Source: Candidatus Tritonobacter lacicola (lineage in GTDB: Bacteria; Auribacterota; Tritonobacteria; Tritonobacterales; Tritonobacteraceae). From it: a stretch of 64,000 nt of DNA. The translations under genes were made by a program, and so were the position numbers. Shown piece after piece: positions 1-64,000 of this stretch; within the stretch, counting starts at the first letter, position 1; every line of letters begins with the position of its first letter. The notes beneath the pieces were generated by a model. It had not been told where the DNA came from. It saw only the letters and a list, made by a program, of their open reading frames with translations, and made no database searches. The stretch is from NCBI GenBank assembly GCA_030765135.1, contig JAVCDC010000125.1, positions 31,607-95,606 of the forward strand, given 5' to 3'.

Positions 1-447
1 AGCCGGCAGGGCCGCCCGCGACCCGAAGTACCTCCTGGCGATCTCGAAACAGATCATCAGGCCCGCCAGGCCGAAGCATGTTGAGGCCAGTATATAGCCC
101 AGCACCTCCGGGTAAGAATATCCGTTCGCCGCCAATGGAAAGCCGCAGTTCGAAAGAACCAGACTCGCGGCGAGCCCCGCAAGATAGAAAGGCGCGCAGA
201 GAAGGGGAGCGCCGATGGGGAACCACGTCTTTATGTACCCCCCGGGCGTCATCGCGCCGAGCTCGGGGTCCATCCGGAAGGCCGAGGGGTGATAATAAGC
301 GAACTCGTTGTAGAAGTTCAGGTCGCCGTCGATGACCATCGACCTCAGCTGCATGTAGTACTGCTTCCCGTCGATCGACAGCCAGGGCACGAGCGCGGCC
401 AGCGAGGCTATGAACAAAAGCAGGAGAAGTACGCGGGCCCTGCTCAT
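1..447 (-). CDS. 5'-portion (runs off window start) of a polytopic membrane protein, possibly another GT-C-type glycosyltransferase
   Basis: ATG at 447..445 overlaps the stop of the upstream gene in an ATGA junction. My hand translation of the minus strand gives MSRARVLLLLFIASLAALVPWLSIDGKQYYMQLRSMVIDGDLNFYNEF..., hydrophobic, with no stop before the window edge. It is absent from the ORF track because it is partial. Confidence 0.4.
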   Translation of the reverse strand, partial: MSRARVLLLLLFIASLAALVPWLSIDGKQYYMQLRSMVIDGDLNFYNEFAYYHPSAFRMDPELGAMTPGGYIKTWFPIGAPLLCAPFYLAGLAASLVLSNCGFPLAANGYSYPEVLGYILASTCFGLAGLMICFEIARRYFGSRAALPA

Positions 448-1952
448 CTCGTTCTCCTCACGAGAAATAGAAAGGAGACGGCGCAAACAACGAGCGGAGG
501 CACAACAGACAGCAGCAGCAAGGGAGGCAGACCAAGGCGGTAGAGATACGCCCACCACACGTCCGGGCCGCGCTCGAGCTCCCTCCGGAAAGACGTCTCC
601 TCCAGCACGGACGGGTCGCGGAGGTCGCCGGAGAGCTTCTTCCACGAGCAGTTGAGGTAGGAGCGCCACTGGGCCCTCAATGGGAAGTAGGCGGGATCGA
701 ATATTATATCGCCGTGAAGGACCTTTCTCCCGGGCCGGAAGAGAGGGTCGTCGGCCTCCCAGGGAACCATGGCGGCCTGGAGAAACCTCATCTCGCTCAC
801 GGAAACTGCCAGGACCTGAACGGCAAAGCTCGCGGCGATGACCATGACAAGAACGGCGGCAACGGGAGCGCTGTTCCGCCGCCGCAGCAGGGAACCCACG
901 GGTATAAGGGCGAAGGGAACGACCTGGAGCATGAAGCGCGGTCCCCAGCACCACCCGCCGTGCCAGTACCCCCACCTCGCGTAGAAGCACGTGTAAACGG
1001 CGATCAGTGAGACGAAAAGGAGCGCCTCCTTTCTATGTCCGGCGAAGAAGAAGAAAATCGACGGGAGGAAGAGGACTAGCACGGGAGAATAGATGAATAC
1101 GCTCTTGCCGGAGCTCAGGAGGAGGCCGTACAGGCCGACAAAAAAGGGAGTGGAGAACCCCGTGTCTATGTCCTGACCCTCGTAACCGGTTATCCATATC
1201 GAGCCGTAGCGCGCCCAGTTATAAGCGAGATTGACCGCCGCCGCCGCGGCAACAGGCGCAAGAAATGAAAAAAAACGGCGGGCGGCACGTCCGTCCCGGT
1301 GGGATGCACATGCAACATACACGCCGATAACGGCTATGGCAAGCGCGCCGTCCTGCCTCTCCAGCAGCGCCCCGCCCAGAAACGCCCCGCACGCGAAAAG
1401 CGTCGAGAGGCGCCCCCGGAGGCGGTACCGGTATGCGCAGCAGGCTCCAGAGAGGATGAGGAAAGCGCTTACCGGCTCCCGGAAGAACGTCTTTGAGTAC
1501 GGCCAGGCCATCGTCCCCAGACCGTAAAGCAGCGCCAGAAAGACTGAAGTCCTCTTCCCGTATCCAAGATCAAGGCAGAAGAGGTATATCACGGCGCAGG
1601 CCGCAGCGGTCGCGAATTGACCCAGGAGAGAGCAGGCGAACCGGGTGAAGAGGGTCCGGGGCAGGGATGGGAAAACGTCCGCCGCGGCACGGCCGACCAT
1701 GTAGAGGGGAACGGCCGCGACGGAATGGCCGATTTCGTACTTGGAGTAAAGATTTCCGTCCGGGCCGGGGCTTCCCATTATCCGGCCGGCGAACTCTTTC
1801 TCAACGGAGACCCTGCCGTCCTCAACGATGCTCCTCGTTACCTGGTACATCGTCTCGCCGTCGAAATGCTTGATAAAGCCCTTGGCCGTCAGGATGTACA
1901 GGGAAAAGAAAAAAATCCATATAAGAAAAGCGGTTTTTTTCCTCTCGGACAT
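444..1952 (-). CDS. GT-C fold membrane glycosyltransferase, ArnT/PMT_2-like (GT39/GT83-type)
   Basis: Internal start MSERKKTAFLIWIFFF at 1952; the ORF-track N-terminal extension is Gly/Ala-rich junk overlapping the divergent gene. More than 10 predicted TM helices, with loop motifs typical of polyprenol-P-sugar dependent GT-C enzymes. Confidence 0.6.
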   Translation of the reverse strand: MSERKKTAFLIWIFFFSLYILTAKGFIKHFDGETMYQVTRSIVEDGRVSVEKEFAGRIMGSPGPDGNLYSKYEIGHSVAAVPLYMVGRAAADVFPSLPRTLFTRFACSLLGQFATAAACAVIYLFCLDLGYGKRTSVFLALLYGLGTMAWPYSKTFFREPVSAFLILSGACCAYRYRLRGRLSTLFACGAFLGGALLERQDGALAIAVIGVYVACASHRDGRAARRFFSFLAPVAAAAAVNLAYNWARYGSIWITGYEGQDIDTGFSTPFFVGLYGLLLSSGKSVFIYSPVLVLFLPSIFFFFAGHRKEALLFVSLIAVYTCFYARWGYWHGGWCWGPRFMLQVVPFALIPVGSLLRRRNSAPVAAVLVMVIAASFAVQVLAVSVSEMRFLQAAMVPWEADDPLFRPGRKVLHGDIIFDPAYFPLRAQWRSYLNCSWKKLSGDLRDPSVLEETSFRRELERGPDVWWAYLYRLGLPPLLLLSVVPPLVVCAVSFLFLVRRTR

Positions 1953-2103
1953 CGGGGTTCCTATGGAAAGCGGTTCAGGCTGTGAAAGATTATGATATGA
2001 ACAGCGGTTCCAAAAGGCAAGGCAATAGGTTATGCTGTGAGCCTTTCGCGGAGGTGTTCCTATCAAGAGAAAAGCCGTATATTTTATCTTCCTGCTGCTG
2101 CTC

Positions 2104-3606
2104 GTGTCCTGCGCGCCCCGGCCGGGCGTGAAGCCGCCGGTGGAAGCCGCCGCCGTTCCTCCCCTCGAAGCGACCCCGGTTCCGGCGCGGCTCGCACCCT
2201 CGCCTGTCGAGGCGCGGCCAGCACCGGCCCCGTCCCCCAAACCCCCACCGTTCGCCGCATCGGAGATACGCGTCAACGCGGATAAAATCACCGGGAATAT
2301 AAAGAACGCCGCCGACCTGAACTGGTACTTCGACCCGGACTACGAGCTGCAGCCGAACTACGTGAGGATGTGGTGCCTGACGGGCAGGGTGCGGTCCAGG
2401 AAGGCCATATTCCCAGACCTGACGGCGGACCCGGACGATCCGTCCGCCTACAGGTGGGCCGCGCTCGATGAGAAACTTCTGGAGTACGCGGAAAGGGGCA
2501 TAAAGCCGTACATCCTCCTGTCCATCTCTCCGGCGGAGATCAACCGGATCAAGAGAGGCAACAAGACCCCCCGGTGGCTTATAGACAACAGGCGGAAGAT
2601 AGCCCGCTCGCTCGCGAGGATCGTTTATCACATCACAAGCAGGGACAGCTCCTGGAGCGGCATGGGGACGCGCGTCGACTACGTCGAATTATGGAACGAA
2701 CCCGGCGCCATGATCTACTGGGTCAACCCCTACAAGTACTGGCCGAAGAGAAAGTACTCCAGGAGCTGCTACTCCTGCCTTGTCGATATCTTCGAGATGA
2801 CTATCGCGGACATACGGGAGCTGTGCGGCCGGGAGGTACGGATCGGGGCGTGGGCGGGCTCGCAGCTCGCCGATGGCGGATTGGACATCAGGATCCTGGG
2901 GGAGATGAGCAAGCGGAGGGTCCCGCTGGACTTTTACAGCTGGCACGATTACCGCGTTCCGCCCGCGCTCTTCGATTTCGGCTTGCTTGACAGACATATT
3001 ACGGGAACCCGCGCGAGGCTCAGGGCGCGGGGGTACGGCATTCCGCAGCACATAACCGAATGGAACAACGTCTGCTGGTGCGCCGACGAGGAGGGCAACT
3101 GCGAACCATGTTCCGGTAAAAACGTCAATCACTGGTATCGAACGATAAAATCGGCGGCATACACAGCGGAGTACCTCATGCACGCCCAGGATATGCCCGT
3201 TGAAGTAACACACCGGTGGGACGGAGGCAAAGACTTCTACGGATTATGGGATAAAAGGGGCGCGTACCGCTATCCGGTATTCTACACCTATAAGCTGTTT
3301 CGCTCACTGCTCAGCAGCCGGAGGATAAATGCCGAATCCGACGATTATTTTGTCCTGGCGGGGAAGAAGGACGACAAGATAAACATCCTCATCGCCTGCG
3401 ACGAGTACAACAACAGCAGCGAAGGCTACAATCTAACAGTGGACGGCATCAGGTCAAGCTTCGGCTACACGGTCACGGCGGTCACGGAGGAGGAATACCG
3501 CGGCGGCACGGAGATAATCCAATCGGGGCAGGGAGAATCCATCCTGGACATAGCGGTACCCACGGACGACTACGCCGTTCACCTGATTGAAATAATCCGT
3601 GAATAA
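2104..3606 (+). CDS. clan GH-A glycoside hydrolase (GH5/GH39-like), probable lipoprotein; true start likely about 2062
   Basis: The ELWNEPG catalytic acid/base motif is typical of clan GH-A. The reading frame is open from 2041 and encodes KRKAVYFIFLLLLVSCA, i.e. n-region, h-region and lipobox L-V-S-C, upstream of the GTG at 2104. No in-frame ATG precedes it, so the start codon is ambiguous (ATC at 2062 or another rare start). Confidence 0.55.
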   Translation: MSCAPRPGVKPPVEAAAVPPLEATPVPARLAPSPVEARPAPAPSPKPPPFAASEIRVNADKITGNIKNAADLNWYFDPDYELQPNYVRMWCLTGRVRSRKAIFPDLTADPDDPSAYRWAALDEKLLEYAERGIKPYILLSISPAEINRIKRGNKTPRWLIDNRRKIARSLARIVYHITSRDSSWSGMGTRVDYVELWNEPGAMIYWVNPYKYWPKRKYSRSCYSCLVDIFEMTIADIRELCGREVRIGAWAGSQLADGGLDIRILGEMSKRRVPLDFYSWHDYRVPPALFDFGLLDRHITGTRARLRARGYGIPQHITEWNNVCWCADEEGNCEPCSGKNVNHWYRTIKSAAYTAEYLMHAQDMPVEVTHRWDGGKDFYGLWDKRGAYRYPVFYTYKLFRSLLSSRRINAESDDYFVLAGKKDDKINILIACDEYNNSSEGYNLTVDGIRSSFGYTVTAVTEEEYRGGTEIIQSGQGESILDIAVPTDDYAVHLIEIIRE

Positions 3607-3637
3607 CCATATAAAAAGCCTTAACTGACTGCGAAAA

Positions 3638-5875
3638 ATGAAGAATTCCATTATAAAGAAAGTGAAGTGGCCTTTTTCTATCACCATCCTCACAGTCCTC
3701 GTCCTCATTTGCGCATGGCCCTTTGTAGGTTTTGAGAAGCCCTTCATCTTGTTGATCTACTTATTTATAAACCTGATCATTTTAATTATAACTCTATCGC
3801 TCAGGGTGCGATTTTTCGCTTCATGCCATGGAGCTGACGGCTTTCTGGTTGTTATCGCCCTGTTTCTTGCCCTTCTTATTGCAGGCCTGACCTTTCTTGG
3901 CCTTCTCGGCCTCCTTTCCCTTCAAAACTGCTTCATTATTTTCTCACTTATATTCCTGGCATTATTTCCCTTCCTGCCTGTTTCCGATGGAATCCATACG
4001 GCATTTCTATCATTGAGAAGGGTATTTAGCTTTAATAAAGAAAGGTTGCTTTTCTCACTCGCTCTCATAGCTATTATTCTCCTTGCATCGCACAGGGTAT
4101 ATACACCGCCCGCCAGCTACGACGACCTTATGTATCATCTCACTTATCCTGTTGAATGGCTCAAGAGCAATAGCATCTCCATGCCCCCGCCGACGCCGTT
4201 TGGATATCCCTGGCTGATCTACTTCCCCTTTAATGGAGAACTGCTTCTTTTCTGGTTCTTTCTTCCTTTGCAATCGGATTTTCTGGCGAAATTCGGCCAA
4301 ACCGGTTTTGTTCTTTTTACCTTAGCAGCGGTATTTGCTTTGTCCCAAAAAGTCGGGATGAAGCGGGATGCGGTCATCTGTTCCTGCCTTCTGGCGCTGG
4401 CGCTGCCGAAATTTTTACTTCAAGGAATATTCAGATCGGGGAATGATATTTTATTCGCTTTCCTCTTTCTCCTCAGCCTAAATTTCATTATTGCTTTATC
4501 AAGAAGGTTCTCTGTTTACAATGTTATATCTTTCTCGGTCGCTTTCGGATTGCTCGTGGGAACAAAGAGCCTGGGAATAATGTACGGGCTTCCCCTCTTC
4601 CTTTTCTTTGTACTCATGGTCTTCTATCGAATTAGTAAGTCGTCTCTGTCCGCGCTAAGCTCTTTATTCGTCTTCCTCGCTATTGTTTCTGCACTTGGCG
4701 GCGCAAGCTATGTTCGCAATTTTCTAGCCACGGGAAATCCCATCTTTCCCATAAGGGCAGCGATCGGAAAAACACTCATATTCAATGGTCCTATTGAAAA
4801 AGAAGACATATACAGATCATGGCAAACAGGATTAAACCCTATAGAGGACTACCCCGCGCTGGCGTTTATCATCGCGACCAGCGCGTTTGCCGGCTTCTTA
4901 AGTCTCCGAAGTCCTAAATACAGGAAAGGGATCCTATTTGTAGCCGGGCCCGCTCTCTATGTCGCTCTAATCTATTTTTTCGGCTTCATGAGGAACACTC
5001 GATATCTCTACCCGGGAATGATGCTTTCCGCAGTCAGTGCTTGCTGGGTAGCCGATCGGATAAGGATGAAGTACCGTGGAATTTATTTGGCCTTAATACG
5101 GTTCACTATCATTGCACTCTTCATATATATCCTGTGGGATCTCTTCAGTGGGGAGCATTTTTCTATCGGCTTGCTCTTTAATGGGTTTCTCGCCTTATGC
5201 GCGCTATGCATCTCAGGCATCCTGGCAATATTGCTCCCTTTAATTGTATTGCGCTACAGGCGCTCAGGTTCGCGCCTGGCAGCAGCCCTGTTTGCAACGC
5301 TTTCCATTGTCACCTTTATCTGGCTCGTTTTAACTGTTGGCAAAGCGTACGATAAAAAGAAATATAGCCGCCGCGAATGGCTGTTTTTTACACAGCATGG
5401 AGATGGGAAAGCGTGGAAATGGGTTGAGGATCATTCCATTCGAGGCGTAACGATTGCATATGCCGGCCTCGACAATAGCTATCCCCTCTATGGAAGCGAA
5501 TTACAGAATAAAGTAATTTATGTTTCTCGTGGCAAAAAGCCCCCACGAAAGTACGGCATCCCAGTTGACGAGGAGAATTGCCTGGTATATGTCTCCAGAG
5601 AAGAGGGCTGGGTCGCCGTCAACGACCCCGAGATGGACAGAAAAAACACCGAGGTTTTCGGATGGAATTACGATACCTGGCTAAAGAACCTCATAGACGA
5701 GGATGTTAACTGGTTATTCGTCCGCGGAACATATCGAAAAGCAAAGAAACACAGTGGCAAGAAGGTGATCGAATATCCCCTCGAGAATGAATGGGCAACC
5801 TCTCACCCCCAAGATTTCAGACTCATCTATTCCTCTGATGCATTTAAGATTTATGTCTTAAAAGGTAAAGGGTGA
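3638..5875 (+). CDS. GT-C-like polytopic membrane glycosyltransferase with C-terminal soluble domain (AT-rich gene)
   Basis: 745 aa, N-terminal two-thirds all TM helices, YDDLMYHL acidic loop near the first periplasmic loop. Codon usage is visibly AT-richer than its neighbours. It converges on and overlaps the next gene by 32 nt. Confidence 0.5.
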   Translation: MKNSIIKKVKWPFSITILTVLVLICAWPFVGFEKPFILLIYLFINLIILIITLSLRVRFFASCHGADGFLVVIALFLALLIAGLTFLGLLGLLSLQNCFIIFSLIFLALFPFLPVSDGIHTAFLSLRRVFSFNKERLLFSLALIAIILLASHRVYTPPASYDDLMYHLTYPVEWLKSNSISMPPPTPFGYPWLIYFPFNGELLLFWFFLPLQSDFLAKFGQTGFVLFTLAAVFALSQKVGMKRDAVICSCLLALALPKFLLQGIFRSGNDILFAFLFLLSLNFIIALSRRFSVYNVISFSVAFGLLVGTKSLGIMYGLPLFLFFVLMVFYRISKSSLSALSSLFVFLAIVSALGGASYVRNFLATGNPIFPIRAAIGKTLIFNGPIEKEDIYRSWQTGLNPIEDYPALAFIIATSAFAGFLSLRSPKYRKGILFVAGPALYVALIYFFGFMRNTRYLYPGMMLSAVSACWVADRIRMKYRGIYLALIRFTIIALFIYILWDLFSGEHFSIGLLFNGFLALCALCISGILAILLPLIVLRYRRSGSRLAAALFATLSIVTFIWLVLTVGKAYDKKKYSRREWLFFTQHGDGKAWKWVEDHSIRGVTIAYAGLDNSYPLYGSELQNKVIYVSRGKKPPRKYGIPVDEENCLVYVSREEGWVAVNDPEMDRKNTEVFGWNYDTWLKNLIDEDVNWLFVRGTYRKAKKHSGKKVIEYPLENEWATSHPQDFRLIYSSDAFKIYVLKGKG

Positions 5876-7340
5876 CGATATCATTGCCGGGTGAAGGAAA
5901 CTTCAGCGATGTCACCAGGTGGAAATCCGGGCCAGCCAGCGCGAGAACCGCTTCGTCCCCGTACACCGGCTCATACTTTGCCCATGAGACCAGCCAGACC
6001 CGCTCGTAGCCGGCCGCAGCCATCCCGAAATCCGTGACCACCTCGCCGGGGTCGAGCAACTCACCCCTCAGGTAGAAGGGAACCGGCTCGCGGGAGAGGA
6101 GAAACTCCGGATACCGGCCGCGGTGGTATATGACCGAGGGAAAATAAGTAAACGTCGCCCACCCCTCGCCGTCAAATATCACGGGCCGCTTCCCCGCGCC
6201 CTTGAGAACGTGGTGAATGATGCAGTCACCCGGCCGGTAACGCTCCTCGATATAATCGAATGCCGGCCTCACCCTTGTCCTGGAAACGAACGAGCAGCGG
6301 TAGTGCAGGGAGATGGCGAGGATGAATATTACCAGCAGTGAAACGAGAAGACGGAGCCGACCCCTCAGGCCCGCCAACGCGGAACCTATTAAAATCACGT
6401 ACGCCGGTGAGACAATAAGCAGGTAGCGGTTCAGCCAGACGGGGACGATGAGGCCGATTACGCCTGCCGTCACGACGGGAACAAAGAACCAGAGAGAGAG
6501 CATCAGAGCCGCGCGTTTCCGCCGCCTTAAAAGGCAGAAGAGCCCTGAACAGAAAAGTATTACGAGGGGCGTGTTGAGAAGGGCTGTGACAACGTAGTCG
6601 TCGCCGAAGTCGCAGCCTGTTCCCAGAAAGTGCCAGAGGGAGAGGAAAGACTGCAGGGATATTTTGCTCAGCCAGAAATCCTCTCCGATCCTCTGGACCT
6701 GCCTCGCAACCACAACCATCCAGGGCATAAAAAGAAGTAACAGGCAGACCTGGGAGACAAGCCATTGCCTCTTACTCTTCAAGGAGACACCGGAGAAAAA
6801 AAGCACGAAGACATTCTGGGCCAGGACGATAAAGACGCCGAAAAGATGGGTGTAGAGGGCGGCGGCGGAGCACAGGAAGCAGCCTGCGAGACGGCCCCTG
6901 CGGCCCTCACGGACCCACGCCCAGAGAAACAGAAAGGAAGCCGCAACCCAGAACTCGACCATTGAGTACATCCTCGCCTCCCGGGAATAGGCGATATTTA
7001 CGGGCGAGAATGCGGCGATAAGGGAGGAGTACGCCCCCGCGGGGTAGCCGGCCAGGCTGTTTCCCAGCCGCCACACCATGTAAACAGTGGCGACGCCGAA
7101 GGCCACCGAGAGAAGCCGCACCCACACCTCGCCCGTGCCGGCATACAGCCAGAAATGGAGCACAAGGTAATAGAGCGGGGGGACATTGTCGCTCGAGCAA
7201 AGCCCGACAAGCGAGCAGGGATCTCTCTCCGCGACGAGAAGCGTCGTCGCTTCGTCGAACCAGAATGCCTCGCCTCCCAGACCGTACAGCCGGAGAACTA
7301 CGGAGAGCGCCAGGATGGACAAAATGACGCCTCTTTTCAT
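5844..7340 (-). CDS. ArnT/PMT_2-family GT-C glycosyltransferase
   Basis: FWFDEATTLL and VPPLYYLV loop motifs of the PMT_2 family. Start MKRGVILS at 7340 is preceded by AAGGAGG with 11 nt spacing. ATGA overlap with the downstream gene at 7337. Confidence 0.65.
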   Translation of the reverse strand: MKRGVILSILALSVVLRLYGLGGEAFWFDEATTLLVAERDPCSLVGLCSSDNVPPLYYLVLHFWLYAGTGEVWVRLLSVAFGVATVYMVWRLGNSLAGYPAGAYSSLIAAFSPVNIAYSREARMYSMVEFWVAASFLFLWAWVREGRRGRLAGCFLCSAAALYTHLFGVFIVLAQNVFVLFFSGVSLKSKRQWLVSQVCLLLLFMPWMVVVARQVQRIGEDFWLSKISLQSFLSLWHFLGTGCDFGDDYVVTALLNTPLVILFCSGLFCLLRRRKRAALMLSLWFFVPVVTAGVIGLIVPVWLNRYLLIVSPAYVILIGSALAGLRGRLRLLVSLLVIFILAISLHYRCSFVSRTRVRPAFDYIEERYRPGDCIIHHVLKGAGKRPVIFDGEGWATFTYFPSVIYHRGRYPEFLLSREPVPFYLRGELLDPGEVVTDFGMAAAGYERVWLVSWAKYEPVYGDEAVLALAGPDFHLVTSLKFPSPGNDIVTLYLLRHKS

Positions 7341-8920
7341 AATCCACATTCCCTCCTTATGACAACCTCTCTCCGGCCTCCATCCGGGCCGTCCTGCCCG
7401 TAAACGACCTCTCTGAAGCGGGGCGACAGCCGGAAGACGGTTACCGGCGGCTCGCTGCATATCTCCTCGGATTTAATGCCCGGATCGTCGAATGCCATCG
7501 ATTCCGTCGGGCCGATAACGGCGATCTCGTCTATCTCCGGAATGAGGGCGATGACGCCATTATCACTCGCCGCCACCACTTTCCTCCCGTGATATACAAC
7601 GACCGGTTTAAGGCGGACAAAGTCGGAGTGATAAACGCGGCACTCCGGGAGGTAATAGGAAGCGAACTTCGTGTAGCCGTTGTTGAGGGAAAGGACGGCG
7701 GTTCGCCGATCCATCCCCCTTTCCCTCAATAATACAATCGCCTCCATGGCGCCCCCCTTATCCTCCAGCCGACGGAGTGAGAAACGCCCCCTTCCCGTCG
7801 CGAGGGCCATCGCAATACCCCCTCTCCTCGGGGGAAAGAGCATTGCCATGTTCAACGCGAGGGAGGCCGCGAGCGCCGTCAGCAAGGCCGGCGACCGGCG
7901 CCGGGAGGGCAGCCTGCAGAAAAGCAGGGCCAGGAGCAAGGCCAGGCCGGGTACGTATGTCAGGGTGTAGCCGGGCTTCTTAATGTGGAGAAGGAAGTAG
8001 TAGCAGAAAGGAGGGAGTATCCACCAGAGAAAGAAGGGCAGGGGCAGCTCCCTCCTCTTCCCGCCCGCCAGGGCCGAGGCCAGCAAGCACAGGAGGAGGA
8101 TACAGCACAACGGGCCGAAGCCGTAGAAGGTGTACAGGACGGCCTTGGCCGCGTTCGTTAGCCAGAGCCCGGCGGGATCCGTGAAGACCGAGGTTATATT
8201 GCTGTAGCCGTAGAGGAGACGCGAGGCGTCCATATAATCCCTGCCGAATAGAAGCAGGAGGGGAAGGAGCCATGATAGAACGGACAAGATCAGGGCGAGG
8301 AGGGGAACCAGCATCCCCCGTCCCCTGCCGCCCCTGAGCACGCAGTAGAGCCAGAGAGGGAGCAAAAAAAGGATGATATTCGCCCTGAACCCGCCGGCCA
8401 CGCCCAGCAGGACGGCCGAGATAACAGCCCACCCCGCCCCTCCTTTCGCCGCACGGTAACAGGCAAAGGCGACGAGCGCCGACCACATCCCCTCGGCAGC
8501 GTATATGGTGGAGATCTCCCCGTACAGCCAGAAGACGGGTGCGAAGAAGAGCACAATGGATGCCGTTATCGCAGTTTGCCGGCCGGCCAGCTCCCTGCCC
8601 AGGGCGTACACAGCCACGATAGTGCAGCAGGAAAAGACAAGGCTCAGGGCGGAAAGAGCGTCAGCGGCATCGCGAAGCAAAAGGTTAACCGCCCGCGCCG
8701 CGAGGATATAGAAGGGGTAGCCGGGCGGATGGGGGTGATGGAGAGGGACATTGTATTCCTCCAGGCCGAGTGCGAACTGTATCGAGTCCCACTCGTACAG
8801 GTACTCCGCCATGAAAGGGAGCCTCGTTAAGAGCAGAAGCGCGATAAATGCCGTAACGAACAGCCAGTCCCGGCCCGGCCAGCGCCCCGCTCTCACGCGC
8901 CGCCCTCCCGGGGAAACCAT
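7337..8920 (-). CDS. GT-C-like polytopic membrane protein (PMT_2-related; HPPGYPFY loop)
   Basis: 527 aa, multi-TM, EYLYEWDSIQFALG...HPPGYPFYI. The start is either ATG at 8920 (28-nt overlap with the upstream gene) or GTG at 8896 forming a GTGA junction with the upstream stop. Confidence 0.5.
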   Translation of the reverse strand: MVSPGGRRVRAGRWPGRDWLFVTAFIALLLLTRLPFMAEYLYEWDSIQFALGLEEYNVPLHHPHPPGYPFYILAARAVNLLLRDAADALSALSLVFSCCTIVAVYALGRELAGRQTAITASIVLFFAPVFWLYGEISTIYAAEGMWSALVAFACYRAAKGGAGWAVISAVLLGVAGGFRANIILFLLPLWLYCVLRGGRGRGMLVPLLALILSVLSWLLPLLLLFGRDYMDASRLLYGYSNITSVFTDPAGLWLTNAAKAVLYTFYGFGPLCCILLLCLLASALAGGKRRELPLPFFLWWILPPFCYYFLLHIKKPGYTLTYVPGLALLLALLFCRLPSRRRSPALLTALAASLALNMAMLFPPRRGGIAMALATGRGRFSLRRLEDKGGAMEAIVLLRERGMDRRTAVLSLNNGYTKFASYYLPECRVYHSDFVRLKPVVVYHGRKVVAASDNGVIALIPEIDEIAVIGPTESMAFDDPGIKSEEICSEPPVTVFRLSPRFREVVYGQDGPDGGRREVVIRRECGL

Positions 8921-10323
8921 ACCCTGTACTTCAGCGTCCGCAACGGCGACGGATATGTTTTATCCGCCTCGTAATAATTTTCCTTTATCAGTTCCATGAG
9001 GGCGGGCTCACGATTCCTGTAGAGATAGTACTCGGCGATGAGCGAGAAACGCCTCCCCGCGATATTCCGGAGCAATTCAGGTGGAACGAAGGGAGAATAC
9101 CGGCCCTCTTCCTTGTTCCAGAACCGGGGACCGGGCCCCTGGTAGAAATAATCCTTTCCTCCGGCAAACGACAGATCGGCAGTCTCCGTCAATACCGGCC
9201 CGGCGGCCGATCTCACCATGGCCGAGAGCTCTCTCAATCCCTCCTCCGCGCAGGGAAGCCCCCTCCAGTCCCTCAGCCTCCTCCCGCTCTCGGGAAACGT
9301 CAGAGCGATCTGGGCAATGACGAGGAGCAGGATAACAGCATAAGCCTTGCCGGGGCGCTTATTCAATCTCCCCATGGCGCAGCCGAAGCTGACGAGAAGT
9401 CCCACGAGCGGCTCGGCGAAATAGATCGAACCCGATCCCTCTTTCGCGGATGCGGCCGCGAAGAGCAAACCCGCCAGGAAATAGACCTGCCAGATATTCG
9501 GGCGGCGCCAGGAGAGGCCCAGTATGGCGATGACGATAAGGACGCTGTAATGCAGGAAAAAACCCTTATAAGCGTTAATGGCAAGCCTGGGAATCATCGG
9601 GTTTACATTGCACTTGAACGCGGAGAGAAAGAAATTGCCGCCTGTGAAAACGTTGAGTGCGAGAAAAAACGCACCGGTGATAATGCCGAAGGCGCAGAAA
9701 TATAGAAATCCCCTGGACGGTCTCTCCGCGATGCCGATCCATACGCACGCCGCGACCATCCCTGCCAGCATGGATTGCTTGGTGAAGACGGCGAGGAGAA
9801 ATGCGACGAGGGCCAGCGCCTTGTTCCGCTTCTCACCGAGGAGCCAGACTCCGAGAACGCTGAATAAGAGCCCCGGCAAGTTAATCTGCGCCAGTGAGCT
9901 GTCGATAAAAAGCACGTATGACGTGAGAAGGAAGCCGGACGAGACGGCGGGGATGGCCAGGCCTCCAGACCTCCGCCTGACCGCGGAAAAGACCAGGGCG
10001 CCGACCGCTAGAAAGCAGCCGAAGGAGACGAGCCTGCCCGCAAAAAGGACGCGCTGAAACGACGTCGCGAAGGGAGCTATGAGATAATAATAGAGAGGGG
10101 TGTATGGAGGCACGATATAGGGGGCCGCCCGCATACCGCGGTAAAGGCCTCTCCCCTGCTGGATATATACCGCGTTTGCCACAGTGTGGCTCTCCGCGTA
10201 ATCCAGGTTGAACCCGTACCCCAGCCTGCAAAATGTGGCCGCAAGAGACCCGGCAAGAAAAACACCCAGGAGAACGATAACGGCCGCTGTAAGTATAACC
10301 CGGGCTGTATCTTTTCGCTCCAT
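8893..10323 (-). CDS. GT-C-like polytopic membrane glycosyltransferase (PMT_2-like, PPYTPLYYYL loop)
   Basis: Start MERKDTARVIL at 10323 is preceded by GAAGGAG; the ORF-track extension to 10386 falls in an intergenic tandem repeat. Multi-TM. Confidence 0.5.
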   Translation of the reverse strand: MERKDTARVILTAAVIVLLGVFLAGSLAATFCRLGYGFNLDYAESHTVANAVYIQQGRGLYRGMRAAPYIVPPYTPLYYYLIAPFATSFQRVLFAGRLVSFGCFLAVGALVFSAVRRRSGGLAIPAVSSGFLLTSYVLFIDSSLAQINLPGLLFSVLGVWLLGEKRNKALALVAFLLAVFTKQSMLAGMVAACVWIGIAERPSRGFLYFCAFGIITGAFFLALNVFTGGNFFLSAFKCNVNPMIPRLAINAYKGFFLHYSVLIVIAILGLSWRRPNIWQVYFLAGLLFAAASAKEGSGSIYFAEPLVGLLVSFGCAMGRLNKRPGKAYAVILLLVIAQIALTFPESGRRLRDWRGLPCAEEGLRELSAMVRSAAGPVLTETADLSFAGGKDYFYQGPGPRFWNKEEGRYSPFVPPELLRNIAGRRFSLIAEYYLYRNREPALMELIKENYYEADKTYPSPLRTLKYRVWFPREGGA

Positions 10324-10364
10324 GCCCGTACCCGCTCCTTCGATCATTCTATCTTCAATCGTCC

Positions 10365-10418
10365 TTCGTCCCTCGTCCTTCATCAATCGTCAATCGTCAA
10401 TCGTCCTTCGTCCCCCGT
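10365..10418. repeat. (TCAATCG)n heptamer microsatellite + TCCTTCGTCC repeat spanning a gene junction
   Basis: tcaatcgtccttcgtccctcgtccttcatcaatcgtcaatcgtcaatcgtccttcgtccc; a 19-bp stretch, caatcgtcaatcgtccttc, is identical to 51522..51540. Confidence 0.8.
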
Positions 10419-11817
10419 CCTTCCTGGCCAGCCTTGCAGCAGCCATGGACACGCCGACATAGAGCCATATAGAGCGACAGGTCTCGACGTCGAAGTCCAC
10501 AATGCCGTGGATGGCAAACGCAAGCAAACCCGCAGCCATTGCTCGAAGCATAACTTGGTAATATGTGCTCTGCGCCGCTCTCAAGCCGGCGCGAAACTGC
10601 CGGACCAGGGCGGCGATGATCCAGGCAAATAACACAAGGCCAACGAGTCCGTAATGCACACCGACACCCACGTAAATGCTATGGGTATGGGAGAATTGCT
10701 TGTACTTCTCCAGATACAACAGGAGGAACGACATAATGCCCAGTCCCTGGAAGTACTGGCCTGACTCCCTGATGTGTTCCCACGCCATCTTCCATAACTC
10801 GATGCGGAAAAGAAACGTTTCCTCTTCCGCAAACTCGGCCGGGTTGTAGGCCCTGAAGCCAATTCTGACTCCCTCAAATGGATTCAGGGCGAAGAGAAAG
10901 ACCGCGCCGGCAAGCAGGACAACAAAAAGACAGAGGACAAGGCTTATGTGTCTGATCTGCTTGTTTATAGAGTAATAACTAAACAGGAAGAAGAGCACAA
11001 CCGCGAGAAGGGCGAAAAAGCCCGCCCTCGACCCCGTCAGCAGGTCAACAAGGAGCATGATGATTAAAAGCGGCACGAGCAGCCAGCGCGGTATAAATCC
11101 CTGTTCCCGTATGTACAGCATGGCGATAACCAGCATAATAATGAGGTTCAGCTCCCGAGAAAATATGTTAGGGTGCCCTGTCATCACGTCGACTCTGCCC
11201 GCCGCTCCCGTCGCGATAAAGTAGAGCCCGAGTCCTGTTAGAAGGATTCCCGAGAAGATCCATGTCTTGACAGTCCTCTCGAGCGTTACGCGTGACCCGA
11301 TAACCTTGACGGCTGTAATATAGATCATGACTCCGAAGGATAGATCGAGGAGCTGCCACTTGGCAAACCTTGGGCCGACGCTCCAGGTCAGTGAAAACGC
11401 GGCCCACGCAAGGAAGAGAAAAATTGGAAGGGTGAGGGGGTTACCTTCAACGAGCGGATCACCACGCTTGAGGGCCTTGAAAAACCAGCCGAGGAGCGCA
11501 CAAAATATCAGGGGATGCACAACTTCCATATTGGCCAGATGCCCGCGAACAAACGCAATACCGGGAAATGCCATCGTCAAGAGAGGCATGAAAAAAACAG
11601 CCGTAAAAAAGAGTATATCGGGCCTCGTGAGGGCGATCGCAGCCAATATTATCAGGACAAAGATGGCAAAGGCCGGGTTCGCCTCCTTGCCGGTTATCGA
11701 GATATATCCCGTGGCCACCTCTAATGTGAGAACGATGGCGCAGAACACAGTTATCCACGCAGCCCACCGGAGAAAAGAAAGGATATAACCCCAGGATATT
11801 TTTTTCTCCCCCTTCAC
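10390..11817 (-). CDS. O-antigen ligase / Wzy_C-domain polymerase-like membrane protein
   Basis: About 12 TM helices with a central periplasmic loop carrying TGSRAGFFALLAVV, an arrangement typical of the Wzy_C family. Confidence 0.5.
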   Translation of the reverse strand: MKGEKKISWGYILSFLRWAAWITVFCAIVLTLEVATGYISITGKEANPAFAIFVLIILAAIALTRPDILFFTAVFFMPLLTMAFPGIAFVRGHLANMEVVHPLIFCALLGWFFKALKRGDPLVEGNPLTLPIFLFLAWAAFSLTWSVGPRFAKWQLLDLSFGVMIYITAVKVIGSRVTLERTVKTWIFSGILLTGLGLYFIATGAAGRVDVMTGHPNIFSRELNLIIMLVIAMLYIREQGFIPRWLLVPLLIIMLLVDLLTGSRAGFFALLAVVLFFLFSYYSINKQIRHISLVLCLFVVLLAGAVFLFALNPFEGVRIGFRAYNPAEFAEEETFLFRIELWKMAWEHIRESGQYFQGLGIMSFLLLYLEKYKQFSHTHSIYVGVGVHYGLVGLVLFAWIIAALVRQFRAGLRAAQSTYYQVMLRAMAAGLLAFAIHGIVDFDVETCRSIWLYVGVSMAAARLARKDGGRRTIDD

Positions 11818-11936
11818 TTCCGTATCTATCCTCTTTAAATCCTTTTTTTACCAGTAGGTGTCATGTAATAAAAACATAAAAATATGGAAATATGGAAATA
11901 AGAAAATGATTCGATAATTATTTCTCGTATTTTTTT

Positions 11937-13772
11937 TCACCGCTTGCTGTTTTTATATTTCCATCTTTTCATATTTCCACCTTCTTCCAGGCGCTTCAGG
12001 AGAAGCTCCAGGCCGGCGCGGGAGCGCGGATAAACAACCTCCATCTCTCCCTCAACACCCTCCCCCCGGAAGCGCTCCCGCAGACGGACCTCCCCATTAT
12101 CCAGATAGTCGCGAACGAGCACTGCCGCCTCGCCGGACCTGCCCACGGCCGCCAGGAGAAGGGCCATCTTATTCCTCGCGGCAACGTCTTCGCCGGCGAC
12201 ACGTATCACGGCGGCCCCCCGCGCGATATCGTATTCGCACGCGGCGCCAATATACTCCGGATCGTCCGACAGGAAGGCATTGTATTCATCCAGGGCTCCC
12301 GCCATGTCGCCGATGTCGTAATACGCGCTCGCGAGGGAGAGGCGCGCGCCCGGGTCGGCGGGGTCCGCCCGGACCGCTCCCGCGAACGCCTCAGCGGCGC
12401 AATCCTTCCAGCCGTACAGTTGAAACTTTCTGCCAAGGTAATAAAGGGACGTGCCGTCTCCTTCGTTAATCCTCATCGCCAGGCGGGTCACGCACGACGG
12501 CGGGCGAACGGCGAGGTTTCCGAATGCCATGATCATGTTATTCGCGATTGGGCTGGGCCCTATGTACATGTCGGACTGGGGATTCAGAACGCCTATCAGA
12601 GACACGCCAACGGAAATTGCCAGAGATAAAATAAAGATGCATTTTATCAGAAAACCCCTTCGAACAGCTAGAAAGGGCCCCATGTATATGGCAAGAGGAG
12701 GAATAAGGGGGACAAAGAAGCGCATCCCGTATGACCACCCCCCGTAGTTAACGGTCTTCACCAGATAATATGCGGCGGTTGCGAAAATCGAGGAAAGCAC
12801 ATAGATGGAAAAAGCGCGGTATTCGGTCCATCTCCGCGAAAAAACGGCAGCAAGAAGAACTGCCGCTGGAAAGAGCAATACCGGGTTGAATAATAACAGT
12901 CCCCTGTACCCGATGAGAGAATGCCAGACGTAAACAAAAAAGGCGGATATGGATTCGTGGGAGGCCACGCCGCCGAGATCAGCCGCACTCCACTCGCTGG
13001 CCGGGTATTCAAAATATTCCGGGATAACGCCACCTGGTAAAACCGACCCCGTTATTGGCACATTGACCATGCAGTGAAGAGTAAAAGGGATGAGCCACCC
13101 CAGAACCGCGGGGACAGAGAGACGGCGATATTTCCCGCCCGACAGCAGGTAGATGATAAAAAATACCGAGAATATACCTCCCGGAGGAACGTCGATGGCC
13201 GCAGCCGTTCCAAGGAATAAGCCGGCGAGAAAAGCCCTCTTTGGACTCAAGCCCCGCAGGGTGAGGTACAGGGCGAAGAATATAAACGACCCGCCGATGA
13301 TCTGGGGACTCAGGATCGTGCTATAGGGCAAGATCAGCGTACCCACGCCGAACGCGAAGGTCGCCAGGAGGCGGCGAGGCTCATCCAGCCCGAATAAAGA
13401 CATAAGCCCGTAAAACAGAGCCAACATGAGGCTGGAAAGGACACCGACGGTAAAAATCGTCAATAAAGCATAAATCGCCCTCAGGTGACCGGCCATGGAG
13501 AGCCCCCCGGCTTTGAGAATAAAGTACATGGGAGCAACCATGGTCTGCAGGAGAGGAGGCTGGCAGCCGTAGAAATGCCCCCTCACAAGCACCTTGTCGC
13601 AAGTAGGAGGCAAAGAAGAGTCGTCTATAACATATGTATGCCGCTCGACAATGGATTCGATAGTCGCCAATCGTGCTATTGTGTTAGCCCCGATATTCAT
13701 ACGGCAAAATTGCGATACTGATATCAGGACGGACAGCAGCAGAAAATAGGCGATAAAAATCCCGAGCTTCAT
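11937..13772 (-). CDS. PMT_2-like GT-C membrane glycosyltransferase with C-terminal TPR repeats
   Basis: N-terminal TM domain with VIDDSS...GHFYGCQPPLL loop; C-terminal about 150 aa of TPR-like helices (AEAFAGAVRADPADPGARLSLASAYYDIGD...). AAGGAG sits 5 nt before the ATG at 13772. Confidence 0.55.
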   Translation of the reverse strand: MKLGIFIAYFLLLSVLISVSQFCRMNIGANTIARLATIESIVERHTYVIDDSSLPPTCDKVLVRGHFYGCQPPLLQTMVAPMYFILKAGGLSMAGHLRAIYALLTIFTVGVLSSLMLALFYGLMSLFGLDEPRRLLATFAFGVGTLILPYSTILSPQIIGGSFIFFALYLTLRGLSPKRAFLAGLFLGTAAAIDVPPGGIFSVFFIIYLLSGGKYRRLSVPAVLGWLIPFTLHCMVNVPITGSVLPGGVIPEYFEYPASEWSAADLGGVASHESISAFFVYVWHSLIGYRGLLLFNPVLLFPAAVLLAAVFSRRWTEYRAFSIYVLSSIFATAAYYLVKTVNYGGWSYGMRFFVPLIPPLAIYMGPFLAVRRGFLIKCIFILSLAISVGVSLIGVLNPQSDMYIGPSPIANNMIMAFGNLAVRPPSCVTRLAMRINEGDGTSLYYLGRKFQLYGWKDCAAEAFAGAVRADPADPGARLSLASAYYDIGDMAGALDEYNAFLSDDPEYIGAACEYDIARGAAVIRVAGEDVAARNKMALLLAAVGRSGEAAVLVRDYLDNGEVRLRERFRGEGVEGEMEVVYPRSRAGLELLLKRLEEGGNMKRWKYKNSKR

Positions 13773-13850
13773 CGAATCTCCTTGCTAACGGGAGCGGTTA
13801 ATTGGTTGATCAGGAAACAGCATGTGCAATTATATAAGGATAATTCATCA

Positions 13851-13880
13851 TAAATTCGCGAGCGTAGCGAGCGAATTTAT
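13851..13880. promoter_or_regulatory. 30-bp near-palindromic element, copy 1 (TAAATTCGCGAGCGTAGCGAGCGAATTTAT)
   Basis: Reverse-complement version of the motif found at 25198, 27031, 31163 and 57975; about 80 nt upstream of the 11937..13772 gene start. Confidence 0.6.
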
Positions 13881-13922
13881 TAGTATAGGGAAAAAGAAAA
13901 CGTATGGGGAACGAAAAAAGGG

Positions 13923-16900
13923 CTACTCAATCCTGACGGCGGTCATTGCCGACGCGTCGTTGCCGGAGGGGATGATCCACAGGTCCCTGGCAAGCTGGTC
14001 CGGGTTGCGCGCATCCGCGTCCCAGTAGGTCCAGTCGCCGGGCCGGGGGGCGTTGTAGAAATAAAGGTTCATGTCGCCCCCGTTTTCAAGCTTCAGGATT
14101 GCAAGCTCGTCTGTCATGTCCAGGTCCATGTCTATCGCCGACAGGGCTATGGCGTCGTTGCCGCCCGGGATGATCCACATGTCCCTTGCCAGAGGAGTAG
14201 GGTTGCGCGAGAGGGCGTCCCAGTAGGTCCGGTCGCCGGGGAGCGGGCAGTTGTAGATGTAAAGGTTGACGTCGCCCGCGCCCTCCTTCTTAAGAATAGC
14301 CAGCTCCTTGCGCCCGTCTTCCGTCACGTCCAGGGCGGCGATGCCGACGGCGTCGTTGCCCGCCGGTATGATCCACATGTCGCGCGCCAGGGCCGACGGG
14401 TTGCGCGCATCCGCGTCCCAGTAGGTCCAGTCGCCGGGAAGGGGGCTGTTATAGAGATAAAGGTTGACGTCGCCGGCGCCCTCCTTCTTGAGCAGGGCGA
14501 TCTCCCTCTCCTGGCCATGGCCATCGACATCGATGGCCGCCATTCCCACCGCGTCGTTGCCGGAGGGGATAATCCACAGGTCCCTGGCAAGCGGGTCCGG
14601 GTTGCGCGCATTCGCGTCCCAGTAGGTCCAGTCACCCTCCACAAGGGTGTTGTAGATGTAGAGGTTGACGTCGCCCGTACCCTCCTTCGTGAGGACAAGG
14701 AGCTCATCGCTCGTGTCGCCCGTCAGCTCTATGGCAGCCGCGTTTATGGAGTCGTTACCCGCCGGTATGATCCACATGTCGCGCGCCAGGGCCGACTCGT
14801 TGCTCCCCTTCGCGGCATAATAATCCATGCTGCCCACGGCGGGACAGTTGTAGTAGTAGAGGTTGGAGTCGTTCAAATTCTCGCGCTTCATCAGGGCCAG
14901 CTTCCGCGGCCCGGCGGGAGAAGGCGTGGGCGTGCCCGTGACGGTGGGTGTATTCGATGGCGTGGCCGTCGGCGTGATGGTCGGCGTCGGTGTCGGGCCG
15001 AGGTAGAGAGTGAGCTTCACTGCCGTAACGTCATCAGCCGGGACGGTGGAGGTGAAGGACGCGCCCCCGAGCGGCCAGGTGATGTCCCGCCCCATCAGGT
15101 CAACCGCCCCCGTGACAGTGCCCGTTATACCAATGGCGGAGAGGTCAAGGGTTACGGTGATATTCTTCTGTACGGAATCCCTGTTCCAGATCGTCACGAC
15201 GACAGTGTCGCCCCCGCTCCCGACGAAACTGAAGGCCTTGAGGTTGACGGCGCCTGACGCGGTGAGGCCGAGGCCGGCCTTGAAGGAGCCGTGGTAGAAC
15301 GCGTCAGGGGCAGCGTCGTATGCGGCGTAGTACTTCGTGTGATCAACATAAGGATTTATAGGCCCCCCGGCCAGCTTGCAGCCGAATGTGAAACTCGCCT
15401 GCGGCCACGGCTCGGTTTTGTCCGGCACGCCGGGCGTCCTCTCCTTCATCAGTGAGCCGAAGACGCCGGGTAAGAGGTAGCGCGCCACCTCCGGGTAATC
15501 CCGCTCGGTACCGCCCCCCTCGGCCGTTCCCTGGTAGCCCGAAAGGTGATTCATCGACCAGAGGTCCACGTAAGGTATGAGGAAATCGCTTATCCCCTCG
15601 ATGCCGAGAATCCTGCCCGTCCCCTCGCCGGGAACCCGCCACACCTCGTCGTTGAGGCGCTTCAGGAAGCCCGTCAGGCCCGGCCCCATTGCGTGGGCGG
15701 GTGAGTAGTGGCCGTGGTCGGAGCCGTAGCAGAATATCTCGGGTGCGAATACCATGACACAGTCGAGCCAGGCGCCGTCCACACCCGCGTCTTTAATCTC
15801 CTCGTGGTCGTTTATGACAGTGTACCTGAGCGCCTCGCTGTGGAAGGACTGCTGGTAGAAGAGCTTGCCCTGCATGTAAGGCCATTCCACATACGCGCGG
15901 CTGCCGTCAGGCTTGATGACACTCTCGAGCGGGTTCGCCCCGAACCATGCCCCATCCCGGTCGGCGTGGAAGATGTTGGTGAAGTAGATGACATGATCCT
16001 GCTGCTGCTCGCACACCTGCATGGCCCCCTCGAGTTCTTCCCGGGTGCCCTTGCTTCCCTTCAACACGAAACGCGGCCAGTAATACTGGGAACTGCCATC
16101 CTCGTACCACTGCTGGTCCATGAGGTTATGGTTTTGATTTTCTTCCCATTTATTTAGAAGCTCCTCGTCGTACTCGGCGAACCTGTCCACAGTCCACCAG
16201 ATGAAGCTGTGGGCCTCCTTCGCCCAGTCCGGATAATCCCTCGTCCAGCCGGTGTTGGGGTTCTCGATGAACTCCCTGTAGCGGTCGGCGCCCCAGTACC
16301 AGCCGGGGCCGCTCTTGATGCCTATCTCCAGCACTGTGGAGTACCATATGCCATCATTGTAGTACCCCCCGCCCGGCTCCAGGAAGGGGAACTGCGTCAG
16401 CGCTATCTCCTCGTCTTTGTTCGCCCGGCCGGCTCCGCCGAGGGAGCCGTTCTGCCTGTCGTCGTAGCCGTAGCGGAAGGACTTGGCCACCGCGTCCTTG
16501 TCCAGTGCCGCGTAGTAGAGCCCCTCCACGTCGTTCCCGTACCACACCCACTGCCAGCCGCAGAGGGGGTACCTGGCGCCCCTTATGTGCACTGTTCCGG
16601 ATGGGAGTATCCTCTCGAAATTAAAATTCTCCCACCTCTCGCCGCGCCGGTGGGGCGTGATGCAGTAGTCGTCGCCCTCCAGGACGTTCAGGCCCCTTAT
16701 GTGAGGGTATGTGACTGATACGATGGTCCTTCCCGTATCCGTATCCGTATCCGTCGCCGGGTTGTCGATTATGATTCTCCACCGGGTGAAGGGACTGCCG
16801 TCTAATACCCTGACGCGCTGCGTCACCGTGCACTCGCCGGTACCCAGTGTAAACGAGTGATACATATTCAGCTCGATGTAACCGCTGCCAGGAATCGCCT

Positions 16901-17303
16901 CCCACTTCTCCCGGCCCGTGAGAGGTTTCTCCGTGAGAGGTTTCTCCCATCCCCTCACGACTGTGGTCCGGGACCTGTCGTGAGATGTCTCCCACTTGTC
17001 GGGGTTGTTATGGTAGCGGAGGAACCAGGAGCTCGTGTTGTGAGTTGCGTCGACGAAGTCCGTCCCGGTATCCCTGTTGATGAGGGAGAGGAGCTTCCCG
17101 TATGTCTTGTCGAAGTGGAGCTCCACCTTTGAGTTGCCAAGAACGAGGTAGTCGCCCGTGTCATTGAAGTAGCAGTCCTGCTGCGTGTGGGCAGGGGGAG
17201 GCGCGTATGCCGTGCACAGGCATACGACAAGAATCAGTTGTGGAAGATAAGTTTTCACACCGGAATACCCCCGTTGATACTCCCCGGCGATGCTCCCATT
17301 CAA
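13923..17303 (-). CDS. secreted multidomain protein: N-terminal putative glycoside-hydrolase-like domain, Pro/Thr linker, C-terminal FG-GAP-like tandem repeats
   Basis: Signal-peptide-like N-terminus (alternative GTG start near 17258). PTPTPTITPTATPSNTPTVTGTPTPSP linker. Four and a half near-identical ~66-aa modules (LARDMWIIPAGNDAVG.AAIDVDGHG.E.AILKKEGAGDVNLYIYN.P.PGDWTYWDADARNP) with a Dx(D/T)xDG calcium-loop-like motif. Confidence 0.55.
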   Translation of the reverse strand: MNGSIAGEYQRGYSGVKTYLPQLILVVCLCTAYAPPPAHTQQDCYFNDTGDYLVLGNSKVELHFDKTYGKLLSLINRDTGTDFVDATHNTSSWFLRYHNNPDKWETSHDRSRTTVVRGWEKPLTEKPLTGREKWEAIPGSGYIELNMYHSFTLGTGECTVTQRVRVLDGSPFTRWRIIIDNPATDTDTDTGRTIVSVTYPHIRGLNVLEGDDYCITPHRRGERWENFNFERILPSGTVHIRGARYPLCGWQWVWYGNDVEGLYYAALDKDAVAKSFRYGYDDRQNGSLGGAGRANKDEEIALTQFPFLEPGGGYYNDGIWYSTVLEIGIKSGPGWYWGADRYREFIENPNTGWTRDYPDWAKEAHSFIWWTVDRFAEYDEELLNKWEENQNHNLMDQQWYEDGSSQYYWPRFVLKGSKGTREELEGAMQVCEQQQDHVIYFTNIFHADRDGAWFGANPLESVIKPDGSRAYVEWPYMQGKLFYQQSFHSEALRYTVINDHEEIKDAGVDGAWLDCVMVFAPEIFCYGSDHGHYSPAHAMGPGLTGFLKRLNDEVWRVPGEGTGRILGIEGISDFLIPYVDLWSMNHLSGYQGTAEGGGTERDYPEVARYLLPGVFGSLMKERTPGVPDKTEPWPQASFTFGCKLAGGPINPYVDHTKYYAAYDAAPDAFYHGSFKAGLGLTASGAVNLKAFSFVGSGGDTVVVTIWNRDSVQKNITVTLDLSAIGITGTVTGAVDLMGRDITWPLGGASFTSTVPADDVTAVKLTLYLGPTPTPTITPTATPSNTPTVTGTPTPSPAGPRKLALMKRENLNDSNLYYYNCPAVGSMDYYAAKGSNESALARDMWIIPAGNDSINAAAIELTGDTSDELLVLTKEGTGDVNLYIYNTLVEGDWTYWDANARNPDPLARDLWIIPSGNDAVGMAAIDVDGHGQEREIALLKKEGAGDVNLYLYNSPLPGDWTYWDADARNPSALARDMWIIPAGNDAVGIAALDVTEDGRKELAILKKEGAGDVNLYIYNCPLPGDRTYWDALSRNPTPLARDMWIIPGGNDAIALSAIDMDLDMTDELAILKLENGGDMNLYFYNAPRPGDWTYWDADARNPDQLARDLWIIPSGNDASAMTAVRIE

Positions 17304-17571
17304 GCACCGCCCCTTTATCCGGTCAAGGACAATCTTTACGGGAGCCGCCTCCCGTAAAAAGATAAGCCCGCTCTCGCGAAAGAACGGGCCCCGGGCGCCA
17401 ATGCCTCAATCCAGCAGCCCGACCGCCGTGTCCCCTACGGGGATGTAGGCTCCAAGCTTTGTGCCCCACCCTTTCGCGGTGGTTTACCCTTAGGATTTAA
17501 TGTATTAAGTGAAAGAACAGCGCCTGCCCACTATATATATACCATCGCACCAGCGCTGTGTCAAGGAGGAT

Positions 17572-17642
17572 ACGCACTATTGTAGGGAACGCACTATTGT
17601 CCAAACTATTTGGTAACGTTCAAAAGTTGTGGCATTTTGCCA
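17572..17642. promoter_or_regulatory. candidate operator cluster upstream of the large secreted-protein gene: direct repeat ACGCACTATTGT x2 (17 nt apart) and perfect palindrome TGGCA-ttt-TGCCA
   Basis: Read directly at 17572..17583, 17589..17600 and 17630..17642; located in an AT-rich 550-bp intergenic region. Confidence 0.35.
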
Positions 17643-17655
17643 TTATATACAAATT

Positions 17656-17784
17656 CCTCCCCCTTGATGGGGGAGGTTAGGTGGGGGTGAAAAAGCAATT
17701 ACTCGTATCTCTTACAGGTTAAACAGGAACGAATAAGGACATTAAGCCCCCTCCCCTTAATCCCCTCCCCCGTTGGGGAGGGGA
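17656..17784 (-). terminator. two G/C-rich hairpins downstream of the 17855..19429 gene (candidate terminators)
   Basis: cctccccc-ttgat-gggggagg (17656..17676) and cccctccccc-gtt-ggggagggg (17763..17784); on the minus strand the first is followed by AAUUUGUAUAU. Confidence 0.4.
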
Positions 17785-17854
17785 AATATGGTTATGGCAT
17801 TTGCCGTAACTCTTGAACATTACCAACTATTTAGAAATGTCCCCTGCAAGATTC

Positions 17855-19429
17855 TTATTTACCCGACTTTGATGCCGGCCTCCAGTACACGCGCAGCAGC
17901 CGGAGACGCGCCACCTCCGCCCATCCCTCCGGTATCTCCCGCGGATACCTTCCCCGGTTCCCCCAGCGGTAGGGGTCCCATATAACGTAACAGTCGATGC
18001 CGGCGCCGGCCGGCAATGCTTTCTCTCCCCGCCCGAGCAGGAGATACCTGTATGCCTCGTCAAGGAAGTCACCCGAGTCGAAATCCAGAACTATGGAAAA
18101 AGGCTTTCCCCCACTCCTGCCCAGGACATAATCAACCGCCCTCTCCTTTTGGATATAGGCGGTCCCATAGTCGCCGCTCGTTCCGCCTTCTTTTTCTACC
18201 ACGCGGTAAAAGGAATACACGAAGAGCGCCTGGCTCACCGCGATGCCGCAGATTAAGAGTACGAGCGCGCACCGCCAGGTAATGATCATCCCCCGCCGTA
18301 CCGATGTGGGCAGGGATGGGCACCAGAGCCACTCGAAAGCAAGGCCGGCGAGGATGAACTGACTGGGGTACAGGACGCTGAAGTAGTGTGGCCCCAGGAC
18401 CTTCCGCGTGAACCCGAAGATAAGGCTGGGGACGAGAAACCAAAGAATGAGGACGATTTCGCGGGGATCGGGGCGGCGCCCGGAAGACCTCCGGCGTCTC
18501 CAGTCAAGCGCTCCCCGGCCAACGATGAAGAGACCGAGTATCACCAGGAGGTGCTCAGCCAAGTTGAGGCCCATAGGAAGGCAGCCGCGAGCCAGCGAGG
18601 CCCACACGGCGGCGCCGAGCAGATTATTGAGGCCGAAGAACGAGAGGTTCATCACGAACGGGATCTTCCAAGCATGTGTGAGGCTTTCGGCCAGCGGCAC
18701 TATCTCACTCCTCCCTCCCATCAAGAGCAGGGCGCCGATCTCCCCGGCCAGGTCATGCCCGCGAAGCCAGAGAAAACGGATTGAGACAACCAGGGGAACC
18801 AATCCCAAGAGCAGCGCCGCCGCCAGGTGATACCATTTCCAGGCCGGACGATAAATAATAAACGCTACGGCCGGAACGATCCCAAGGACGAGGTAGACAG
18901 GATGAAGCTGAACAAGGATCAGCCAGCTTAGGAGCAGGGGAAAAAAGTAGCCGTTCTTTTTATCGACGAGGATCGCCAGAAGAGAGTAGATGAAGAGAAT
19001 CGTGAGGGGGGGGCATACGTTCGGGTTCCAGATCTTCCGGGAGTAGAGGACAGCCCAGGGAGATAGGGCAAAAAGGATGACGGAAACGACAGCGACCCGC
19101 TCTCCCCAGAATCGTCTCACCATCAGGTAGCATAAAAAGAGGCCCAGTACATTAAAGAGCGCAATCCATAACGTCACCCAGACCGGGTCGCGGCAAAACA
19201 CGTAGGGGATCGACAGGAGATAGCTGAAAAGGGGCGCAAAGTAGCCGCCCACGCTTGTGCGCCCCCCGGTTGCGGGGATGACCCCGCGAACAATCCACTT
19301 GTTCGCGATAACGAGCAGCCTCCCCTCATCCGCCTTGAACTCCATGATGGACATATCCTCCAGGCGGAGAAAGGTCCCCGCCACGAGGGCAAGGCCGACA
19401 AGTGCCAGTACAACTGGATGCACCTTCAT
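17855..19429 (-). CDS. ArnT/PMT_2-family GT-C glycosyltransferase
   Basis: FKADEGRLLVIANKWIVRGV...YFAPLFSYLL loop pattern of PMT_2. Likely start MKVHPVVLALVG at 19429, just before the first TM helix; the ORF-track start at 19498 would overlap the upstream gene by 35 nt. Confidence 0.55.
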   Translation of the reverse strand: MKVHPVVLALVGLALVAGTFLRLEDMSIMEFKADEGRLLVIANKWIVRGVIPATGGRTSVGGYFAPLFSYLLSIPYVFCRDPVWVTLWIALFNVLGLFLCYLMVRRFWGERVAVVSVILFALSPWAVLYSRKIWNPNVCPPLTILFIYSLLAILVDKKNGYFFPLLLSWLILVQLHPVYLVLGIVPAVAFIIYRPAWKWYHLAAALLLGLVPLVVSIRFLWLRGHDLAGEIGALLLMGGRSEIVPLAESLTHAWKIPFVMNLSFFGLNNLLGAAVWASLARGCLPMGLNLAEHLLVILGLFIVGRGALDWRRRRSSGRRPDPREIVLILWFLVPSLIFGFTRKVLGPHYFSVLYPSQFILAGLAFEWLWCPSLPTSVRRGMIITWRCALVLLICGIAVSQALFVYSFYRVVEKEGGTSGDYGTAYIQKERAVDYVLGRSGGKPFSIVLDFDSGDFLDEAYRYLLLGRGEKALPAGAGIDCYVIWDPYRWGNRGRYPREIPEGWAEVARLRLLRVYWRPASKSGK

Positions 19430-19463
19430 AATTGATGAAATATAATGCTCTCTTCCTAAGTTG

Positions 19464-20792
19464 TCAACCGTGCGCGGCTCCGCGATCGGGTCCGGCAAAC
19501 CGCCCCTTAAGACGCTTCAATCCTTCCTTTAAACGGGTGAACAGACTGAAGAGCAGCTCGACCAGGGGTGCCGAGACGTTCCTGTAGAAGACCGGATCGA
19601 GAAGGCTCGCGCCGCGCTCGATCTGCCCCTCCCCGAGGGCCATATCGCGTATCTCCGTGTGTGGCTCTATGCGTATTCTTGATATGTTGAAGCCCGCGAG
19701 ACGCCCGCGCAGGAGGAGCCTGGCCCGCGCGTAAAATCCCAGGAGCCGGATGAAATCGGCGGCGCGGGAGCCGGGTGGATCGCCGAAGAAGTTGTAGGCC
19801 ACCCGCATGCCTCCCACGGACCGTGCGGCACTGAACGAGCGGCTTATGTCCGCCATCGTTATCCCCTTGCGCAGGAGCGAGAGAGAGTGGTCGGAGTAAG
19901 CGTCGGGGGAGAAGGATATTTTCACGCAGCCCGCGCGGCGCGCCAGGATCAGGAACTCCCTGTCGGTGTTCCGCGCGCTGAGCCACGCGCTCCAGGAGAT
20001 GCGCACATTCCTATCGATCAGCCTCTCGCAGATCGCCTCGGCGTGGGCCCTCGGCAGATTGAAGACCGAGTCCGTGAATATCACGATCTTCACGCCGTGG
20101 CGCGCTGAAATATCCTCCATCTCGCCGGCGACGTCGTCCGGGTCCTTCAGGCGCATCGCGCTCCCGCTGAGGAATGGGTAGGTGCAGTAAGCGCACTTCA
20201 GGACGCACCCCCGCTTCGTCTCCACACCCACGGCGTCCTCCCAGGAGGTGTAGAGCGAGCTGTCAAAGAGATCCCTCCTCGGACTCGGGAAGGAGCGCGG
20301 CGGGTCGGAGGCGCCTGTGAAGATGACATCGCCGCCGCTGCGGTAGTAGATCCCCTTCACGGCGGCGGGTCTCCCGAGGTTATCCAGAAGGCCCGGGAAG
20401 CTCACCTCGCCTTCCAGGCTGACGCCGTAGTCGATCAGGGGCTGATCGGGCATGATCTCCCCGGCGAAGATGGAGAACGCGGGACCTCCCACGACGATAA
20501 CCGCGCCGGGACAGGCCCCCTTTATTGCCTCGAGCATCGGCCGCAGGTAGCCGTAATAGAAGCTCACGGCGAACGTGTGCGTCGAGTCGATGCTCCTCAG
20601 GGAGATGCCCACGACATCAGGCTGGAATTCCTCCACCGCGGCCGCCAGGCCGCCCATGGGGGAACCGGAGACGTTCGGGTCGTATGTCCGCACCTCGTGG
20701 CCCTCCAGGGCGGCAGCGATGCACGAGAGGCCCAGGGGGAATATGGGCGGCTCATCCGGCCCCAGGTAAGACTGGCACAAGAGTATCTTCAT
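19464..20792 (-). CDS. B12-binding domain radical SAM enzyme (class B radical SAM)
   Basis: N-terminal cobalamin-binding Rossmann-like region (MKILLCQSY...VVGISL) followed by KRGCVLKCAYCTYPF (CxxxCxxC). Confidence 0.75.
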   Translation of the reverse strand: MKILLCQSYLGPDEPPIFPLGLSCIAAALEGHEVRTYDPNVSGSPMGGLAAAVEEFQPDVVGISLRSIDSTHTFAVSFYYGYLRPMLEAIKGACPGAVIVVGGPAFSIFAGEIMPDQPLIDYGVSLEGEVSFPGLLDNLGRPAAVKGIYYRSGGDVIFTGASDPPRSFPSPRRDLFDSSLYTSWEDAVGVETKRGCVLKCAYCTYPFLSGSAMRLKDPDDVAGEMEDISARHGVKIVIFTDSVFNLPRAHAEAICERLIDRNVRISWSAWLSARNTDREFLILARRAGCVKISFSPDAYSDHSLSLLRKGITMADISRSFSAARSVGGMRVAYNFFGDPPGSRAADFIRLLGFYARARLLLRGRLAGFNISRIRIEPHTEIRDMALGEGQIERGASLLDPVFYRNVSAPLVELLFSLFTRLKEGLKRLKGRFAGPDRGAAHG

Positions 20793-20921
20793 CTTTTTCT
20801 ATACTTTCGTACTCGTAATCTTAATCGTAATCCCATACGCCTTACCCAGAATATATTTGTTTGTGTTTTTGTTTCTTGTTATTTAGTTTTTCATTTTTAC
20901 CACAAGTCCTTTGATGCCTTT

Positions 20922-22418
20922 TCAGACCCTCGCGAAGCCCCTCAGCCTGCACTTTATTCTGCGGTAGCCCACTATGATAACCGCGTACAGCGGATTAAAT
21001 ACCTTTCTGTTAAAAGCGAACACTGCCGGAGCCGACAGCAGCAACCTCATCAGTACCCTGGGGAAGCCGTGGTTCAGGAGCAGGAACATGAGGTTGAGGT
21101 AGCTGCTCTCCCTTATGTGGAACTGCTTGCGGTAAACGTCCACCTTCTCGTCTGCCAGGATGCCGTCGGCCCTCGCCCGGTCGTAAAGCACCGTTCCGGG
21201 AAAAAGCACAAGGGAGAACGGCTGGAGGACGTACGGCCGGGGAAGCTTAAGGGCGAAGCGGAGCGTCTCCACGACGTCACGGGTGTCCTCGTACGGGTTG
21301 TCCAGAAGGAAATCGTATATCGGCATGACGGTCTTCCGGTGCCTGTTTATCAGCACCGCCGCCTTCTCCGTGAGATCCACGGGTATGCGCCTGTTGTACA
21401 GCTGCAGCGTCCGCTCGCTCGCCGACTGGATGCCCATCTGGAGCTCCACCATGCCGGCCGCCGCCAGGTGCTCCAGCTTTCCCGCGGTTATGGTCAGCGG
21501 CGACCCCAGGCAGAAAAAAGGCAGGCCGACCTTTTTCCTGTAGAGCCCGGCGAACTCGGCGATCGCCTCCTCGCCGGCGGCGAAGAAGGAATCATCGGAG
21601 AACGTGATCCTCTTTATGAAGGGGTACCTGCGAACCACCTCCGACAGCTCCGAAACGATGTTTTCAGGGCTCCGGCGCCTGAGGTATCTCTGGCCGCCGT
21701 AGAGCTTTCTCAAGAGGTGATTGCAGCAGTACGTGCAGCTGTGGGGACACCCGCGCGTGGCCATCGTCTGGTATGGAACGGTGCGCGCGTTCAGGGCCAT
21801 CGGGCTCGACCCCAGGAACTCCTCCAGCAGCTCCCTGTCCATCCTCTCGACCCGCCCCTCCCCCGCAATCATGACGTAGTCGTCCTCCAGCTCGTAATCC
21901 GGGAAGGGAAGGTTATCGAGGTCCTGGATCAGCGGACGAAGGTTATTCCTCACTATCTCGCCGTCCCTCCTGACCCATATATTGGGGACGTCCCCGGCGG
22001 GCAGGCCTTCCCCCATCCTCCGGACCAGATCGTATAGGGCCTCCTCGCCCTCACCCACGCATATCATGTCCGCGTGCCGGAGGCACTCCCCGGGCTTTAC
22101 CGTGGGATGGATCCCTCCCCAGAGAACGGGGGCGCGTATCCTCTCCTTCAGCTTTGCCGTGAGGTCCGCCACCCTCTCGAAATACATCGTGAAGAGGGAG
22201 ATGCCCACGAGGTCCGCGTCGGCGCAGAGCACGGCGACCCTGTCTAGCACGGCCGGATCGTACCGGTAGAACCTCCCGGAAAAATCCTCCAGCTCCGCGA
22301 CGGCGTCGGGAAGAAATATCTGGCGCGTCGGCACCCCGCGCGACTTGAGGTAGGCGGCCAGAGACCTCATGCCGAACGCGGTTATGTCCGAATACGGCGC
22401 TATCAGCACAACCCTCAT
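20922..22418 (-). CDS. B12-binding domain radical SAM enzyme
   Basis: MRVVLIAPYSD...DADLVGISL B12-binding region; TRGCPHSCTYCCNH CxxxCxxC motif. ATGA overlap with the downstream gene. Confidence 0.75.
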   Translation of the reverse strand: MRVVLIAPYSDITAFGMRSLAAYLKSRGVPTRQIFLPDAVAELEDFSGRFYRYDPAVLDRVAVLCADADLVGISLFTMYFERVADLTAKLKERIRAPVLWGGIHPTVKPGECLRHADMICVGEGEEALYDLVRRMGEGLPAGDVPNIWVRRDGEIVRNNLRPLIQDLDNLPFPDYELEDDYVMIAGEGRVERMDRELLEEFLGSSPMALNARTVPYQTMATRGCPHSCTYCCNHLLRKLYGGQRYLRRRSPENIVSELSEVVRRYPFIKRITFSDDSFFAAGEEAIAEFAGLYRKKVGLPFFCLGSPLTITAGKLEHLAAAGMVELQMGIQSASERTLQLYNRRIPVDLTEKAAVLINRHRKTVMPIYDFLLDNPYEDTRDVVETLRFALKLPRPYVLQPFSLVLFPGTVLYDRARADGILADEKVDVYRKQFHIRESSYLNLMFLLLNHGFPRVLMRLLLSAPAVFAFNRKVFNPLYAVIIVGYRRIKCRLRGFARV

Positions 22419-23548
22419 TTCAGCAAAGTCCCCAGTTTCCCGGCGAGGGCGTCAGCCACCACCCCGTGGCCGTCGTAGTTCCAGTGAATCCAGCGGAGGG
22501 CCTTCCCCCTCTCGAGAAAATCGTCCCTGAAAACACCCTGTAGGCCGATGTAGTCAACGCCGAGGACGGCCGCTAGATCTCCGAGGTCCTTATCGAAAAA
22601 ATCTCCGTCGAAAGAGGGGTCGATAGACCTGTAACGCTCCTCGCTCTCCGGCTCGTAGGCCAGCGTCTCCATGCAGACCAGGAGGAAACCGCACCCCCGC
22701 TCACCGCAGAGCCTGGCCATCTCGCCTATCAGCCGCTTGTTGAGCGCGTAGTTTGCAGCGTAGGCCTCATCGGGGGAGGCGGTGCAGAGTGTCAGGAAAC
22801 CTCCCAGGCTCTCTTCCTCTTCCTCGTAGCGCTTCGCCACGTTCTCCATGAGCCTCTTCCTGCGCCTCTCCACCAGGAGTGAAGCAAGGGCGGAGTTCCG
22901 GGTGAGGGCGCTGACAAACCCCTTCAACCTGTACGCCCCCGTCTCCCTGAAGCCCGGGTCAAGGCGCAGCTCCCCCTCCTCCCCGGCCGTGTAAAAAGGC
23001 CGCAGTGTCTCAGGGGCTGTCTCCCTTGAGACGTCCTCGATGTCCGTCCTGGGCATGAAGAAGAGTACGACCATGTCCGGCGAGAAATCCAGGACGTCGT
23101 TCTCCAGGATGAGAAGCTCCTCCGTCGTCGTAGCGCCGGACCTTCCGAAGTTCATGACCTCCACGCCGAAGGGGAACTCGCCCCCGAGCCTCTCCTCCGC
23201 GAGGGAGAGAAAGGTCTTCTCCTGCTCGACCTGCATCGCCTCGACGAAGCTGTCCCCCAGCACGGCGACCCGGCGGGCATCCTCCGGCTTCTCCGGCTGC
23301 CGCTCCCGGTCCCTCCACCCGTGCCTGTTTATCCTGCCCGTTATCGGATGGTCGTTCTCCTCGTAGTACCAGTACGCGGCGCCGGGGACCATCCTCCAGC
23401 TGATGAGAGGGTCCGGCATGGTCCAGGAGAGCCTGGCGCCGAAAAGATGTGTCGCCCTCAGTATAAGTTCAATTGCGAGGAACGTAACAACCAGCGCGAT
23501 AGCCGCAGCCCCTAACTTCCTGACAAGAGCGGATTTCAGTAATCTCAC
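22415..23548 (-). CDS. SGNH/GDSL-family hydrolase, membrane-anchored
   Basis: N-terminal TM anchor; VLGDSF (block I), NFGRSG (block II), WIHWNYDGH (block V, DxxH). Confidence 0.6.
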   Translation of the reverse strand: MRLLKSALVRKLGAAAIALVVTFLAIELILRATHLFGARLSWTMPDPLISWRMVPGAAYWYYEENDHPITGRINRHGWRDRERQPEKPEDARRVAVLGDSFVEAMQVEQEKTFLSLAEERLGGEFPFGVEVMNFGRSGATTTEELLILENDVLDFSPDMVVLFFMPRTDIEDVSRETAPETLRPFYTAGEEGELRLDPGFRETGAYRLKGFVSALTRNSALASLLVERRRKRLMENVAKRYEEEEESLGGFLTLCTASPDEAYAANYALNKRLIGEMARLCGERGCGFLLVCMETLAYEPESEERYRSIDPSFDGDFFDKDLGDLAAVLGVDYIGLQGVFRDDFLERGKALRWIHWNYDGHGVVADALAGKLGTLLK

Positions 23549-23607
23549 AAAAAAACCTCGCTATATATAATCATGCAGTGACCTGAACAGCCCCTCCGGC
23601 CCGTGCA

Positions 23608-25182
23608 CTAACGTATCTTGTGAATAAAGTTCCTGATGCGGTCGAGGTCGCCCGTCAGAACGGACCTGACTCCCTTATAGACTACTATCCCGGAATCACC
23701 GAGACGGCAAAGGAGAGAATACATGGGATTGAGAAAACTACGGCCCAACAACCTCGTGAAGAACCGCCGACTCAGCACGCCGAGCAACCACCCGGGGAAA
23801 CAGCTGTATCCCGCCAGGTAGATAAGAAAATTGGGATATGAGCCGAGAGGGGTGTGGAGATGCTTGCCGTAAATCTGCCGCCTCTCGTCCGTCAGCCACC
23901 CGTCCCTCTTGCCTATCTCGTAGAGCTTCGTGCCGGGGAAGGGGACCAGCGAAGACCTCTTCAGCCAGAACGGCCGGGGCAGCCGCAGGAGAAGATCGAG
24001 GGTCTCCATCGTCTCCCCGGGAGTCTCCCACGGGTTATCGAGGATGACGTGATAACAGGGCCAGAACATGCGGGGCGTGAAACAGCTGATTATCCGCGCC
24101 GCTTTGAGAATCTGCTCGTTCGTCGAACTCCGGTTGAACATGGAGCGTGTCCTCTCGTTTCCCGTCTGGACGCCCATTTCGACAAAGACCAGGCCGGCGT
24201 CGATCATGAGCTCCATCTTCTTCTCCGTGATCGTCGCGGGGCTCACCTGTATGTAGAAGGGCAGCCCGATAGCCTCTTTATAAAGGCGGCAGAAATCCGC
24301 GATCTCCGCCTCGCTCCTGAGAGCGAAGGTGTCGTCGAAGATGTTGATCCCCTCTATCCCGGGGAACTTCGCGGTGATCTCCCCGAGCTCGGCGATGATG
24401 TTCGGCACGCTTCTCTTGCGAAGGTGCTTCTGGCGGGGAAACATCTCCTTCATGATGCTTATCGAGCAGTAGTAGCAGCTGTGGGGGCACCCCCTCACGG
24501 TGTAAGTCTTGTACGTCCTCCACATCTTCCCGTACGGGTCGTAGAGGGTGCTCTCGGGAGACGGCTCCCTGGGGAAGGAGCGGCAGAGGAGCTCGGGCGT
24601 CATGCCGACTATGCGGCCCTCGTCCATGTGATAAACGTAGTGGTCCTCCAGGTCGTAATCGTAAAACGGGAGGCTGTCGAGGTCCTCGACCAGCGGGCGG
24701 AGCGGGTTCCTCTTCACCCTCCCGTCCTCCTTGAACCAGACTCCGCGGGTATCGGTGCAGTCCCGGCCCTCGCCCATCCTGTTTAATATCTCCTCGAGGG
24801 CCTCCTCCCCGTCGCCGATGCACACCATGTCCGCGTGCTCGAGGGCCTCCTCGGGCTTGACCGTGGGGTGAATACCGCCCCATATGACGGGAGGGCCGCC
24901 CGTCCCCTTCACGGCGCGGGTGAGCTGGACGGCGCGGTCGAAGTAGTTTGTCATGAGCGAAACGCCTACCAGGTCGGCATCTCCGCAGAGGGCGGCGACC
25001 TCGTCCAGGACGCGCGGCTCGTACCTGTACTCGTACCCTGCCCTGTGCTTCATCATCGCGACGCCTCCGGGGAGAAAAATAATGTTCACACCGTGCCCCC
25101 TGCTCTTGAGGTACGCCGATATAGACCTCACTCCGAAAGCGCTGAGGTCAGGCGGCGTCGGCGCCACTAAAACAACCTTCAT
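23608..25182 (-). CDS. B12-binding domain radical SAM enzyme
   Basis: MKVVLVAPTPP...DADLVGVSL; VRGCPHSCYYCSIS CxxxCxxC; about 45% identity by eye to the 20922..22418 paralog. GAGGAG 6 nt upstream of the ATG. Confidence 0.75.
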   Translation of the reverse strand: MKVVLVAPTPPDLSAFGVRSISAYLKSRGHGVNIIFLPGGVAMMKHRAGYEYRYEPRVLDEVAALCGDADLVGVSLMTNYFDRAVQLTRAVKGTGGPPVIWGGIHPTVKPEEALEHADMVCIGDGEEALEEILNRMGEGRDCTDTRGVWFKEDGRVKRNPLRPLVEDLDSLPFYDYDLEDHYVYHMDEGRIVGMTPELLCRSFPREPSPESTLYDPYGKMWRTYKTYTVRGCPHSCYYCSISIMKEMFPRQKHLRKRSVPNIIAELGEITAKFPGIEGINIFDDTFALRSEAEIADFCRLYKEAIGLPFYIQVSPATITEKKMELMIDAGLVFVEMGVQTGNERTRSMFNRSSTNEQILKAARIISCFTPRMFWPCYHVILDNPWETPGETMETLDLLLRLPRPFWLKRSSLVPFPGTKLYEIGKRDGWLTDERRQIYGKHLHTPLGSYPNFLIYLAGYSCFPGWLLGVLSRRFFTRLLGRSFLNPMYSLLCRLGDSGIVVYKGVRSVLTGDLDRIRNFIHKIR

Positions 25183-25197
25183 ATAGTACTCCTCAAC

Positions 25198-25229
25198 AAT
25201 AAATTAGCTCGCTACGCTCGCAAATTTAT
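25198..25229. promoter_or_regulatory. 30-bp near-palindromic element, copy 2
   Basis: ATAAATTAGCTCGCTACGCTCGCAAATTTAT, 16 nt upstream of the rSAM start at 25182. Confidence 0.6.
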
Positions 25230-25440
25230 GTGGCTCCGACTGCGTCGGAGCATTGTGACAGCCAAAAGCTTTATCCTGCACACCCTACCCCGGTCCCGGT
25301 GGGACTTTCCGTCAATAACTGCCGGATCTTAGACCCTCCGGCGGGATCCCTATCGGGAAAGGGTGCGGCTACCTTTGTAAACATAACAAATTCCTATACC
25401 ATTAAATTATTGGAATTTATTCAATTGGCCGAATTAAAGC
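25198..25440. repeat. repeated intergenic element, copy A (30-bp palindrome + GCTCCGACTGCGTCGGAGC hairpin + conserved 3' block GGCTACCTTTG.AAA.ATAACAAATTCCTATAC)
   Basis: Shares three collinear blocks with 57975..58140. Confidence 0.6.
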
Positions 25441-25504
25441 ATTATCACACCCACATGAAATGGAAGAGAATCATTCCTTCTACTCCGTATAATCCGCGAT
25501 TTTT

Positions 25505-27031
25505 TTATGTTTTATTATTCTTACCCCCCCTCGCCGCGAGGTAAAGCCTGATCAGGCGCCGCCTGATATAGCTCCACCCCTTCCTGAAGATAAAGAGGGG
25601 ATCGTTTACGATGAAGAGGCGGTACTCGCGAAGCCGCCGGGTGAGGCTCCGGTGATACCTGTAAACCCAGCCCGCTATCTCGCTTGCCGCCTTCTCGAAG
25701 TCATCCCTGCTCACGTCCTTCATGAAGTGGTTTACGGGCCACGCGCCGAACCGCCTCCAGTCGGGTTTTTCCGGGACAAGCCCCAGCTCCGCGCACCTCT
25801 CCATGAGCGGGCTCCCGGGCAGCGGCTCGAAGATATTGAAGATGATCGACGGCGTCCTGAGCGAGCGCATAAGAGAGAAGGTCCGGCGGATGTCGTCGAG
25901 CGTTTCCTCCGGGAAGCCGATGATGAAGTTCGCCCCGGCCGTTATACCGTTCCTGTACATGAGCTCGTACGCCTCCCGTATCTGGCGCAGGTCGACCCTC
26001 TTCTCTATGATTTTCAGCATCCTGTCGCTTCCCGACTCGATGCCTATCGAGAGACCGGCGCAGCCCGCCCTCTTCATCAGCTTCAGGAGCGGCTCCTCGA
26101 GAATATCGGCCCTGGTCATGGTGAGCCATGAAATATTCAGCCGCTCCTCTATCATGCGCTCACACAGCTCGGTGACGTACTCCCGGTTGACGGTAAAGTT
26201 ATCGTCGAGGAAGTTGACTATCCTGGCATTGAAAGTCCGGGTGAGGTATCTGACTTCCTCGATGACCCTGCCCGGCGACCGGAACCGCACGGTCCTCCTC
26301 CAGAAGAGGGGTGACGAGCAGTAGGCGCACTTCCACGGGCACCCCCTCGACGCCATGACGCCGACGAACGGCATCCGCCTGTAGGCTCCGGGCCTCAGAA
26401 CGAGGTGCGCGGCCGGCACGGGGAGAGCGTCCAGGTCCTCGATACACTCCCTGTCCGGGTTGTGGATCGTCTTTCCTCCTTCGATAAACGAGATGCCACG
26501 AATGGACCTCAGCCCCGGCCCCTTCCCCTCCAGGGAGGCGCAAAGCTCGGCAATGGTGCTCTCCCCCTCGCCCCGGACGATAAAGTCTATCCCGCCGTAG
26601 CCCAGGACATCATCGGGAAGGAAAGTCGGGTGGGCGCCTCCCCAGGCGACGGCGGTGGACGGGTTCATCTCCTTCGCGATCCTGCTCACCTTGAGGGCGC
26701 TGCCCACCTCCCCAGTGAGAACGCTGACCCCCACGAAGTCCGGCGAGAAATCCCCGATCACGCGCCGGACCTCCCGCCACACGGGATGGTCGTCCTCCCC
26801 GAGCGACCTCAGGTAGCGGGCGTGGCTCTCTCCCCGCTCCCTGAACATCGTAAACTCGTCCGGGACTATGCCGACCCCCAGGCCGGTGCTGTTGTCACCG
26901 TGATAAATACCCACCTCGTGCCCTTCCGCTTCGAGAACGGCAGCGAGGTAACCCACCCCGAGCGAGAAGATTGGAAGCTCCTCGAAGCCCTTCAGCCTCT
27001 TATAGGGCGGCCTGATAAGCAGCGCTCTCAT
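25505..27031 (-). CDS. B12-binding domain radical SAM enzyme
   Basis: MRALLIRPPYKRL...PDFVGVSV; SRGCPWKCAYCSSP CxxxCxxC. Its start codon is flush against the 30-bp palindromic motif. Confidence 0.75.
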   Translation of the reverse strand: MRALLIRPPYKRLKGFEELPIFSLGVGYLAAVLEAEGHEVGIYHGDNSTGLGVGIVPDEFTMFRERGESHARYLRSLGEDDHPVWREVRRVIGDFSPDFVGVSVLTGEVGSALKVSRIAKEMNPSTAVAWGGAHPTFLPDDVLGYGGIDFIVRGEGESTIAELCASLEGKGPGLRSIRGISFIEGGKTIHNPDRECIEDLDALPVPAAHLVLRPGAYRRMPFVGVMASRGCPWKCAYCSSPLFWRRTVRFRSPGRVIEEVRYLTRTFNARIVNFLDDNFTVNREYVTELCERMIEERLNISWLTMTRADILEEPLLKLMKRAGCAGLSIGIESGSDRMLKIIEKRVDLRQIREAYELMYRNGITAGANFIIGFPEETLDDIRRTFSLMRSLRTPSIIFNIFEPLPGSPLMERCAELGLVPEKPDWRRFGAWPVNHFMKDVSRDDFEKAASEIAGWVYRYHRSLTRRLREYRLFIVNDPLFIFRKGWSYIRRRLIRLYLAARGGKNNKT

Positions 27032-27060
27032 AAATTAGCTCGCTGCGCTCGCAAATTTAT
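27031..27060. promoter_or_regulatory. 30-bp near-palindromic element, copy 3
   Basis: TAAATTAGCTCGCTGCGCTCGCAAATTTAT, flush with and overlapping the rSAM ATG at 27031. Confidence 0.6.
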
Positions 27061-27130
27061 TACAAAAAATTTTTGAAATTCCGAGGCAGTAAATTAATTC
27101 GCTCCGCTCATTCATCCTGCATCCCGTATC

Positions 27131-27234
27131 TTTTCACGTTCCACGTCCCACGTCCCACGTTCGTTTTTTTTCACGTTACACGTCACACGTCACACGGTTG
27201 TTATTTCACGTTACACGTTTATCATTTCACGTTT
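27131..27234. repeat. tandem heptamer array A (CACGTNN)n, about 11 copies, T-run interspersed
   Basis: Read directly: ttcacgttccacgtcccacgtcccacgttcgttttttttcacgttacacgtcacacgtcacacgg...; it abuts the stop of LtaS-like paralog 1 and lies about 100 nt upstream of the rSAM start at 27031. Confidence 0.9.
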
Positions 27235-29046
27235 TTACTGAATGTATCCCAGGCTCCTGAGCTTCTCCTCTGTCTCGTAGTCCATGACCGTGACGGCCTC
27301 ACCCGCCCTCGGCAACTCCATGATCGAGCGGATCCTCTCCCGGTACTCCTTCACCAGGTCCTCCCGCTCCTTCGATATGTCCCGCAGTTCCAGGGGGTCC
27401 CCGTCCAGGTCGTAGAGCTCCACGGCATCGCCCGGCTTCACGATAAGCTTGTAGCGGTCCGTGCGGTAGGCGACATCGACCGGCCCGTCCCCCATCCGCT
27501 CCGCGACCTGGATCAGGGCGCCCTCCCGCGCGCGTGAGGCATCGCCCTTCATAAGCGGGAGCAGGCTCTCCCCCCCGCACCAGCCGGGGACCTCGAGGCC
27601 GGCCAGCTCCATTATCGTCGGGGCGATGTCGATGGTCTCGACAGGCTGCGGGACGCGCACCGGGCCGACCAGCCCGCGGCTCCGGATGAGCAGCGGCACC
27701 CTTATATGCCCATCGTAGAGCGCCTGGCTGTGACAGAAATAGAGGTCGTGCTCGGTGAGGCTCTCGCCGTGGTCACCTACGACCACGAGTATATAGTCGC
27801 CGGACCTCTCATCAAGCGCCTTCAGGAGCCTCCCCAGCTCCGCATCCATGTAGGTTATCTCCGCGTCGTACTGGGCGATCGGGTATTCGACGTCCGTGAA
27901 ATTGCGCAGCCGGGGCGGCCAGTAGGGGGGCAGCTCGATGCCATCCATCGACCGGTTGTCCGGGTCGTCCTTCCGCCCCTCGTAGTACATGCCCGAGTAG
28001 GGAGCCGGCGGCTCATAGGGGCCGTGTGGATCATTATAGTGCACCCAGAGAAAGAAGGGGACGCGCGCGGACCGCAGCCATGACACGGCATCGTCTGTCG
28101 TCCGGGCGGCAATCCGCTGAAACCTCCCGCCGGCAGTCCGCCCCAGCCAATCGGCAGCACACACGAGCACCAGGCTGTGGAATCCCTTCAGCCGCGAGAA
28201 ATCGTCGTCGTATATTTCGAACCCCCCTGAGAACCCGAACCGCGAATCAATCGGGAAGGCGCTCACGAACGCAGCCGTCCTGTAACCGCGCTTCCCGAAC
28301 TCGTGTACTATCTTCGGGATCTCCGGAGAGTGCCGCTGCTTGTTGCCAAGGACACCGTGCTGGTGCGGGTAAAGCGAGGTAAGGATGGAGAGGTGCGACG
28401 GGTTCGTCACGGGTATCTGGCTGATCGCGTTCTCGAAGAGGACTCCCTCAGACGCTATCCCGTCCAGAGTCGGCGTCAGGATCCGCTCGTTCCCGTAACA
28501 GTGGAGGCGGTCGGCCCTGACGGTGTCGAGCGCCACCAGGACTATGTTCGGCAGCCCCTCCTGCGGCGACGGCCCGCGCGCACCGGGAATCGCCAGCCAG
28601 GCGGTGATCCCCGCGAAGACGGCGATGCCGGCATAGACGCCCCTCCTGCCCCTGAGCTGGCCGCCGAGGGACAGGCCGGCAACAGCCGAGAGGAGGGCGG
28701 AGAGGGCGACCAGGACGGACGCCCACAGCAGAAACGGAGGAGAGAGGAGGACGGCCATACGGGACAGCCTGAAGGTTATGAGGTAAGCGAAGCCGTAGAG
28801 GAGACACCACGCCATGGCTGAGGAGGAGACGGCCACCCTCCATGGCGACGCCCGCCAGAGCCTCCGCCAGAGGGGGTAAAAGAGAACGCACGCGGCCGCA
28901 CCGTACAGCGCGTACATGAAGACTGCAACCAGTATAATCCCCAGCCTCCCCGCGGGAGTGAAATACAGCTCACGGATTGACGCCGCCTCGCCGTAGCCGA
29001 CGAGCCCACCCACCATGGCGCAGAAATATACCGCTCTCTTCATCAT
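27235..29046 (-). CDS. LtaS/EptA-like membrane-anchored sulfatase-fold (alkaline-phosphatase superfamily) transferase, paralog 1
   Basis: About 5 N-terminal TM helices, then a sulfatase-domain core IVLVALDTVRADRLHCYGN...ISQIPVTNPSHLSILTS...HG; the canonical C-x-P-x-R is replaced by T-N-P-S-H, consistent with a Thr nucleophile as in LtaS/EptA/MdoB. Confidence 0.65.
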   Translation of the reverse strand: MMKRAVYFCAMVGGLVGYGEAASIRELYFTPAGRLGIILVAVFMYALYGAAACVLFYPLWRRLWRASPWRVAVSSSAMAWCLLYGFAYLITFRLSRMAVLLSPPFLLWASVLVALSALLSAVAGLSLGGQLRGRRGVYAGIAVFAGITAWLAIPGARGPSPQEGLPNIVLVALDTVRADRLHCYGNERILTPTLDGIASEGVLFENAISQIPVTNPSHLSILTSLYPHQHGVLGNKQRHSPEIPKIVHEFGKRGYRTAAFVSAFPIDSRFGFSGGFEIYDDDFSRLKGFHSLVLVCAADWLGRTAGGRFQRIAARTTDDAVSWLRSARVPFFLWVHYNDPHGPYEPPAPYSGMYYEGRKDDPDNRSMDGIELPPYWPPRLRNFTDVEYPIAQYDAEITYMDAELGRLLKALDERSGDYILVVVGDHGESLTEHDLYFCHSQALYDGHIRVPLLIRSRGLVGPVRVPQPVETIDIAPTIMELAGLEVPGWCGGESLLPLMKGDASRAREGALIQVAERMGDGPVDVAYRTDRYKLIVKPGDAVELYDLDGDPLELRDISKEREDLVKEYRERIRSIMELPRAGEAVTVMDYETEEKLRSLGYIQ

Positions 29047-29110
29047 GTTGTTTTCATGCCCGTTACCCTGATTATAGTCCTGTTTAATCCGAAGTGTATT
29101 TTTCTTTTTC

Positions 29111-29368
29111 TACGTTACACATTACACGTTCCACGTTCATTTTTTTTACGTTACACGTTTATTATTTCACGTTCCACGTTTGTTTTTTACGTTACACGTT
29201 TCACGTTACACGTCACACGTTTGTTTTTTCACGTTTCACGGTTGTTTTTTTACGTTACACGTTTCACGTTACACGTTACACGTTTATTATTTCACGTCAC
29301 ACGGTTGTTTTTTTACGTTACACGTCACACGTTTGTTTTTCCACGTTACACGTTCGTTATTTCACGTC
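29111..29368. repeat. tandem heptamer array B (CACGTNN)n, about 25 copies
   Basis: Read directly; it fills the space between the start of paralog 1 (29046) and the stop of paralog 2 (29370). Confidence 0.9.
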
Positions 29369-29369
29369 T

Positions 29370-31163
29370 TCACTGTATGTAGCCCAGGCTCTTGAGCCTC
29401 TCCTGTGTCTCGCGGTCCATCAGGGGCACCCCGCGGGCGGTCGGGGCCGTCATCACCGATGCGATCCGCTCCTTCAGCTTGAGAACCAGATCCTCCCTCT
29501 CGCCGGAGATGTCGCGCAGCTCCCCCGGGTCCTTTCGAAGGTCGAAGAGGCGCGTCTCCTTTCCCGGGCGGACGATAAGCTTATACCCGCCGTCGTAGCA
29601 GGCGACGTCAAGGATGGACTCGTCTCCCTGCCGCCGCGTCTCGCTCAGCCCCTCGCCCGGCCCGGCGTTCTCGCCTTTCATGAGGGGAACGAGGCTCCTG
29701 CCCGAGCACCAGCCGGGCGCCTCAAGCCCCGCAAGGTCCAGGAGGGTTGGAACGATATCGATGGTCTGGACAACGGCTCCCACGCGCACCGGCTCGCCGG
29801 ACTTCCCGTGGCGAATAATCATGGGGACCTTGACCTGGTCATCGTAGAGATAGTCGCCGTGGCGGAAATAATACCCGCGCTCGTCAAGGCTCTCGCCGTG
29901 GTCACCGACGACAACGAGGATGGTGTCCCCGGAGCGCGAGTCTATCTCCTCCAGGAGCCTCCCGATCTGGGCGTCCGTGTAGGTGACCTCCGCGTCGTAC
30001 TGGGCGATGGGGTAGGCGATATCGGTGAAATCGCGGATCGTGGGCGGCCAGTAAAGAGGCATCTCCACACCGTCCATGCTCCGGTTGGCAGGGTCGTCCT
30101 TCCGCCCCTCGTAGTACATTCCAGAGTAGGGAGGCGGCGGGGCGTACGGGCCGTGAGGGTCGTAATAGTGCACCCACAGGAAATAGGGCTGCCGGGCGAT
30201 CCTGCGGAGCCAGGAGACGGCGTCATCGTTCGTGCGCCCCGCGATCCGCTCGAGGCGCCCGCCGGTTATCCCGAGTATCGAATCGATCACGCGCACGAGC
30301 GTCAGGCTCTGGTATCCCTTGAGGCGGGAGAAGTCGTCGTCGTATATCTCGAAACCGTCCGAGAAGCCGAACCGCGAATCCAGCGTGAAGGAGCTGACGA
30401 ACGCCGCCGTCCTGTAACCGAGCCTGCCAAGCTCGTGGACGATCTTCGGGATATCATCGGAATGCCGGTGCCAGTTCTCAACGACACCGTGCTGGTGGGG
30501 GTAGGTAGAGGAGAGGATCGATAGATGAGACGGGTTCGTTATGGGAATCTGGCTGACAGCGTTCTCGAAGAGGACTCCCTCAGACGCCAGCCGGTCGAGA
30601 ACCGGCGTGCGGACCCTGTCGTTTCCGTAACAGTGCAGTCGGTCCGACCTGATGGTATCGATCGTCACAAGGATTATATTCGGCAGCTCCCCCGGGGGCG
30701 CGGACGGGCGGCCTACGGGAAACACCATCCAGACCGTGAGCGCCGCGAAAATAACAGCGCCCGCATAGAGGCTTCTCTTCCCCTTCAGTACCCGGCCGAA
30801 CGCTCCCCCGGCCAGGAAGGAGATGGCAACGGATGCGACGAGGACGGCCGCCCCCCACATGAGAAACCGGTGCGCCTCACGGTGCATCAATCGGGAGATA
30901 ACCAGGTAGCCGAGGCCGTAAAGGAGGCACCACGCCATGACGGAGGAGGAGACGGCCGCCCTCCATGGCGACGCCCGCCGGAGCCTCCGCCAGAGGGGGT
31001 AAATAACCAGGCACGCGACCGCGCCGTACAGCGCGTACATGAAGACGGCAACCAGTATAATCCCCAGCCTCCCCGCGGGAGTGAAATACAGCTCCCGGAT
31101 TGACGCCGCCTCGCCGTAGCCGACGAGCCCACCCACCATGGCGCAGAAATATACCGCTCTCAT
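29370..31163 (-). CDS. LtaS/EptA-like sulfatase-fold transferase, paralog 2
   Basis: Same architecture. The N-terminal ~90 aa are nearly identical, at nucleotide level as well, to paralog 1. PITNPSH motif. Confidence 0.65.
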   Translation of the reverse strand: MRAVYFCAMVGGLVGYGEAASIRELYFTPAGRLGIILVAVFMYALYGAVACLVIYPLWRRLRRASPWRAAVSSSVMAWCLLYGLGYLVISRLMHREAHRFLMWGAAVLVASVAISFLAGGAFGRVLKGKRSLYAGAVIFAALTVWMVFPVGRPSAPPGELPNIILVTIDTIRSDRLHCYGNDRVRTPVLDRLASEGVLFENAVSQIPITNPSHLSILSSTYPHQHGVVENWHRHSDDIPKIVHELGRLGYRTAAFVSSFTLDSRFGFSDGFEIYDDDFSRLKGYQSLTLVRVIDSILGITGGRLERIAGRTNDDAVSWLRRIARQPYFLWVHYYDPHGPYAPPPPYSGMYYEGRKDDPANRSMDGVEMPLYWPPTIRDFTDIAYPIAQYDAEVTYTDAQIGRLLEEIDSRSGDTILVVVGDHGESLDERGYYFRHGDYLYDDQVKVPMIIRHGKSGEPVRVGAVVQTIDIVPTLLDLAGLEAPGWCSGRSLVPLMKGENAGPGEGLSETRRQGDESILDVACYDGGYKLIVRPGKETRLFDLRKDPGELRDISGEREDLVLKLKERIASVMTAPTARGVPLMDRETQERLKSLGYIQ

Positions 31164-31192
31164 AAATTAGCTCGCTGCGCTCGCAAATTTAT
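31163..31192. promoter_or_regulatory. 30-bp near-palindromic element, copy 4
   Basis: Same sequence as copy 3, flush with the ATG of LtaS-like paralog 2. Confidence 0.6.
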
Positions 31193-31273
31193 TATAAAAA
31201 ATTTTTGAAATTCCGAGGCAGTAAATTAATTCGCTCCGCTCATTCATCTTGCATCCTGAATCCTGTATCTTTT

Positions 31274-31427
31274 CACATTACACGTTCCACGTTCGTTTTT
31301 TTACGTTTCACGTTTCACGTTACACGTCACACGTTTATTTTTTCACGTCACACGTTCCACGTTCGTTTTTTTACGTTTCACGTTTCACGTTACACGTTAC
31401 ACGTTTATTTTTTCACGTCACACGTTT
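31274..31427. repeat. tandem heptamer array C (CACGTNN)n, about 17 copies with an internal ~63-bp duplication
   Basis: Read directly; it lies between the start of paralog 2 (31163) and the stop of the YfhO gene (31428). Confidence 0.9.
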
Positions 31428-33770
31428 TTACTGTATGCAGCCCAGGCTCCTGAAACGGGGAACGGACGCCCAGACAAGGAGGAGCAGAAGTGCGGCCAGG
31501 GATACGCGAGCACCCCACCTGAACGATCCCGGCCTGTAGATGAACTCCACGGTATGGCTCCCCGGAGAAAGCTCCACCGCCCTGAAGACATAGTCCGCGC
31601 GATAAACCGGCGCCTCCTCCCCGTCTATCTCGGCCGTCCAGCCCGGGTACCAGGTGTCCGTGAGGACAAGCCAGCCTCCGCGGGGCGAATCCGCCTCTAT
31701 CGTTACCCGGTCCGGGAGGTACCGGATGACGGCGCACGTGCTGCCTGCCGCGTCGTACTCCACGACCGGCGCGGAGAGCGCTCCATCATCCAGGAGCACC
31801 TCCCGGCGGGGATCGAAGGACGGCCCGGTCATGCGGGCGAGCGTCTCCTCCGCGGCCACGGGAGTAGCCCTTCCAACGATAAACGCGCGGGATAAACACC
31901 TCTCGTTCTCGTAGACCTTCACCCTCCCTCCCTGTATCCGCCTGAAGCCGGGCACGTCAATCTCGTGAACGGTGATAACGAAGCGCACGTTCAGAAGATC
32001 GAGCAGCTTCCGGTTCTTCTCCATGCGGCGCATCGACTCCTCCGGCGGCAGCGGCGCCAGGGAAGTCCCGGTCGCGTCTATGAGCGAGGAGAGCCTCTTC
32101 GGAATAAGTGGCGACGGGTACTCTATATCGGGCACGTTGAAGAGCATCCCGTAGCTTGCCGTCAAGAGTTCCTTCTCAAACGCGACGGGGACGTGCCTGT
32201 CCAGAATGGTTATCCTCCAGAGGCCGTCGGGCGCCGGCAGCGACCCGGCCGTGACGGGTCCCCTGAGAGCAATCTCGGCAGGGGTGACCGGATTATAGCC
32301 CCGCGCAAAAGCCACGAGGTCCGCGAGCGAGATAAAAATGATGAGCACGGCCGCCAGCGTCCCCGGAAGCCTGCGGGACGAAGCGAAGACGACGGCAGCC
32401 AGTGCCAGGAGCCCGATGGGGAGCATGTTCTCCGGGCGTCCCAGCCGCGTGCTTTCCCCCAGCCCGTCGATAAACGCGAGGGCTCTCTCCAGTTTGGGCG
32501 GCTCAAGGCCGGCGCGCAGCTTCCCCTCGATCTCCCCGCTACGGCGATTGAGGACGGCATGGGACAGGGGCAAAACGGCAGCGAAGAAAACGGCCAGGGC
32601 GATCGCTATAACGGCGAGCCTCATCGCCACCCGCCTATTGCGGAGGAGGTTATCGAGTCCGTAGCCGCTCAGGATGGCCAGTGAGAAAGTCAGAACGTAT
32701 CCGAACCTGGCGGGGAAGCGGAAGAGCGAGAACGGCGGAACCGCCATGAGAAGGCGGTATAACGGATTATATTTCCCCAGCATGAGCAGAAAGGAAACGG
32801 CGGCGAGAGCGATAAACACTCCCGCCCTCTTTGGCGGCGCGGCGAAAGCCAGCAAGAGCGGAAGCACACCGACATAGAAACAGAACTCCCAGTAGTTCAC
32901 GCCGACGCCCCAGTAGCCCGAGCCCTCCATGTGGTACGAAACGGGAACGGACGCCGGAGAGTCAAAACCGAAGAAGTGCGGAAAGATAAAATTTATGGCC
33001 TGGAATGGCGGGAACGAGCCCCACCCGAGAAAGCCGCTCTCCGCTCCCTCCCTGACGGAACGGACGGTCAGCTCCGCTGTCGGCAGAAGCTGGGCCGCCG
33101 GGATGGTCAGGGAGAAGAAGACGAGTATCGCAAGTGCGGGGAAAAACCGCCTCGGGCGGACTCCGAAGCGGCACAAGGTATAAAACGCCGCCGCCATGAG
33201 AGAATAAGACGCTATCTGTGGGTGCCCCGCCGTGAACTGGACGCCGACGACCACTCCGGCAAGGGCGATAAAAATCGCCCGCCTCCGTCCCTTCTCGATC
33301 AGCAGAAGGGCAAGCGGCAGCCAGGGATAAGCGCTCATCATGTGCATGAACGTCAGGTGGCTGACGGCGAACCCGCTTATCATGTAGACGGCGGATGACA
33401 GGAAGGACGGGGGGCGCGGCAAGCCGAGCTTCCTGCAGAGAGCGTAGGTGAAGAAGCCGGCCATGAGAAAGTGCCCGATGACGAGGAGGTTGCAGGCAAC
33501 GAGGGGGTGAAAAAGAAAAAACAGGATGATATTCGGCGGGTAGAGGGGGCCTGACTGTCCGTCGGCGAGCATCGGGAAGCCGCATCCCCCGAGTGGGTTC
33601 CATAGAGGTAGCGAGAAGTCCCGGTACAGGATGCCGTTGAACGCCCGCCACGGATAGTGGTGGTGGAATATATCGTGGAAGAAGAGCACCCCGTCCATCA
33701 GAAATAGGCCGGGGAAGATGATGAAGAGAACGAGAACAAGAAGCAGCAGGGGAAGCAGTCTCCCGGTCAT
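31428..33770 (-). CDS. YfhO-family polytopic membrane protein (GT-C-like glycosyltransferase)
   Basis: 780 aa, N-terminal ~13 TM helices, a single C-terminal TM helix, and the C-terminal periplasmic signature TDTWYPGWTAEIDGEEAPVYRADYVFRAVELSPGSHTVEFIYRP characteristic of YfhO proteins. Confidence 0.6.
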   Translation of the reverse strand: MTGRLLPLLLLVLVLFIIFPGLFLMDGVLFFHDIFHHHYPWRAFNGILYRDFSLPLWNPLGGCGFPMLADGQSGPLYPPNIILFFLFHPLVACNLLVIGHFLMAGFFTYALCRKLGLPRPPSFLSSAVYMISGFAVSHLTFMHMMSAYPWLPLALLLIEKGRRRAIFIALAGVVVGVQFTAGHPQIASYSLMAAAFYTLCRFGVRPRRFFPALAILVFFSLTIPAAQLLPTAELTVRSVREGAESGFLGWGSFPPFQAINFIFPHFFGFDSPASVPVSYHMEGSGYWGVGVNYWEFCFYVGVLPLLLAFAAPPKRAGVFIALAAVSFLLMLGKYNPLYRLLMAVPPFSLFRFPARFGYVLTFSLAILSGYGLDNLLRNRRVAMRLAVIAIALAVFFAAVLPLSHAVLNRRSGEIEGKLRAGLEPPKLERALAFIDGLGESTRLGRPENMLPIGLLALAAVVFASSRRLPGTLAAVLIIFISLADLVAFARGYNPVTPAEIALRGPVTAGSLPAPDGLWRITILDRHVPVAFEKELLTASYGMLFNVPDIEYPSPLIPKRLSSLIDATGTSLAPLPPEESMRRMEKNRKLLDLLNVRFVITVHEIDVPGFRRIQGGRVKVYENERCLSRAFIVGRATPVAAEETLARMTGPSFDPRREVLLDDGALSAPVVEYDAAGSTCAVIRYLPDRVTIEADSPRGGWLVLTDTWYPGWTAEIDGEEAPVYRADYVFRAVELSPGSHTVEFIYRPGSFRWGARVSLAALLLLLVWASVPRFRSLGCIQ

Positions 33771-33774
33771 CTGC

Positions 33775-35628
33775 TCACCTGATGTATCCCAAGCTACGGA
33801 GCTTCCCCTCCGTCTCGTAGTCCATAACCGAACTCGCCTCCATGGCCTGTCCCTTCGTAAGCGAGAGAATCCTCTCCCGGTATTTATCGATCAGGTCACC
33901 CCGCTCCTTTGAGATGTTCCTGAGCTCCCGGGGGTCGTTCTGGAGATCGTAGAGTTCGACATCGGCTCCCGGTTTGACGATGAGCTTGTAACGGTCGTCC
34001 CGGTAGGCGAAATCTACCGTCCCGTCTCTCTTTCTTCCGCCCGTTTCGCTCAGGGCTCCCTCTTTCGACGCCGCGTCCCCTCTCATTACCGGGACGAGGC
34101 TCTTTCCCCGGTACCACGCGGGAATGTCAATCCCCGCAAGCTCGAGAATCGTCGGGGCTATGTCGATATTTTCAACGGGGCTCGACAGCCTGACAGGCTC
34201 CACCTTCCCTTTCATCCTGAGAATAAGGGGAACTCGTATGTGCTCGTCATAGAGGGCCGAATCATGGCGGAAATAGAGGTCATGCTCGGTCAGGCTCTCC
34301 CCGTGGTCGCCGACGACGACCAGGAGGTACTCTTCACCGATCCAGGCGTCGAGCTCCTCCACGAGCCTCCCCAACTCTGCGTCCGTGTAGGTGATCTCCG
34401 CATCGTATTGAGCTACGGGATAATTGATGTCCGTGAAATCGACTGCACCGGGCGTCCAGTCGGGGGGCAGCTCGATACCCTCCATGCTGTGGTTGTTCGG
34501 GTCGTCTTTCACTCCCTTATAATACATTCCCGAATACGGGGAAGGAGGAGCGTATGGCCCGTGGGGATCGAAATAGTGAACCCAGAGGAAGAAGGGGGTC
34601 TTCGCCCTGCTGCGCAGCCACGATAGAACCTCGCTATTCGTCTCCCGGGCGTCTCGCTTGGTCATCAGCCGGCGAAAGGCTCTCAGGCCCCACCCCCTTG
34701 TAATGGCGACCCCGGCTATGCGAACCATGGAGAGGCCTTGGAACCCTTTGACTCCCGGGCCGCTGTCGTCGTATATCTCGAATCCCTCGGCAAAGCCGAA
34801 GCGGGATTCCAGAGGAAACGCACTTACGAACGCGGCAGTACGATATCCCCTCCTCGCGAACTCGTCGACAATGGTCGATATGCCCGGAGGACGCCTGCTC
34901 CTGTTATGCATGACTCCCAACTCATGAGGATAGCGGGAGGAGAGAATCGACAGGTGCGACGGATTCGTTACGGGGATCTGGGATATCGCATTTTCGAAGA
35001 GGGCCCCCACCGACGCCAGCCTGTCCATGGTGGGAGTCTCGATCGGCTCATGCCCGTAGCAGCAAATGCGATCGGCCCTGATCGTATCGATTGTCACCAG
35101 AACCACACTCGGTACATCCGCTCCGGGCTGCGCATCCCTTTTACCGGGCACAAAAGCCCAGATACCGAGAGCGAAGACCGCGCACGCCGCAGCTGCGGCC
35201 CATCCTCTCATCTTTAAAACGGTACCGGCGATCCAGCCGAAGAGGCATGCTGTAACGACGGAGGCCGCCATGAGTCCCGCAAAACACAGAAAAAAGCGTG
35301 CTGAGAAGGGGCCGCTCCTCGAGGGAATGCCGAAGAGCAGAATGGCAACGCTGTAGAGCAGAGCGATGGAGAATACGGCCGCCGGGTACACCGCCCGCGC
35401 GTCGTGGCGCGGCATAAGGACACGCCACGCAAAGGAGATGAGCACGGTGGCCGCCATTCCGTATACCGCGTAGCTCGCCGGAGCAGCGAGCAGCAGGCCG
35501 ATCTTTCCCGCGGCGGTGAAATAGAGCCTCGAGTAGACTATGAGAAGCACCGCCTCGGTATAGCCTGCGAGGCCGCCGAAGACCGCCCCGGCGATAATCG
35601 CCCTCCCTATAAATCCCCGTTTGGTCAT
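33775..35628 (-). CDS. LtaS/EptA-like sulfatase-fold transferase, paralog 3
   Basis: MTKRGFIGRAIIAGAVFGG N-terminus; TM domain plus sulfatase core with PVTNPSH. Confidence 0.65.
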   Translation of the reverse strand: MTKRGFIGRAIIAGAVFGGLAGYTEAVLLIVYSRLYFTAAGKIGLLLAAPASYAVYGMAATVLISFAWRVLMPRHDARAVYPAAVFSIALLYSVAILLFGIPSRSGPFSARFFLCFAGLMAASVVTACLFGWIAGTVLKMRGWAAAAACAVFALGIWAFVPGKRDAQPGADVPSVVLVTIDTIRADRICCYGHEPIETPTMDRLASVGALFENAISQIPVTNPSHLSILSSRYPHELGVMHNRSRRPPGISTIVDEFARRGYRTAAFVSAFPLESRFGFAEGFEIYDDSGPGVKGFQGLSMVRIAGVAITRGWGLRAFRRLMTKRDARETNSEVLSWLRSRAKTPFFLWVHYFDPHGPYAPPSPYSGMYYKGVKDDPNNHSMEGIELPPDWTPGAVDFTDINYPVAQYDAEITYTDAELGRLVEELDAWIGEEYLLVVVGDHGESLTEHDLYFRHDSALYDEHIRVPLILRMKGKVEPVRLSSPVENIDIAPTILELAGIDIPAWYRGKSLVPVMRGDAASKEGALSETGGRKRDGTVDFAYRDDRYKLIVKPGADVELYDLQNDPRELRNISKERGDLIDKYRERILSLTKGQAMEASSVMDYETEGKLRSLGYIR

Positions 35629-35688
35629 ATCAAGTCGAAATTATGCAGCGGAACCACCCGAACTATAGATTCCATTACAGGTTACACG

Positions 35689-37545
35689 TCACTGGATGTA
35701 CCCGAGGCTCCGGAGCTTCCCCTCCGTCTCCGGGTCCATGACCTCGCTCGCCTCGCGCACCTGGCCCTCCAGGACGGAGCTGATCCGTTCCCGGAAAGTC
35801 TCCACAAGGTCCTTCCGCTCCCCGGAGATGTCGTTGAGCTCGCGCGGATCGTTCTCCAGGTCGTAGAGCTCGACACCCTCCCCGGGCTTCACTATGAGCT
35901 TGTACCGCTCCGTGCGGTAAGCGATGTCGATCGTCCCGTCCTGCTTCCGGCCGCCGGTCTCGCTCAGGACACCCTCCTTCGAGCGCCCCTCCTCCCCCCT
36001 CATCAGTGGGAGGAGGCTCTCCCCCTGGAAGCAATCGGGAACGGCGAGGCCGGCCATCTCCATAACCGTGGGGGCTATGTCCACATTCCCGACCGGGGAT
36101 GAGACCCGGGCGGGCCCGATGCTCCCCTTCCTGCGGATAATCAGGGGGACCATGATCTGCTCATCGTAAAGGCCCGCGCCGTGGTGAAAGTACGTGCCGT
36201 GCTCGGTCAGGCTCTCGCCGTGGTCGCCTACGACAACCAGTATATAATCCCCTATCCTCTCGTCGAGCTCCTTCACCAGCCTGCCCAGCTCGGCGTCCGT
36301 GTAGGTGATCTCGGCGTCGTACTGGGCTATGGGATAGCCGATATCGGTGAAATCGCGCTGATCGGGCGCCCAGTAGCTCTGGAGCTTTATCCCGTCCATG
36401 CTGCGGTTGGAGGGGTCGTCCTTTACTCCTGCATAATACATCTCCGAATACGGCGCCGGCGGCGTGTACGGCCCGTGAGGGTCGAAATAATGGACCCAGA
36501 GAAAGAAGGGCGGCTCCCCCCTGTTCTCAAGCCACGAGAAGACCTCCCTGTTCGTCCTCCACGCGTCCCTCTTCAGCTTCAGGCGGCTGGCCAGCGTGGA
36601 TGCCCCTGTCCTCCTCAAGACCACGTCGGCTATGCGGACGAGGGAGAGGCTCTGGACCCCCTTGATCCTCGAGCTGTCGTCGTCGTAGACGTCGAACCCC
36701 TCGGCGAAACCGAAGCGGGAATTGAGGGGAAAGGCGCTTACGAACGCGGCCGTCCCGTAGCCCTGTTTCCTGAATTCGTCGACGATCGTTGTGATTCCGG
36801 GCGGGCGCCTGTGCCAGTTGGTGATAAGGCCCGTCTGGTGCGGGTACCGGGAGGAGAGGATCGATTGGTGAGAGGGATTCGTTATCGGGATCTGGCAGAC
36901 GGCTTTCTCAAACAGAACCCCCTCGGAGGACAGCCCGTCCATAACGGGAGTCTTTATCCTCTCGTAGCCGTAACAGTTGATGCGATCGGCCCTGATCGTG
37001 TCTATCGTCACAAGAACGACGCTGGGCAATCCGCCCCCGGGCCGCGCTTTCTTCCCGGCGGGGAGAAACAGGCAGACCCCTATCGCGGCGACGGCGCACG
37101 CCGCGGCAACGGCAGTCCTCCTGCCCTTCAGGATGCGGACAGCGACCGCTCCCGCCAGGCAGGCCGCCAGCAGAGAAGCGATGAAAAGGCCCGCAGACCA
37201 CAGGAAGAAGCGCGCCGAAAGGAGGCCTGCCCCGGACACGACGCCCAGGGAGAGGAGGAAGGAGACGCTGTACAGGAGCGCCACGGAGAGTACCGCGATT
37301 GAAGCGGCGGCACGGTTCCCCGGGCCGCGCCGGAACAAGCGCCATACCCCCGCGAGAATAGCGGCGGCCGCACCCCCGTATACCGCGTAGAGCACAGCGG
37401 CCGCGACCAGGAGTCCGATTTTGCCCGCCGCGGTGAAATACACCCTGGAGAAAAGTATCAGGAAAGCGGCCTCGCCATAGCCTGCAAGCGCCCCCAGAAC
37501 CGCTCCCCTAAAAACCGCTTTTCTTGTAAATCCAGCTTTGCTCAT
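35689..37545 (-). CDS. LtaS/EptA-like sulfatase-fold transferase, paralog 4
   Basis: Start chosen at MSKAGFTRKAVFRGAVLG (37545) by alignment to the paralog 3 N-terminus MTKRGFIGRAIIAG; the ORF-track extends to 37563. PITNPSH motif. Confidence 0.6.
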   Translation of the reverse strand: MSKAGFTRKAVFRGAVLGALAGYGEAAFLILFSRVYFTAAGKIGLLVAAAVLYAVYGGAAAAILAGVWRLFRRGPGNRAAASIAVLSVALLYSVSFLLSLGVVSGAGLLSARFFLWSAGLFIASLLAACLAGAVAVRILKGRRTAVAAACAVAAIGVCLFLPAGKKARPGGGLPSVVLVTIDTIRADRINCYGYERIKTPVMDGLSSEGVLFEKAVCQIPITNPSHQSILSSRYPHQTGLITNWHRRPPGITTIVDEFRKQGYGTAAFVSAFPLNSRFGFAEGFDVYDDDSSRIKGVQSLSLVRIADVVLRRTGASTLASRLKLKRDAWRTNREVFSWLENRGEPPFFLWVHYFDPHGPYTPPAPYSEMYYAGVKDDPSNRSMDGIKLQSYWAPDQRDFTDIGYPIAQYDAEITYTDAELGRLVKELDERIGDYILVVVGDHGESLTEHGTYFHHGAGLYDEQIMVPLIIRRKGSIGPARVSSPVGNVDIAPTVMEMAGLAVPDCFQGESLLPLMRGEEGRSKEGVLSETGGRKQDGTIDIAYRTERYKLIVKPGEGVELYDLENDPRELNDISGERKDLVETFRERISSVLEGQVREASEVMDPETEGKLRSLGYIQ

Positions 37546-37633
37546 TAATCCCGCCATGTCCATCGATCAGGCGCGTAAAAAAGAATAATTATCACCCCGG
37601 GGCGTCATTAGCAAGAGAGAATACAACAGCGTA

Positions 37634-38581
37634 TTAATCCTCGAACAGGTACGTATTATCGAAGCCGCCCCTGAGTCTTCTGAATACTATGAAATTGATG
37701 TAGTGCTCGGGATAACGCCTTACGTATCCATCCAGAATATCGATGAAGGCCTGAGTATTGGCCATGAGGTCAGCCTCCTTATCCCCGGAATCCCGCAAAC
37801 GCATCGGCTCGTGAACGACGATCCGGTGGCGGCCTCCCCTCTCCCTGAGGACGAACGTCGGCAGCACCGACGCCCCCGTTTTTACCGATAGGGCCATCGG
37901 CTCGAGCGAAAAGAGGGCCTTCCTGTCGAGGAAGTCAAACGGGGCCTTCCGTCTTCCTCCCCCTCCGTCTATGGCCAGGCCGAGCACCTCGTTCCGCTTC
38001 AGGCACCTGAATGCCGGCCGCAGGAACTCGAAGACGTCGATGTGGCGGACGGGAAGGTTGCTTTCCAGCTCCCAGCGAAGCTGGAAACTTTTTATCATCA
38101 TAGGTGTGGCGGCCTTCCCCATGATATCTTTCCAGACGACGGGGCTGGCGCTGATCTGGTTCATATGGTAACCGCGGCGGCCGAACGCGGGCATGATCAT
38201 CTGGTTCTGCCCGAAGTGGGCGATGAGCAGGATAGCCCCCCTGCCCTTCTCGAGGCCCGCGTCGAGATATTCCTTCCCCTCGACCTTCGTCATCTTTTCC
38301 ATGACCTTCCTGTTCATGCGGGGGTACATGAACACCTCCAGGTCGTTCATAACCTGGAGCACAAAGGCCTCCCTGGCTATCCCGCGGTCGCCGCCGCCGT
38401 GTTTGAACTTTCCGAGCTCCTCGAGCATCAGCTCCCTTTTTCTCCCGCCCAGGGCGAAGGAAGCGAGGCCCAGCAGCCGGCCGAAGCCGGGTATAAGGGA
38501 GAGGGGCATGAGGGAGACGAGGTATCTCACCGGGTACCACAGGAAAAAAATGAGAACGTCCTTCGCGCAGCGCCTGATCAC
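37634..38581 (-). CDS. LpxL/HtrB-like (LPLAT superfamily) lipid A-type acyltransferase
   Basis: N-terminal TM (VLIFFLWYPVRYLVSLMPLSLIPGF) and an ILLIAHFGQNQM block in the position of the HX4D box. The ORF-track N-terminus is Arg-rich overlap junk. A GTG at 38581 forms a GTGA junction with the upstream flippase stop. Confidence 0.45.
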   Translation of the reverse strand: MIRRCAKDVLIFFLWYPVRYLVSLMPLSLIPGFGRLLGLASFALGGRKRELMLEELGKFKHGGGDRGIAREAFVLQVMNDLEVFMYPRMNRKVMEKMTKVEGKEYLDAGLEKGRGAILLIAHFGQNQMIMPAFGRRGYHMNQISASPVVWKDIMGKAATPMMIKSFQLRWELESNLPVRHIDVFEFLRPAFRCLKRNEVLGLAIDGGGGRRKAPFDFLDRKALFSLEPMALSVKTGASVLPTFVLRERGGRHRIVVHEPMRLRDSGDKEADLMANTQAFIDILDGYVRRYPEHYINFIVFRRLRGGFDNTYLFED

Positions 38582-40026
38582 GCCCCTCCTCCTTCCCCGC
38601 CCCGGGGCGGGTGCGCCAGCGCCTCGCCCAGGAGCCGCACGTCTTCGAGCGTGAAAGCCCTTAAGAGACAGGCGGCGGCGAGGAAGGCCGCTACGGCGAC
38701 AGCGCCCCATCCCAAGCCGTCTCCGGCGTAAAGGAGGAGCAAGCCCGCCGGGACCGCGGCAAGAAGGGGCCTGATAAGCTGCACGCAGTCGACCGCCACC
38801 ACCTTAGCCCGCGCGAAGACAAGCGAGACGACGCAGAGGAGGGCGTACGAGGCGAGCATCGACCAGCTCGCCCCGATGTACCCCCACCGCGGCACGGTGA
38901 TGATATCCAGACACAGGTTCAGGGAGAAACACAGTATCAGGCTCGCCAGGACGTACCCCTGGCGGTCCGCCGAGATCAGGAGATAATGGGTAAGCTGGAC
39001 GAGAAAGAGGAACGGGATCGCGCAGCCCAGGATCCTGAGGGCGGCGCCGCTTGCCTCGAACTCGCTCCCACCTATCGCGAGGACAATGGGAGGGGCGTAC
39101 TTGACTATGAGGATAAAGAAAAGGAGGCCGAGGCTGAAGAGGAGCTTGAAGGACTTATCGAACGCCACCTTCAGGGCATCGATCGAGCTGAGCGCCAGCC
39201 GGGAGAAGACCGGGAAGATAGCCACGACGGTGGCTGAGGAGACTATTACCAGCTGGAGGACGACCGTGTGCGGCAGGCTGAAAAGGCTCACATCCTCGGC
39301 CTTCCCGATGCTCTTGATCATGAAGACGGGCATGTTGAACGAAGCCATCAGGAAAAAGGCCGAAAGGCCGAGGGGATATGACTCGCCCAGCAGCTTTGCC
39401 CATATGTTCTTCGCCAGTTTCAATCGTACCCGGGTAAATTTCCTGTGGATAATGATCAGGCCGACAACCATCCTGATCAGCTGGGAGACCGAGAGAGAGG
39501 CGAAGATGGCCACGAAACCCAGGTCGAATTTCGCGACTATTATCAGCAGCAGGATGGAAATGCCCCGCAGAACGACGGCCAGCAGCGTCTCGTACTCCAT
39601 CTTCTCGAAACCCTTGTACACGGATATGAAGAGCATGGCCGTCGAGGCGAAGAGCTGCGACGCGGTCGCTATGGCGAGCGCCAGGATAAACATGAGAGGC
39701 ATGCCGAGGGCGAGTACCACACACATCTCTACCAGGAAGGCCACGCCGACGATGATCAACCTGAGGGAAAGCGCCGCGTCCATCAGCTCCTCGGCCCGGT
39801 CCCTGTTGCGGGCCACCTCCCTGGTGATTATGCCCTCGACGCCGAAATCGGCTATGAGCTTCAGCATCTCTGCTATCGCCACGAGGAAGAAGTAATTGCT
39901 GCCTCCTTTCGCGCCCAGATACCTGCTCACGATGGAAAGGAGGAGAACGCCGAACCCGATATTTATGATGTTCGAGACGAATACCGCGACGGTGTTCTTG
40001 GCGAGTGTTCTTAAAGGGTTGGACAT
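38578..40026 (-). CDS. MOP-superfamily polysaccharide flippase (Wzx/PST-like)
   Basis: 14 predicted TM helices; start MSNPLRTLAKNTVAVF at 40026, a typical Wzx N-terminus. Confidence 0.6.
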   Translation of the reverse strand: MSNPLRTLAKNTVAVFVSNIINIGFGVLLLSIVSRYLGAKGGSNYFFLVAIAEMLKLIADFGVEGIITREVARNRDRAEELMDAALSLRLIIVGVAFLVEMCVVLALGMPLMFILALAIATASQLFASTAMLFISVYKGFEKMEYETLLAVVLRGISILLLIIVAKFDLGFVAIFASLSVSQLIRMVVGLIIIHRKFTRVRLKLAKNIWAKLLGESYPLGLSAFFLMASFNMPVFMIKSIGKAEDVSLFSLPHTVVLQLVIVSSATVVAIFPVFSRLALSSIDALKVAFDKSFKLLFSLGLLFFILIVKYAPPIVLAIGGSEFEASGAALRILGCAIPFLFLVQLTHYLLISADRQGYVLASLILCFSLNLCLDIITVPRWGYIGASWSMLASYALLCVVSLVFARAKVVAVDCVQLIRPLLAAVPAGLLLLYAGDGLGWGAVAVAAFLAAACLLRAFTLEDVRLLGEALAHPPRGGEGGGA

Positions 40027-40126
40027 TGCTGATCCCGCATACGTAAATCTTCCTGGCAGGGACGGCACAGCACCGCATCCCGCGTTCTATCCGCGTGCCC
40101 GCGGCGAAGGGCGGGCCGGCGGGCGA

Positions 40127-40489
40127 TCACGCCTTTTTCATCTCGCGCAACTTCCTGTAGAGATCGTTGGTCAGGAGCGCCTGCCTCTGTGTCATGCGGT
40201 TAATCTGGCGGGTCAGGGCGGATATCCTGATGGAGAAATGGAGGCATATCAGGATAATAAAGAAGAGGCCGAAAAAAAGCAGCGTCGATGTAAAGAGGAC
40301 GGCGCCGATCATGCTCGTCATGTAGTCGAGAAGCTCCTGCCATATGGAGAGGATGAAAATCGATACCCCCGCCACCAGCCATCCCACCGAGTACTCCTCG
40401 TTAAGGTGCCTCCTCCTCACGAGATCGAAGACATAGATAACAAGCAGAAAACTGAACGCAACCGCGATAATCCTTATTTTCGGGGGCAT
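40127..40489 (-). CDS. small 3-TM membrane protein, DUF2304-like partner of GT2 polyprenol-phosphate glycosyltransferases
   Basis: 120 aa, VFDLVRRRHLNEEYSVGWL motif; overlaps the upstream GT2 gene end by 16 nt. Confidence 0.4.
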   Translation of the reverse strand: MPPKIRIIAVAFSFLLVIYVFDLVRRRHLNEEYSVGWLVAGVSIFILSIWQELLDYMTSMIGAVLFTSTLLFFGLFFIILICLHFSIRISALTRQINRMTQRQALLTNDLYRKLREMKKA

Positions 40490-41205
40490 AATCGACCTCC
40501 TGCCGGTTTCTGCCTCAACAGCGTCACCGCTATGGACAGGAACATTTTGAAAATGTAGTAAATATTTTTATGCCCTCTGTGCATCGACTTGCCCTTCTCG
40601 GGCATGTACATCTTGACAGGGACCTCCCTGATCCGGAATTTCGCGAAGTGCAGCAGAATAAGAACGTCCGCGTCAGGGTAATCCACGGGAAAGACGTCCG
40701 TGCAGAAAAGCTCCACGACGGGCCGCCTCATGGCCTGGAAGCCGCTCGTGGGGTCCGTCACCTTCTGGCGGATGACCAGCGAGGCCGTCAACCCGAAGAG
40801 ACCCATGCCGATCCTCCGCGAAAAAGACGGCTTGTAGCCGGTCTCTCCCAGAAAGCGGGAGCCGACGACAACGTCGGCATCGCCCGAGAATATCGGCCGG
40901 AGAAGCGTTTTGAGCGAGGATGGGTCGTGCTGGCCGTCGCCGTCCATCTGGACGACGATATCGTACCCGTTCAGCCTGGCGTAGAGGTACCCCGTCTGGA
41001 GGGCGGCGCCGTAGCCTATGTTGTGGTAGAGAGAGACGACATCAGCCCCCTCCCTGAGAGCTATCTCCGCGGTGTCATCGCTCGACCCGTCGTTTATCAC
41101 GACGATATCGGCATCCGGGAGCTCCGACTTTACGCCCTCGATCACGGAGGCTATCGTCTTCGCCACGTTGAAAGACGGTATGATTACGAGAATCCTGTCA
41201 TTCAT
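40474..41205 (-). CDS. GT2 polyprenol-phosphate glycosyltransferase (DPM1/ArnC/GtrB-like)
   Basis: VIIPSFNVAKTI...VVINDGSSDDT...QMDGDGQHDP, the diagnostic motifs of Und-P/Dol-P sugar synthases; 243 aa with a C-terminal amphipathic tail. Confidence 0.7.
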   Translation of the reverse strand: MNDRILVIIPSFNVAKTIASVIEGVKSELPDADIVVINDGSSDDTAEIALREGADVVSLYHNIGYGAALQTGYLYARLNGYDIVVQMDGDGQHDPSSLKTLLRPIFSGDADVVVGSRFLGETGYKPSFSRRIGMGLFGLTASLVIRQKVTDPTSGFQAMRRPVVELFCTDVFPVDYPDADVLILLHFAKFRIREVPVKMYMPEKGKSMHRGHKNIYYIFKMFLSIAVTLLRQKPAGGRLCPRK

Positions 41206-41330
41206 TTTCTATACCCGGTATGGGTTTCGAATACATCCTCAGCGGGTCATTAGATTACCATTTACACGACCGGTATGCATGGAATTTCGCAGGCCGGAAA
41301 AAGGCAGGAAACAGGACAATAAACCGCCAC

Positions 41331-42764
41331 CTATCCCCCGGTCCAGCAGCGGAGGATGCCCGAGCACGTCCCCGAATAAGCGTCCCGGCCCGCTATATGC
41401 TCGACCACATCCGCGTAAACTCTGCGCCGCGAATCAGTATCCAGAGAAGTGTTGTGCCAGAGAAGGACAAATACGCCCCCGTGATCGCTGACGGTGGAGA
41501 GAAGGGCTTCGACCTCCGACAGCGCCTCACCATCCCTCCCCTCGTTCCTGCCGGCCGTGAGGGCGGCGTCCGTCGCCGTAACCGGAATTTCCCAGAGGGG
41601 CAGCTCGCGGCCGCGGCGGAGATCGAACACCCTGTATGGAAAACAGACCCCGCAGCGGAAACCATTGCTCCCGCGAAAGGAAAGCGTGGAATCGTAGAGC
41701 AAACCGGCATCCGCCATGGCACTCCATGTCACCGGGTTCTTCCACAAAAGGCGCTGCTGCCTCGCGCCGGGGGCCGCCCTGCCGATGAGACGGGAGAGCC
41801 TGCGCCTCTCCTCCGCCATCCTCCGGGGATCATCATGGCCGTAAACGCCGCCGTGGAGCCCTATCTCGTGGCCGCGGCTCGCTATGTACTTCACGAGCTG
41901 GCTCGGGCCGGCGTCCAGTATCGAGTAGACCTCCTCCGGGCCGGTATCGTAGTCCGTGCGTATGAAGAAACTCGACCTCATTCCGAGGCGCTCCTCCAGG
42001 TTCATGATGAAGTCGAACGTCCAGTAGGGATCCCGCCTAGTCCCCCTGGCGACGGCAAGAGCGTCGAGGGCCAGGCGCGCGGAGGCGGCAAACCTCCCCC
42101 TGAGCATATCCCCGGCCATTTCCCGTATGACCCGGCGAGGGGTGTACTTCCGGATACGGTCAACGTTATGGGTGAGACAGACGGCGAACTTCCTCCCCCT
42201 CCAACCCGGCCGATCCCCGAGGTTGACGTCCAGCTCGCCGACCCATGAACGGAAAAGGTCGAGGTACCGGTTCACGATGGGATAGGAAAGGAACCCCTCC
42301 CTGAAAGCGAGGCTCGATGATACGGGGAAGCAGCCATACTCATCCCTCTCCCCGGGGATATACTCCTCGTACCTGGTTATCATAAAAAATGTGGCCGCCG
42401 GGATGTCGATATTGGTACTGAGCATCGAGCGGTCCCGCACGAAGAACGGCTCGACGCTCTCCCCGCCCGTGTATATGACCGGAAGACCGTCGTATTCCGG
42501 GAGAGGCGTAGCGGGCAGGGACCCCGCCTCCTTGTAGGCCTCGTAGAGGAGAGGAGAACGGTAGATGTGAATATGCTTTTTAGCCTGGATAGCCGGGACG
42601 GAGCTTCCGTATGAGACGAGGAGGTCTTCCGGGGGGATCGCGGAAATGTCGGATAAAGGAAAGAGATGATAATCGAGCCCCGAAAGCTCCATCATGGCTT
42701 TCAGCGCGTAACATACCTCCGCGGAATGCGGGCCTTTCTCGTATGCTAAAGCTATCCTGGACAT
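41331..42764 (-). CDS. polysaccharide deacetylase-like (CE4/NodB-related) protein
   Basis: CLTHNVDR and HEIGLHGG motifs, with an N-terminal extra domain. Confidence 0.45.
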   Translation of the reverse strand: MSRIALAYEKGPHSAEVCYALKAMMELSGLDYHLFPLSDISAIPPEDLLVSYGSSVPAIQAKKHIHIYRSPLLYEAYKEAGSLPATPLPEYDGLPVIYTGGESVEPFFVRDRSMLSTNIDIPAATFFMITRYEEYIPGERDEYGCFPVSSSLAFREGFLSYPIVNRYLDLFRSWVGELDVNLGDRPGWRGRKFAVCLTHNVDRIRKYTPRRVIREMAGDMLRGRFAASARLALDALAVARGTRRDPYWTFDFIMNLEERLGMRSSFFIRTDYDTGPEEVYSILDAGPSQLVKYIASRGHEIGLHGGVYGHDDPRRMAEERRRLSRLIGRAAPGARQQRLLWKNPVTWSAMADAGLLYDSTLSFRGSNGFRCGVCFPYRVFDLRRGRELPLWEIPVTATDAALTAGRNEGRDGEALSEVEALLSTVSDHGGVFVLLWHNTSLDTDSRRRVYADVVEHIAGRDAYSGTCSGILRCWTGG

Positions 42765-42836
42765 ATTTACACAGCGTATTACGGTTTTACAATAGTCATT
42801 GCGAGCGCAGGAAAATACTTTCGCTGCGGAGAATGC

Positions 42837-43106
42837 TCACGGGCGGCGACGCCGATCTTCCTTGAAGCGGCGGGCAGCTGGGGAGATCTCTCTTCGCAGA
42901 CGGATCATTTCCCGGAGGATATCGAGGATCACGCCGGGTTTCGGGAGGTTCAACAACCTCCCCTTGCCGATCTCGAAACAGGTAGCCCCCGCAACCCTCG
43001 GTAAATGCGTAACGCCGACCTCGATAATATGCTGAATGTTCCCCTCCTCGTTGTAGGCGGGAAAAAACGCGCTGATCGACCTAACCCTGAACTGTTGATG
43101 TGTCAT
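42837..43106 (-). pseudogene. possible N-terminal remnant of a GT2 glycosyltransferase
   Basis: The 89-aa ORF begins ...SISAFFPAYNEEGNIQHIIEVGV, matching a GT2 N-terminus, then lacks the DDGS.D region and degenerates; it is isolated inside a 400-bp intergenic region. Confidence 0.25.
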
Positions 43107-43170
43107 ACGGGGCCTTAAAATATTACGTCAAGAACCTGCCGGCCGGGTTCTGTAATTCACCTCTTACCAT

Positions 43171-44124
43171 CTAATACCGACCGAACAGCTTATTCATGTA
43201 GCCGACAGCCGCGCCGGCCACGCCGGCTATCCCCTTCAAGACGCCGGCAAACGGGTAGACTACGGCCGTCAAGGCTCCATACCGGGCGCACACGCGAAAA
43301 GCGTCCGGCACGTGGAGGAGGAGGAGGAGCACGAGCATCACGGGAGGCAGCAGTGGCAGCCAGGGGATCGCGACGAGCGAAGCCAGAAGGAGAGCCGCGC
43401 CGGCGACCTGCGCCCTGATCCATATATCGCTTCTGAATATATCCCCCCTGAGATGCGGACGGTACCGGGCGTACAGGTAATTCCGCGTCAGGTAACCCCT
43501 CAGGGTGCTCTTGTAGTGGTGCCACGCTATCGCTTCCGCAACATACACAAGCCTGTAGCCGGCGGAGATTATCTTCTGGTTCAGGTCCGCGTCGAGGCAG
43601 GAGTTGTACAGGGCCTCTTCGAACACCCCGAAGCGCCTGAACACCTCCGGCCGGTAGACGGCGTTGGCCGAGGTGATATGCATCGCGTATTTCGGCTGAG
43701 AATCAAACTTCTTATCAACGTCGTACCCGGCGACCCGCGCTATCAGGTTCGAGCTGGCGGGGGTCAGAAGGTGCCCCCCGGCGCCCATGACGCTCTCGTC
43801 TCCGAACTCCGGCAGGATGAGCGAAAGCCAGTCCGGCGAAACCTGCACGTCGGATTCCACGAGCGCTATATAGTCGCCGGCGGCCATGGCGAGCGCCGCG
43901 TTCAGGGCGGCCGACTCACCCCTGTTGGGCTGACGGACAAGGTCGATAATCTCCGGGAACCTCTCCCCGTACGATAACGCCACGTCATAGGTGCCATCGG
44001 TGGAGCCGTCGTCCACGACAATGATGCGGCGCTCGAAACCACCCTCAAGGTCAAGGACAGACTGTATGGCCGCGCCTATGGTACCGGCGGCGTTATATGC
44101 GGGCATTAAAAAGCTGATCTTCAT
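43171..44124 (-). CDS. GT2 family glycosyltransferase with C-terminal membrane anchor
   Basis: Start MKISFLMPAYNAAGTI at 44124 (ATGA overlap with the upstream rSAM stop); IVVDDGSTDGT and ESDVQVSPDW motifs; C-terminal TM helices. Confidence 0.6.
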   Translation of the reverse strand: MKISFLMPAYNAAGTIGAAIQSVLDLEGGFERRIIVVDDGSTDGTYDVALSYGERFPEIIDLVRQPNRGESAALNAALAMAAGDYIALVESDVQVSPDWLSLILPEFGDESVMGAGGHLLTPASSNLIARVAGYDVDKKFDSQPKYAMHITSANAVYRPEVFRRFGVFEEALYNSCLDADLNQKIISAGYRLVYVAEAIAWHHYKSTLRGYLTRNYLYARYRPHLRGDIFRSDIWIRAQVAGAALLLASLVAIPWLPLLPPVMLVLLLLLHVPDAFRVCARYGALTAVVYPFAGVLKGIAGVAGAAVGYMNKLFGRY

Positions 44125-45548
44125 CTCTTTTGAAAAAATAGCTCGAACGCAATCCGGAGGTCCTCCTTCAACGCCCTCCAAGACGCGCAGCGCCTGAGCC
44201 TCTTAAGGATAAACCGCGGGCGGAGGTAGAACTTACGGTAGGCCTTCCTCTGGAGCCTCTCCAGGTCGCTCGCCGTGAGCTGCGGGTAGCTTATGACGCT
44301 CTTGCCCAGCGGGTTGATGTAATCCGAGTCATCGATGAGATACCCCTCCGACTTGCAGAAGCGGTAGAACTCCGTTCCCTTGAACGGCGTTGCCACCGAG
44401 AACATCGCGTTGTCGATTCCCAGATTCCCGGCCACCCTGACCGTGTAGGCGATGTCCTCCTCCGTCTCCTCGGGACACGTCCCGAACATCAGGTTGAGCT
44501 TCGGGTCTATCCCGTGCCTCTTGAGGGTGGACACGGCCTCACGCGCCGTCTCGGCCTTCAGGTCCTTCCTTATGTAGTCAAGGACCTTCTGCTTGAAGCT
44601 CTCCACGCCTATATCGATGGAGACACAGCCCGACTTTGCCAGCGCGCCTATCACCTCCTCGTCCGTCAGGAAGTCGGCCCGCGAGAGGCACCCCCACTCA
44701 AGCGACAGGCCCTCTATCCTGCCGCATATCTCGAGCGTCCGCTCCCTGCCCCAGAGGAACTGGTCGTCCAGGACCATGACCGATTTGTAGCCGCCCGCGG
44801 CGATCGCCTCGAACTCGGCCGCGACCCTTCCCGCGGAGGCCACGGCGGGGGGGGGCTTCCTGCCGAAGTGCTTGATATGCTCCAGCTCCCTGGCAAAGCT
44901 TATGGAATTGGGGACGCAGAAGAGGCACCTGAAGGCGCAGCCGCGGGACGCCATCATGGCCGTATACGGGCGCCCGCGGAATTTCGGATTGAAGTACGAG
45001 AGGGCATACCTCCTGATGGAGGCGTGAAAGCGGTCTGGGACAGGCAGCATGTCCATATCCACCAGTTCCGACGGCTTGCCGTGGACCACCCGGCCATCGC
45101 GGAGCATGGAGACGCCGGGGGGCGTCTCCCCGTCAACGCACTGGAGTATCTTGTTCTCGATCTCCCCCCGGAAGACGACCACGCGCTGATCGATAAGGTA
45201 CTGCTCGGGAACACGGGTCGGCTCGGGGCCGTGGAGGATGAATCTCACATCGCCCTTCCTCTCGAGGATCATGCCCATGAAGTGGAGGTCGGTACGCTTG
45301 GAGAGGATGACGGAGTGGATTATATATATGTCGGAGTCGTCTCCCCCGACGCGCTTGATAAAAGCCGCGCCGTCCAGCTTCTCCAGGCCCGAGTCGATGT
45401 AGCCGACATCGTGTCCCGCCTCGGTCAGCATCGTGAGGGGGTAGAGGTTCGCCAGGTCCGGGAAATGGTAAAGCTCGTAGGTGCAGCCGGCGAGACGCTC
45501 CGGCACCTTATCCTCTATCGACGGTGGTTCGAGAAACGTTATTTTCAT
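44121..45548 (-). CDS. B12-binding domain radical SAM enzyme
   Basis: MKITFLEPPS...B12-binding region; SRGCAFRCLFCVPN CxxxCxxC. Confidence 0.75.
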   Translation of the reverse strand: MKITFLEPPSIEDKVPERLAGCTYELYHFPDLANLYPLTMLTEAGHDVGYIDSGLEKLDGAAFIKRVGGDDSDIYIIHSVILSKRTDLHFMGMILERKGDVRFILHGPEPTRVPEQYLIDQRVVVFRGEIENKILQCVDGETPPGVSMLRDGRVVHGKPSELVDMDMLPVPDRFHASIRRYALSYFNPKFRGRPYTAMMASRGCAFRCLFCVPNSISFARELEHIKHFGRKPPPAVASAGRVAAEFEAIAAGGYKSVMVLDDQFLWGRERTLEICGRIEGLSLEWGCLSRADFLTDEEVIGALAKSGCVSIDIGVESFKQKVLDYIRKDLKAETAREAVSTLKRHGIDPKLNLMFGTCPEETEEDIAYTVRVAGNLGIDNAMFSVATPFKGTEFYRFCKSEGYLIDDSDYINPLGKSVISYPQLTASDLERLQRKAYRKFYLRPRFILKRLRRCASWRALKEDLRIAFELFFQKR

Positions 45549-45702
45549 AACACAGAGCGTTCGCGCGCGTGCGACATGTAATGCGCGAAGTATAATGTAA
45601 GGCTGTATTGTTTCATAGTGCGCTCTAGCCGCAGCTTGACATCTTCAATGAAGCGCGTATATCACATTCGTATTTTACCATTCACCACTCACCACCCACT
45701 AT

Positions 45703-46440
45703 TCACTCTTTTTCCGCCACGAAGACCATATTCGTCCCGAGGCCGAGCCGGTTAAAGAGGTTATCAAACTTCGCCAGGCAGTAAACGCCATTTGTCAGCA
45801 GCCGGCTGAGAGTCGAGCCGGCCCATATCTCGCTCTGCCTGTGGTCGCGGCGGCGCCGCAGGCGCGTATACAGCCAGACTAGGGACCGCACACAGGGCCA
45901 TCCGACCGTGAAGTAGTCCCGGACGCGAAACCCGTCCAGGAGGGCCGCCGCCTCCTCCCGCGTGAACCTCCGGAGGTGGCCGCCGATCTCGTCGAGGAAG
46001 GTGTACTGGCGCGGGTCTTTCGGGACCGTGAGTATGAGCCTGCCGCCGCTCTTCAAGAGGCCGTGTATATGCCCGACCACCCGAGCTGGCTCACGAACGT
46101 GCTCGAGGACCTCGCAGCAGACCGCCAGATCGCAGGATCCGGGCGCGAGCCCCACTATAGGGCCCTCGAAATCCGCAACGCGGAAATCGGCCCGGACGCC
46201 CATCTCCGCCGCGATGCGCCGGGCCATGTCGATCACCTTCTTCTCGCTGTCGACACCGGTCACGTCGAAGCCCGCGCGGGCCAGGGAAATCGCCACCCTC
46301 CCCGACCCGCAGCCCACGTCCACGACTTTTCCGGGGCCCCGCCCCGCTATCCGGAGCAGGATGCCGGTGAGGTTCCTCATGGCCGGGTCCCCCCACTGCC
46401 ACTTCCTTATTAGATCCTCACTTTCTCTGTATATTCGCAT
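45703..46440 (-). CDS. class I SAM-dependent methyltransferase
   Basis: VVDVGCGSGRVAISLARAGFDVTGVD (motif I) and LKSGGRLILTV (post-I/II). Confidence 0.7.
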   Translation of the reverse strand: MRIYRESEDLIRKWQWGDPAMRNLTGILLRIAGRGPGKVVDVGCGSGRVAISLARAGFDVTGVDSEKKVIDMARRIAAEMGVRADFRVADFEGPIVGLAPGSCDLAVCCEVLEHVREPARVVGHIHGLLKSGGRLILTVPKDPRQYTFLDEIGGHLRRFTREEAAALLDGFRVRDYFTVGWPCVRSLVWLYTRLRRRRDHRQSEIWAGSTLSRLLTNGVYCLAKFDNLFNRLGLGTNMVFVAEKE

Positions 46441-46550
46441 ACGTCAATCCGCGGCACGCACAAAGTGACAAAGCCAGCCTTTATAATTTAATGAGTTTTA
46501 TGAGTTATACGTAGGGCAATAACCATCTAATAAATTATTCAACTCATTTA

Positions 46551-46652
46551 ACGTTACACGTCACACGTTCCACGTTACACGTTTATTTCTTCACGTCACA
46601 CGTTCCACGTTACACGTTTATTTCTTCACGTCACACGTTACACGTTACACGA
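46551..46652. repeat. tandem heptamer array D (CACGTNN)n, about 12 copies with an internal 36-bp duplication
   Basis: Read directly; it lies between the methyltransferase start (46440) and the rSAM/SPASM stop (46645). Confidence 0.9.
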
Positions 46653-47577
46653 TATTGTACTTCACCATATCGCACTTACTGCATATTCCCGCCGGGTAGC
46701 TCCTCCTGAAACGGGCGAAACCCTCTCCGTGCCATATTTCTTTTATCTCACGGTCCACGAGGCTTCCGCATTTGTACGCCCGCAGGAGGCAGCAGGGGCT
46801 GACGTCCCCCTCCACGTTGACGTAAACGTAGCTGTCGGTCCTCAGGCAGTACCGGTCAAAATGGCCCGCGAGGCGGACGGCAAAACTCTGGAAATTGGCG
46901 CAGCGGATATCCAGACCACTCCCCGAGGCGATCCTCCGGCAGCGCCCGACAAGCTCCCGCTCGCGGACGGCGTCCAGCTTCGGAAGGCTATCGTTCATCG
47001 TCCTGTCGACCCTGACGAGGTTGACGAAGTCCATATCCGCCTCGAGGGCGAAGCGAACGACGCCCTGCACGGCCTCCTCGTCCGCCATCACGACCTGCAG
47101 CCCCACGGAGCGGACCCGCGGCCTCATGGCGGCGAAACAGGCAGCGTTCTCCTTGACCTTTTCGTGCGCCGTGTGGCCTATCGTCGACTCTCCCTCCATC
47201 GATATGCTCACCTGATGCACGCCAACCTCGACCAACCCCCGCGCCAGGCCGCCCTCGAGGAGATAGCCGTTGGTCGTGAGGCGGACCCCGGCCCGGGGGG
47301 AACCGAGCATGACGAGCTTCACCATGTCGAGGAGGCGCGGGTGAAGGAGCGGCTCCCCCCACCCCGTCAGGACCACGGTGCGGGGTCTCCCCATATTCGC
47401 CGCTATCCTCTCGAAGAGAGAGAAGTCCATATCCACCGGGTCGACGCCCAGGGCTTCTCTGGGGCACATCGCGCAGGTGAAGTTGCACCTGTTGGTGATC
47501 TCGACCTGGACCTCCTCGGGGGTAACGCTCACCCTCTTGAAGAGGCACCGTAAAAATTTCCTCGCTTCATGCATCAT
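46645..47577 (-). CDS. radical SAM / SPASM-domain protein
   Basis: EITNRCNFTCAMCP (CxxxCxxC) near the N-terminus, and a C-terminal Cys-rich region CCLLRAYKCGSL...CSKCD consistent with SPASM/twitch auxiliary clusters; 310 aa. Confidence 0.6.
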   Translation of the reverse strand: MMHEARKFLRCLFKRVSVTPEEVQVEITNRCNFTCAMCPREALGVDPVDMDFSLFERIAANMGRPRTVVLTGWGEPLLHPRLLDMVKLVMLGSPRAGVRLTTNGYLLEGGLARGLVEVGVHQVSISMEGESTIGHTAHEKVKENAACFAAMRPRVRSVGLQVVMADEEAVQGVVRFALEADMDFVNLVRVDRTMNDSLPKLDAVRERELVGRCRRIASGSGLDIRCANFQSFAVRLAGHFDRYCLRTDSYVYVNVEGDVSPCCLLRAYKCGSLVDREIKEIWHGEGFARFRRSYPAGICSKCDMVKYNIV

Positions 47578-47960
47578 TTGAAGTCACAGCTTTTTATAAC
47601 CACGGATTCGACGGATTACCACACCGAAAAATCCCTCTAATCCGCGTTTTTACTTTCCCCTTCTCTCTGTTTCAACCACTACTGCCAAATAATGCGAGCT
47701 CAACCACCTAAATGGCATTCTGTAAATACGACTAGTTCCCATGCAACCTGCCGTTAATCCCACTGACTGATGATATATGCCGCCCTTAAATACAATAGAT
47801 CTGTAATGCTGCCTTCAGTATTTTCATGTGTATGCTAACTGCGATCCCGACGGACCCTTCGGATTTCACCCCCGGAGAATCCGTTCAATCCGCATAATCC
47901 GCGGTTTCATTCCTTATTTCATTCCTCTTTTTTTCTTATCTTCTTTCAGGTATCACTCTT

Positions 47961-48107
47961 TGCGTTCTCTGCGCCTCTGCGGTTCAATATTTTTCTCTTT
48001 TAACTTTTAACCTTCAACTTTCAACCGTTTTAACCTCTGCGTCCTCTGCGCCTCCGCGGTTCAGTATTTTTCTCTTTTAACCTTCAACTTTCAACCGTAT
48101 TTAACCT
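47961..48107. repeat. tandem direct repeat, 2 x ~72 bp, inside a ~600-bp ORF-free AT-rich region
   Basis: gcgttctctgcgcctctgcggttcaatatttttctcttttaacttttaaccttcaactttcaaccgttttaacct / ctgcgtcctctgcgcctccgcggttcagtatttttctcttttaaccttcaactttcaaccgtatttaacct. Confidence 0.85.
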
Positions 48108-48184
48108 TCGTGTTTTCTCTAATTCGTGTAAATTAGTGTAATTCGTGGACCTTTTTCATTGCTTTTTCAGTCTTCTGTCTTCTG

Positions 48185-49630
48185 TCATCTGTCCTCTCGT
48201 GCCTTTTTCCACCGGAAGGCCGTCTTCATAAACGCGACGAAGCCGAGGAGGATGGCCGGCGCGGCCCGCCACTGCGTGAACATCCTCCCGGCATAATTAC
48301 AGATAATCCTCGGCCTCAGGTAGAACCTCCGGTACATCCTGCGCATCTGTCCCTCGAGCACGGCCTTCGTGAGCCCCCTGGGCACGAATACTGCGTTCAC
48401 CAGGTTCATCTTTCGCCAGTCGTCGTCGAAATCTCCGTAAGCCGCAGCCTCGCGGTATATCTGGGAGCCGGGGAAAGGGGTCAGCATCGTCACCGTCATA
48501 TCGTCCAGGGGAATAGACATGGCAAAATCGATCGTCTCTCTGAGCGACTCCTCGTTCTCCGTCTGGTGCCCCGTTATGAAGAAGCCCTTCGACAGGATTC
48601 CCGCCTCCTTCGTCCACCGGACCGCCCTCCTCACCGCCTCCAATTTTAACCCCTTTCCCACGAGGTCTAGTATCCTCTGGCTGCCGCTCTCTATGCCGTA
48701 GCCGATCTGCCAGCACCCTGCCCTTTTGAGCAGGGAGAGCATCTCCGGCTCGACCGCGTTCGCCCTCGCCAGGCACGACCAGGAGAGGTCGATCTCCTCC
48801 CGGAGGATCATCTCGCAGATCTCTCGCACCCTCCCGGGAAATAAGAAGAACGTGTCATCCTCGAAGAGGACCTCCCGGACGCCGTGCTCCATGATAAGCC
48901 TCTTGAGCATATCGATGATGTAACCGGGGCTGTACGCCCTGCATTTCGCGCCGAAGACCGAGCGGTCGCAGAACGTGCACTTGTTGGGGCAGCCTCTCGA
49001 GGTCACGATCGAGACCGCGGGAAGGCGGCGGAACCTGAAAGGACCGGGGTGGTACGCGCCGGGGAAGCCGGGAAGAAGGTCAAAGGCGGGAAAGGGGAGC
49101 CTGTCCATATCCTCTATGAAGGGTCTCCGCGCAGCCTCGATGATTTCCCCGTCTTTCCGGTACACGATCCCTTTTATGGACGAGAGATCACGGCCGGCGG
49201 ACAGCGCGTCCAGGAGGTCCACTATCAGATCCTCCCCCTCGCCCAGAACGCCGACATCGAAGGGGGGAAAGAGCTCCATGGTCAGCCGGGGGACCGCCGT
49301 GACGTGCGCCCCTCCTATTATAACGCTGATGCGCGGGTCGAGCTCCTTCAGCCTCCCCGCCAGCGAGGCGGCGCTGTTGATGGAGAGCGTGAGGGCGCTT
49401 AAGCCGACGAAGCCGGGCCCGTGCTCCATGATGGCGGAAACCGTCTGTTCGAGGCTCAAACCCAAGGAACAGGCCTCTACCAGACCCACCCCGTACCCCT
49501 CCCGCCTGGCAACGGCGGCCAGGTTGCACACACCCATCGCGGGAAGAGTGTTCGCGGCCGCCGAGAGCGCCCCGTAGCGCTCCACCAGGCCGAGCGGAGC
49601 GTTGACAAATACAATGCAGGGCTTCGACAT
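48185..49630 (-). CDS. B12-binding domain radical SAM enzyme
   Basis: MSKPCIVFVNAPLGLVERYG...VGLSAL B12-binding region; SRGCPNKCTFCDRS CxxxCxxC. Confidence 0.75.
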   Translation of the reverse strand: MSKPCIVFVNAPLGLVERYGALSAAANTLPAMGVCNLAAVARREGYGVGLVEACSLGLSLEQTVSAIMEHGPGFVGLSALTLSINSAASLAGRLKELDPRISVIIGGAHVTAVPRLTMELFPPFDVGVLGEGEDLIVDLLDALSAGRDLSSIKGIVYRKDGEIIEAARRPFIEDMDRLPFPAFDLLPGFPGAYHPGPFRFRRLPAVSIVTSRGCPNKCTFCDRSVFGAKCRAYSPGYIIDMLKRLIMEHGVREVLFEDDTFFLFPGRVREICEMILREEIDLSWSCLARANAVEPEMLSLLKRAGCWQIGYGIESGSQRILDLVGKGLKLEAVRRAVRWTKEAGILSKGFFITGHQTENEESLRETIDFAMSIPLDDMTVTMLTPFPGSQIYREAAAYGDFDDDWRKMNLVNAVFVPRGLTKAVLEGQMRRMYRRFYLRPRIICNYAGRMFTQWRAAPAILLGFVAFMKTAFRWKKAREDR

Positions 49631-49664
49631 TACCTTTTAAAGTCTCCCGGTATTCCAGCCATAA

Positions 49665-49703
49665 GCAGCATCCTAAATCAGCTTCGCTGACTTAGGATGC
49701 TGC
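49665..49703. promoter_or_regulatory. 12-bp perfect inverted repeat with a nested palindrome, between the oxidoreductase and rSAM genes
   Basis: GCAGCATCCTAA-atcagcttcgctgac-TTAGGATGCTGC; the loop contains TCAGC-ttc-GCTGA. Confidence 0.5.
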
Positions 49704-49743
49704 AGGAATCAAGTTCATTTACGCCTGAATCGCCCGAGGCGAT

Positions 49744-50748
49744 TTAGACTTTTACCGGAACGCCGCGGGCCTCGAGTGACTTCTGGGCGGCGTCGAGCAC
49801 TTTCAAGACTCGGAGGCCGTCCCTGCCGTCGGTCCTGGGGGGTTTTCTCGTCGAGATGCTCTCGATAAAGGTCCGGCACTCTATCTTGAGGGGCTCCTTG
49901 TTGGGGATCTTGGGAATATGGATGTCCCCGATCCTCAGCGTCAGGAGCTCCCCGTAACTTTCGTATGCCCCCTTGTAATCGACGCCCTTATCGTAAACCC
50001 TGATCTTCTCCGACGATTCGACGTCGTCGAAGACGACCATCTCCTTCGAGCCGACGATGGTGAACTTCCTTATCTTGTGAGGGTCCAGCCAGCTCACGTG
50101 TATATGGGCCATGACCTTATCCGGGAACTGGATAGTGATGAACACGATGTCCTCGACGCCCTCCCTGAGGTAGGCCTGGCCCCTGGCCGTTACCTCCAGC
50201 GGCTCGCGCCCGACCAGGAAGAGGATAACGGAGATGTCGTGGGGAGCGAAGCTCCAGAGGGCGTTCTCCTCCCTCCTGAGTTTTCCCAGGTTCACGCGCG
50301 TCGAGTAAATGTACCGTAGATCGCCGAGAGATCCGGACTCAATGTGATTCTTGACCCACTCCACGGCGGGATGGTACTCGAGGAGGTGCCCCACCATCAG
50401 TATCTTCTTCTCTTTATCCGCCAGGCTCACAAGCTCCTCGCCGTCCTTCACGCTGAGTGCCAGGGGCTTCTCAACGAAAACGTCCTTCCCGGCCTCGAGG
50501 GCGGCCCTCACGAGAGGCGCATGGGACACGGCAGAGCTGGCGATAACCACCGCGTCTATGCCTTTGTCGGACATAACGTCCCCGGAATCGGTTGTCAGCC
50601 CCACCGTGGGGTAGAGGCCCTTTATCTTGGAAAGAGCTTTCTCGTCCGCATCACAAATGGTGGCGACCGTCGCCTCTTCAAGAGCGTCGAAGTTCCTGAT
50701 GAGGTTCGGGCCCCAGTGCCCCGCGCCTATAACCGCCAGTCTTATCAT
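49744..50748 (-). CDS. Gfo/Idh/MocA-family NAD(P)-dependent oxidoreductase
   Basis: MIRLAVIGAGHWGPNLIRNF Rossmann N-terminus, EKPLA motif, 334 aa. Confidence 0.7.
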   Translation of the reverse strand: MIRLAVIGAGHWGPNLIRNFDALEEATVATICDADEKALSKIKGLYPTVGLTTDSGDVMSDKGIDAVVIASSAVSHAPLVRAALEAGKDVFVEKPLALSVKDGEELVSLADKEKKILMVGHLLEYHPAVEWVKNHIESGSLGDLRYIYSTRVNLGKLRREENALWSFAPHDISVILFLVGREPLEVTARGQAYLREGVEDIVFITIQFPDKVMAHIHVSWLDPHKIRKFTIVGSKEMVVFDDVESSEKIRVYDKGVDYKGAYESYGELLTLRIGDIHIPKIPNKEPLKIECRTFIESISTRKPPRTDGRDGLRVLKVLDAAQKSLEARGVPVKV

Positions 50749-50760
50749 GTGCTCCTCCTG

Positions 50761-51447
50761 CTATATCTCTATGCTCTCGCCGGCCTTCAGGACGGCAGCC
50801 TTTCGCTTCAGCGCCTCGACCTTCTTCCGGAAGTCGTCGGGGTCGGCCTTTATCACGTCGAAGGTGTTGTAGTGCATGGGAACGGCGAGCTTCGGCCTTA
50901 AAAATTCGACGGCCCTGACCGCATCGTCGACGTCCATGGTGAAGTTCCCGCCTACCGGGAGGAGGGCCGCGTCTATCTCCGTCAGCTCCCCTATCAGCTT
51001 CATGTCGAGGAAGAGGCCGGTGTCGCCCGCGTGGTAGATGTTCTTTCCATCGATCTCAACGAGGAAGCCGCATGGGCTGCCCGCGTACTCCATACCACTG
51101 TCTCCAGGGACGGCGGAGCCGTGGTGGGCGATAGTCAGCTTGACGCGGCCGAAGGGAAAATCGTATCCGCCTCCTATGTGCATGGGGTGGGCCTTCGCCC
51201 CCTTTCCCTCGCAGTACGTCGCCAGTTCGAACGGGGCTATCACCGTCGCGCCGTTTGCCTTAGCTATGGCAATGGAGTCACCCAGGTGGTCCGGGTGACC
51301 GTGCGTTACAAGGACGTAATCGGCTTTAATATCAGACGGTTCGGCCACCGCAAGGGGGTTCCCCTCGAGAAACGGATCGATGACCAGTGACGTCTCCCTC
51401 CCCTCGATAACAAACCCCGAATGGCCGAGATACGTTATCTTCGGCAT
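50761..51447 (-). CDS. metallo-beta-lactamase-fold metal-dependent hydrolase (UPF0173-like)
   Basis: YVLVTHGHPDHLGD HxHxDH motif; 228 aa. Confidence 0.7.
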   Translation of the reverse strand: MPKITYLGHSGFVIEGRETSLVIDPFLEGNPLAVAEPSDIKADYVLVTHGHPDHLGDSIAIAKANGATVIAPFELATYCEGKGAKAHPMHIGGGYDFPFGRVKLTIAHHGSAVPGDSGMEYAGSPCGFLVEIDGKNIYHAGDTGLFLDMKLIGELTEIDAALLPVGGNFTMDVDDAVRAVEFLRPKLAVPMHYNTFDVIKADPDDFRKKVEALKRKAAVLKAGESIEI

Positions 51448-51490
51448 GCTTTCCTCCTTATATATGAAAAGACCTTCCCCGGTCCCGGAT

Positions 51491-51545
51491 ATTCAATCAT
51501 CAATTACCGGCAGTCAATTGTCAATCGTCAATCGTCCTTCTCGCA
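51491..51545. repeat. (TCAATCG)n-type repeat at the 3' end of the REC-GGDEF gene
   Basis: attcaatcatcaattaccggcagtcaattgtcaatcgtcaatcgtccttctcgcaatcttccttctcg; the stop codon sits at the same position in the repeat as at 10390. Confidence 0.8.
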
Positions 51546-52472
51546 ATCTTCCTTCTCGCACAAGCAGACCCTGTCCTTCCCCTCGTACTTGGCCCTGTAA
51601 AGAGCGCGGTCGGCAAGCTCCACGAGCTCGCCGGTCGTAGCGGCGTCTCCGGGGCACGAGGCTATGCCGATGCTTACCGTGAGCTTGCCGCCGGGGAGAA
51701 CATCTTCGTTCTCGAATTTCTCTTCCCGGACGATATCCCGGAACCTGCCGGCTATCTCGAGGGCGTCACTCCTGCCGGTATGGGGAAGTATCACGGCGAA
51801 CTCCTCTCCCCCGTACCGCGCTATAATGTCGCTCTTGCGCATGGAGCTCTCGAAGAGATGGGACAGGCCTTTCAGCAGCTCGTTTCCCTTTATGTGGCCG
51901 TTCACGTCGTTGTATATTTTAAAATCGTCGATGTCCACCATCATCAGCGACACCGGGTATGAATACCGCAGGGCGCGGCCGAACTCTAGCTCCAGGCACT
52001 CCTTGAAGTGCCTGTAGTTGTAAACACCGGTCAGCTCGTCCACGATGGAGAGCTGGCGGAACTTCTCTCGCTCGCTGGCGGCCTTCATCAAGCCCTGCCT
52101 CTCGCGAGCCCTTTCAACGATCATCCGCAGCATTTCCAGAGTGAAGGGCTTGGTGATAAAATCATAGGCTCCCTTCTGGATCGCTTCCGCGACAGACTTG
52201 ATGGAAGGAAAGGAAGTGATCGCCACGATGCACGAATCGGGCCTCAACCGGTGCATGGCCTCTATGATGCCCATCCCCTCCCCGCCGGAGAGCTCCAGGT
52301 TGACCATGATAACGAAGTAGAAATGCTCACCCGCCTTCTCCAGTCCCTCACCGGCGGTCTCGCACGTCGATACGTCATAGCCGTCCCTCTCGAGGACGCC
52401 GACAAGGAGCCCGCGCATCAACTCGTCGTCCTCGATAACAAGAATTTGTCCCTTGTTATTTTGCTCTTCCAT
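51528..52472 (-). CDS. response regulator with GGDEF diguanylate cyclase output (PleD/WspR-like)
   Basis: REC domain ILVIEDDELMRGLL; GGDEF domain with RYGGEEFAVILP active site. Confidence 0.75.
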   Translation of the reverse strand: MEEQNNKGQILVIEDDELMRGLLVGVLERDGYDVSTCETAGEGLEKAGEHFYFVIMVNLELSGGEGMGIIEAMHRLRPDSCIVAITSFPSIKSVAEAIQKGAYDFITKPFTLEMLRMIVERARERQGLMKAASEREKFRQLSIVDELTGVYNYRHFKECLELEFGRALRYSYPVSLMMVDIDDFKIYNDVNGHIKGNELLKGLSHLFESSMRKSDIIARYGGEEFAVILPHTGRSDALEIAGRFRDIVREEKFENEDVLPGGKLTVSIGIASCPGDAATTGELVELADRALYRAKYEGKDRVCLCEKEDCEKDD

Positions 52473-52487
52473 CTTTTCCCGCTTATG

Positions 52488-54086
52488 TTATTTGGCCTTC
52501 AATGTCCTTCTCTCATCCCTGTCTATCGCCTCCCAGAAGCACCTAAGAAGGTCTGTCCTGCCGAGCGCGGCCAGGTAGGCTGTGAGCGTCGCAAGCCTGT
52601 CGGCGGCTGACGAGTAAGGGAGCATGTACCTGTCCAGCCGCGAGAGATTCATTATAGCCATTTTTCGCGATACCCTCATCACGAACCTCAGGGCCTCCGG
52701 GTCGAGTAAATAAAACAGCTCAGCCTCCCCCTCCTTCACCATGATATTGCTGCCCTTGAGATCGGTATGGTACACGCCGCGCCTGTGGAGGTCTGCCAGG
52801 AACACGCCCAGCCGCCGGCAGAACGCCCTCCTCCCGCGCACGCCGCCGGCAGGCAGGCTGTCCCTCACGTAGTGCGGTAAAACGGCGGCGCCCTCAAGAA
52901 AATCAGCCACGAAGAACGACTCCGTCACGAACCCCATGCAACGCCTCTCGACAAAGGCAACCGCGACGGGGCCACCGATCATCCGCTCGGCGAGACCCCT
53001 GGCCCCGAGCCACGCTTTTTTTCCCCGCGACGCCCTCATGAACGCACCCGCCTTCTTCGCGATTGTGGGGGGCCTGTGCCACTTTATAACGAGGTGTTCC
53101 CCCGTCCCCGCGCGCAGGGAAGCGACGCGGTTTGTCCTCGATGCCTTGATCACGCGCCCCTTCCCGTACGCGCCGCGCGGATCGGCAAGGAGCTCCCTCA
53201 AGCAGCCCGTATCGCGCTCCGTGGACACGAAACCCACGTATCCGCCTCGACGCAGAGGGCGGGTGTATTTACGGGCGCGGAGATACCTCCTGCGCCGCCG
53301 ACGCCAGAGGCGCCACCTGGCCCGCACCGCCCCCTCCTCCACGGCGGCGGCGGTCCGCTTCATGTCGCACTCCAGGCCGTGCGCGTAGCTCTTGAGAAAG
53401 AACAGCCTGTCCGTCCGGGAAATCACGAGGCCGTAATAAGTATCCAGCTGGACGAGGTTTTTAATCCGCTCCCTCATGCCGAGGTTCCTACGGAAGCCGG
53501 CGCCGTGGAGGTCAACTATAAAACTATCCGGGTCCGCCCCTTCACCGCCTCGATGACGCGCCAGGAGTATATTTCCCGAATGGAGGTCCCTGTGCAGCAC
53601 CCCCCCGTCGTGGAATTTCCTGAGGGCGACCGCCACGGAGCGGATAATGCGCCTGCGGGCGCGAATGCCGGACGAGCGGAGGGAAACCTCCGAAAGGGGA
53701 ATGCAGTCCGGCAACCCTTCCGTTACGAGATAGCTCTCCTTCGTCAATCCCTTATTCACCGTCTCTCCGGCGGCCACGGCCCTGACCGTCCGGACCCCAC
53801 GCCGCTCCGCCTCCCGCAGGGCCCCGTATTCCCTCATGCCCCTCGATCTCAAGAGGGACAGCGGGAATCGGGGAGGTCGGTGAATCTTGACGAAAAGGGA
53901 GATTGTTCTTTCACCGGAAGCAAGCTCCCCCCGGACAATCCTCCTTGAAGACGAGGATTTCAGTGTCCGGCCCGATGAGCCGTTCAGGAGCCCTTCCAGA
54001 GCGTCGACATCGAATATCCAGCCATACCCCGGGGCCACCCTCCATGTGATGCCCCACCTGCTTACCCTGTCCGAGCCCATGGTCAA
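52488..54086 (-). CDS. tandem Kdo/WaaP-family lipopolysaccharide-kinase-like protein
   Basis: Two kinase-like halves, each with an HRDLHSGNILL / VYHTDLKGSNIMV catalytic-loop motif, as in KdkA/WaaP/InaA family proteins. Confidence 0.45.
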   Translation of the reverse strand: MTMGSDRVSRWGITWRVAPGYGWIFDVDALEGLLNGSSGRTLKSSSSRRIVRGELASGERTISLFVKIHRPPRFPLSLLRSRGMREYGALREAERRGVRTVRAVAAGETVNKGLTKESYLVTEGLPDCIPLSEVSLRSSGIRARRRIIRSVAVALRKFHDGGVLHRDLHSGNILLARHRGGEGADPDSFIVDLHGAGFRRNLGMRERIKNLVQLDTYYGLVISRTDRLFFLKSYAHGLECDMKRTAAAVEEGAVRARWRLWRRRRRRYLRARKYTRPLRRGGYVGFVSTERDTGCLRELLADPRGAYGKGRVIKASRTNRVASLRAGTGEHLVIKWHRPPTIAKKAGAFMRASRGKKAWLGARGLAERMIGGPVAVAFVERRCMGFVTESFFVADFLEGAAVLPHYVRDSLPAGGVRGRRAFCRRLGVFLADLHRRGVYHTDLKGSNIMVKEGEAELFYLLDPEALRFVMRVSRKMAIMNLSRLDRYMLPYSSAADRLATLTAYLAALGRTDLLRCFWEAIDRDERRTLKAK

Positions 54087-54102
54087 AGAAGGGTCCGCGC
54101 TG

Positions 54103-55635
54103 TCAGCGCTTCTTTCCCTTACGGCCCCCGCGAAGGCGCTTTGCCCGGGAAGGCTTACCGGCCGGGCGCCCGCCGGGCCGGGCCGGGCGGGGATGCCCGG
54201 TGAGTGGCTTCAGAGGCAGCTTCACGGTAAACGTGCTGCCCTCCCCAAGAGCGCTCTTCACGCCGATCTCCCCGCCGTGCTGTTTTACGATACCGTAGGA
54301 GACCGACAGGCCCAGGCCGTATCCGGGAAGCGTCCCCCGCCCTATCGCCCCTTTAGTCGTTACAAACGGCTCGAAGATACGGCCGATAATCTCCTTGCCG
54401 ATCCCGGAGCCGGTATCCGTGAAATCTATCCTGACGTACTCCCCTTCCCGCCTGACCCGTATGGTAAGGGTCCCTCCCGAAGGCATCGCGTGGTGAGCGT
54501 TAATTAAAATATTGAGAAATACCTGCTGCATCTGGCCCCTGTCCAGAAGCACCCCGGGAACCCTTCCGTACCGTCGGACTATCTTTATCCCCTCCGCCCC
54601 CATGCCCCGTGCGACTATGGAGAGAATGCTTTCCATGATATCGGGCACGCTGGAAAGCTCCTTTTTCGTATGGGCCCGCCGCGCGAACGAAAGAAGATTG
54701 GATGTGATGTTCCTCGCCCTCTCACACACCCTCAAAGCGACATCCACGGCCTTGTCCTTGGCCTCGTCCGTCCCCTTGCTCCTGGCGAACTGGGCCCTCC
54801 CGCTGATGATGGCGAGCAGGTTGTTGAACTCATGCGCGAGGCCGCTTGCAAGCTGGCCTATCGCTGCCAGCTTCTCCGCATGTACGAGCTGCCCCTGCAG
54901 CTCCTTCTGTTCGGTTATGTCCTGGGAAACGCCGACATAGCCGATCTTCCGGCCGTCCTCATCCCACACCGCGTCGAGAAGGAGGATCACGGGAAAGATA
55001 GTGCCGTCCTTCCTCCTGGCATATATCTCCTTCCGCCACCTGCCGCCGCTTGCCTCATCTTTCACCAGCTTCACCAGGTCCTTCGGGTTACCCGGGATGT
55101 TACCGAAGAAAACGGTCGCCTTTTTGCCCTCCATCTGCTCCCTGGTGAATCCCATCATCTCCGTCATCGCGGGGTTCACATACACGATCTTGTGATCCAG
55201 GTCCGTGAGGCACACGCTCTCCTCCAGGCACTCGACGACCCGGGTCAACCTTTTCATGCGGAGCTCCTCCCCGGCCGATACCCCACTTCTTCCAAGGAAA
55301 GCAAGCCGCGACGGCGGACCGTCCACGGGAACGACACAGAAAGAGAAGTGCTCCCGCCCCAGCTCGAACGCGGCGGCCCTCCCGCAGCCTCCATGCATCG
55401 CCGTGGAGATAATTTCCTCCAGCAATCGCCGCTCCCGGCCGCTCACGAGGCCCGTGATCCTGCTCCCGACGAGCTCGTCTTCCTTCCGGCCCAGGAGCCG
55501 GCAGAGTTTTTTCCCTGCATACGTCAGCCTCGCCTTCTCGTCGACGGCGAAAACCAGGTCACAGGCCTTCTCCATCTGGTCCAGGTGGAGCAATACCTCC
55601 CCTTTTTTCTGAGATCTCTTGATATTTCGCCCCAT
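54103..55635 (-). CDS. PAS-domain sensor histidine kinase
   Basis: Two PAS-like regions, then HisKA AIGQLASGLAHEFNNLL, then HATPase_c (GSGIGKEII...GTGLGLSVSYGIV). ATG start at 55635; the ORF-track TTG extension is unlikely. Confidence 0.7.
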   Translation of the reverse strand: MGRNIKRSQKKGEVLLHLDQMEKACDLVFAVDEKARLTYAGKKLCRLLGRKEDELVGSRITGLVSGRERRLLEEIISTAMHGGCGRAAAFELGREHFSFCVVPVDGPPSRLAFLGRSGVSAGEELRMKRLTRVVECLEESVCLTDLDHKIVYVNPAMTEMMGFTREQMEGKKATVFFGNIPGNPKDLVKLVKDEASGGRWRKEIYARRKDGTIFPVILLLDAVWDEDGRKIGYVGVSQDITEQKELQGQLVHAEKLAAIGQLASGLAHEFNNLLAIISGRAQFARSKGTDEAKDKAVDVALRVCERARNITSNLLSFARRAHTKKELSSVPDIMESILSIVARGMGAEGIKIVRRYGRVPGVLLDRGQMQQVFLNILINAHHAMPSGGTLTIRVRREGEYVRIDFTDTGSGIGKEIIGRIFEPFVTTKGAIGRGTLPGYGLGLSVSYGIVKQHGGEIGVKSALGEGSTFTVKLPLKPLTGHPRPARPGGRPAGKPSRAKRLRGGRKGKKR

Positions 55636-55683
55636 GATGATCTCTGTTAACAGCAGAACCAAATAACCTTGATTCCCGTTTTT

Positions 55684-56469
55684 TTATCGAACTGGATTCT
55701 CCCTGCGAAGATTTTTAATCTTCTTCAGGAGGCCCTTGCGGGCCGGGAACTGTTTGATAATATCCTCGTAGCAGCCTATGGCCTCGTCCGGCCGGCCCTC
55801 CTTCTCGAAAACGGCCCCCATGTAAAGGAGGATCGAAACCCTGGCGAGCTGCTCCGGATCATCTCCCATTGCGGCGCAGGCGTTCCAGTTCGAGAGGGCC
55901 CTCTCGAGCGCCTTTAAGGCCAGCGAATCATCTTTTTCCCTGGTAAACAGGTAGCGCCCCAGGTCGGTGTACAGGAGGTACGAGTCCGGGTTTTTCTTTA
56001 CTCCCCGCTGAAGGAGGTCTATCGCATCCGGGGACTTCCCCACCCGCTCCAGCCAGTAGGCGCCTGTGAGGTACGCCTCCTCCTTGTTGGGGTCGAGGGC
56101 TATGGCCGCCCCGATCATCGGGAACATCTCCCTCAGGCTTCCGCCATCCAGGTGAACGTGCCCGGCCGGGTGGATCGCTTCGTTCAGCCGGCCGATATAA
56201 TCCCCTCGCTCGCGGCGGTGCTCATCTTCCATATCGCCCCCGAGGCCCTCAAAATGCGTGCACTCGACGTGCCGTATTCCCCGGTGAAAATAGTCGTCGG
56301 CCCGGACGAGGGCCATATCGCCCAGGACAGACCGCATCTCCCCCAGGAGCACCCCCAGCAGGTCCTCCTCCCCCGCGGCGCCGCCCGCGAAATAGCCGTC
56401 CAGCGGGGCGGCAAGGAACCCGCACGCCGCAACGAGCGCCGCGACGGTGATGAGACCGTGGAGCCTCAT
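55684..56469 (-). CDS. TPR-repeat periplasmic protein with signal peptide
   Basis: N-terminal signal (LITVAALVAACGF); TPR-like helices in the C-terminal half. Confidence 0.45.
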   Translation of the reverse strand: MRLHGLITVAALVAACGFLAAPLDGYFAGGAAGEEDLLGVLLGEMRSVLGDMALVRADDYFHRGIRHVECTHFEGLGGDMEDEHRRERGDYIGRLNEAIHPAGHVHLDGGSLREMFPMIGAAIALDPNKEEAYLTGAYWLERVGKSPDAIDLLQRGVKKNPDSYLLYTDLGRYLFTREKDDSLALKALERALSNWNACAAMGDDPEQLARVSILLYMGAVFEKEGRPDEAIGCYEDIIKQFPARKGLLKKIKNLRRENPVR

Positions 56470-57234
56470 TTACAGCACCTTTCTTCTGAAGACGATCCAG
56501 GCCAGAAGAACGAACGCCGCCACGTAGCACGCCGTGTAAACCGTCAGCACCGTCACAGCCGGGGCCGGCACGGGCGGCCACATGTGGATAACACGTGTCT
56601 TTATGTCGTAAAACTCGAAGTGCGGGAGGATGAAGTAGAGCGCCGAGCACAGGAAAGAGGGCAGAGCGGCCATCTGCTCCGCCATGTCGTGTAGGCGCGC
56701 GCCCAACAGCTTGATGAAGAAATAGACGAGGAAAGAGAGGGTGACGTTTGCGCCGTACGTAAGGAAAGTCGAGAAAAATATAACCATCGATGCAACGAGG
56801 AGGACGGACAGCAGCTGAAGATAGTACGACTGCAGTATTAAAATCCATCCTGTCCCCTGCCCCGCGGAGATGACGGTGAAGAAGGCGTAAAATATCGTCA
56901 GGCCGAAGATCGATGCAAGGCTCGCCCCGAGAAACTTCCCCATGATGAACCCCAGCCGGCTTATCGGCTTCGCCAGGAGCGGGTAGATCGTCCTCTTCTC
57001 TATCTCGCACGGGAGCTGGCGGCCCGCCGAAACAACTGTGATTATCAGGACGAAAAGCCATATCAGGGACAGCGACAGGTCGCGCATGTAACGCGTGGCC
57101 CCCGCTATACCCATGAACCGGTACCCGGAGGAGAGCAACACGATTACCACCGTCAGGGCGAGGATGACGTAATAATCTTTACGCCGGAAGAACTCCCTCA
57201 CGACGTTTACGGCAACGGCCCACACACCCTTCAC
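56470..57234 (-). CDS. ABC-2 type transporter permease
   Basis: Six TM helices, 254 aa; its stop abuts the downstream gene, and ATGA overlap with the upstream ATPase. Confidence 0.6.
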   Translation of the reverse strand: MKGVWAVAVNVVREFFRRKDYYVILALTVVIVLLSSGYRFMGIAGATRYMRDLSLSLIWLFVLIITVVSAGRQLPCEIEKRTIYPLLAKPISRLGFIMGKFLGASLASIFGLTIFYAFFTVISAGQGTGWILILQSYYLQLLSVLLVASMVIFFSTFLTYGANVTLSFLVYFFIKLLGARLHDMAEQMAALPSFLCSALYFILPHFEFYDIKTRVIHMWPPVPAPAVTVLTVYTACYVAAFVLLAWIVFRRKVL

Positions 57235-57971
57235 GGCCTGGCCTCCCTTATCATCTCGATGAAAAACCTCTCCAGCGACTCCTTCCTCTCCGACAGTATC
57301 TCATCGAGGGTGCCCGAACGTATCAGCCTGCCGCCGTGGACGATCCCGACGTGATCGCATATCAGCTCTACCTCGGAGAGCTCATGGGACGAGAAGAAGA
57401 CGGTCTTGCCCGACGCCTTGAGGTTCCTGATGATTTCACGCACCTTGATCCGGGCGATCGGGTCCAGACCTCCGGTCGGCTCGTCGAGTATGAGAAGCTC
57501 CGGGTCGTTCAGGAGGGCCTGCGCGAGGCCCACCTTCTGGAGCATGCCCTTGGAGTAATGCTTGAGAAGGGTCTTCTCCTCCCCCCGCAGCCCCACCAGC
57601 TCGAGGACCTGCTCCGTCCTCTCCGCGATAAGGCGCTTGTCCATGCCGAAGATCCTGCCGTACATCGCCATAATCTCCCCGGCATTGAGGAAGCTGTAGA
57701 AATAGGAGACCTCCGGAAGGTATCCGAGGCGCCTGTGCGACCGGATGTCGGCCGCACGCATTCCAAGGACGGTTATATCTCCGCTCTTCGGGAACACCAG
57801 GCCGAGCAGCGCCTTGATCGTGGTCGTCTTGCCGGCGCCGTTCGGGCCGAGGAACCCGTAGATCTCGCCCCTGGCAATGGATATGGACAGGCCGTCCAGC
57901 GCCCTCCTGGCGCTCCTCCCGGCGCCGTACTCCACGACGAGCTCCCTTATCTCTATAACGTTCTCGCTCAC
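57231..57971 (-). CDS. ABC transporter ATP-binding protein
   Basis: Walker A GPNGAGKTT, signature LSKGMLQKVGLAQAL, Walker B LLILDEPTGGLD. GTG start flush against the 30-bp palindromic motif. Confidence 0.8.
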   Translation of the reverse strand: MSENVIEIRELVVEYGAGRSARRALDGLSISIARGEIYGFLGPNGAGKTTTIKALLGLVFPKSGDITVLGMRAADIRSHRRLGYLPEVSYFYSFLNAGEIMAMYGRIFGMDKRLIAERTEQVLELVGLRGEEKTLLKHYSKGMLQKVGLAQALLNDPELLILDEPTGGLDPIARIKVREIIRNLKASGKTVFFSSHELSEVELICDHVGIVHGGRLIRSGTLDEILSERKESLERFFIEMIREARP

Positions 57972-57974
57972 TTT

Positions 57975-58004
57975 AAATTAGCTCGCTACGCTCGCAAATT
58001 TATT
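57975..58004. promoter_or_regulatory. 30-bp near-palindromic element, copy 5
   Basis: TAAATTAGCTCGCTACGCTCGCAAATTTAT, 3 nt upstream of the GTG start of the ABC ATPase. Confidence 0.6.
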
Positions 58005-58140
58005 TGGCTCCGACTGCGTCGGAGCATTGTGGTAGCCCTCCCGAAAGCTTTCGGGGCGCACCCTAAAGCCTGCCCGCCAGGCGGGCGGCTACCTTTGAAA
58101 ATATAACAAATTCCTATACGATCAAATTAACCACGGACTT
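57975..58140. repeat. repeated intergenic element, copy B
   Basis: Collinear blocks identical or near-identical to copy A; the middle differs, with GCCTGCCCGCCAGGCGGGCGGC here versus CCCGGTCCCGGTGGGAC...CCGGCGGGATCC there. Confidence 0.6.
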
Positions 58141-58260
58141 AACACCTACCTGTCGTCAATAAGGAATTATACCGGCTAAACCTTGTTGAAAACAGGATCT
58201 AATTTTTGGGCTTCACCTATTTCAGCAAAAATTAAATAAGCCGTAGCAACAATTATATTA

Positions 58261-59613
58261 TTATACGGGGTTCCACACGATCTTCTCAAGCGCCTCCCCT
58301 ATGACCTCGCTGTATGTGGGGTGCGCGTGGATAACCCCGGCAAGGTCCGACGCCGTGAGCCGCAGCTTGACCGCCGCCGCGATCTCCGCGATGAGATCCG
58401 TCGCCCGTTCGCCTATGATCTGCGCCCCGAGCACCGTACCGCTCCCGGGGTCGCACAGCACCTTTGCGAAACCGGAGACCTCGCCCGTCGCGTGGGCGAG
58501 GCCGATGGCCCGGTAATCCGCCCTTCCGACCCTGACGGGACAACCGCGGGCCGCGGCTTCTTCTTCTCCCATGCCGACGGAAGCAACTTCGGGATGGGTG
58601 AATATGCAGCTCGGGACCGCGGAGTAGTCCATCCGGGAGTTCCCGCCCATGGCGTTGTCGGCCGCGACCCTCCCCTGCGCCGTCGCCACGTGCGCGAGCA
58701 GGAGCCTGCCGGTAACGTCCCCCACGGCGAAGACGGACGGGCCCGATGTCCTCATATCATCCCCCGCCCGGATGGATCGGCCTTCCATCTCCAGCATGCC
58801 CTCCGGGAAAGCCGGCAATACCGGAACGCGGCCGACGGCAACGAGAGTCGTGTCCACCCGGAGGCTTCGCTCGCCTTTCGGCGTCCGCACGACCGCCCCT
58901 CCCCCGGCATCAACGGAGACGACGCTCGACCCGGCAAAGACGTTAACGCCGGACCTTCTCAGGTGCTTCCTCAGCTCCGCCCCGACGTCCCCGTCAACGG
59001 AAGGGAGGATCTCTTCCATCGCCTCGACGATCGTCACTCGGGAGCCGAGGCTGTTGTATATCGTGGCGAACTCGCACCCGATAGCCCCGCCGCCGACTAT
59101 CAGCAGGGCCCCGGGGACATTCTCCAGGCGCAGGGCCTCCCTGCTTGTCCAGCAACTTCCCCCCCTTACTACGCCGCCGGGAATGGCGGCGGGCATCGAA
59201 CCCGTGGCCAGGATTATGCTGCCGGCCGTGATGCGTGTATCGCCGTCGACGCTTATGACCCCCTCCCCTTCAATACCGCCCTCTCCCCTGACGCGTTCCA
59301 CGCCGCTCTCGTAGAGGAGCCTCTCCATCGACTTCGCCAGCCTCTCAACAACCGCCCTGCTCCCATCGGCGATCCTTTGGAGGTCCACGCAGCCGACCTC
59401 GAGCTCGACCCCCCTCTTTCCGCTCTTGGCCGCCTCCTCGATCAGACCGCAGGTGCTGAGAACGTGCTTGGTCGGGATGCATCCCCGGTGGAGGCAGACG
59501 CCGCCCACACGCTCCCTCTCTATCAGGACAACACTGCCGCCGAGCGCGGCGACGCGGAGGGCGGCCGAGTAGCCGCCGGGGCCCCCGCCTATAATGCCGA
59601 CGTCGTAATCCAT
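58261..59613 (-). CDS. lpdA: dihydrolipoyl dehydrogenase
   Basis: MDYDVGIIGGGPGGYSAA FAD-binding N-terminus, redox disulfide GGVCLHRGCIPTK, C-terminal dimerisation HAHPTYSEV. Confidence 0.85.
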   Translation of the reverse strand: MDYDVGIIGGGPGGYSAALRVAALGGSVVLIERERVGGVCLHRGCIPTKHVLSTCGLIEEAAKSGKRGVELEVGCVDLQRIADGSRAVVERLAKSMERLLYESGVERVRGEGGIEGEGVISVDGDTRITAGSIILATGSMPAAIPGGVVRGGSCWTSREALRLENVPGALLIVGGGAIGCEFATIYNSLGSRVTIVEAMEEILPSVDGDVGAELRKHLRRSGVNVFAGSSVVSVDAGGGAVVRTPKGERSLRVDTTLVAVGRVPVLPAFPEGMLEMEGRSIRAGDDMRTSGPSVFAVGDVTGRLLLAHVATAQGRVAADNAMGGNSRMDYSAVPSCIFTHPEVASVGMGEEEAAARGCPVRVGRADYRAIGLAHATGEVSGFAKVLCDPGSGTVLGAQIIGERATDLIAEIAAAVKLRLTASDLAGVIHAHPTYSEVIGEALEKIVWNPV

Positions 59614-59664
59614 GATGCATTAAGTTAACAGGTAACATACAAAGCCAAAACGATTTTTTTCCTG

Positions 59665-59693
59665 TTGACATGCAAAAGGCCCGGACATACGAT
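59665..59693 (+). promoter_or_regulatory. sigma70-like promoter (TTGACA, 17-nt spacer, TACGAT) for the lipoprotein gene
   Basis: TTGACA at 59665..59670, a 17-nt spacer, TACGAT at 59688..59693, about 25 nt upstream of the SD. Confidence 0.4.
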
Positions 59694-59723
59694 TGGGCAA
59701 AACGTGGAAAAAGGAGGAGCATC

Positions 59724-60140
59724 ATGACGAGGAACCTTCTGCTGGTTATTCTGTTATCGATACCGCTGCTCGCCGGCTGCGCGTCGAAGTCGGATGTGAA
59801 AACGGGAACGATGCCCGAGTTCACAACCGACCTGACTTTCGACGATATTCCGATCCCGAAAGGATTCAAGCTGACGCGGAGCAAGTCCCTCTCCTTCCAG
59901 AACGACTACATGAGGGTCGGGCGGTTCGTCTATTACGGGAGGGAGGACACCAACGATGTTCTCGCCTTCATCCAGCAGCAGATGCCCCTTAACCAGTGGG
60001 AACCGATCAGCTACGTCGACACGAAGCAGAGCATCCGGCGCTACGAAAAGGGCGACCAGGAATGCACGGTCATCGTCGAGAAGAGAACGGGCTGGAAGAA
60101 CTGCATGATTTCAATCTGGGTCAGCCCCAAGAGCAAATGA
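59724..60140 (+). CDS. small lipoprotein of unknown function
   Basis: Start MTRNLLLVILLSIPLLAGCAS with lipobox LLAGC; AAGGAGG sits 6 nt upstream of the ATG. Confidence 0.5.
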   Translation: MTRNLLLVILLSIPLLAGCASKSDVKTGTMPEFTTDLTFDDIPIPKGFKLTRSKSLSFQNDYMRVGRFVYYGREDTNDVLAFIQQQMPLNQWEPISYVDTKQSIRRYEKGDQECTVIVEKRTGWKNCMISIWVSPKSK

Positions 60141-60144
60141 CATA

Positions 60145-60180
60145 AAAACCCCCTCCCTTATCACGGGAGGGGTTTTTTAT
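60145..60180. terminator. bidirectional rho-independent terminator
   Basis: AAAAACCCCCTCCC-ttatcac-GGGAGGGGTTTTTT between convergent genes; T/A runs flank a perfect GC-rich stem on both sides. Confidence 0.7.
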
Positions 60181-60737
60181 TTAGGGATGAAAAGGGTCTG
60201 CCCCATCCTCAGCGCATCGGGATCGCCCAGGTCGTTCGCCTCCACGATGACCTCGACCGTCACACCGTAGTTCCTGGCTATCTCTCCCAGGGTTTCCCCG
60301 CTCTCGACCACGTGCTCGTAGCCGGTCGTGAACGAGCTCTTTTTCGCCTCCTCTATCGCCTGGAGGAGCTTCTTGTTCTCCGCCACCACCGACTGGTACC
60401 TCGACTCGACATTTGCGGAGACTGCCTTTAACTCTGCAGAGACGTCCTCGAGCTTCTTCTTCGTGCGGACATCCTGTTTCTCCAGTTCGCCGCTGAGGTT
60501 GTCCACCGACCGCTGCAGGTCGGCGATGTTGGCGGTGATGTTCCCCTCGAGGAAGGAGATCCTTTTTTCGAGTTCATCTATGCGGCCGGACGTCTTCTCG
60601 ACCTTCAGCTCGATACGCCTGAGGTCCTCCCGGAGGCCGGCCTGCTTCGACTGCATGGCATCGAGCCGGGGCCTCGAGGAGGCGCACCCGAGAAGCAGCA
60701 GGGCAACTACTATGATGAATCCGGCAAACCTGCTCAC
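60177..60737 (-). CDS. coiled-coil lipoprotein with C-terminal LysM domain
   Basis: Lipobox LLLGCAS, a long heptad coiled coil, and a C-terminal LysM (HVVESGETLGEIARNYGVTVEVIVEANDL...GQTLFIP). Confidence 0.55.
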   Translation of the reverse strand: MSRFAGFIIVVALLLLGCASSRPRLDAMQSKQAGLREDLRRIELKVEKTSGRIDELEKRISFLEGNITANIADLQRSVDNLSGELEKQDVRTKKKLEDVSAELKAVSANVESRYQSVVAENKKLLQAIEEAKKSSFTTGYEHVVESGETLGEIARNYGVTVEVIVEANDLGDPDALRMGQTLFIPK

Positions 60738-60740
60738 GGG

Positions 60741-61271
60741 CTATTCGGGGGCCACCATGAAATGGCCCCGGCGGTTCTGCCACCAGGCGCTCTCGTCGTG
60801 GCCGGTGTCGACCGGGCGCTCCTCGCCGTAGCTTATCGTGTAAACCATGTCCGGGCCGACACCGAGATCCACCAGGTAGCCCCTCACGCTCAGTGCCCTT
60901 CTGTCGCCAAGCGCGAGGTTGTACTCGTTCGAACCCCGTTCGTCGCAATGCCCCTCGACCTGGATAACAACCGCGGGATTGCTGTTGAGCCACGCCGCGA
61001 TATTCTCCAGAATCCCGCGCTCGCTGTCCTTTATGCTCGGATCGTCGTAGTCGAAGTGAATGTCCTCGAAAATGGCCTTCATCTCGGGGTCCGTTATCTC
61101 CCCGAAGATCATCGAGTCGGGCATCTCGCTGAGCGGGATCCCCTCCCCCCAGCCTCCTCCGGCGGTACCCGGGCCTGACGAGGGAATGGTGGCGCCCCTC
61201 CGGGGCTTCTTACAGCCCGCCACTGTGACGACGAGAAGCACAACCAGTACCGCTGCTACAACGTTTCTCAT
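60741..61271 (-). CDS. pal: peptidoglycan-associated lipoprotein Pal (OmpA-like)
   Basis: Lipobox VAGCK; OmpA_C motif VIQVEGHCDERGSNEYNLALGDRRA. Confidence 0.8.
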   Translation of the reverse strand: MRNVVAAVLVVLLVVTVAGCKKPRRGATIPSSGPGTAGGGWGEGIPLSEMPDSMIFGEITDPEMKAIFEDIHFDYDDPSIKDSERGILENIAAWLNSNPAVVIQVEGHCDERGSNEYNLALGDRRALSVRGYLVDLGVGPDMVYTISYGEERPVDTGHDESAWWQNRRGHFMVAPE

Positions 61272-61362
61272 ATCCTCTCCTCCTCTTTGCTCGTGGAATT
61301 TACGTCCATTATAACGGAGCCCCCATTGCAGTCAAACGTTAAAAGCGCCGGTAACCGTTTCA

Positions 61363-62655
61363 TTAATTCAAGCTCGACGACCACGATGGGGACGTCGAAT
61401 TGAAGTTCCACTTGGTGATCCTGACCGGAACCCTTTCGTAAATATCCACGATGTAGATGTCCGACTTGTACTTTCTCGTGGACTCGTAGACAACGTGCCG
61501 TCCATCGGGGGCCCACGACGGGTTATCGTCGATCGATGAGCCGCTCGTGACCTGGGTCGACGCCCCGCCATCCGGGCCGATGACATACAAATCGAAGTCC
61601 CTGCCGCGCCGCGAGGAATATACTATCTTGTCTCCTTTCGGCGACCAGTCCGGGGAGACGTTGTAGCCTCCCTCGTAGGTGAGGCGCCTCGTCTTCTTGC
61701 CGGCAAGGTCCATGACGTATATCTGCGGTGAACCGCTCCTGTCGGACACGAAGGCTATCCTCCGTCCGTCGGGTGACCAGCACGGTGAGATCTCCGCGCC
61801 CCTCGTGCGCGTCAGCCTGCGCAGCGACCCCGTGGCGAGGTTCATCCGGTATATCTCGGGATTCCCGTCCTTCGAGAGAGAGAGGAGCATGCTCCCGCCG
61901 TCCGGCGATATCGCCCCCGTGGCGTTAAGGCCGGGGTAGAAAGCGACGCCCTTAGCCGAGCCGCCGGCGACGTGCTGGATGTACAGCTCCGGGCGGCTGC
62001 GCCGGTAAGAGGTAAACACCAGCTTTTGCCCGTCCGGGGACCAGTCCGGCGACAGGCATATCGATTTATCCTTGCTGACCTGCCGGGCGTTCGAGCCATC
62101 GAAGTCCATGACGTATATCTGCTTGTTGCCCGAACGGTTCGCGACGAAGGCGATCTTCGTCGAGGCGATACCCTTCTCCCCCGTCACCGCGTAGATGATA
62201 TCGTCTGCTATCCTGTGGGCGAGCCTTCTCAGGTCGCTCTTCGGCGCATTGTAGCGTTTCGCGAACACGCTCCGGCCACCGGCCGTTGAATAGACCCTGC
62301 ACTCGACGGTCACCCCGGCGAGGGACGAGGACGTCGACCCCTTCACCACCATCTCGGCCCCTATCCTCCTCCACTCGGCTATGTGGACCTTCCCCGTCCG
62401 CACGTCGTCGGCCTGCGTTTCCTCGACGAACTTCTTTTTCTTCAGCGGCGAGAAGTATCCGGACAGCTCGAGGTCGGAGGAGAGCTGCGCGGCTATCCCG
62501 CTCGAGAGCTCCGCAGACGGAGCTCCCGCTTTCTGATGGAAGGACGGCACGGCTATCCTCGTCCTCTGAGCGTATTTCTTGGATACGGTCACCGATATCT
62601 GAGAGAGAGAGGTTCCGGCGGTGAGGAGGGTTGAAAGCACCGCGAGAGCGGTCAT
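61363..62655 (-). CDS. tolB: Tol-Pal system beta-propeller protein TolB
   Basis: Repeated SPDG....(I/V)(A/V)F.S propeller blades (SPDGQKLVFTS, SPDGRRIAFVSDRSGSPQIYVMD, WAPDGRHVVYES); start MTALAVLSTLL at 62655. Confidence 0.8.
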   Translation of the reverse strand: MTALAVLSTLLTAGTSLSQISVTVSKKYAQRTRIAVPSFHQKAGAPSAELSSGIAAQLSSDLELSGYFSPLKKKKFVEETQADDVRTGKVHIAEWRRIGAEMVVKGSTSSSLAGVTVECRVYSTAGGRSVFAKRYNAPKSDLRRLAHRIADDIIYAVTGEKGIASTKIAFVANRSGNKQIYVMDFDGSNARQVSKDKSICLSPDWSPDGQKLVFTSYRRSRPELYIQHVAGGSAKGVAFYPGLNATGAISPDGGSMLLSLSKDGNPEIYRMNLATGSLRRLTRTRGAEISPCWSPDGRRIAFVSDRSGSPQIYVMDLAGKKTRRLTYEGGYNVSPDWSPKGDKIVYSSRRGRDFDLYVIGPDGGASTQVTSGSSIDDNPSWAPDGRHVVYESTRKYKSDIYIVDIYERVPVRITKWNFNSTSPSWSSSLN

Positions 62656-62922
62656 AGCCCGGGTACTTGTGGTTGTCGTCACTCTCGATCGCTGATGCAA
62701 TGCTCTATCTCTTTCCGTCAGGCCGCAAAATATATACCACAGCTCCCGCATTCCATGAAACTAAAACTGCATCGCTTGCATCTTTTCTTGTAGCTTTTAA
62801 CTAGAAACCTTCGACCGTCTTCACCTTTACGTCCTTCGCGGTCTTTACGAGAGAATCTTTCTGTTTTTTTATTGAACATTGGGCATTGAGCGTTGAACAT
62901 TGAACATCCATCTTTTCCTTCT

Positions 62923-63618
62923 TTACTCGGCCAGGTCGAAAGTCACGGTGACATCGATGGACTCGCCCTTCCACCCGGGGGGAAAGGGCGGGAACGGCTG
63001 CGCGTCCTCGATCGCCTTCGTGACGCTCTCGTCCATGAGGTACTTGCCGGAGGATGACCTGATCCCCAGGACCGCCACGCGGCCGTCCCTGAACACCCTG
63101 AAGGCCACGACCGCCTGCAGCGGCTTATCCCCGACCATCACCTTGCTCGGCTGGAGCCAGCTTCCGTACACCTTGCTCGCGACGATGTCGCCGTACCATG
63201 GGAAGTCGAAGTCCTTCGTCTCCACAGTCGCCTTCCTCTGCTCCATGAACTCCTCGGGCTCGACGAACTTCTTCTCCAGCTTCTCCTCCCTCTCCTTGAT
63301 CTTCTTCTCGATCTCTTTCTTCTTGTCCTCGAATATGTTTTTTTTGACGAGCTTCTTTTTCGGCTTCGGTTTCTTATCGGGCTTTTTCTCAGGCTTCTTC
63401 TTCGGTTTCGGTTTCGGTTTCTTTTTTTTCTTTCTGGCCGGAGGCGGCTGCGGCACGGGTTGCTTCTTCATGGAGGCTTCCTTGACGATGTTGACCGTGT
63501 ATATGCGGGGCTCGGGCTTCTTCCTCAACGAGAAACCCGGGAAGAACACAATGGAGGCGATGATCGCGGCGTGGACCAGGATCGAGACCGTGAGGCTTCT
63601 CGTTCTTACAAGCGTCAT
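62923..63618 (-). CDS. TolA/TonB-family protein (N-terminal TM, Lys/Pro-rich linker, TonB_C-like C-terminal domain)
   Basis: PKPKPKKKPEKKPDKKPKPKKK linker; position between tolR and tolB. Confidence 0.55.
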   Translation of the reverse strand: MTLVRTRSLTVSILVHAAIIASIVFFPGFSLRKKPEPRIYTVNIVKEASMKKQPVPQPPPARKKKKKPKPKPKKKPEKKPDKKPKPKKKLVKKNIFEDKKKEIEKKIKEREEKLEKKFVEPEEFMEQRKATVETKDFDFPWYGDIVASKVYGSWLQPSKVMVGDKPLQAVVAFRVFRDGRVAVLGIRSSSGKYLMDESVTKAIEDAQPFPPFPPGWKGESIDVTVTFDLAE

Positions 63619-63998
63619 TACTTTTTGGGGACCGTGGCAATCCCCAATCTCGAAATGCCCGACTCGGTGATTCGGTCCAGGGTATCTACGACGATGCTGT
63701 ACTTGAGGTTCCTGTCCGCCCTGAGGATGATGGAGACCAGGGGGTCGGCCTCCTTGAGCGCCCTCAGCCTCTCCTCCAGCTCGTCCAGCTCCACCCGCCT
63801 GTTGTCGATATAGACCCTGAAGGAATCCCCGTGCCTGGACACGCTCACGGTAACGCTCTTCGGCTCCGCCATTTTGCTCGGGGAGGCGGAGGGCAGGTTG
63901 AGGTTGATGCCGTGCTCTATCATCGGCGCTATGAGTATGAATATTATTAAGATGAAGAAGGTGACGTCAATGAGCGGGGTGAGGTTGACCCGGTTCAT
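63618..63998 (-). CDS. TolR/ExbD biopolymer transport protein
   Basis: MNRVNLTPLIDVTFFILIIFIL, the canonical ExbD/TolR N-terminus; 126 aa. Confidence 0.7.
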   Translation of the reverse strand: MNRVNLTPLIDVTFFILIIFILIAPMIEHGINLNLPSASPSKMAEPKSVTVSVSRHGDSFRVYIDNRRVELDELEERLRALKEADPLVSIILRADRNLKYSIVVDTLDRITESGISRLGIATVPKK

Positions 63999-64000
63999 CG

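Follow-up and report, generated by a model that had tools for sequence, protein, structure and literature searches.

The 64,000-nucleotide stretch analysed here (the window), from the uncultured Antarctic-lake bacterium Candidatus Tritonobacter lacicola (Auribacterota, Ace Lake), probably contains most of a Wzx/Wzy-type surface-polysaccharide locus with Wza-Wzc export and heavy periplasmic glycosylation from polyprenyl-phosphate sugars. This is the likeliest reading of genes whose functions are all predicted from the sequence of an uncultured organism. Homologues of GT-C-fold membrane glycosyltransferases were encoded by ten genes, nine of them within the window and one outside, and belonged to at least five mutually distant subfamilies. 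The original prediction of nine GT-C genes together with a GT2 enzyme, a DUF2304 protein, a Wzx flippase and a Wzy_C protein was confirmed, and its interpretation of the locus was partly supported. The proposed factory for periplasmic glycosylation from polyprenol-phosphate sugars agreed with GT-C homology and with GT2/DUF2304 precedent, but the window was only a fragment of the locus, with Wza and Wzc just to its left.

Extent and context of the locus

The locus was longer than 75 kb. The 10 kb left of the window contained the tenth GT-C (a PMT_2 gene), a GT4 gene, a second acyltransferase gene, a further radical SAM gene, and Wza and Wzc; Wza, Wzc, GT4 and the PMT_2 gene were contiguous with the GT-C block in the same organism (L090). 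Comparative genomics, proposed earlier as a check, revealed an identical gene order in a relative (L092, 56–70% protein identity) and synteny of the GT-C block itself in a second (L008). A GT87 gene was seen only in relative L007. At its right end the window carried Tol-Pal genes, which indicate a diderm cell with a periplasm. Neither the window nor the adjoining 10 kb on its left yielded an initiating phosphoglycosyltransferase, and no GtrA-type flippase was found among the locus genes.

GT-C-fold glycosyltransferases

1–447, minus strand: N-terminal 149 codons of a 677-aa GT-C, remainder left of the window (full gene L090:11506-13539); loop-1 SIDGKQYY
444–1952, minus: ArnT/PMT-like GT-C, 502 aa, "hypothetical protein" in GenBank; loop-1 HFDGET
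3638–5875, plus: divergent PMT/PMT_2-type GT-C, 745 aa, recognized by profile comparison, AF2 model and family sampling
5844–7340, minus: PMT_2 (GT39/GT83-like) GT-C, 498 aa, Pfam PMT_2 8e-9 (above gathering); loop-1 FWFDEATT
7337–8920, minus: PMT_2/TMEM260-like GT-C, 527 aa, Pfam above gathering; loop-1 YEWDSIQF
8893–10323, minus: GT-C, 476 aa, "hypothetical protein" in GenBank; loop-1 NLDYAES, E44 invariant
11937–13772, minus: GT-C homologue, 611 aa
17855–19429, minus: probable PMT_2-type GT-C, 524 aa, PMT_2 below threshold; loop-1 FKADEGRL
31428–33770, minus: YfhO-family GT-C, 780 aa, Pfam above gathering; loop-1 FFHDIFHHH

All nine were long ORFs, eight on the minus strand and 3638–5875 on the plus strand. 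Identical proteins were present in public collections, and start codons agreed with PGAP or JGI calls for 444–1952, 5844–7340, 8893–10323 and 17855–19429. GenBank lists four of the nine, and the adjoining lipoprotein gene 2104–3606, as "hypothetical protein". Pfam gathering scores were reached by 5844–7340, 7337–8920 and the YfhO gene; 17855–19429 was supported by a sub-threshold Pfam match and its PGAP name, and 444–1952, 1–447, 11937–13772, 8893–10323 and 3638–5875 by homologues, profile comparison or predicted fold. Thus, for the seven genes described earlier as ArnT/PMT_2-like, GT-C homology was found in all, but the Pfam PMT_2 threshold was reached by only two, the others being placed by transitive, profile or fold evidence.

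The 444–1952 protein itself had no Pfam match, but many of its 156 homologues carried PF02366 or PF13231 (E 1e-76 to 1e-50), and 36 of 38 family members had the loop-1 Asp; an NCBIfam match to the LA_3751/LA_3752 putative glycosyltransferase (8e-15) was below cutoff. Against this family profile, hhalign gave a probability of 98.5 for the full-length 677-aa protein (E 3e-15, 342 columns), whose N-terminus is the partial gene predicted at 1–447, and 90.6 for the 1–447 fragment alone; the values were 98.3 for 3638–5875 and 98.4 (E 5e-15) for 11937–13772. No hhalign signal linked 17855–19429 to the other GT-C families of the locus; its PMT_2 match was 1.9e-4 (22.1 bits against a cutoff of 26.1). 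PGAP named both this protein and 5844–7340 "glycosyltransferase family 39 protein".

The 3638–5875 protein had about four additional N-terminal helices, a C-terminal alpha/beta domain and the motif YDDLMYHL, with D162, Y166 and H167 conserved. The top fold matches of its AF2 model (pTM 0.78) were ArnT, STT3, ALG9 and DPY19, and among 37 family members sampled, 12 matched PMT_2 and six PMT. Its GC content of 0.455 (GC3 0.515) marked the gene as compositionally foreign. The AF2 model of 8893–10323 (pLDDT 83.7, pTM 0.86) matched ArnT 5ezm best in Foldseek (TM 0.60) and then only GT-C enzymes (ALG12, AftA, ALG6, PglB); its distant homologues carried PMT_2. Sequence-level membership in GT53, GT85 or GT87 was not found for window genes.

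A conserved acidic residue in loop 1, the predicted first periplasmic loop of GT-C enzymes, was found in eight of the nine proteins and was kept in available orthologues. It was absent at the canonical Asp position from 11937–13772 and from two orthologues, so this TPR-bearing protein may be non-catalytic. The predicted TPR tail was probable (residues 459–555), with only sub-gathering matches (best 1.2e-5). Its earlier comparison with protein O-mannosyltransferase architecture was imprecise, a TPR tail being typical of TMTC/TMEM260 (PMC7801869) and not of classical PMTs, which have MIR domains.

Two further genes lay among the GT-C genes:

2062–3606, plus: probable lipoprotein with a Pro/Ala-rich linker (ORF as called begins at 2104)
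13923–17303, minus: large hydrophilic protein, 1126 aa when read as the longest ORF

The signal peptide and lipobox (LLVSC) of the lipoprotein were included only if an ATC start at 2062 was used; it had a weak glucosidase match (5z3k, E 0.03) and no Pfam or NCBIfam match. The 1126-aa protein, with a weak pectate-lyase-like segment and orthologues showing weak or better DUF6259 matches, may be a glycan-processing enzyme. Either might be an acceptor if the PMT_2-type GT-Cs, all or only some of them, worked like PMT, TMTC or TMEM260 and moved a sugar from the polyprenyl-phosphate donor to Ser/Thr of secreted proteins or lipoproteins. Consistent with this were a TMEM260-like Pfam match in 7337–8920 (2.1e-7, beside PMT_2 1.4e-8, both above gathering), the TMEM260 structure as the only PDB match (1.9e-4) of the 444–1952 family profile, the TPR-like tail shared with TMTC enzymes (PMC7801869), the location of the lipoprotein gene within the GT-C block, and weak matches of the YfhO gene to PgfM1/PgfM2 of the S. 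mutans protein-glycosylation system. Protein O-glycosylation was nevertheless judged unlikely: a Wzy_C gene lies within the block, GT4, Wza and Wzc adjoin it in two lineages, the MIR domain was not present in the GT-C proteins of the locus, the Asp of the catalytic loop is missing from the TPR protein, and PMT_2 is a wide family whose members include ArnT-like enzymes acting on lipids and glycans. Of the two products proposed originally, a complex glycan or O-glycosylated proteins, Wza, Wzc, GT4 and the tenth GT-C adjoining the window favoured the first, as a surface polysaccharide.

Predicted donor synthesis, flipping and polymerization

10390–11817, minus: Wzy_C-domain membrane protein, 475 aa, inside the GT-C block; Pfam 1.4e-15
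38578–40068, minus: Wzx/MOP-family flippase (Polysacc_synt), Pfam 2.5e-26
40127–40489, minus: DUF2304 small membrane protein with three TM segments, GacJ/Rv3632 homologue, Pfam 5.2e-23
40474–41205, minus: GT2, 243 aa, lacking C-terminal TM segments, Pfam Glycos_transf_2 1.8e-22
43171–44181, minus: second GT2, with at least two C-terminal TM segments

The Wzy_C, Wzx and DUF2304 matches were all above gathering, and the predicted DGDGQHDP motif was present in the first GT2 as MDGDGQHDP. The best NCBIfam match of this GT2 was PpgS (1.7e-28), followed by AglJ and Dol-P-hexose transferase, all below equivalog cutoffs. Closest to PpgS/GacI, it is a candidate polyprenyl-phosphate-sugar synthase, and its gene end overlaps the start of the DUF2304 gene by 16 nt. 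Experiments have shown that GT2/DUF2304 pairs produce polyprenyl-phosphate-HexNAc donors (GacI/GacJ of S. pyogenes, PpgS/Rv3632 of M. tuberculosis), and in S. pyogenes they work with GacK (Wzx family), GacL (GT-C) and GacH (10.1101/180810). The Wzx-family gene directly followed the GT2-DUF2304 pair, as gacK follows gacIJ, suggesting that its product may flip the monophosphate donor instead of, or besides, repeat units. The Wzy_C protein (NCBIfam IctB-like 1e-11, repeat-unit polymerase 2e-5; PGAP "O-antigen ligase family") could be a polymerase or a ligase. Several observations count against the surface-polysaccharide reading: ten GT-Cs are matched by a single clear polyprenyl-phosphate-sugar synthase, whose own matches fall below equivalog cutoffs; the initiating phosphoglycosyltransferase and GtrA-type flippase were not found; the TPR-bearing GT-C lacks the loop-1 Asp; and 17855–19429 is sub-threshold for PMT_2 with no profile link to the other GT-C families.

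Alkaline-phosphatase-superfamily paralogues and the YfhO gene

27235–31163, minus: two membrane-anchored alkaline-phosphatase (AP)-superfamily ("sulfatase") paralogues, nucleophile motif T-N-P-S-H
33775–37563, minus: two more such paralogues, T-N-P-S-H

Each of the four paralogues had Thr, not Cys or Ser, at the nucleophile position, and so did all 98 homologue matches. Between the pairs lay the predicted YfhO gene (58.7 bits against a cutoff of 28.5, the best stretch being the C-terminal 70 residues only; weak NCBIfam matches to PgfM2 and the PgfM1 C-terminus; PGAP "YfhO family protein"). YfhO is a GT-C partnered with the GT2 enzyme CsbB (PMC5836110, PMC8035078). Like LtaS paralogues, the four proteins could prime or polymerize a chain of polyol phosphate or sugar phosphate in the periplasm, to which YfhO with GT2 could add a sugar in the manner of CsbB/YfhO in Bacillus (PMC5836110). 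Both the invariant Thr and the gene order GT2 - DUF2304 - Wzx - acyltransferase - AP - AP - YfhO - AP - AP are in keeping with such a teichoic-acid-like phosphoglycan. It is, however, very improbable: LtaS was not among the 60 PDB matches listed (of 72 above threshold) for one paralogue, the N-terminal membrane domain of the paralogues showed no relation to LtaS in the searches made, and AP homologues of other phyla had no linkage to YfhO or GT-C genes. Teichoic acids are not known from diderm PVC bacteria.

Acyltransferase and tailoring genes

19464–20792, 20922–22418, 23608–25182 and 25505–27031, minus: four B12-binding radical SAM genes
22415–23548, minus: SGNH/GDSL protein
37634–38710, minus: LpxL/PatA-family (Lip_A_acyltrans) acyltransferase, Pfam 1.4e-16
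41331–42764, minus: DUF7033/VimE-like nucleotide-sugar or polysaccharide deacetylase (Pfam DUF7033 1.7e-23; NCBIfam VimE 3.5e-47, below cutoff)
44121–45548, minus: HpnJ/AprD4-like radical SAM gene
45703–46440, minus: SAM methyltransferase
46645–47577, minus: radical SAM/SPASM gene
48185–49630, minus: B12-radical SAM gene
52488–54086: Kdo/WaaP-family protein, RfaP-like kinase match 3e-26

Seven radical SAM genes were counted in the window, five B12-radical SAM genes within 1–44124 and two beyond 44124. These five, the four Thr-type AP-superfamily proteins, the LpxL/PatA-like acyltransferase, the SGNH protein and the VimE-like deacetylase of 1–44124 had gone unmentioned in the original prediction. 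None of the genes at 19464–27031 reached any NCBIfam equivalog cutoff.

The GT-Cs could alternatively be ArnT-like enzymes acting on lipid A or core in LPS assembly or decoration, with the AP proteins as EptA-type phosphoethanolamine transferases, Lip_A_acyltrans as LpxL, 52488–54086 as a core kinase and Wzy_C as a WaaL ligase. The organism is diderm, two Lip_A_acyltrans genes were present (37634–38710, with lauroyl and PIM acyltransferase NCBIfam matches below cutoff, and one left of the window), ArnT was the top Foldseek match of both models, and in the AP paralogues short EptA/MCR matches lay around the DHGES metal motif; the RfaP-like match and the PGAP ligase name point the same way. All these matches, however, fell short of equivalog cutoffs, the AP domains resembled aryl- and choline-sulfatases more than EptA, whose N-terminal domain they lacked, Wza plus Wzc indicates a capsule or EPS route, and ten ArnT-like enzymes on a single lipid A-core would be unprecedented. 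LPS is thus a doubtful destination, though the LpxL-like acyltransferases and WaaP-like kinase, like the TMEM260-like and TPR features and the Pro/Ala-rich lipoprotein, would fit acceptors other than a surface polysaccharide.

Comparison with known systems

The locus resembled GacHIJKL of the S. pyogenes group A carbohydrate side chain and M. tuberculosis PpgS/Rv3632/Rv3779 in its small unanchored GT2 followed by DUF2304, and GacHIJKL in joining a Wzx-family gene, GT-C and membrane-anchored AP-superfamily enzymes in one block. It differed in its diderm candidate-phylum host, in having ten GT-Cs instead of one and four AP paralogues instead of one GacH, in AP domains that were sulfatase-like and not LtaS-like, and in a backbone route that probably relies on Wzy with Wza/Wzc in place of an ABC transporter.

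Three-component systems are a general route to periplasmic glycosylation (PMC11127046). Gtr-type O-antigen systems (GtrA/GtrB/GtrC; pentofuranose GT136, PMC11127046) share the order of synthase, flippase and GT-C on a Wzy-made glycan; the Tritonobacter locus lacked GtrA or a MATE flippase, its GT2 had a DUF2304 partner in place of GtrB's C-terminal TM helices, and its GT-Cs far outnumbered the one to few reported. As in mycobacterial arabinogalactan/LAM synthesis (EmbA/B/C, AftA-D, PimE, MptA-C; DPA or PPM), many GT-Cs would share one or two polyprenyl-monophosphate donors; AftA, EmbB and AftD were among the fold matches and a PatA-family homologue was present, whereas the GT53, GT85 and GT87 families were not represented among window genes, and the genes were clustered at a single locus that also carries Wzy, Wza and Wzc, in a PVC-group diderm. 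ArnC/ArnT lipid A modification likewise uses a GT2 donor maker and ArnT was the best structural match of both models, but identity to ArnT was 12–13% and Arn pathway genes were absent from the locus. The CsbB/GtcA/YfhO system, which glycosylates teichoic acid, and PgfS/PgfM also pair a YfhO-family GT-C with a GT2, that of the locus having weak PgfS similarity; however, the strong YfhO-model alignment was confined to the C-terminal part, GtcA was lacking and the host is diderm.

Proposed mechanism

For these families it is established in general that GT-Cs transfer sugar from a lipid-linked donor at the outer surface of the inner membrane. For the surface polysaccharide, GT2 and the DUF2304 protein would load a sugar, probably HexNAc or hexose, on polyprenyl monophosphate at the cytoplasmic face, and the lipid-linked sugar would then be flipped across the membrane. 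The GT-Cs, through their acidic first periplasmic loops, would place it at different positions of a glycan polymerized by Wzy and exported by Wza-Wzc, a few donors supplying a large set of transferases, as when mycobacteria make arabinan and mannan. The YfhO-type GT-C amid the four Thr-nucleophile proteins may form a GacHIJKL-like sub-module adding sugar and phospho-substituents, and radical SAM enzymes, methyltransferase, deacetylase and oxidoreductase would tailor the sugars or their precursors. Each part belongs to a known family; the locus would thus represent a known mechanism on an unusual scale, ten GT-Cs being an unusually high number.

GT-C-fold glycosyltransferase homologues

In the ORF listing of the Candidatus Tritonobacter lacicola window (Ca. 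Auribacterota, PVC group; Ace Lake, Antarctica), long minus-strand genes filled the first ~59.6 kb almost without a gap, except at 2.1-5.9 kb, where two plus-strand genes lay. Assemblies in NCBI, JGI, ENA and Logan contain identical proteins, which are assigned to this organism. The original prediction had placed nine GT-C genes and a sugar-donor module at 1-44124, and each of its gene coordinates corresponded to a long ORF. A tenth GT-C gene (513 aa) was located outside the window, in DNA of the same organism reaching to the left of it (L090).

As judged by Pfam, the gathering threshold of PMT_2 (PF13231; GT39/GT83-like; 26.1 bits) was passed in the window only by 5844-7340 (36.3 bits, 8e-9) and 7337-8920 (35.5 bits, 1.4e-8; TMEM260-like also matched), and to the left by the tenth gene (62.9 bits, 5e-17); 17855-19429 was sub-threshold (22.1 bits vs the 26.1 cutoff). 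The gene 31428-33770 matched YfhO (PF09586) with 58.7 bits over the whole protein vs a cutoff of 28.5, its best stretch being confined to residues 690-757, where the model ends. Even at E<=10, no Pfam match was obtained for 1-447, 444-1952, 3638-5875, 8893-10323 and the membrane part of 11937-13772. The tie of these five genes to PMT_2 ran only via homologues matching it or via profile comparison. The PGAP name was "glycosyltransferase family 39 protein" for both 5844-7340 and 17855-19429, and YfhO family protein for 31428-33770; 444-1952, 3638-5875, 8893-10323 and 11937-13772 were each a "hypothetical protein".

Many of 156 homologues of 444-1952 carried PF02366 or PF13231 (E 1e-76 to 1e-50), some being named ArnT-family or GT39, and both 444-1952 and 11937-13772 weakly matched a Leptospira "putative glycosyltransferase" family of NCBIfam. 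A3, a 38-sequence family profile of 444-1952, matched the solved protein O-mannosyltransferase TMEM260. In profile comparisons with A3, 11937-13772 aligned over 336 columns (probability 98.4, E 5e-15), and so did, over 342 columns (probability 98.5, E 3e-15), the full 677-aa protein whose N-terminus is encoded by 1-447 and which was recovered full length from another contig of the same organism. The few relatives of 8893-10323 included distant ones carrying PMT_2 (87-95% of length aligned, E 1e-14 to 6e-12); searched singly among 185,579 species representatives, this protein had no relative. Comparison of 17855-19429 with the 444-1952 and 8893-10323 family profiles by hhalign gave no signal, nor did that of the YfhO gene 31428-33770 with the 444-1952 profile, so these two genes stand on Pfam and PGAP evidence only. 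A phmmer search of 3638-5875 and 5844-7340 against PDB sequences returned nothing useful.

Fold similarity to solved GT-C structures was assessed on AlphaFold models of 3638-5875 and 8893-10323, both of which were helical bundles. The 8893-10323 model (pLDDT 83.7, pTM 0.86) matched ArnT first (E 1.7e-5, TM 0.60/0.54), then ALG12, AftA, ALG6 and PglB. All 18 significant matches of the 3638-5875 model (pTM 0.78) were GT-C, with ArnT leading (E 7e-7, TM 0.40/0.52). A hydropathy scan, in which some raw peak counts were inflated by overlapping peaks, gave ~6 separate hydrophobic peaks in 444-1952 and ~9 or more in the other full-length candidates; together with the models it agreed with the polytopic membrane domain of about 8-13 helices expected of GT-C_A enzymes. 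Pfam, PGAP names, homologues, profile comparison and fold thus bore out the original assignment, and by these sequence comparisons and predicted structures all nine window genes are GT-C-fold homologues.

The gene 3638-5875 had only 9 relatives in a word-indexed search vs >20,000 at E<=1e-10 in an exhaustive HMM search; low sequence identity had made it look like an orphan in the indexed search. Because 4,736 cluster representatives matched it at full length with E<=1e-30, its assignment to an orphan family was rejected. It aligned with A3 (probability 98.3) beginning exactly at the conserved YDD motif, and among 37 sampled family members PMT_2 was matched by 12 and PMT by 6. These results placed it in a divergent branch of the PMT/PMT_2 clan and not in a new family. 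The GC content of this plus-strand gene was 0.455 and its GC3 0.515, vs 0.58-0.64 and 0.72-0.84 for its neighbours, and of two relatives L008 had a homologue and L007 had none, which suggests a recent horizontal acquisition or an exchange within the locus. L007 also had an extra GT87-family (DUF2029) GT-C (L007:8699-9922) between the Wzy_C gene and the 8893-10323 orthologue. The extra gene and the missing 3638-5875 homologue indicated that the GT-C content of the locus varies between lineages.

All-against-all BLAST detected almost no mutual similarity among the nine GT-C genes. They are old, distinct subfamilies and not recent duplicates, which argues for distinct specificities. Neighbouring genes overlapped in three places (677-aa gene/444-1952, 5844-7340/7337-8920 and 7337-8920/8893-10323), an arrangement that, as a conjecture, would fit co-translation and possibly complexes.

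The loop-1 acid and the TPR-bearing protein

An Asp/Glu in the first periplasmic loop had been expected of all these enzymes. Eight of the nine window genes (SIDG, HFDGE, YDD, FDE, EWD, LDYAE, ADE, FHD) and the tenth gene (LFEDEV, FEDE) had an acidic residue just after the first hydrophobic segment; the position of this residue after TM1 suggests a periplasmic orientation. The acid was conserved in orthologues and family alignments wherever these were available: the Asp was found in 36/38 A3 sequences, D162 was near-invariant and Y166/H167 invariant in the 3638-5875 family, and E44 was invariant in the 8893-10323 family. The exception was the minus-strand gene 11937-13772, where no loop-1 acid was found and the stretch read N-I-G-A-N/S/G-T in three orthologues; the aligned column was Asp in 36/38 members of its sister family A3. 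This protein may use another residue, or may be non-catalytic or mechanistically divergent.

The C-terminal TPR region of 11937-13772 had been likened to the architecture of protein O-mannosyltransferases. Every TPR model fell below gathering there (best 1.2e-5; TPR_16 26.1 bits vs the 32.7 cutoff). Classical PMTs (GT39) carry luminal MIR domains between TM helices, and Pfam found no MIR domain in any GT-C candidate, so the likeness did not hold for classical PMTs. What remained of it, on these sub-gathering matches, was a resemblance to the TPR-tailed TMTC and TMEM260 (PMC7801869). Protein O-glycosylation by the GT-Cs is suggested by this TPR tail, by the TMEM260-like matches and by a lipoprotein with a Pro/Ala-rich linker encoded within the block (2062-3606).

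The lipoprotein gene 2062-3606 (plus strand) was annotated as a "hypothetical protein" from GTG 2104, in the middle of its lipoprotein signal peptide. The in-frame codons upstream of this GTG were IKRKAVYFIFLLLLVSC, and the sole available start that included the signal peptide was ATC at 2062. The L007 orthologue had a complete signal peptide and lipobox. The Pro/Ala-rich linker followed the Cys.

The proposed donor module

Two GT2 genes were present in the window:
40474-41205, GT2, 243 aa, no C-terminal TM segment, motif MDGDGQHDP
43171-44181, second GT2, with C-terminal TM segments

The best NCBIfam match of 40474-41205 was PpgS (1.7e-28; 99.6 bits vs the 370 cutoff), followed by AglJ and dolichyl-phosphate hexose transferase, every match lying below its equivalog cutoff. 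PpgS is the polyprenyl-phospho-GalNAc synthase of M. tuberculosis. This GT2, predicted to be the donor synthase, thus appears to belong to the right family (DPM1/GtrB/PpgS type), at less than equivalog level. Its stop overlapped by 16 nt the start of a DUF2304 gene (81.8 bits in Pfam), and a Polysacc_synt/Wzx-family gene directly followed, the same arrangement as gacK in the S. pyogenes gac locus. GacJ, the DUF2304 protein of S. pyogenes, binds and stimulates the GT2 GacI, the Rv3632/PpgS pair behaves likewise, the Wzx-family GacK is the proposed flipper of GlcNAc-P-undecaprenol, and the GT-C GacL moves the sugar onto the polymer (10.1101/180810). No GtrA-type flippase was found; the Wzx-family gene beside the donor pair is a candidate flippase for the monophosphate donor.

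Export genes and conservation of the locus

To the left of the window, L090 contained, in order, the rest of the 677-aa GT-C gene, the tenth GT-C, a second Lip_A_acyltrans gene, a GT4, a B12-radical SAM gene (17689-19134), Wza (Poly_export/SLBB) and Wzc (Wzz, GNVR, P-loop kinase). Wza and Wzc lay 8-10 kb from the window and were also present in a relative (L092). The Wzx and Wzy_C genes were inside the window, that of Wzy_C within the GT-C block, so that Wzx, Wzy, Wza and Wzc, the set of a Wzx/Wzy-dependent pathway, were all encoded in one locus. The same gene order was kept in a relative with 56-70% identical proteins (L007, L092), and the GT-C block was kept in a second relative (L008). A Wzy_C gene within the GT-C block and the conserved Wza/Wzc/GT4 linkage favoured a Wzx/Wzy/Wza/Wzc surface polysaccharide as the product.

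LPS decoration by the GT-Cs is also suggested: ArnT headed the fold matches, the locus has two LpxL-like genes and a WaaP/RfaP-like kinase, and PGAP uses the name "O-antigen ligase".

A Tol-Pal-type cluster (LysM protein, OmpA/Pal-like protein, TolB, TonB_C/TolA-like protein and ExbD/TolR) occupied 59345-63998. These genes, at the right end of the window, indicate a diderm envelope for the candidate phylum.

A hydrophilic 1126-aa protein (13923-17303, minus strand; longest ORF with a TTG start), conserved beside the GT-C block in both relatives, gave no above-threshold Pfam match. DUF6259 was present in its orthologues, and the protein itself weakly matched part of a pectate disaccharide-lyase (fragment, E 3.6e-4). 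Immediately downstream of the tailoring block, 51528-55662 (minus strand) encoded a GGDEF response-regulator diguanylate cyclase, a 532-aa protein in which two regions resemble Kdo/WaaP kinases, and a PAS histidine kinase; these could provide c-di-GMP-linked regulation of the glycan locus.

Alkaline-phosphatase-superfamily proteins and radical SAM genes

Four membrane-anchored, "sulfatase"-annotated proteins of the alkaline phosphatase (AP) superfamily flanked the YfhO gene:
27235-29046, minus, membrane-anchored AP paralogue
29370-31163, minus, membrane-anchored AP paralogue
33775-35628, minus, membrane-anchored AP paralogue
35689-37563, minus, membrane-anchored AP paralogue

They were 50-65% identical to one another (all-against-all BLAST), and each had ~165 N-terminal residues with 4-5 hydrophobic segments. 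The nucleophile motif was T-N-P-S-H in 4/4, vs C/S-x-P-x-R of formylglycine sulfatases (S1), and Thr occupied the nucleophile position in 98/98 homologue matches from many phyla, indicating that they are no formylglycine sulfatases and unlikely to be sulfatases at all. The possibility that they are true sulfatases, with the radical SAM/SPASM protein nearby as maturation enzyme, was considered and rejected, Cys/Ser being replaced by Thr and Arg by His. They are more likely phospho-transferases or phosphodiesterases, with a putative role comparable to that of GacH, EptA or LtaS. The arrangement of the YfhO gene with the four paralogues also suggests a teichoic-acid-like phosphoglycan, the least likely of the readings. 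The paper describing these MAGs (PMC9324843) counted sulfatases among degradative functions, and the terms glycosyltransferase, radical SAM, lipopolysaccharide, O-antigen and glycosylation are all absent from it.

An alignment search with the AP paralogues retrieved 80 loci from many phyla, at only 30-38% identity. When all window proteins were compared with these loci by tblastn, GT-C, YfhO and Wzx genes proved not to be generally linked to them, and only one Nitrospinota locus had the GT2 and radical SAM genes in common. The architecture therefore looks lineage-specific, and the GTDB species representatives yielded no equivalent.

Radical SAM and other genes were distributed as follows:
19464-27031, 44121-45548, 46645-47577 and 48185-49630, and 17689-19134 in L090, radical SAM genes, eight in the locus
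further window genes, an SGNH protein, an LpxL/PatA-family acyltransferase, a VimE-like deacetylase, a methyltransferase and a Gfo/Idh/MocA oxidoreductase

Of the seven radical SAM genes in the window, six were of the B12-binding type and one of the SPASM type; across the glycan locus, seven of the eight had or were related to the B12-binding type and one was SPASM. None reached an NCBIfam equivalog cutoff, and the seven of the window, all far below it, could not be assigned; the best partial likeness was to HpnJ, BchE, BzaD, the ladderane-lipid type and AprD4.

Proposed assembly of the glycan

In Wzy-dependent capsule/O-antigen loci, repeat units are normally built in the cytoplasm by GT-A and GT-B enzymes, with at most one to a few GT-Cs for late side-chain additions. 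Here, ten mutually distant GT-C genes stood against no more than two GT2 genes and a single GT4 gene in the sequence covered, which points to periplasmic, lipid-donor-dependent glycosylation as the main route of glycan construction in this lineage. If true, mycobacterial-style extracytoplasmic glycan assembly would reach a diderm candidate phylum, and the compact set of ten divergent, donor-sharing GT-Cs would be useful for the study of acceptor specificity.

From the families present, the following order may be proposed. Nucleotide sugars would be tailored in the cytoplasm, and a few GT-A/GT-B enzymes would make a repeat unit or primer on polyprenyl diphosphate; in parallel, the GT2-DUF2304 pair would form a polyprenyl-monophosphate sugar. 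After both had been flipped, the ten GT-Cs would put the monophosphate-borne sugar on different glycan positions at the periplasmic face, AP-superfamily enzymes would attach or remove phospho-substituents, and the product would be polymerised by Wzy and exported by Wza-Wzc. Two points speak against this scheme: there is a single clear donor synthase, and no initiating phosphoglycosyltransferase (WbaP/PglC or WecA type) was found among the scanned window ORFs or within 10 kb beyond the left edge of the window.

All functional statements on the locus are drawn from its sequence. Among the readings, the surface polysaccharide is best supported because of the conserved Wza/Wzc/GT4 linkage, the others being less likely; polysaccharide, protein, LPS and phosphoglycan readings can coexist across ten enzymes. 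All components come from described families, and the scheme would follow established three-component periplasmic glycosylation (PMC11127046, PMC8035078). Three features are unusual. A single Wzy/Wza/Wzc locus combines ten mutually distant GT-Cs, four Thr-type AP-superfamily membrane enzymes and eight radical SAM genes; the organism is from a PVC-group candidate phylum and uncultured; and the architecture looks lineage-specific. Systems with "multiple GT-Cs" exist, and their significance "warrants investigation" according to a PNAS study (PMC11127046); the present locus is an extreme case.

Four GenBank "hypothetical proteins" were thus upgraded to GT-C glycosyltransferase homologues, and four sulfatase-like annotations were flagged as unlikely sulfatases. 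A bolder and rather improbable model is a diderm heteroglycan assembled mostly outside the cytoplasm, by ten specialised GT-Cs using one or two polyprenyl-monophosphate donors, coupled to Wzy polymerisation and Wza-Wzc export, with periplasmic phospho-transfer by the four Thr-type AP-superfamily enzymes and with radical-SAM-made unusual sugars; such a GT-C assembly line would be similar in style to that of mycobacterial arabinogalactan/LAM. If true, it would amount to a way of building capsule/EPS that has not been described in Gram-negative bacteria.

Follow-up and report, generated by a model that had tools for sequence, protein, structure and literature searches.

A dispersed hairpin element next to the start codons of unrelated genes in Candidatus Tritonobacter lacicola and other Auribacterota-type genomes

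A stretch of 64,000 nt from contig JAVCDC010000125.1 of Candidatus Tritonobacter lacicola, which was analysed as a whole and is called the window here, contains five copies of one short sequence, most of them directly in front of a start codon. Is this sequence the operator of a single regulon, as an earlier note on this DNA had proposed, or is it a gene-start signal of another kind? In the following, the element is a 33-mer, the unit of the earlier note was a 30-mer and the conserved core comprises 15 nt. The copies and their neighbouring modules are located in the window as follows:

13849..13881 (30-mer 13850-13879), plus strand: inverted copy with the purine-rich strand on plus, 50.6 bits
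25198..25230 (30-mer 25200-25229), minus strand: full copy, sequence CATAAATTTGCGAGCGTAGCGAGCTAATTTATT, 57.9 bits
25233..25251, minus strand: GC-rich hairpin gctccgacgcagtcggagc, 3 nt upstream of the copy 25198..25230
27029..27061 (30-mer 27031-27060), minus strand: full copy, 55.4 bits
27090..27109, minus strand: degenerate 3' half-copy (GAGCGGAGCGAATTAATTTA), followed by the module CTGCCTCGGAATTTCAAAAA at 27070-27089
31161..31193 (30-mer 31163-31192), minus strand: full copy, 55.4 bits
31222..31241, minus strand: second degenerate 3' half-copy, followed by the module CTGCCTCGGAATTTCAAAAA at 31202-31221
57972..58004 (30-mer 57974-58003), minus strand: full copy, 53.4 bits
58007..58025, minus strand: upstream hairpin, same as gctccgacgcagtcggagc, preceding the copy 57972..58004
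58260..58289, minus strand: sigma-70-like site TTGAGA-18-TATAAT (11/12), approximately 256 nt upstream of the copy 57972..58004

These are the same five copies that had been reported before, with coordinates agreeing within 2 nt, and each showed 0-2 mismatches to the 30-mer. None was expected by chance (100 dinucleotide-preserving shuffles), and the 15-nt core alone gave five matches in the window, compared to 0.48 expected. A covariance model run with filters off gave the five full copies 50-58 bits when correctly oriented, as against 13-24 bits for the opposite orientation, and found no additional or decayed copies in the window. Rfam gave no match at any copy, neither at the gathering threshold nor at E<=10. 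The core was not retrieved from the literature by a text search for its spellings, and the paper describing the MAG mentions neither repeats nor promoters.

The ATG of a B12-rSAM gene (25505..27031) begins with the last A of the copy 27029..27061 (27031), and in the same way the ATG of an LtaS-like sulfatase-family gene (29370..31163) begins with the last A of 31161..31193 (31163). The copy 57972..58004 is followed by AA and then by the GTG (57971) of an ABC-transporter ATPase gene (57231..57971). Hence, it was correctly seen that three copies end so close to an ATG or GTG (0-2 nt) that no room is left for a Shine-Dalgarno (SD) sequence, and many genes of the window lack an SD in any case. The GAGGAG described for the copy 25198..25230 is also present; it resides within the 17 nt that separate this copy from the ATG of another B12-rSAM gene (23608..25182). 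We consider the flush starts in the window to be real because the N-terminus of a paralogue (MMKRAVYF, gene 27235..29046) aligns with that of 29370..31163 (MRAVYF), and the Pfam domains of the window genes begin where these starts would place them. The copy 13849..13881, whose arms form perfect 10 bp (ATAAATTCGC/GCGAATTTAT), is indeed inverted; the distance of about 80 nt to the next start was measured as 77 nt, the start being the SD-led ATG (13772) of gene 11937..13772. Since this copy, 41 nt past the stop of 13923..17303, is antisense to both neighbouring genes, its position is terminator-like. Concerning the modules, gctccgacgcagtcggagc is one form of an upstream hairpin found ahead of most copies, while CTGCCTCGGAATTTCAAAAA also occurs downstream of copies in other Auribacterota contigs. 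The site 58260..58289 is the best sigma-70-like site near any copy and might be the promoter for a long, structured leader ending in the element.

The same 33-mer exists in dozens of copies in two other Auribacterota-type MAGs (JAZDIV01 and CAWGIE01). Among the matches listed, at least 22 and at least 25 loci belong to these two MAGs, compared to five in the 64 kb of the window, and the listed matches of the window and both MAGs provided a canonical set of 60 copies. A long ORF begins 0-5 nt past the element, i.e., 6-11 nt past the second GCGAGC, at 40 of these 60 listed copies. At another 11 the start lies 15-27 nt past the second GCGAGC, and approximately eight of those 11 carry an SD of the AGGAGG type directly after the element. 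Thus, 51 of the 60 listed copies, which are single and oriented, have a sense ORF start at most 27 nt downstream. On the antisense side an ORF is absent in 43 of the 60, and only two show a start at 6-11 nt. The element shares the direction of the gene downstream, and its 3' arm (TAATTTAT) ends either 0-5 nt before the start codon or right before the SD. A few canonical copies adjoin an opposite-strand gene's stop codon (L011, L084 and L071). The upstream gene is divergent at no fewer than 12 copies, which indicates that the element serves the downstream gene. The positions therefore agree with the former suggestion of a cis element tied to gene starts, and they are orientation-specific.

The genes following the element in the related genomes are diverse and functionally unrelated, housekeeping and essential ones among them (infB, pheT, gatA, ftsH, ndk, proB, lpxB, acpS, dtd, and genes for GT2, GT9, ABC and rSAM proteins). 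Their flush starts are genuine, too, because N-terminal motifs are found at the expected places (GxGTR at residue 8; MKLSVVIPVYNE in a GT2), and six of the downstream proteins, including FtsH, NDK and ProB, are publicly annotated with exactly these starts. Near-identical upstream sequences thus precede non-homologous genes within as well as between genomes, and the window and MAG loci share no DNA similarity beyond the element.

The description of the element as a near-palindrome was correct for the AT arms, which are true inverted repeats, but not for the core, since on duplex DNA GCGAGC-G-N-A-GCGAGC repeats directly and gains symmetry only when G·A is accepted as a pair. Read as GC-GA-GC-GNA-GC-GA-GC, the core is predicted to fold, together with the arms, into seven A-T pairs, a T·T mismatch, GC, a tandem G·A, GC and a GNA triloop. 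Minimum-free-energy folding yields this hairpin for RNA and DNA alike, and it is retained within folds of whole leaders. Nearest-neighbour rules assign its RNA form no more than a moderate stability (-7.2 kcal/mol, z = -1.35), and the literature on the stability of GCGNAGC deals with DNA, not RNA (PMC13037366).

Substitutions in the inner stem were compensatory throughout, G-C being replaced by C-G or A-T and C-G by T-A. Pair 14-20 was represented by 37 GC, seven CG and two AU combinations and pair 15-19 by 44 CG and two UA, without a single unpaired case at either position. The tandem GA remained invariant while the adjacent pairs flipped. The covariation score of the inner stem was 0.089 as opposed to 0.025 in shuffles (0/500), and the outer arms covary across lineages (0.236 versus 0.103, 0/500; slid controls at most 0.093). 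Some arm variants have lost TAAATT, yet they pair (GAGTT/AACTC, AAGTT/AACTT). At the level of sequence comparison, these data show that the hairpin fold has been kept by compensatory substitutions. In a per-pair tally of the non-Watson-Crick arm cells, G·U was not enriched (approximately 12 G·U versus 56 others), so that the covariation fits RNA and DNA alike. All four bases occur in the loop centre, and nearly all copies share the core centre GCG[A/C/G/T]AGC. In the rare core variants, flipped pairs retain a C-G or T-A closure of the GNA loop; one copy (L089) has an AAA loop. The core is also conserved across lineages whose arms differ.

Comparison of orthologous loci revealed both identity and turnover. 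An identical 33-mer precedes an orthologous protein (78.5% identical) in two MAGs. Two older orthologous copies (L045:6279 and L051:6855) have kept the arms and the inner stem, and their AGCGAGC was changed to AGGGAG or AAGGAG, creating an SD at the usual spacing. Between nusA and infB the element is present in CAWGIE01 and missing from the orthologous spacer of seven relatives (NusA identity 89% to 54%), which points to fast turnover; a conserved operator at orthologous genes was rejected for nusA-infB on this ground. Ortholog pairs with and without the element (L008 versus L036, L011 versus L058) differ over the whole upstream region. Degenerate remnants occur as well. The unit itself is a palindrome, and no target-site duplication was seen at the copies. 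Judged by these comparisons, the element has been gained, lost and replaced among close relatives.

The 15-nt core is also found in unrelated small insertions across bacteria and archaea. In other phyla the same core hairpin ends repeat families of 100-200 nt, often followed by GTTC and then by unrelated flanks, and it occurs in tRNA T-loop insertions, where it is transcribed in the pyrimidine orientation, and in one CRISPR spacer of Methanothermococcus. That the motif might be the terminus of a known mobile element had been named as a finding that would speak against an operator. This applies in part to other lineages, where the core hairpin holds such terminal positions, but no known transposon was identified, and the 112 ORFs flanking non-canonical copies did not include a transposase. 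The end of an IS91-like/HUH transposon, an idea prompted by hairpin+GTTC boundaries in sediment contigs and by the target preference of IS91, was rejected since the flanking ORFs contained no transposase and the canonical copies are devoid of GTTC. A phage origin was likewise discarded, as no more than three viral contigs gave a match.

The best reading of these data is a REP/MITE-like dispersed hairpin that was co-opted as the final leader element before the start codon. With a confidence just short of even, we favour a hairpin cassette that is specific to the lineage, exists in multiple copies and makes up the final stretch of the 5' region in numerous unrelated genes, and that is not the operator of one regulon. 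It looks like a generic gene-start signal that is copied and spreads, rather than the switch of a single regulon. Transcription would make the element the 3' end of a leader RNA, where its weak AU stem might open to offer the ribosome an A/U-rich, SD-less landing site, while the compact GC/GA mini-hairpin would take the place usually occupied by the SD helix, 6-11 nt from the AUG. The element may thereby define or protect the 5' region of the mRNA and set the initiation of translation. Its spread may have resembled that of REP/MITE sequences or 'mobile promoters', upstream regions being copied or recombined.

Several observations weigh against a role as leader RNA. A hairpin located 0-5 nt from the AUG would fall within the ribosome footprint. 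The tRNA cores in pyrimidine orientation, the copies adjoining stop codons and the antisense copy at 13850 also count against it, as do the modest RNA stability, the lack of G·U enrichment and the focus of the GCGNAGC stability literature on DNA.

A bolder extension of the cassette reading, which we regard as improbable, would be a new determinant of translation start, namely a mini-helix acting in cis as RNA, with sheared G·A pairs in tandem and a GNA triloop, 6-11 nt from the AUG, that replaces the SD:anti-SD helix or is recognised by a component of the ribosome or one associated with it. Auribacterota would employ this mini-helix throughout their genomes, and it would spread in the form of a mobile cassette. 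Its core would then be part of a cross-domain family of 'jumping hairpins' that, in bacteria and archaea, has settled in REP-like repeats and tRNA T-loops as well.

An alternative that we rate as unlikely, albeit worth serious consideration, is a portable core promoter acting at the DNA level, in which the 5' arm (TAAATT or TAAATTTG) would be the -10 region, transcription would start inside the core and the 3' half would serve as a short A/U-rich leader without SD. TAAATT and TAATTT both match TAnnnT, the hexamers being exactly 17 nt apart, and the implied leader of 15-21 nt resembles those of other window genes, e.g., the gene 27235..29046 with TATAAT 26 nt before its ATG. The copies between divergent genes (at least 12) need a promoter close by, decayed orthologous copies retain the arms while the core drifts, and the near-identical upstreams of non-homologous genes match 'putative mobile promoters' (PMC3488235). 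However, a consensus scan disclosed no sigma-70-like site at any copy, and the varied upstream modules contained neither a consistent -35 region nor a consistent promoter. A -10 region in the palindromic arms would leave the strict orientation unexplained, as well as the perfect complementarity of the arms, the compensation in the inner stem and the invariant tandem GA. Moreover, arm variants that have lost TAAATT still pair, and the 3' hexamer cannot be a -10 region because an SD or ATG follows within 0-5 nt.

Three further promoter types were tried and rejected. An archaeal TATA box with leaderless mRNA would suit the geometry (ATAAATTT 22-29 nt before the ATG), but the host is bacterial according to a c-di-GMP-I riboswitch and to its taxonomy. 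For a bacterial leaderless mRNA with TAATTT as -10 region, the hexamer ends too close to the ATG (0-5 nt), and an SD directly follows in approximately eight copies. A sigma-54 promoter lacks the GG 10 nt upstream of TTGC.

It is distinctly unlikely that the element is a selfish REP/MITE-like hairpin without a role in expression, which gathers at coding boundaries via AT-rich targets while other insertions are purged. Its patchiness in close relatives, its absence from orthologous sites, the remnants, the copies at stop codons of opposite-strand genes and the occurrence of the core at repeat ends, in tRNA T-loops and in a CRISPR spacer would all be in line with such an origin. Yet the 40 of 60 listed copies lying flush in sense orientation, including those at infB, pheT, gatA and ftsH, would wreck initiation unless the element supplied a function, and an identical 33-mer at orthologs with 78.5% protein identity argues for constraint or homogenisation. 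Also against it, whole upstream regions were replaced rather than cleanly inserted into, with no target-site duplication, and no transposase was encoded by the 112 ORFs next to non-canonical copies.

We deem it quite improbable that a global nucleic-acid-binding protein (a nucleoid protein, global repressor or RNA chaperone) binds the hairpin at numerous gene starts by reading its G·A structure. An invariant tandem GA with a GNA loop amid flipping pairs is typical of a protein-recognised non-canonical motif, and conservation of the core beside differing arms suits this idea. No candidate protein was found, however, and the presence of the core in bacteria and archaea with very different proteomes makes a single dedicated regulator unlikely.

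An intrinsic terminator or attenuator, ending or gating upstream transcription by A-tract, GC hairpin and U-rich tail, is very improbable. With its A-rich arm, its GC-rich hairpin and the tail TAATTTAT, the layout does recall such a structure, as do the inverted copy 41 nt past a stop and some MAG copies adjoining the stops of convergent genes. Nevertheless, a terminator scan flagged no copy, G·A pairs break the stem and A residues the tail, efficient termination 0-5 nt ahead of an ATG would silence essential genes, at least 12 copies lack a co-directional upstream gene, and most copies are situated at the ATG of the next gene.

Finally, the original proposal of a dyad operator for a dimeric repressor or activator uniting rSAM, LtaS-like, GT-C and ABC-exporter genes in one regulon is scarcely credible: while the four sense copies of the window precede envelope and rSAM-type genes, and homologous rSAM and sulfatase-family genes carry copies in the MAGs (L035, L056), the core is a direct repeat and no Watson-Crick dyad, variation tracks hairpin pairing with an invariant tandem GA, the genes elsewhere are unrelated housekeeping genes such as infB, pheT, gatA and ftsH, no candidate gene for a cognate regulator came to light, and the gene mix in the window is whatever happens to be encoded there.

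If the cassette reading is true, a candidate phylum uses one near-invariant 33-nt structured cassette as the closing upstream piece of a considerable share of its genes, essential genes among them. This would be an unusually uniform and portable way to express genes without SD, and a natural case in which 'parts' such as promoters or leaders are copied from place to place within a genome. The element offers a testable handle on SD-less initiation beyond model organisms, in which the compensatory and SD-acquiring variants already mark the positions that matter. The recurrence of the G·A mini-hairpin in bacterial and archaeal insertions suggests an undescribed class of small hairpins that are mobile or convergently selected. 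Gene callers and tools for regulon prediction should handle the motif as a repeat that marks gene starts in general and should not call it a transcription-factor site.

Among known systems, the REP/BIME (REPIN) sequences of Proteobacteria are mobilised by RAYT (Y1 HUH) transposases and are mostly found past stop codons, where they take either orientation and are often arranged as inverted pairs. The element shares with them the short (20-40 nt), imperfect palindrome, the extragenic location, dozens to hundreds of copies, a strand-specific fold, conserved mismatches and a patchy distribution; it differs in being single, oriented with the downstream gene and adjacent to start codons, and its sequence is to our knowledge unrelated to published REPs. 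The Correia elements (NEMIS) of Neisseria, 100-150 bp in length with 26-bp terminal inverted repeats and a TA duplication, reside in leader RNA and alter expression. They and similar MITEs are, like the element, dispersed palindromic repeats near gene starts, but we know of no fixed abutment of Correia elements on start codons.

In SD-less structured leaders of the E. coli rpsA type and in RNA thermometers (fourU/ROSE), a hairpin and an A/U-rich strand by the start codon govern initiation. Those are single-gene devices, whereas the element is a multi-copy identical cassette. Integron attC sites resemble it as strand-specific hairpins with unpaired bases, located between a stop and the next ORF start and mostly in one orientation. 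Unlike attC, the element has no R/L boxes or GTTRRRY core, it accompanies core genes in conserved synteny (nusA-infB), and no integrase context was seen.

Near-identical upstreams of non-homologous genes were described by Matus-Garcia et al. as 'putative mobile promoters' and attributed to promoter propagation (PMC3488235; PMC3575422). The element behaves likewise within a genome and is shared between genomes. The published cases are defined by upstream similarity only, while the element is a 33-nt structured hairpin at a fixed distance from the start codon, with a promoter activity that is putative. At its centre the element reads exactly GCGNAGC, where N can be any base, which corresponds to the d(GCGNAGC) mini-hairpins of the phage N4 virion-RNAP promoters, the phage G4 origin and the RSF1010 ssiA primase site, reported as extraordinarily stable hairpins with a sheared G·A pair, which in N4 act as a promoter element at gene starts (PMC13037366). 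In contrast to these single-stranded DNA signals of phages and plasmids, which are used by dedicated enzymes, the element is chromosomal, implicates no enzyme of that kind, stands before housekeeping genes and is extended by a tandem G·A and AT arms.

The five occurrences stated in the earlier note were confirmed: five sites of the window matched the 30-mer with 0-2 mismatches each, and 100 dinucleotide-preserving shuffles gave 0 matches. A search with only the 15-nt core, GCGAGCG(Y)AGCGAGC, retrieved the same five sites (0.48 expected). A covariance model applied with filters off also returned exactly these copies, with scores of 50-58 bits when correctly oriented and 13-24 bits in the wrong orientation. 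Four copies read ATAAATTTGCGAGCG(T/C)AGCGAGCTAATTTA on the gene (minus) strand. Named by their positions, the copies relate to the next start codon as follows:

27031 and 31163: the last A of the element is the A of the ATG
57974: followed by AA, then GTG
25200: followed by 17 nt including GAGGAG, then ATG
13850: inverted, 77 nt ahead of the next ATG

Of the genes downstream, two encode B12-binding radical-SAM proteins, one an LtaS-like sulfatase-family protein and one an ABC ATPase. The flush gene starts are credible, since the paralogue 27235..29046 begins with MMKRAVYF and 29370..31163 with MRAVYF, and since the domain positions agree. Shine-Dalgarno (SD) usage is mixed in the window, where many element-free genes also lack an SD and are A-rich ahead of the ATG. 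Independent ENA, JGI and Logan assemblies contained the identical sequence; thus, it is not an assembly artefact. In public records, the proteins of the window are annotated as those of Ca. T. lacicola. Repeats and promoters are unmentioned in the paper describing the MAG of Ca. T. lacicola (phylum Ca. Auribacterota, PVC group), which stems from Ace Lake (PMC9324843). The core sequence was found in no paper of the literature, and no Rfam family matched the element or the core.

By scanning one genome per species with ATTNGCGAGCGNAGCGAGCNAAT, at least 96 loci were obtained. About 55 of the loci listed belong to two MAGs, JAZDIV01 ('PVC group bacterium') and CAWGIE01. These loci have the 33-mer of the window, arms included, and show no DNA similarity to the window apart from the element. 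Ca. Euphemobacter frigidus, likewise a member of the Auribacterota, has a NusA protein with 89% identity to that of CAWGIE01. The copies of the window and those of both MAGs among the matches listed were pooled (60 canonical copies). The first long ORF started 6-11 nt past the second GCGAGC (0-5 nt past TAATTT) in 40 of them, the mode being 9 nt, and at 15-27 nt in a further 11, approximately eight of which possess an AGGAGG-type SD directly 3′ of the element. The link to SD-less gene starts proposed in the earlier note is supported. On the antisense side an ORF was entirely missing in 43 of the 60 copies, and the upstream gene was divergent at 12 or more. Together with the sense placement, these data indicate that the element belongs to the downstream gene and is neither tied to the end of the upstream gene nor merely to the direction of replication.

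The element is orientation-specific, abuts translation-initiation regions and precedes genes of all kinds. Proteins encoded downstream include IF-2, PheT, GatA, FtsH, NDK, ProB, LpxB, AcpS, Dtd and Prs; radical-SAM enzymes, ABC components and glycosyltransferases (GT2 and GT9) also occur. Six of the downstream proteins are publicly annotated with exactly the flush starts.

In the DNA duplex, inverted repeats are restricted to the arms (ATAAATT / AATTTAT); the core is a direct repeat (GCGAGC-N3-GCGAGC). The purine-rich strand folds into seven A-T pairs, a T·T mismatch, G-C and C-G pairs, tandem G·A and A·G, again G-C and C-G, and a GNA triloop. This hairpin is the minimum-free-energy fold of RNA and DNA alike and was still present when entire leaders were folded. 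Nearest-neighbour calculation assigns it only moderate stability (-7.2 kcal/mol as RNA, z = -1.35) and finds copy 13850, which is inverted and has perfect 10-bp arms, far stabler (-13.2 kcal/mol, z = -3.6). At the tip, GCGNAGC matches the 'mini-hairpin DNA' motif, which is reportedly of extraordinary stability whatever N and present in the hairpin promoters of phage N4, at the origin of phage G4 and in the ssiA site (PMC13037366).

Judged by its substitutions, the hairpin is kept by selection. Among the distinct sequences of the canonical lineages, 37 have G-C, 7 have C-G and 2 have A-T as the inner-stem pair, and 44 have C-G and 2 have T-A as the next inner pair; neither is ever unpaired. The tandem GA does not vary within these lineages, and at the loop centre any of the four bases was observed. 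Covariation of the inner stem scored 0.089 compared to 0.025 in shuffles (0/500; slid controls ≤0.031). Between lineages, the four pairs outside the fixed ATT/AAT covary as well (0.236 vs. 0.103, 0/500; slid controls ≤0.093), reading ATAA/TTAT in Auribacterota, CCAC/GTGG in a Terriglobia MAG and otherwise elsewhere. Auribacterota-like metagenome contigs showed the arm variants CGAGTT/AACTCG or CAAGTT/AACTTG. As a tally of the per-pair table showed no enrichment of G·U within the non-Watson-Crick cells, covariation is silent on whether RNA or DNA is the folded species.

The element turns over rapidly. In CAWGIE01 it fills the nusA-infB spacer, starting 21 nt past the nusA stop and ending 3 nt before the infB ATG, and it is missing at this spot in relatives with NusA identities of 89, 82, 76, 69, 64, 55 and 54%. 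Two element-free relatives contain other small hairpins with GNA triloops there, followed by A/T-rich sequence and the ATG (L104:1700-1745 and L106:11310-11350; TAGCGCCGAAGGCGCTAattaataaaATG and tttttacGGAgtaaaaattttaaaaATG). The public gene call on L104 places the infB start 33 nt too far downstream. Ortholog pairs of JAZDIV01 and CAWGIE01 provided four informative cases. An identical 33-mer lies upstream of a protein with only 78.5% identity (L045/L051), and in L036/L008 presence of the element is opposed to a wholly replaced upstream region. One gene has a canonical copy in L058 and the flipped-pair variant GCGACCGAAGGGAGC in L011; another has a decayed flush 3′ half-copy in L058, its L011 ortholog being without any copy. 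An old copy residing in both genomes (L045:6279 and L051:6855) has intact arms and inner stem, but its AGCGAGC has turned into AGGGAG/AAGGAG, an SD at the usual distance, which suggests that the 3′ strand of the core sits at the SD position.

The surroundings of the copies revealed further features. Only one strong sigma-70-like site was found near a copy, about 256 nt upstream of 57974. The leaders of copies 25200 and 57974 have a 5′ block (GGTATAGGAATTTGTTATRTTTWCAAAGGTAGCC) in common, which can pair with a 3′ block (GGCTRYCACAATGCTCCGACGCAGTCGGAGCC; GGTAGCC/GGCTACC, with G·U pairs in one copy) to a stem surrounding variable hairpins. With no match in Rfam, they could represent an undescribed structured leader. 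Directly upstream of many MAG copies there is a hairpin, 'module a'. It forms the right arm of a roughly 200-nt inverted-repeat unit (GTAGGATCGTCC...GGACGATCCTAC; L057:3090-3350 and L045:6700-6955), which contains cUUCGg-type hairpins and resembles a MITE nested against the element. The window itself also contains:

13923..17303: ORF of 1126 aa without Pfam match, internal repeats of about 200 nt
17410-17498 (-): c-di-GMP-I riboswitch aptamer (57.8 bits, E=1e-08) upstream of this ORF, which marks the window as bacterial
25233-25400 (-) and 58007-58190 (-): the leaders of copies 25200 and 57974
27235..29046, 29370..31163, 33775..35628 and 35689..37563: four LtaS-like sulfatase-family paralogues beside a YfhO-like gene (27235-37563)
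23608..25182 and 25505..27031: B12-binding radical-SAM genes (at least two) near this cluster
27125-27260, 29101-29396, 31270-31450 and 46533-46660, also 10348-10423 and 51507-51554: tandem heptamer arrays

Several ORFs near the LtaS-like cluster have similar N-termini, and two sulfatase paralogues are 93% identical over their first 258 nt with different upstream regions. The heptamer arrays are intergenic, upstream of genes, and of an ACGTGWA type with A-tracts every ~21 nt or a second type, TCGTCMW; two lie directly upstream of element copies. Different heptamers characterise other loci of the Auribacterota (CAACCAG in L105, TGAACCG in L107, CTTTACA in L139/L196), and heptamer-like repeats likewise occur in unrelated sediment repeat families ending in the same hairpin.

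The best reading, to which we give slightly less than an even chance, is a mobile cassette forming the end of the leader. The element would be transcribed as the final part of the leader and would act at initiation or at the 5′ end. Its AU stem may open to an A/U-rich landing site, placing the GC/GA mini-hairpin 6-11 nt from the AUG, where it could influence initiation and/or 5′-end stability, and the cassette would spread as REP/MITE elements or mobile promoters do (PMC3488235). The main rival, a promoter acting at the DNA level with the 5′ arm as -10 element, accounts for the leader length and for the retained arms, but leaves the orientation, the complementarity and the compensatory changes unexplained; we regard it as unlikely, though worth considering.

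The core is not confined to Auribacterota. A metagenome scan with VTTGCGAGCGNNGCGAGCTAA yielded 98 loci with GC contents from 0.30 to 0.72. In low-GC organisms, insertions of about 105 nt interrupt the T-loop of several different tRNA genes, the core being in the pyrimidine orientation of the tRNA. They follow TTCGAA (metagenome contigs L145, L183, L119, L197, L176, L116, L195 and L206) and comprise three hairpins, one of which is the GCGAGCGAAGCGAGC core on the antisense strand. ARAGORN did not call these tRNA genes, and the insertions look like a mobile tRNA intron family. A single conserved marine low-GC locus has archaeal or eukaryote-like neighbours. High-GC sediment contigs harbor several 100-200-nt repeat families (L127/L138/L170/L173/L191; L130/L181/L113/L165; L152/L177/L162; L124/L147), whose conserved part closes with the hairpin (TTGCGAGCGNAGCGAGCTAA), usually followed by GTTC or a one-base variant, before unrelated flanks begin, as at the terminus of a mobile element. 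No transposase was detected among the ORFs flanking the metagenome core loci. REP-like copies in Terriglobia (L002, L003, L013, L015, L020, L048, L052, L053 and L060) share the inner 25 nt including the Y·T mismatch and have GC-rich arms (CCCACATT/AATGTGGG); some reside shortly 3′ of stop codons (15-20 nt in L052 and L060), and some adjoin (GGAAACT)n repeats. Tandem arrays occur in Bacteroidota. On the chromosome of Methanothermococcus sp. Ax23 (L017), ATTGGCGAGCGAAGCGAGCCAAT lies within a CRISPR spacer between two atttccatcccactatggtctgattttaac repeats, indicating that some invader of this archaeon carries the hairpin. The core behaves as a cosmopolitan module of small insertions, of which the Auribacterota cassette is one specialised use.

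A purely selfish hairpin would fit this patchiness and cross-domain distribution, but is at odds with the flush placement ahead of essential genes, and we consider it somewhat less probable than a promoter. The site of a global binding protein is improbable, and still more so a terminator or attenuator, in which TAATTTAT would be the tail. A dedicated regulon is ruled out by the diversity of the downstream proteins, and the interpretation of the element as a regulon operator in the earlier note is unsupported and scarcely deserves credence.

The element is most aptly placed among the dispersed palindromic repeats of the REP/MITE/mobile-promoter kind, as a novel variant whose unusual trait is the fixed abutment to start codons.

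Follow-up and report, generated by a model that had tools for sequence, protein, structure and literature searches.

A contig from a MAG assigned to ‘Ca. Tritonobacter lacicola’ (Auribacterota) carries six radical SAM (rSAM) genes among genes for cell-envelope glycoconjugates, which raises the question of whether the encoded enzymes act in one series and what they modify. The whole stretch of DNA analyzed, 64,000 nucleotides, is referred to here as the window. According to the original prediction, made from the sequence alone, the six genes encode paralogous B12-binding enzymes that serially methylate, or otherwise modify by radical chemistry, a sugar, polyprenyl or lipid substrate during the assembly of a surface polymer. 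This interpretation was partly supported. The best reading is that lipid-linked envelope glycoconjugates are tailored in successive radical steps, for which we infer the substrates, sidedness, reaction types and order of action.

Identity and domain architecture of the rSAM enzymes

All six open reading frames were found on the minus strand: R1 (19464..20792), R2 (20922..22418), R3 (23608..25182), R4 (25505..27031), R5 (44121..45548) and R6 (48185..49630). Each protein has one CxxxCxxC motif (at residue 196, 224, 232, 231, 204 and 214, respectively), and the predicted rSAM core was recovered above threshold in all of them by Pfam profile search (PF04055, 50-92 bits). An N-terminal B12-binding domain had also been predicted for all six. 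Five passed the gathering score of PF02310 (32.1 bits), namely R1 (50.8), R2 (57.4), R3 (63.0), R4 (73.5) and R6 (70.9 bits), but R5 did not (17.2 bits). The set of six was incomplete, as a seventh rSAM gene, of the SPASM type (46645..47577, minus strand; PF04055 and PF13186; CNFTCAMC at residue 31), lies between R5 and R6. A cobalamin ABC transporter is encoded in the MAG. Pairwise identities are 44% for R2/R3, 36% for R4/R6 and 22-30% for every other pair, indicating that the six are not recent paralogs; the term holds at the superfamily level only.

None of the rSAM enzymes reached an NCBIfam equivalog cutoff in the profile search, so the reaction types proposed below rest on distant analogy. 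R1 was aligned over its full length with BzaD (TIGR04385; 243 bits, cutoff 450) and with TIGR04072, the ‘lipid biosynthesis B12-binding/radical SAM protein’ (236 bits, cutoff 360). The models nearest to R4, all below cutoff, were BchE (202 bits), ApyD (197) and HpnJ (176), and HpnJ also gave full-length alignments, far below its cutoff of 578, with R6 (207 bits) and R5 (156 bits). The best PDB sequence match of R4, R5 and R6 was AprD4, with an identity of only 20-21%; for R2 no solved relative was found by sequence at E<=1e-3. The structural model of R1 (pLDDT 91) was nearest to the cobalamin enzymes TsrM, MgmA, CysS, OxsB and TokK. In the AlphaFold model of R5 (pLDDT 87.6) the N-terminal beta-alpha-beta domain is present, and the best solved match was AprD4 with its sugar substrate (6fd2; TM 0.75/0.79, E 2e-24). 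The equivalent domain of AprD4 is not known to bind cobalamin. R5 is an AprD4/HpnJ-like rSAM enzyme with a degenerate B12-like N-terminal domain. Methylation by all six enzymes is an assumption: R5 is AprD4/HpnJ-like, with a B12 domain below threshold, and BchE, HpnJ and AprD4, to which R4 and R6 are most closely related, are not methylases. It is not established, since B12-rSAM enzymes also include cyclases, ring-contractases and dehydratases.

Gene content and conservation of two cassettes

The rSAM genes fall into two groups, termed module A (anchored by R1) and module B (anchored by R5), with the genes described below between 17855 and 49630 on the minus strand. In the coding direction, module A is headed by a Wzx-type (MOP) flippase gene (38578..40068; PF01943, Polysacc_synt, 93 bits; 13 predicted TM helices), followed by a PF03279 (LpxL/PatA-type) acyltransferase gene (37634..38710; 61 bits). 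The latter open reading frame overlaps the flippase gene by 133 nt, so its true start is probably located downstream of 38710 in the coding direction. Scores with the LpxL and PIM-acyltransferase equivalogs were only 25-55 bits, well short of the respective cutoffs, and the acceptor in module A could therefore be other than a sugar-lipid. Four sulfatase-fold proteins of the alkaline-phosphatase (AlkP) superfamily come next, identified by PF00884, TM scan and nucleophile motif. The first lies at the module periphery (35689..37563; 157 bits; 5 N-terminal TM helices) and the others at 33775..35628, 29370..31163 and 27235..29046; each has 3-5 predicted N-terminal TM helices. At the nucleophile position all four have T-N-P-S-H, where sulfatases have C/S-x-P-x-R, and the formylglycine motif is absent from all four. 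Because of this replacement and the N-terminal helices, they resemble LtaS/EptA-type transferases. The predicted neighborhood of LtaS-like transferases, a flippase and a GT2 polyprenol-P-sugar synthase was confirmed at family level.

Between the second and third sulfatase-fold genes lies a gene for a YfhO-like polytopic membrane protein (31428..33770; 9 TM helices), a GT-C candidate whose PF09586 match (58.7 bits) is restricted to the C-terminal ~70 residues. It is absent from a second Auribacterota contig (L088) and from the module A loci of other phyla, and is a lineage-specific insertion. R4 then starts the R4-R3-R2-R1 cassette, in which a GDSL/SGNH-type hydrolase gene (22415..23548; N-terminal TM helix; PF13472 32.2 bits, just under cutoff) is inserted between R3 and R2. 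This gene is not present in L088, and an SGNH-like cluster (c21) was found in a few module A loci. Another GT-C candidate, a polytopic membrane protein (17855..19498; 9 TM helices), overlaps the end of R1 by 35 nt. The predicted GT-C glycosyltransferases were thus recovered in part: a second PMT_2 protein (5844-7460) scored 36 bits and the YfhO-like protein matched at its C-terminus, but the protein at 17855..19498 remained below threshold (PMT_2-type PF13231, 22 bits, cutoff 26.1). In LCP-89 loci, PMT_2 genes come after R1-SPASM-LpxL.

R1 has >450 homologs (501 representative clusters at E<=1e-30), and 79 module A loci were fetched with an R1 profile, 50 of which were counted as long loci. 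They belong to Desulfobacterota, including cable bacteria and the cultured Solidesulfovibrio aerotolerans DSM 16695, Nitrospirota, Planctomycetota (Kuenenia), Kiritimatiellia, LCP-89, Calditrichota and Schekmanbacteria. Within six genes on either side of R1, the most constant partner in the long loci was an LpxL-like (PF03279) gene (41/50, often in 2-3 copies), followed by another B12-rSAM (34/50), GT9 (19/50), Wzx (15/50, plus three with a second Wzx cluster) and an AlkP-superfamily gene (14/50). Glycosyltransferases were few in module A loci, and no recognized initiating phosphoglycosyltransferase was found in them. Four to six B12-rSAMs were present in 17/50 long loci, so the concentration of six such genes in one envelope locus is not unique.

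Orthologous clades of R2 type were found in 45 of the 79 loci, of R3 type in 23 and of R4 type in 11 (R4 orthologs 40-52% identical, with a margin of 265 bits over other types). Upstream of R1 these follow a nested order, from which only 5 cases depart: R2-R1 in 13 loci, R3-R2-R1 in 11 and R4-R3-R2-R1 in 8; the class with R1 only (37 loci) is inflated by truncated contigs. The full R4-R3-R2-R1 order is kept at 40-52% identity across four phyla. In L088 it forms part of a Wzx-LpxL-sulfatase-sulfatase-R4-R3-R2-R1 cassette, with two sulfatase-fold copies at the position of 27235..29046. Outside Auribacterota, conservation with R1 in module A loci does not extend to the sulfatase-fold, YfhO, DUF7033 (see below) and GDSL genes, whose participation would therefore be lineage-specific at best.

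Module B begins with R6 and continues with the SPASM gene, a class I SAM methyltransferase gene (45703..46440; PF08241 73 bits), R5 and a GT2 glycosyltransferase gene (43171..44181; PF00535 96.6 bits; two C-terminal TM helices, 253-292). A Gfo/Idh/MocA oxidoreductase gene adjoins R6. Further on lie a gene for a DUF7033/VimE-like putative sugar N-deacetylase (41331..42764; PF23019 83 bits; NF053580 VimE 161 bits, cutoff 440), conserved with neither module in the loci compared, and genes for a PpgS-like GT2 of the polyprenyl-phosphate sugar synthase type (40474..41205; NF058614 PpgS 99.6 bits, cutoff 370; only 26 bits with the ArnC model) and its partner, a small DUF2304 membrane protein (40127..40489; PF10066 81.8 bits; 3 TM helices). 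Among 23 loci with R5 orthologs (38-60% identity), a GT2 of the 43171..44181 type directly follows R5 in 18, a SPASM gene lies beside it in 15, an R6 type flanks it in 11 and a PpgS-like GT2 (up to 58% identity) is near in 8. R6 orthologs (43-53% identity) are found directly upstream of SPASM-R5 in L091, L094, L097, L100, L101, L110, L116 and L123, methyltransferase orthologs (41-42%) at the matching position in L091/L098 and L101, and DUF2304 after the PpgS-like GT2 in L101, L114, L116/117, L134 and L141/142. This gene order is kept in many metagenomic lineages, including contexts L090 and L091.

No R5 or R6 ortholog was found within 10 kb of R1 in the 79 module A loci, module B loci had no LpxL or R1-R3 types, and other lineages have one complete module while lacking the second. 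The six rSAM genes therefore constitute two separate, ancient and independently conserved cassettes, not one family expansion. The clustering is not due to chance, as dozens of loci in other phyla show these gene orders again, and this conserved linkage also ties the rSAM genes functionally to envelope glycoconjugate genes, as had been proposed. We found no description of either cassette in the literature and no characterized pathway with this gene set, in agreement with the original prediction, and nothing resembling them is listed in a 2026 review of lipid-modifying rSAM enzymes.

Proposed function and alternative explanations

We hypothesize, with moderate confidence, that the island joins two conserved rSAM cassettes which tailor lipid-linked envelope glycoconjugate precursors in an anaerobic diderm host. 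Module A would build an acylated sugar-lipid at the cytoplasmic membrane face, where an acyl chain may be added by the LpxL/PatA-type enzyme. R1 would catalyze the initial radical step, and further ones would be contributed by R2, R3 and R4 in that hierarchy; cobalamin-dependent C-methylation of unactivated carbons, in the acyl or the sugar moiety, is the most probable chemistry. The product would then be flipped by Wzx and receive, on the outer face, phospho-substituents from the membrane-anchored Thr-type phosphotransferase-like enzymes and sugars from the GT-C enzymes (PMT_2-like, YfhO-like). Module B, beside the PpgS-like GT2 and DUF2304, would yield a radically remodeled sugar, probably on polyprenyl phosphate, with R5 acting not as a methylase but as a diol-dehydratase or ring-rearranging enzyme of the AprD4/HpnJ type. 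This sugar could serve as donor for the GT-C transferases, following the logic of the Arn and PpgS systems. Presence of the cassettes in envelope sugar-lipid loci of many anaerobes points to an uncharacterized, O2-free chemical tailoring of cell-surface glycolipids.

An unlikely but serious alternative is that module A acts on no glycan but alters the hydrocarbon chains of lipids, either of the membrane or of lipid A type, with R1-R4 branching, cyclizing or cross-linking acyl chains supplied by the PF03279 enzymes. Such chemistry has been proposed for the B12-rSAM of the ladderane cluster and shown for hopanoid and GDGT methylases. It overlaps with the hypothesis above and differs in that the acyl chain is the sole target. 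The full-length match of R1 to TIGR04072 fits this explanation, as do the constant PF03279 partner, the AMP-binding acyl ligases in 10/50 long loci, a phytoene-desaturase-like flavoprotein among the rSAMs of Smithella-type loci, as in the ladderane cluster, and a GT9 close to the heptosyltransferase cutoff (128 vs 134.6 bits), which would indicate a lipid A-core acceptor. However, R1 is below the TIGR04072 cutoff and scores equally with BzaD, the desaturase-like gene occurs in only 3-4 loci, and no ACP, FabF, FabZ or isoprenoid gene was found in the window or the conserved clusters. According to the 2026 review, nearly all lipid modification by rSAM enzymes is isoprenoid-based.

That all six B12-rSAMs form one series on a single substrate, the island being one pathway, is improbable. 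The island genes are co-directional over ~50 kb with mostly short gaps, and heptad CACGT(T/C)A arrays upstream of R4, two sulfatase-fold genes and the module B methyltransferase gene, and thus in both halves, hint at common regulation in this organism. The mutual absence of the two modules from each other's loci nevertheless argues against it. Serial action as originally proposed fits the nested order within module A but does not extend to the six enzymes as a whole.

We give little credence to a role in the maturation of a RiPP (ribosomal peptide). Clusters of the proteusin and sactipeptide types typically contain B12-rSAM C-methylases and SPASM enzymes, the second-best model of R4 is the RiPP enzyme ApyD, with weaker rSAM_ocin_1 matches, and a 26-aa open reading frame is conserved upstream of R4. 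This reading frame behaves as a putative regulatory element, judging from its conservation at the DNA level (~97%, vs 72% amino-acid identity of its neighbors), its copy before a sulfatase-fold gene and its position against start codons. The promoter/5'-leader-like element of ~110 nt abuts the start codon of R4 (27035..27150, minus strand) and, as a second copy (31167-31282), that of the sulfatase-fold gene at 29370; exact 40-mers are shared by the copies (27074-27113 and 31206-31245), and it is ~97% identical directly upstream of R4 in L088. No RNA structure was found in it (z = +1.06). None of the other open reading frames among 17 in the gaps had a conserved counterpart when 164 related loci were searched, neither a peptidase nor an ABC exporter was found, and acyltransferases, flippases and glycosyltransferases make up the conserved partners.

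It is equally hard to believe that the clustering merely reflects an rSAM-rich anaerobe and a variable polysaccharide island. Such islands are mosaic, and the YfhO, DUF7033, GDSL and WaaP-like genes are conserved with neither cassette, but the synteny of R4-R3-R2-R1 in four phyla and of module B in many lineages contradicts this, and identities of 40-50% exclude a single, recently transferred mobile element. Least credible is that the SPASM protein matures the four PF00884 proteins as sulfatases (anSME) for degradation of sulfated glycans: their co-occurrence and top NCBIfam names (arylsulfatase, choline-sulfatase; 149-176 bits, cutoffs 433-481) invite the idea, but T-N-P-S-H does not provide the C/S-x-P-x-R required for formylglycine, the N-terminal helices are as in LtaS and EptA, no anSME model is among the 25 best NCBIfam matches of the SPASM protein, and its conserved partners are R5 and GT2 instead of sulfatases.

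Comparison with known systems

R1-R4 and R6 share with the class B rSAM methylases (TsrM, TokK, CysS, MgmA, GenK, HpnP/HpnR, Gmm) the defining architecture, in which a B12 Rossmann domain precedes a CxxxCxxC partial TIM barrel. However, no curated methylase cutoff was reached by R1-R6, and the genes around them are for envelope acyltransferases and flippases and not for natural products or cofactors. TokK and CysS methylate iteratively or sequentially as single enzymes, whereas here up to four or five enzymes occur in a fixed order. For the two best-scoring curated families of R1, the ladderane-cluster TIGR04072, itself a lipid enzyme predicted from context, and BzaD, no FAS/ACP or bza/cob genes were found near R1 in the window and conserved clusters; the family of R1 itself has another context, which is consistently PF03279, Wzx and GT9.

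The sulfatase-fold proteins are similar to LtaS, EptA and OpgB in having an N-terminal multi-TM anchor, then an extracytoplasmic sulfatase-fold domain in which Thr, the nucleophile used by LtaS and EptA, occupies the nucleophile position. In contrast to these, they also match SGSH_C, and EptA models gave only 30-44 bits. In the Arn (ArnC, ArnD, ArnE/F, ArnT) and mycobacterial PpgS/Rv3632 systems, a GT2 makes a polyprenyl-phosphate sugar that undergoes modification in its lipid-linked form; a small membrane protein has an assisting role, and transfer of the sugar outside the cytoplasm falls to a GT-C enzyme. The window has similar components in the PpgS-like GT2, DUF2304, the deacetylase-like protein and the PMT_2/YfhO-type membrane proteins, although the scores of the GT2 are below the PpgS cutoff and low for ArnC. 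To our knowledge, neither pathway includes an rSAM step.

AprD4, which acts with AprD3 as an rSAM 1,2-diol dehydratase in aminoglycoside C3' deoxygenation, has the same two-domain layout as R5, including a degenerate B12-like N-terminal domain, and acts on a sugar. Unlike in that system, no aminoglycoside genes or AprD3-type reductase were identified here, although R6 has the Gfo/Idh/MocA oxidoreductase gene beside it, and the NCBIfam AprD4 model gave 99 bits (cutoff 500). Finally, precedents for rSAM remodeling of a lipid-bound sugar are provided by the hopanoid enzymes HpnI/HpnK/HpnJ (a GT2, a deacetylase and an rSAM enzyme that contracts the ring on the glycolipid, in this order) and calditol synthase (Cds). 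Module B differs from the former in its additional SPASM rSAM and class I methyltransferase, in a GT2 without HpnI match and in a window deacetylase-like gene of another family than HpnK, and shc, hpnH and hpnG are absent here. Nevertheless, HpnJ is the best curated model for both R5 and R6, these genes adjoin GT2 genes and, in the window, a deacetylase-like gene, and the shared logic is that a hexosamine is placed on a lipid by a glycosyltransferase before an rSAM enzyme remodels the lipid-bound sugar.

The radical SAM genes and their surroundings

The window has a GC content of ~60%, and between about 5.8 kb and 55.7 kb nearly every gene is on the minus strand. All six radical SAM (rSAM) genes of the original prediction, R1 (19464-20792), R2 (20922-22418), R3 (23608-25182), R4 (25505-27031), R5 (44121-45548), and R6 (48185-49630), were found on the minus strand at exactly the predicted coordinates. 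Each of the proteins has one CxxxCxxC motif ~200-230 residues from the N-terminus and matched PF04055 above threshold. A seventh radical SAM gene, missing from the prediction, lies between R5 and R6 (46645-47577) and encodes an rSAM-SPASM protein, which likewise carries CxxxCxxC and exceeded the PF04055 gathering score. The N-terminal B12-binding domain expected in all six proteins was detected in R1, R2, R3, R4, and R6 (PF02310, 51-74 bits vs. 32.1). R5 reached 17.2 bits, below this threshold; a PF02310 annotation is present in about half of its orthologs. The six had also been regarded as paralogs, but they are not close ones: identity is 44% for R2/R3, 36% for R4/R6, and 22-30% for all other pairs. 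The window matches metagenome contigs from Ace Lake, Antarctica, and related assemblies with full identity, and NCBI assigns the R1 protein to 'Candidatus Tritonobacter lacicola', an Auribacterota MAG from the anoxic zone. The paper describing this MAG reports a cobalamin ABC transporter and mentions neither radical SAM enzymes nor the envelope locus. A diderm envelope is indicated by genes for TolB and a Pal/OmpA-type protein (60.7-62.8 kb).

The neighbouring genes were annotated using Pfam and NCBIfam scans and a hydropathy scan for transmembrane (TM) helices, and at family level they proved to be essentially as first described. In coding order, from high to low coordinates, the island starts with a PAS histidine kinase, a WaaP/Kdo-kinase-family protein, a response regulator-GGDEF, an MBL-fold protein, and a Gfo/Idh/MocA oxidoreductase. 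These are followed by R6, the rSAM-SPASM gene, a class I SAM methyltransferase, R5, and a GT2 with two C-terminal TM helices (together module B), and then by an 89-aa ORF, a DUF7033 protein (VimE-like deacetylase; 161 bits vs. a cutoff of 440), a PpgS-like GT2, and DUF2304. The stretch that holds module A comprises a Wzx-type flippase, a PF03279 (LpxL/PatA-type) acyltransferase, two pairs of sulfatase-fold genes separated by a YfhO-like gene, R4, R3, a GDSL-like hydrolase, R2, and R1. Beyond it are a 9-TM protein with a weak PMT_2 match, a protein of 1126 aa in which no Pfam domain was recognised, a 9-TM TPR protein, a Wzy_C (O-antigen-ligase-like) protein, and further polytopic membrane proteins.

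In all four sulfatase-fold proteins, 3-5 N-terminal TM helices are predicted, and T-N-P-S-H occupies the nucleophile position instead of the C/S-x-P-x-R formylglycine motif of sulfatases, making it impossible for any of them to be a formylglycine sulfatase. Phospho-group transferases of the LtaS/EptA/OpgB type combine an N-terminal multi-TM anchor with a sulfatase-fold ectodomain and a Thr nucleophile, and the four proteins share this architecture and the position of the Thr. The likeness defines an architectural class only, as they scored 30-44 bits with the EptA family HMM (cutoff 561). For the PF03279 protein, it is superfamily membership alone that is established from its sequence; its scores with LpxL/LpxM late acyltransferase models were 25-55 bits (30-46 for the cluster representative), with cutoffs of 248-540. 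Its ORF (37634-38710) overlaps the end of Wzx (38578-40068) by 133 nt. The ortholog on a second Auribacterota contig, L088, has 316 aa and overlaps Wzx by just 4 nt, and the real start in the window is therefore probably near 38580. Upstream of both modules, a 532-aa protein (52488-54086, minus strand) with two Kdo/WaaP-family kinase stretches (PF06293, 106 bits) is encoded in the position flanked by the histidine kinase and GGDEF regulator genes. Neither module has it as a conserved partner, and a function as LPS-core kinase or in signalling is conceivable.

Several candidate control elements were observed. An element of ~110 nt on the minus strand occurs at 27035-27150 and 31167-31282, before R4 and the sulfatase-fold gene Sulf_29370 (both begin ATGAGAGCG), and again in L088 at about 5030-5135. 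It has ~97% nucleotide identity in L088, vs. ~72% identity of the neighbouring proteins. The 26-codon ORF inside it, MNERSELIYCLGISKIF[C/Y]NKFASAAS, ends 3 nt before the start codon, and no RNA structure was found in the element (z = +1.06). Given the nucleotide-level conservation, the abutting start codons, and the absence of RNA structure, the ORF appears to be part of a duplicated promoter/leader-type element, which may act as a promoter/operator or be translated as a leader. Heptad arrays of CACGT(T/C)A (plus strand; 10-20 repeats each) are located at 27135-27232, 29125-29367, 31281-31425, and 46557-46645, upstream on the coding strand of R4, the methyltransferase of module B, and the sulfatase-fold genes Sulf_27235 and Sulf_29370. 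All four are intergenic, the 64 kb contains no other clusters of this kind, and they may be operator arrays. A search with Rfam gathering thresholds found no cobalamin or other riboswitch at the rSAM genes. The sole match, outside the cassettes, was a full-length c-di-GMP-I riboswitch (RF01051; 17410-17498, minus strand; 57.8 bits vs. gathering 35) in the 551-nt leader of the 1126-aa ORF (13923-17303), which lies immediately downstream of module A and has no predicted TM helix. The response regulator-GGDEF (51528-52472) and the PAS histidine kinase (54103-55662) occupy the opposite end of the island. With the riboswitch at one end and these two genes at the other, c-di-GMP may couple surface-protein expression to this locus. 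Promoter and terminator scans of 40-57 kb gave counts at shuffle level and were uninformative.

Curated families and fold comparisons

None of R1-R6 attained an NCBIfam equivalog cutoff. The highest-scoring models for R1 were BzaD (TIGR04385; 243 bits, cutoff 450) and the lipid/ladderane-cluster rSAM TIGR04072 (236 bits, cutoff 360). BzaD was rejected, with bza/cob neighbours absent from the window and from the 79 R1 loci described below, as was a ladderane-type lipid enzyme, with the FAS genes (ACP/FabF/FabZ) absent from the window and the conserved clusters. R2 and R3 scored about 80-99 bits with HpnJ, TIGR04013, and TIGR04072. HpnJ (TIGR03471, cutoff 577.6) gave 207 bits for R6, 176 for R4, 156 for R5, and 92-99 for R2/R3, and hpn/shc genes are absent from the window. 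BchE (TIGR02026, cutoff 481) gave 202 bits for R4 and 194 for R6, and photosynthesis genes are absent. ApyD reached 197 bits with R4. This model and those for PhpK, TsrM, KedN5, and MCR methylase remained far under their cutoffs, as did HpnR (TIGR04367; best score 105, cutoff 650) and the tetraether enzyme Tes (NF045702; 30 bits for the SPASM protein, cutoff 450). AprD4 (NF033070, cutoff 500) scored 99, 98, and 88 bits with R5, R4, and R6, respectively; fold similarity to it was still highest for R5.

A sequence search of the PDB returned distant matches only, with R4, R5, and R6 nearest to AprD4 and R1 nearest to TsrM; R2 had no match. AlphaFold models built from family alignments were confident for R1 (pLDDT 91.1) and R5 (pLDDT 87.6). 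The R1 model superposed best on the cobalamin enzymes TsrM (TM 0.76), MgmA, CysS, OxsB, and TokK. For the R5 model, in which a Rossmann-type domain is present, the best superposition was on paromamine-bound AprD4 (TM 0.75/0.79), a sugar 1,2-diol dehydratase whose N-terminal domain does not bind cobalamin. This modelled fold match and the sub-threshold PF02310 score make it unlikely that R5 is a methylase.

Two independent cassettes in other lineages

More than 450 R1 homologs of 424-439 aa with 43-50% identity were found, and a library of 1.8 billion proteins contained 501 representative clusters at E<=1e-30. A profile of R1 and 19 homologs was used to retrieve 79 loci from species-representative genomes. 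These belong to Desulfobacterota (Smithella, Syntrophales, Desulfarculales, Desulfovibrionaceae, the cable bacteria Electrothrix and Electronema, and the cultured Solidesulfovibrio aerotolerans DSM 16695), Nitrospirota including magnetotactic lineages, Planctomycetota including Kuenenia, Kiritimatiellia, LCP-89, Calditrichota, and Schekmanbacteria. Genes of all 79 loci were called and clustered de novo, and the cluster representatives were annotated. They revealed a recurrent co-directional operon of Wzx, an alkaline-phosphatase (AlkP)-superfamily gene (PF01663), PF03279, several B12-rSAMs, and R1, continuing with PF03279, an alpha/beta-hydrolase-like gene, GT9 (128-136 bits, slightly below the heptosyltransferase II/III cutoffs), DUF362/ferredoxin, another B12-rSAM, and GT2. 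Within six genes on either side of R1 in the 50 loci of at least 15 kb, a PF03279 acyltransferase was present in 41, often in 2-3 copies, and another B12-rSAM in 34. GT9 (19/50), Wzx (15 (+3)/50), AlkP-superfamily genes (14/50), and AMP-binding ligases (10/50) were less frequent. The loci contain one to six B12-rSAM genes, and at least four in 17 of the 50, indicating that multi-B12-rSAM envelope loci are common in these lineages.

Orthology was assigned from best-hit margins and a neighbour-joining tree of 132 B12-rSAMs. The additional rSAMs fall into separate clades with R2 (45 loci), R3 (23 loci), and R4 (11 loci) of the window; R5 and R6 have no orthologs among the 79 loci. Upstream order is nested: R2-R1 in 13 loci, R3-R2-R1 in 11, and R4-R3-R2-R1 in 8, with deviating arrangements in 5. 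The full order recurs in Nitrospirota, several Desulfobacterota, and Planctomycetota. It is also found in the window, where the GDSL gene is inserted, and without the insertion in L088 (Wzx-LpxL-Sulf-Sulf-R4-R3-R2-R1). The separate clades and conserved nested order identify R1-R4 as four old, distinct enzymes in a fixed cassette, and such nesting is what one expects of a pathway lengthened stepwise from a core of R1 and the acyltransferase.

Accessory genes differ between module A loci. In eight, mainly of Planctomycetota and including Kuenenia, the gene after an AMP-binding ligase encodes a protein above the NCBIfam equivalog cutoff for IolM (scyllo-inosose 3-dehydrogenase; 540 bits vs. 450), which hints at a cyclitol or inosose building block in these loci. 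LCP-89 loci instead carry an AMP-ligase/chorismate-mutase fusion and a DAHP/Kdo8P-synthase-like gene. In four other loci, a gene resembling, by eye only, a NodU/CmcH-like carbamoyltransferase (607 aa) accompanies SGNH hydrolases, a combination suggesting that the product is O-carbamoylated or that its O-acyl groups are edited.

The R5 family is strongly conserved (50-60% identity) in Planctomycetota, Chloroflexota, Actinomycetota, Omnitrophota, Nitrospinota, and others. Three contexts and a metagenome scan with an R5 profile yielded 64 orthologue-level loci, 23 of which have at least two genes on each side of R5. The flanking genes in these 23 were a GT2 of the type at 43171 in the window (18 loci), an rSAM-SPASM of the 46645 type (15), an R6-type B12-rSAM with 43-53% identity (11), a PpgS-like GT2 (8), a methyltransferase (3), and DUF2304 (3). 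Their usual order is that of the window, R6-SPASM-(MT)-R5-GT2-(PpgS-like GT2-DUF2304), where MT is the methyltransferase. The outer flanks vary and include Wzz, GT4, UDP-sugar epimerase and dehydrogenase, borderline PMT_2, surface proteins, and unrelated genes; in one pair of loci, a UbiA prenyltransferase is directly upstream. With its constant core and variable flanks, module B behaves as a compact, portable cassette. No LpxL-type or R1-R3-type genes occur in module B loci, and modules A and B are thus independent, their juxtaposition being lineage-specific. This contradicts the original prediction that all six enzymes act in a single series. Outside Auribacterota, the partnership of R1 or R5 with the sulfatase-fold, YfhO, DUF7033, GDSL, WaaP-like, GFO, and MBL genes of the window is not conserved. 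R6 and the SPASM gene are separated by 607 nt (47578-48184) that contain no convincing ORF; an imperfect direct repeat of ~65 nt, ggttgaaagttgaaggttaaaag...gaaccgcngaggcgcagag, is found there.

Proposed pathways and comparison with known systems

Gene content, orthology, gene order, the independence of the two modules, and the motif of the sulfatase-fold proteins are direct results; from gene context, we infer the following substrates, sidedness, and reaction types. In module A, the PF03279 enzyme would acylate a lipid-anchored sugar at the inner face of the cytoplasmic membrane, R1 would perform the initial radical reaction, and further ones would be added by R2, R3, and R4. Cobalamin-dependent C-methylation is the most probable chemistry, although itself less likely than not, with other radical C-C reactions as the alternative. 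The product would be exported by Wzx and decorated outside the cytoplasm by the Thr-type phosphotransferase-like and GT-C enzymes. We tentatively propose that up to four or five cobalamin-dependent rSAMs act in a fixed hierarchy, R1 -> R2 -> R3 -> R4, on an acylated outer-membrane saccharolipid, and that this pathway, so far unrecognised, is widespread in anaerobic diderms, namely Desulfobacterota (cable bacteria among them), Nitrospirota, Planctomycetota (anammox and other members), Kiritimatiellia, and Auribacterota.

The strongest rival, which overlaps with this proposal, is that module A is a pure lipid-chain pathway. The similarity of R1 to TIGR04072, the acyltransferases, and occasional phytoene-desaturase-like genes and acyl ligases are in line with it, but a membrane-lipid cluster would be expected to include ACP, FabF, FabZ, or isoprenoid genes, none of which is present, and we consider this reading unlikely. 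A role for the SPASM protein as a sulfatase-maturating enzyme (anSME) was rejected from the T-N-P-S-H motif and TM anchors of the sulfatase-fold proteins and from the real partners of the SPASM gene. RiPP maturation was rejected likewise, as no conserved precursor peptide gene accompanies the putative maturases and the sole conserved one of 17 gap ORFs is a DNA-level element. Chance clustering is excluded by synteny.

For module B, we propose that the TM-anchored GT2 forms a lipid-linked sugar, with polyprenyl phosphate as the obvious carrier, which R5 would dehydrate or rearrange and which R6, the SPASM enzyme, and the methyltransferase would tailor further. The PpgS-like GT2/DUF2304 pair and GT-C proteins would provide an Arn/PpgS-type route to the cell surface.

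Both cassettes are compact, order-conserved, and common in environmentally important anaerobes, and the finding owes its value more to the conserved nested module than to the single window that exposed it. The nested series is a natural experiment, in which one to four enzymes are expected to yield progressively elaborated surface molecules. With the series from R1 to R4-R3-R2-R1, mass spectrometry of different carriers can address the chemistry directly, and at least one cultured carrier exists, S. aerotolerans DSM 16695. If the module A proposal is true, it would yield multiply C-alkylated or cyclised lipid A-like or glycolipid structures of a new class, synthesized without oxygen, from which orphan branched or quaternary-carbon lipid biomarkers could derive. 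The outcome is relevant to the outer-membrane biology of anaerobes, to what B12-rSAM enzymes can catalyse, and possibly to where unexplained sedimentary lipids come from.

Single enzymes such as HpnJ, Cds, HpnP/R, GenK, and AprD4 are known to tailor lipids and sugars by radical SAM chemistry. The superfamilies of the enzymes described here are known, and there are precedents for radical modification of sugars, whether lipid-bound or free. One is the hopanoid pathway, in which the GT2 HpnI, the deacetylase HpnK, and HpnJ, an rSAM enzyme catalysing ring contraction, act in this order, and Cds is a further precedent (Blue-Lahom et al., PMC13459092). A 2026 review of lipid-modifying rSAM enzymes has no entry tied to LpxL-type acyltransferases or envelope glycan machinery, and a search for literature linking radical SAM or B12 to envelope lipids and polysaccharides found nothing relevant. 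The view that no characterised pathway has this gene set is supported, as no curated family claims either cassette and no description was found in the literature. We class the two as uncharacterised, widely distributed rSAM cassettes for the biosynthesis of envelope glycoconjugates; in one of them, four B12-rSAMs form a fixed series linked to LpxL-type acyltransferases.
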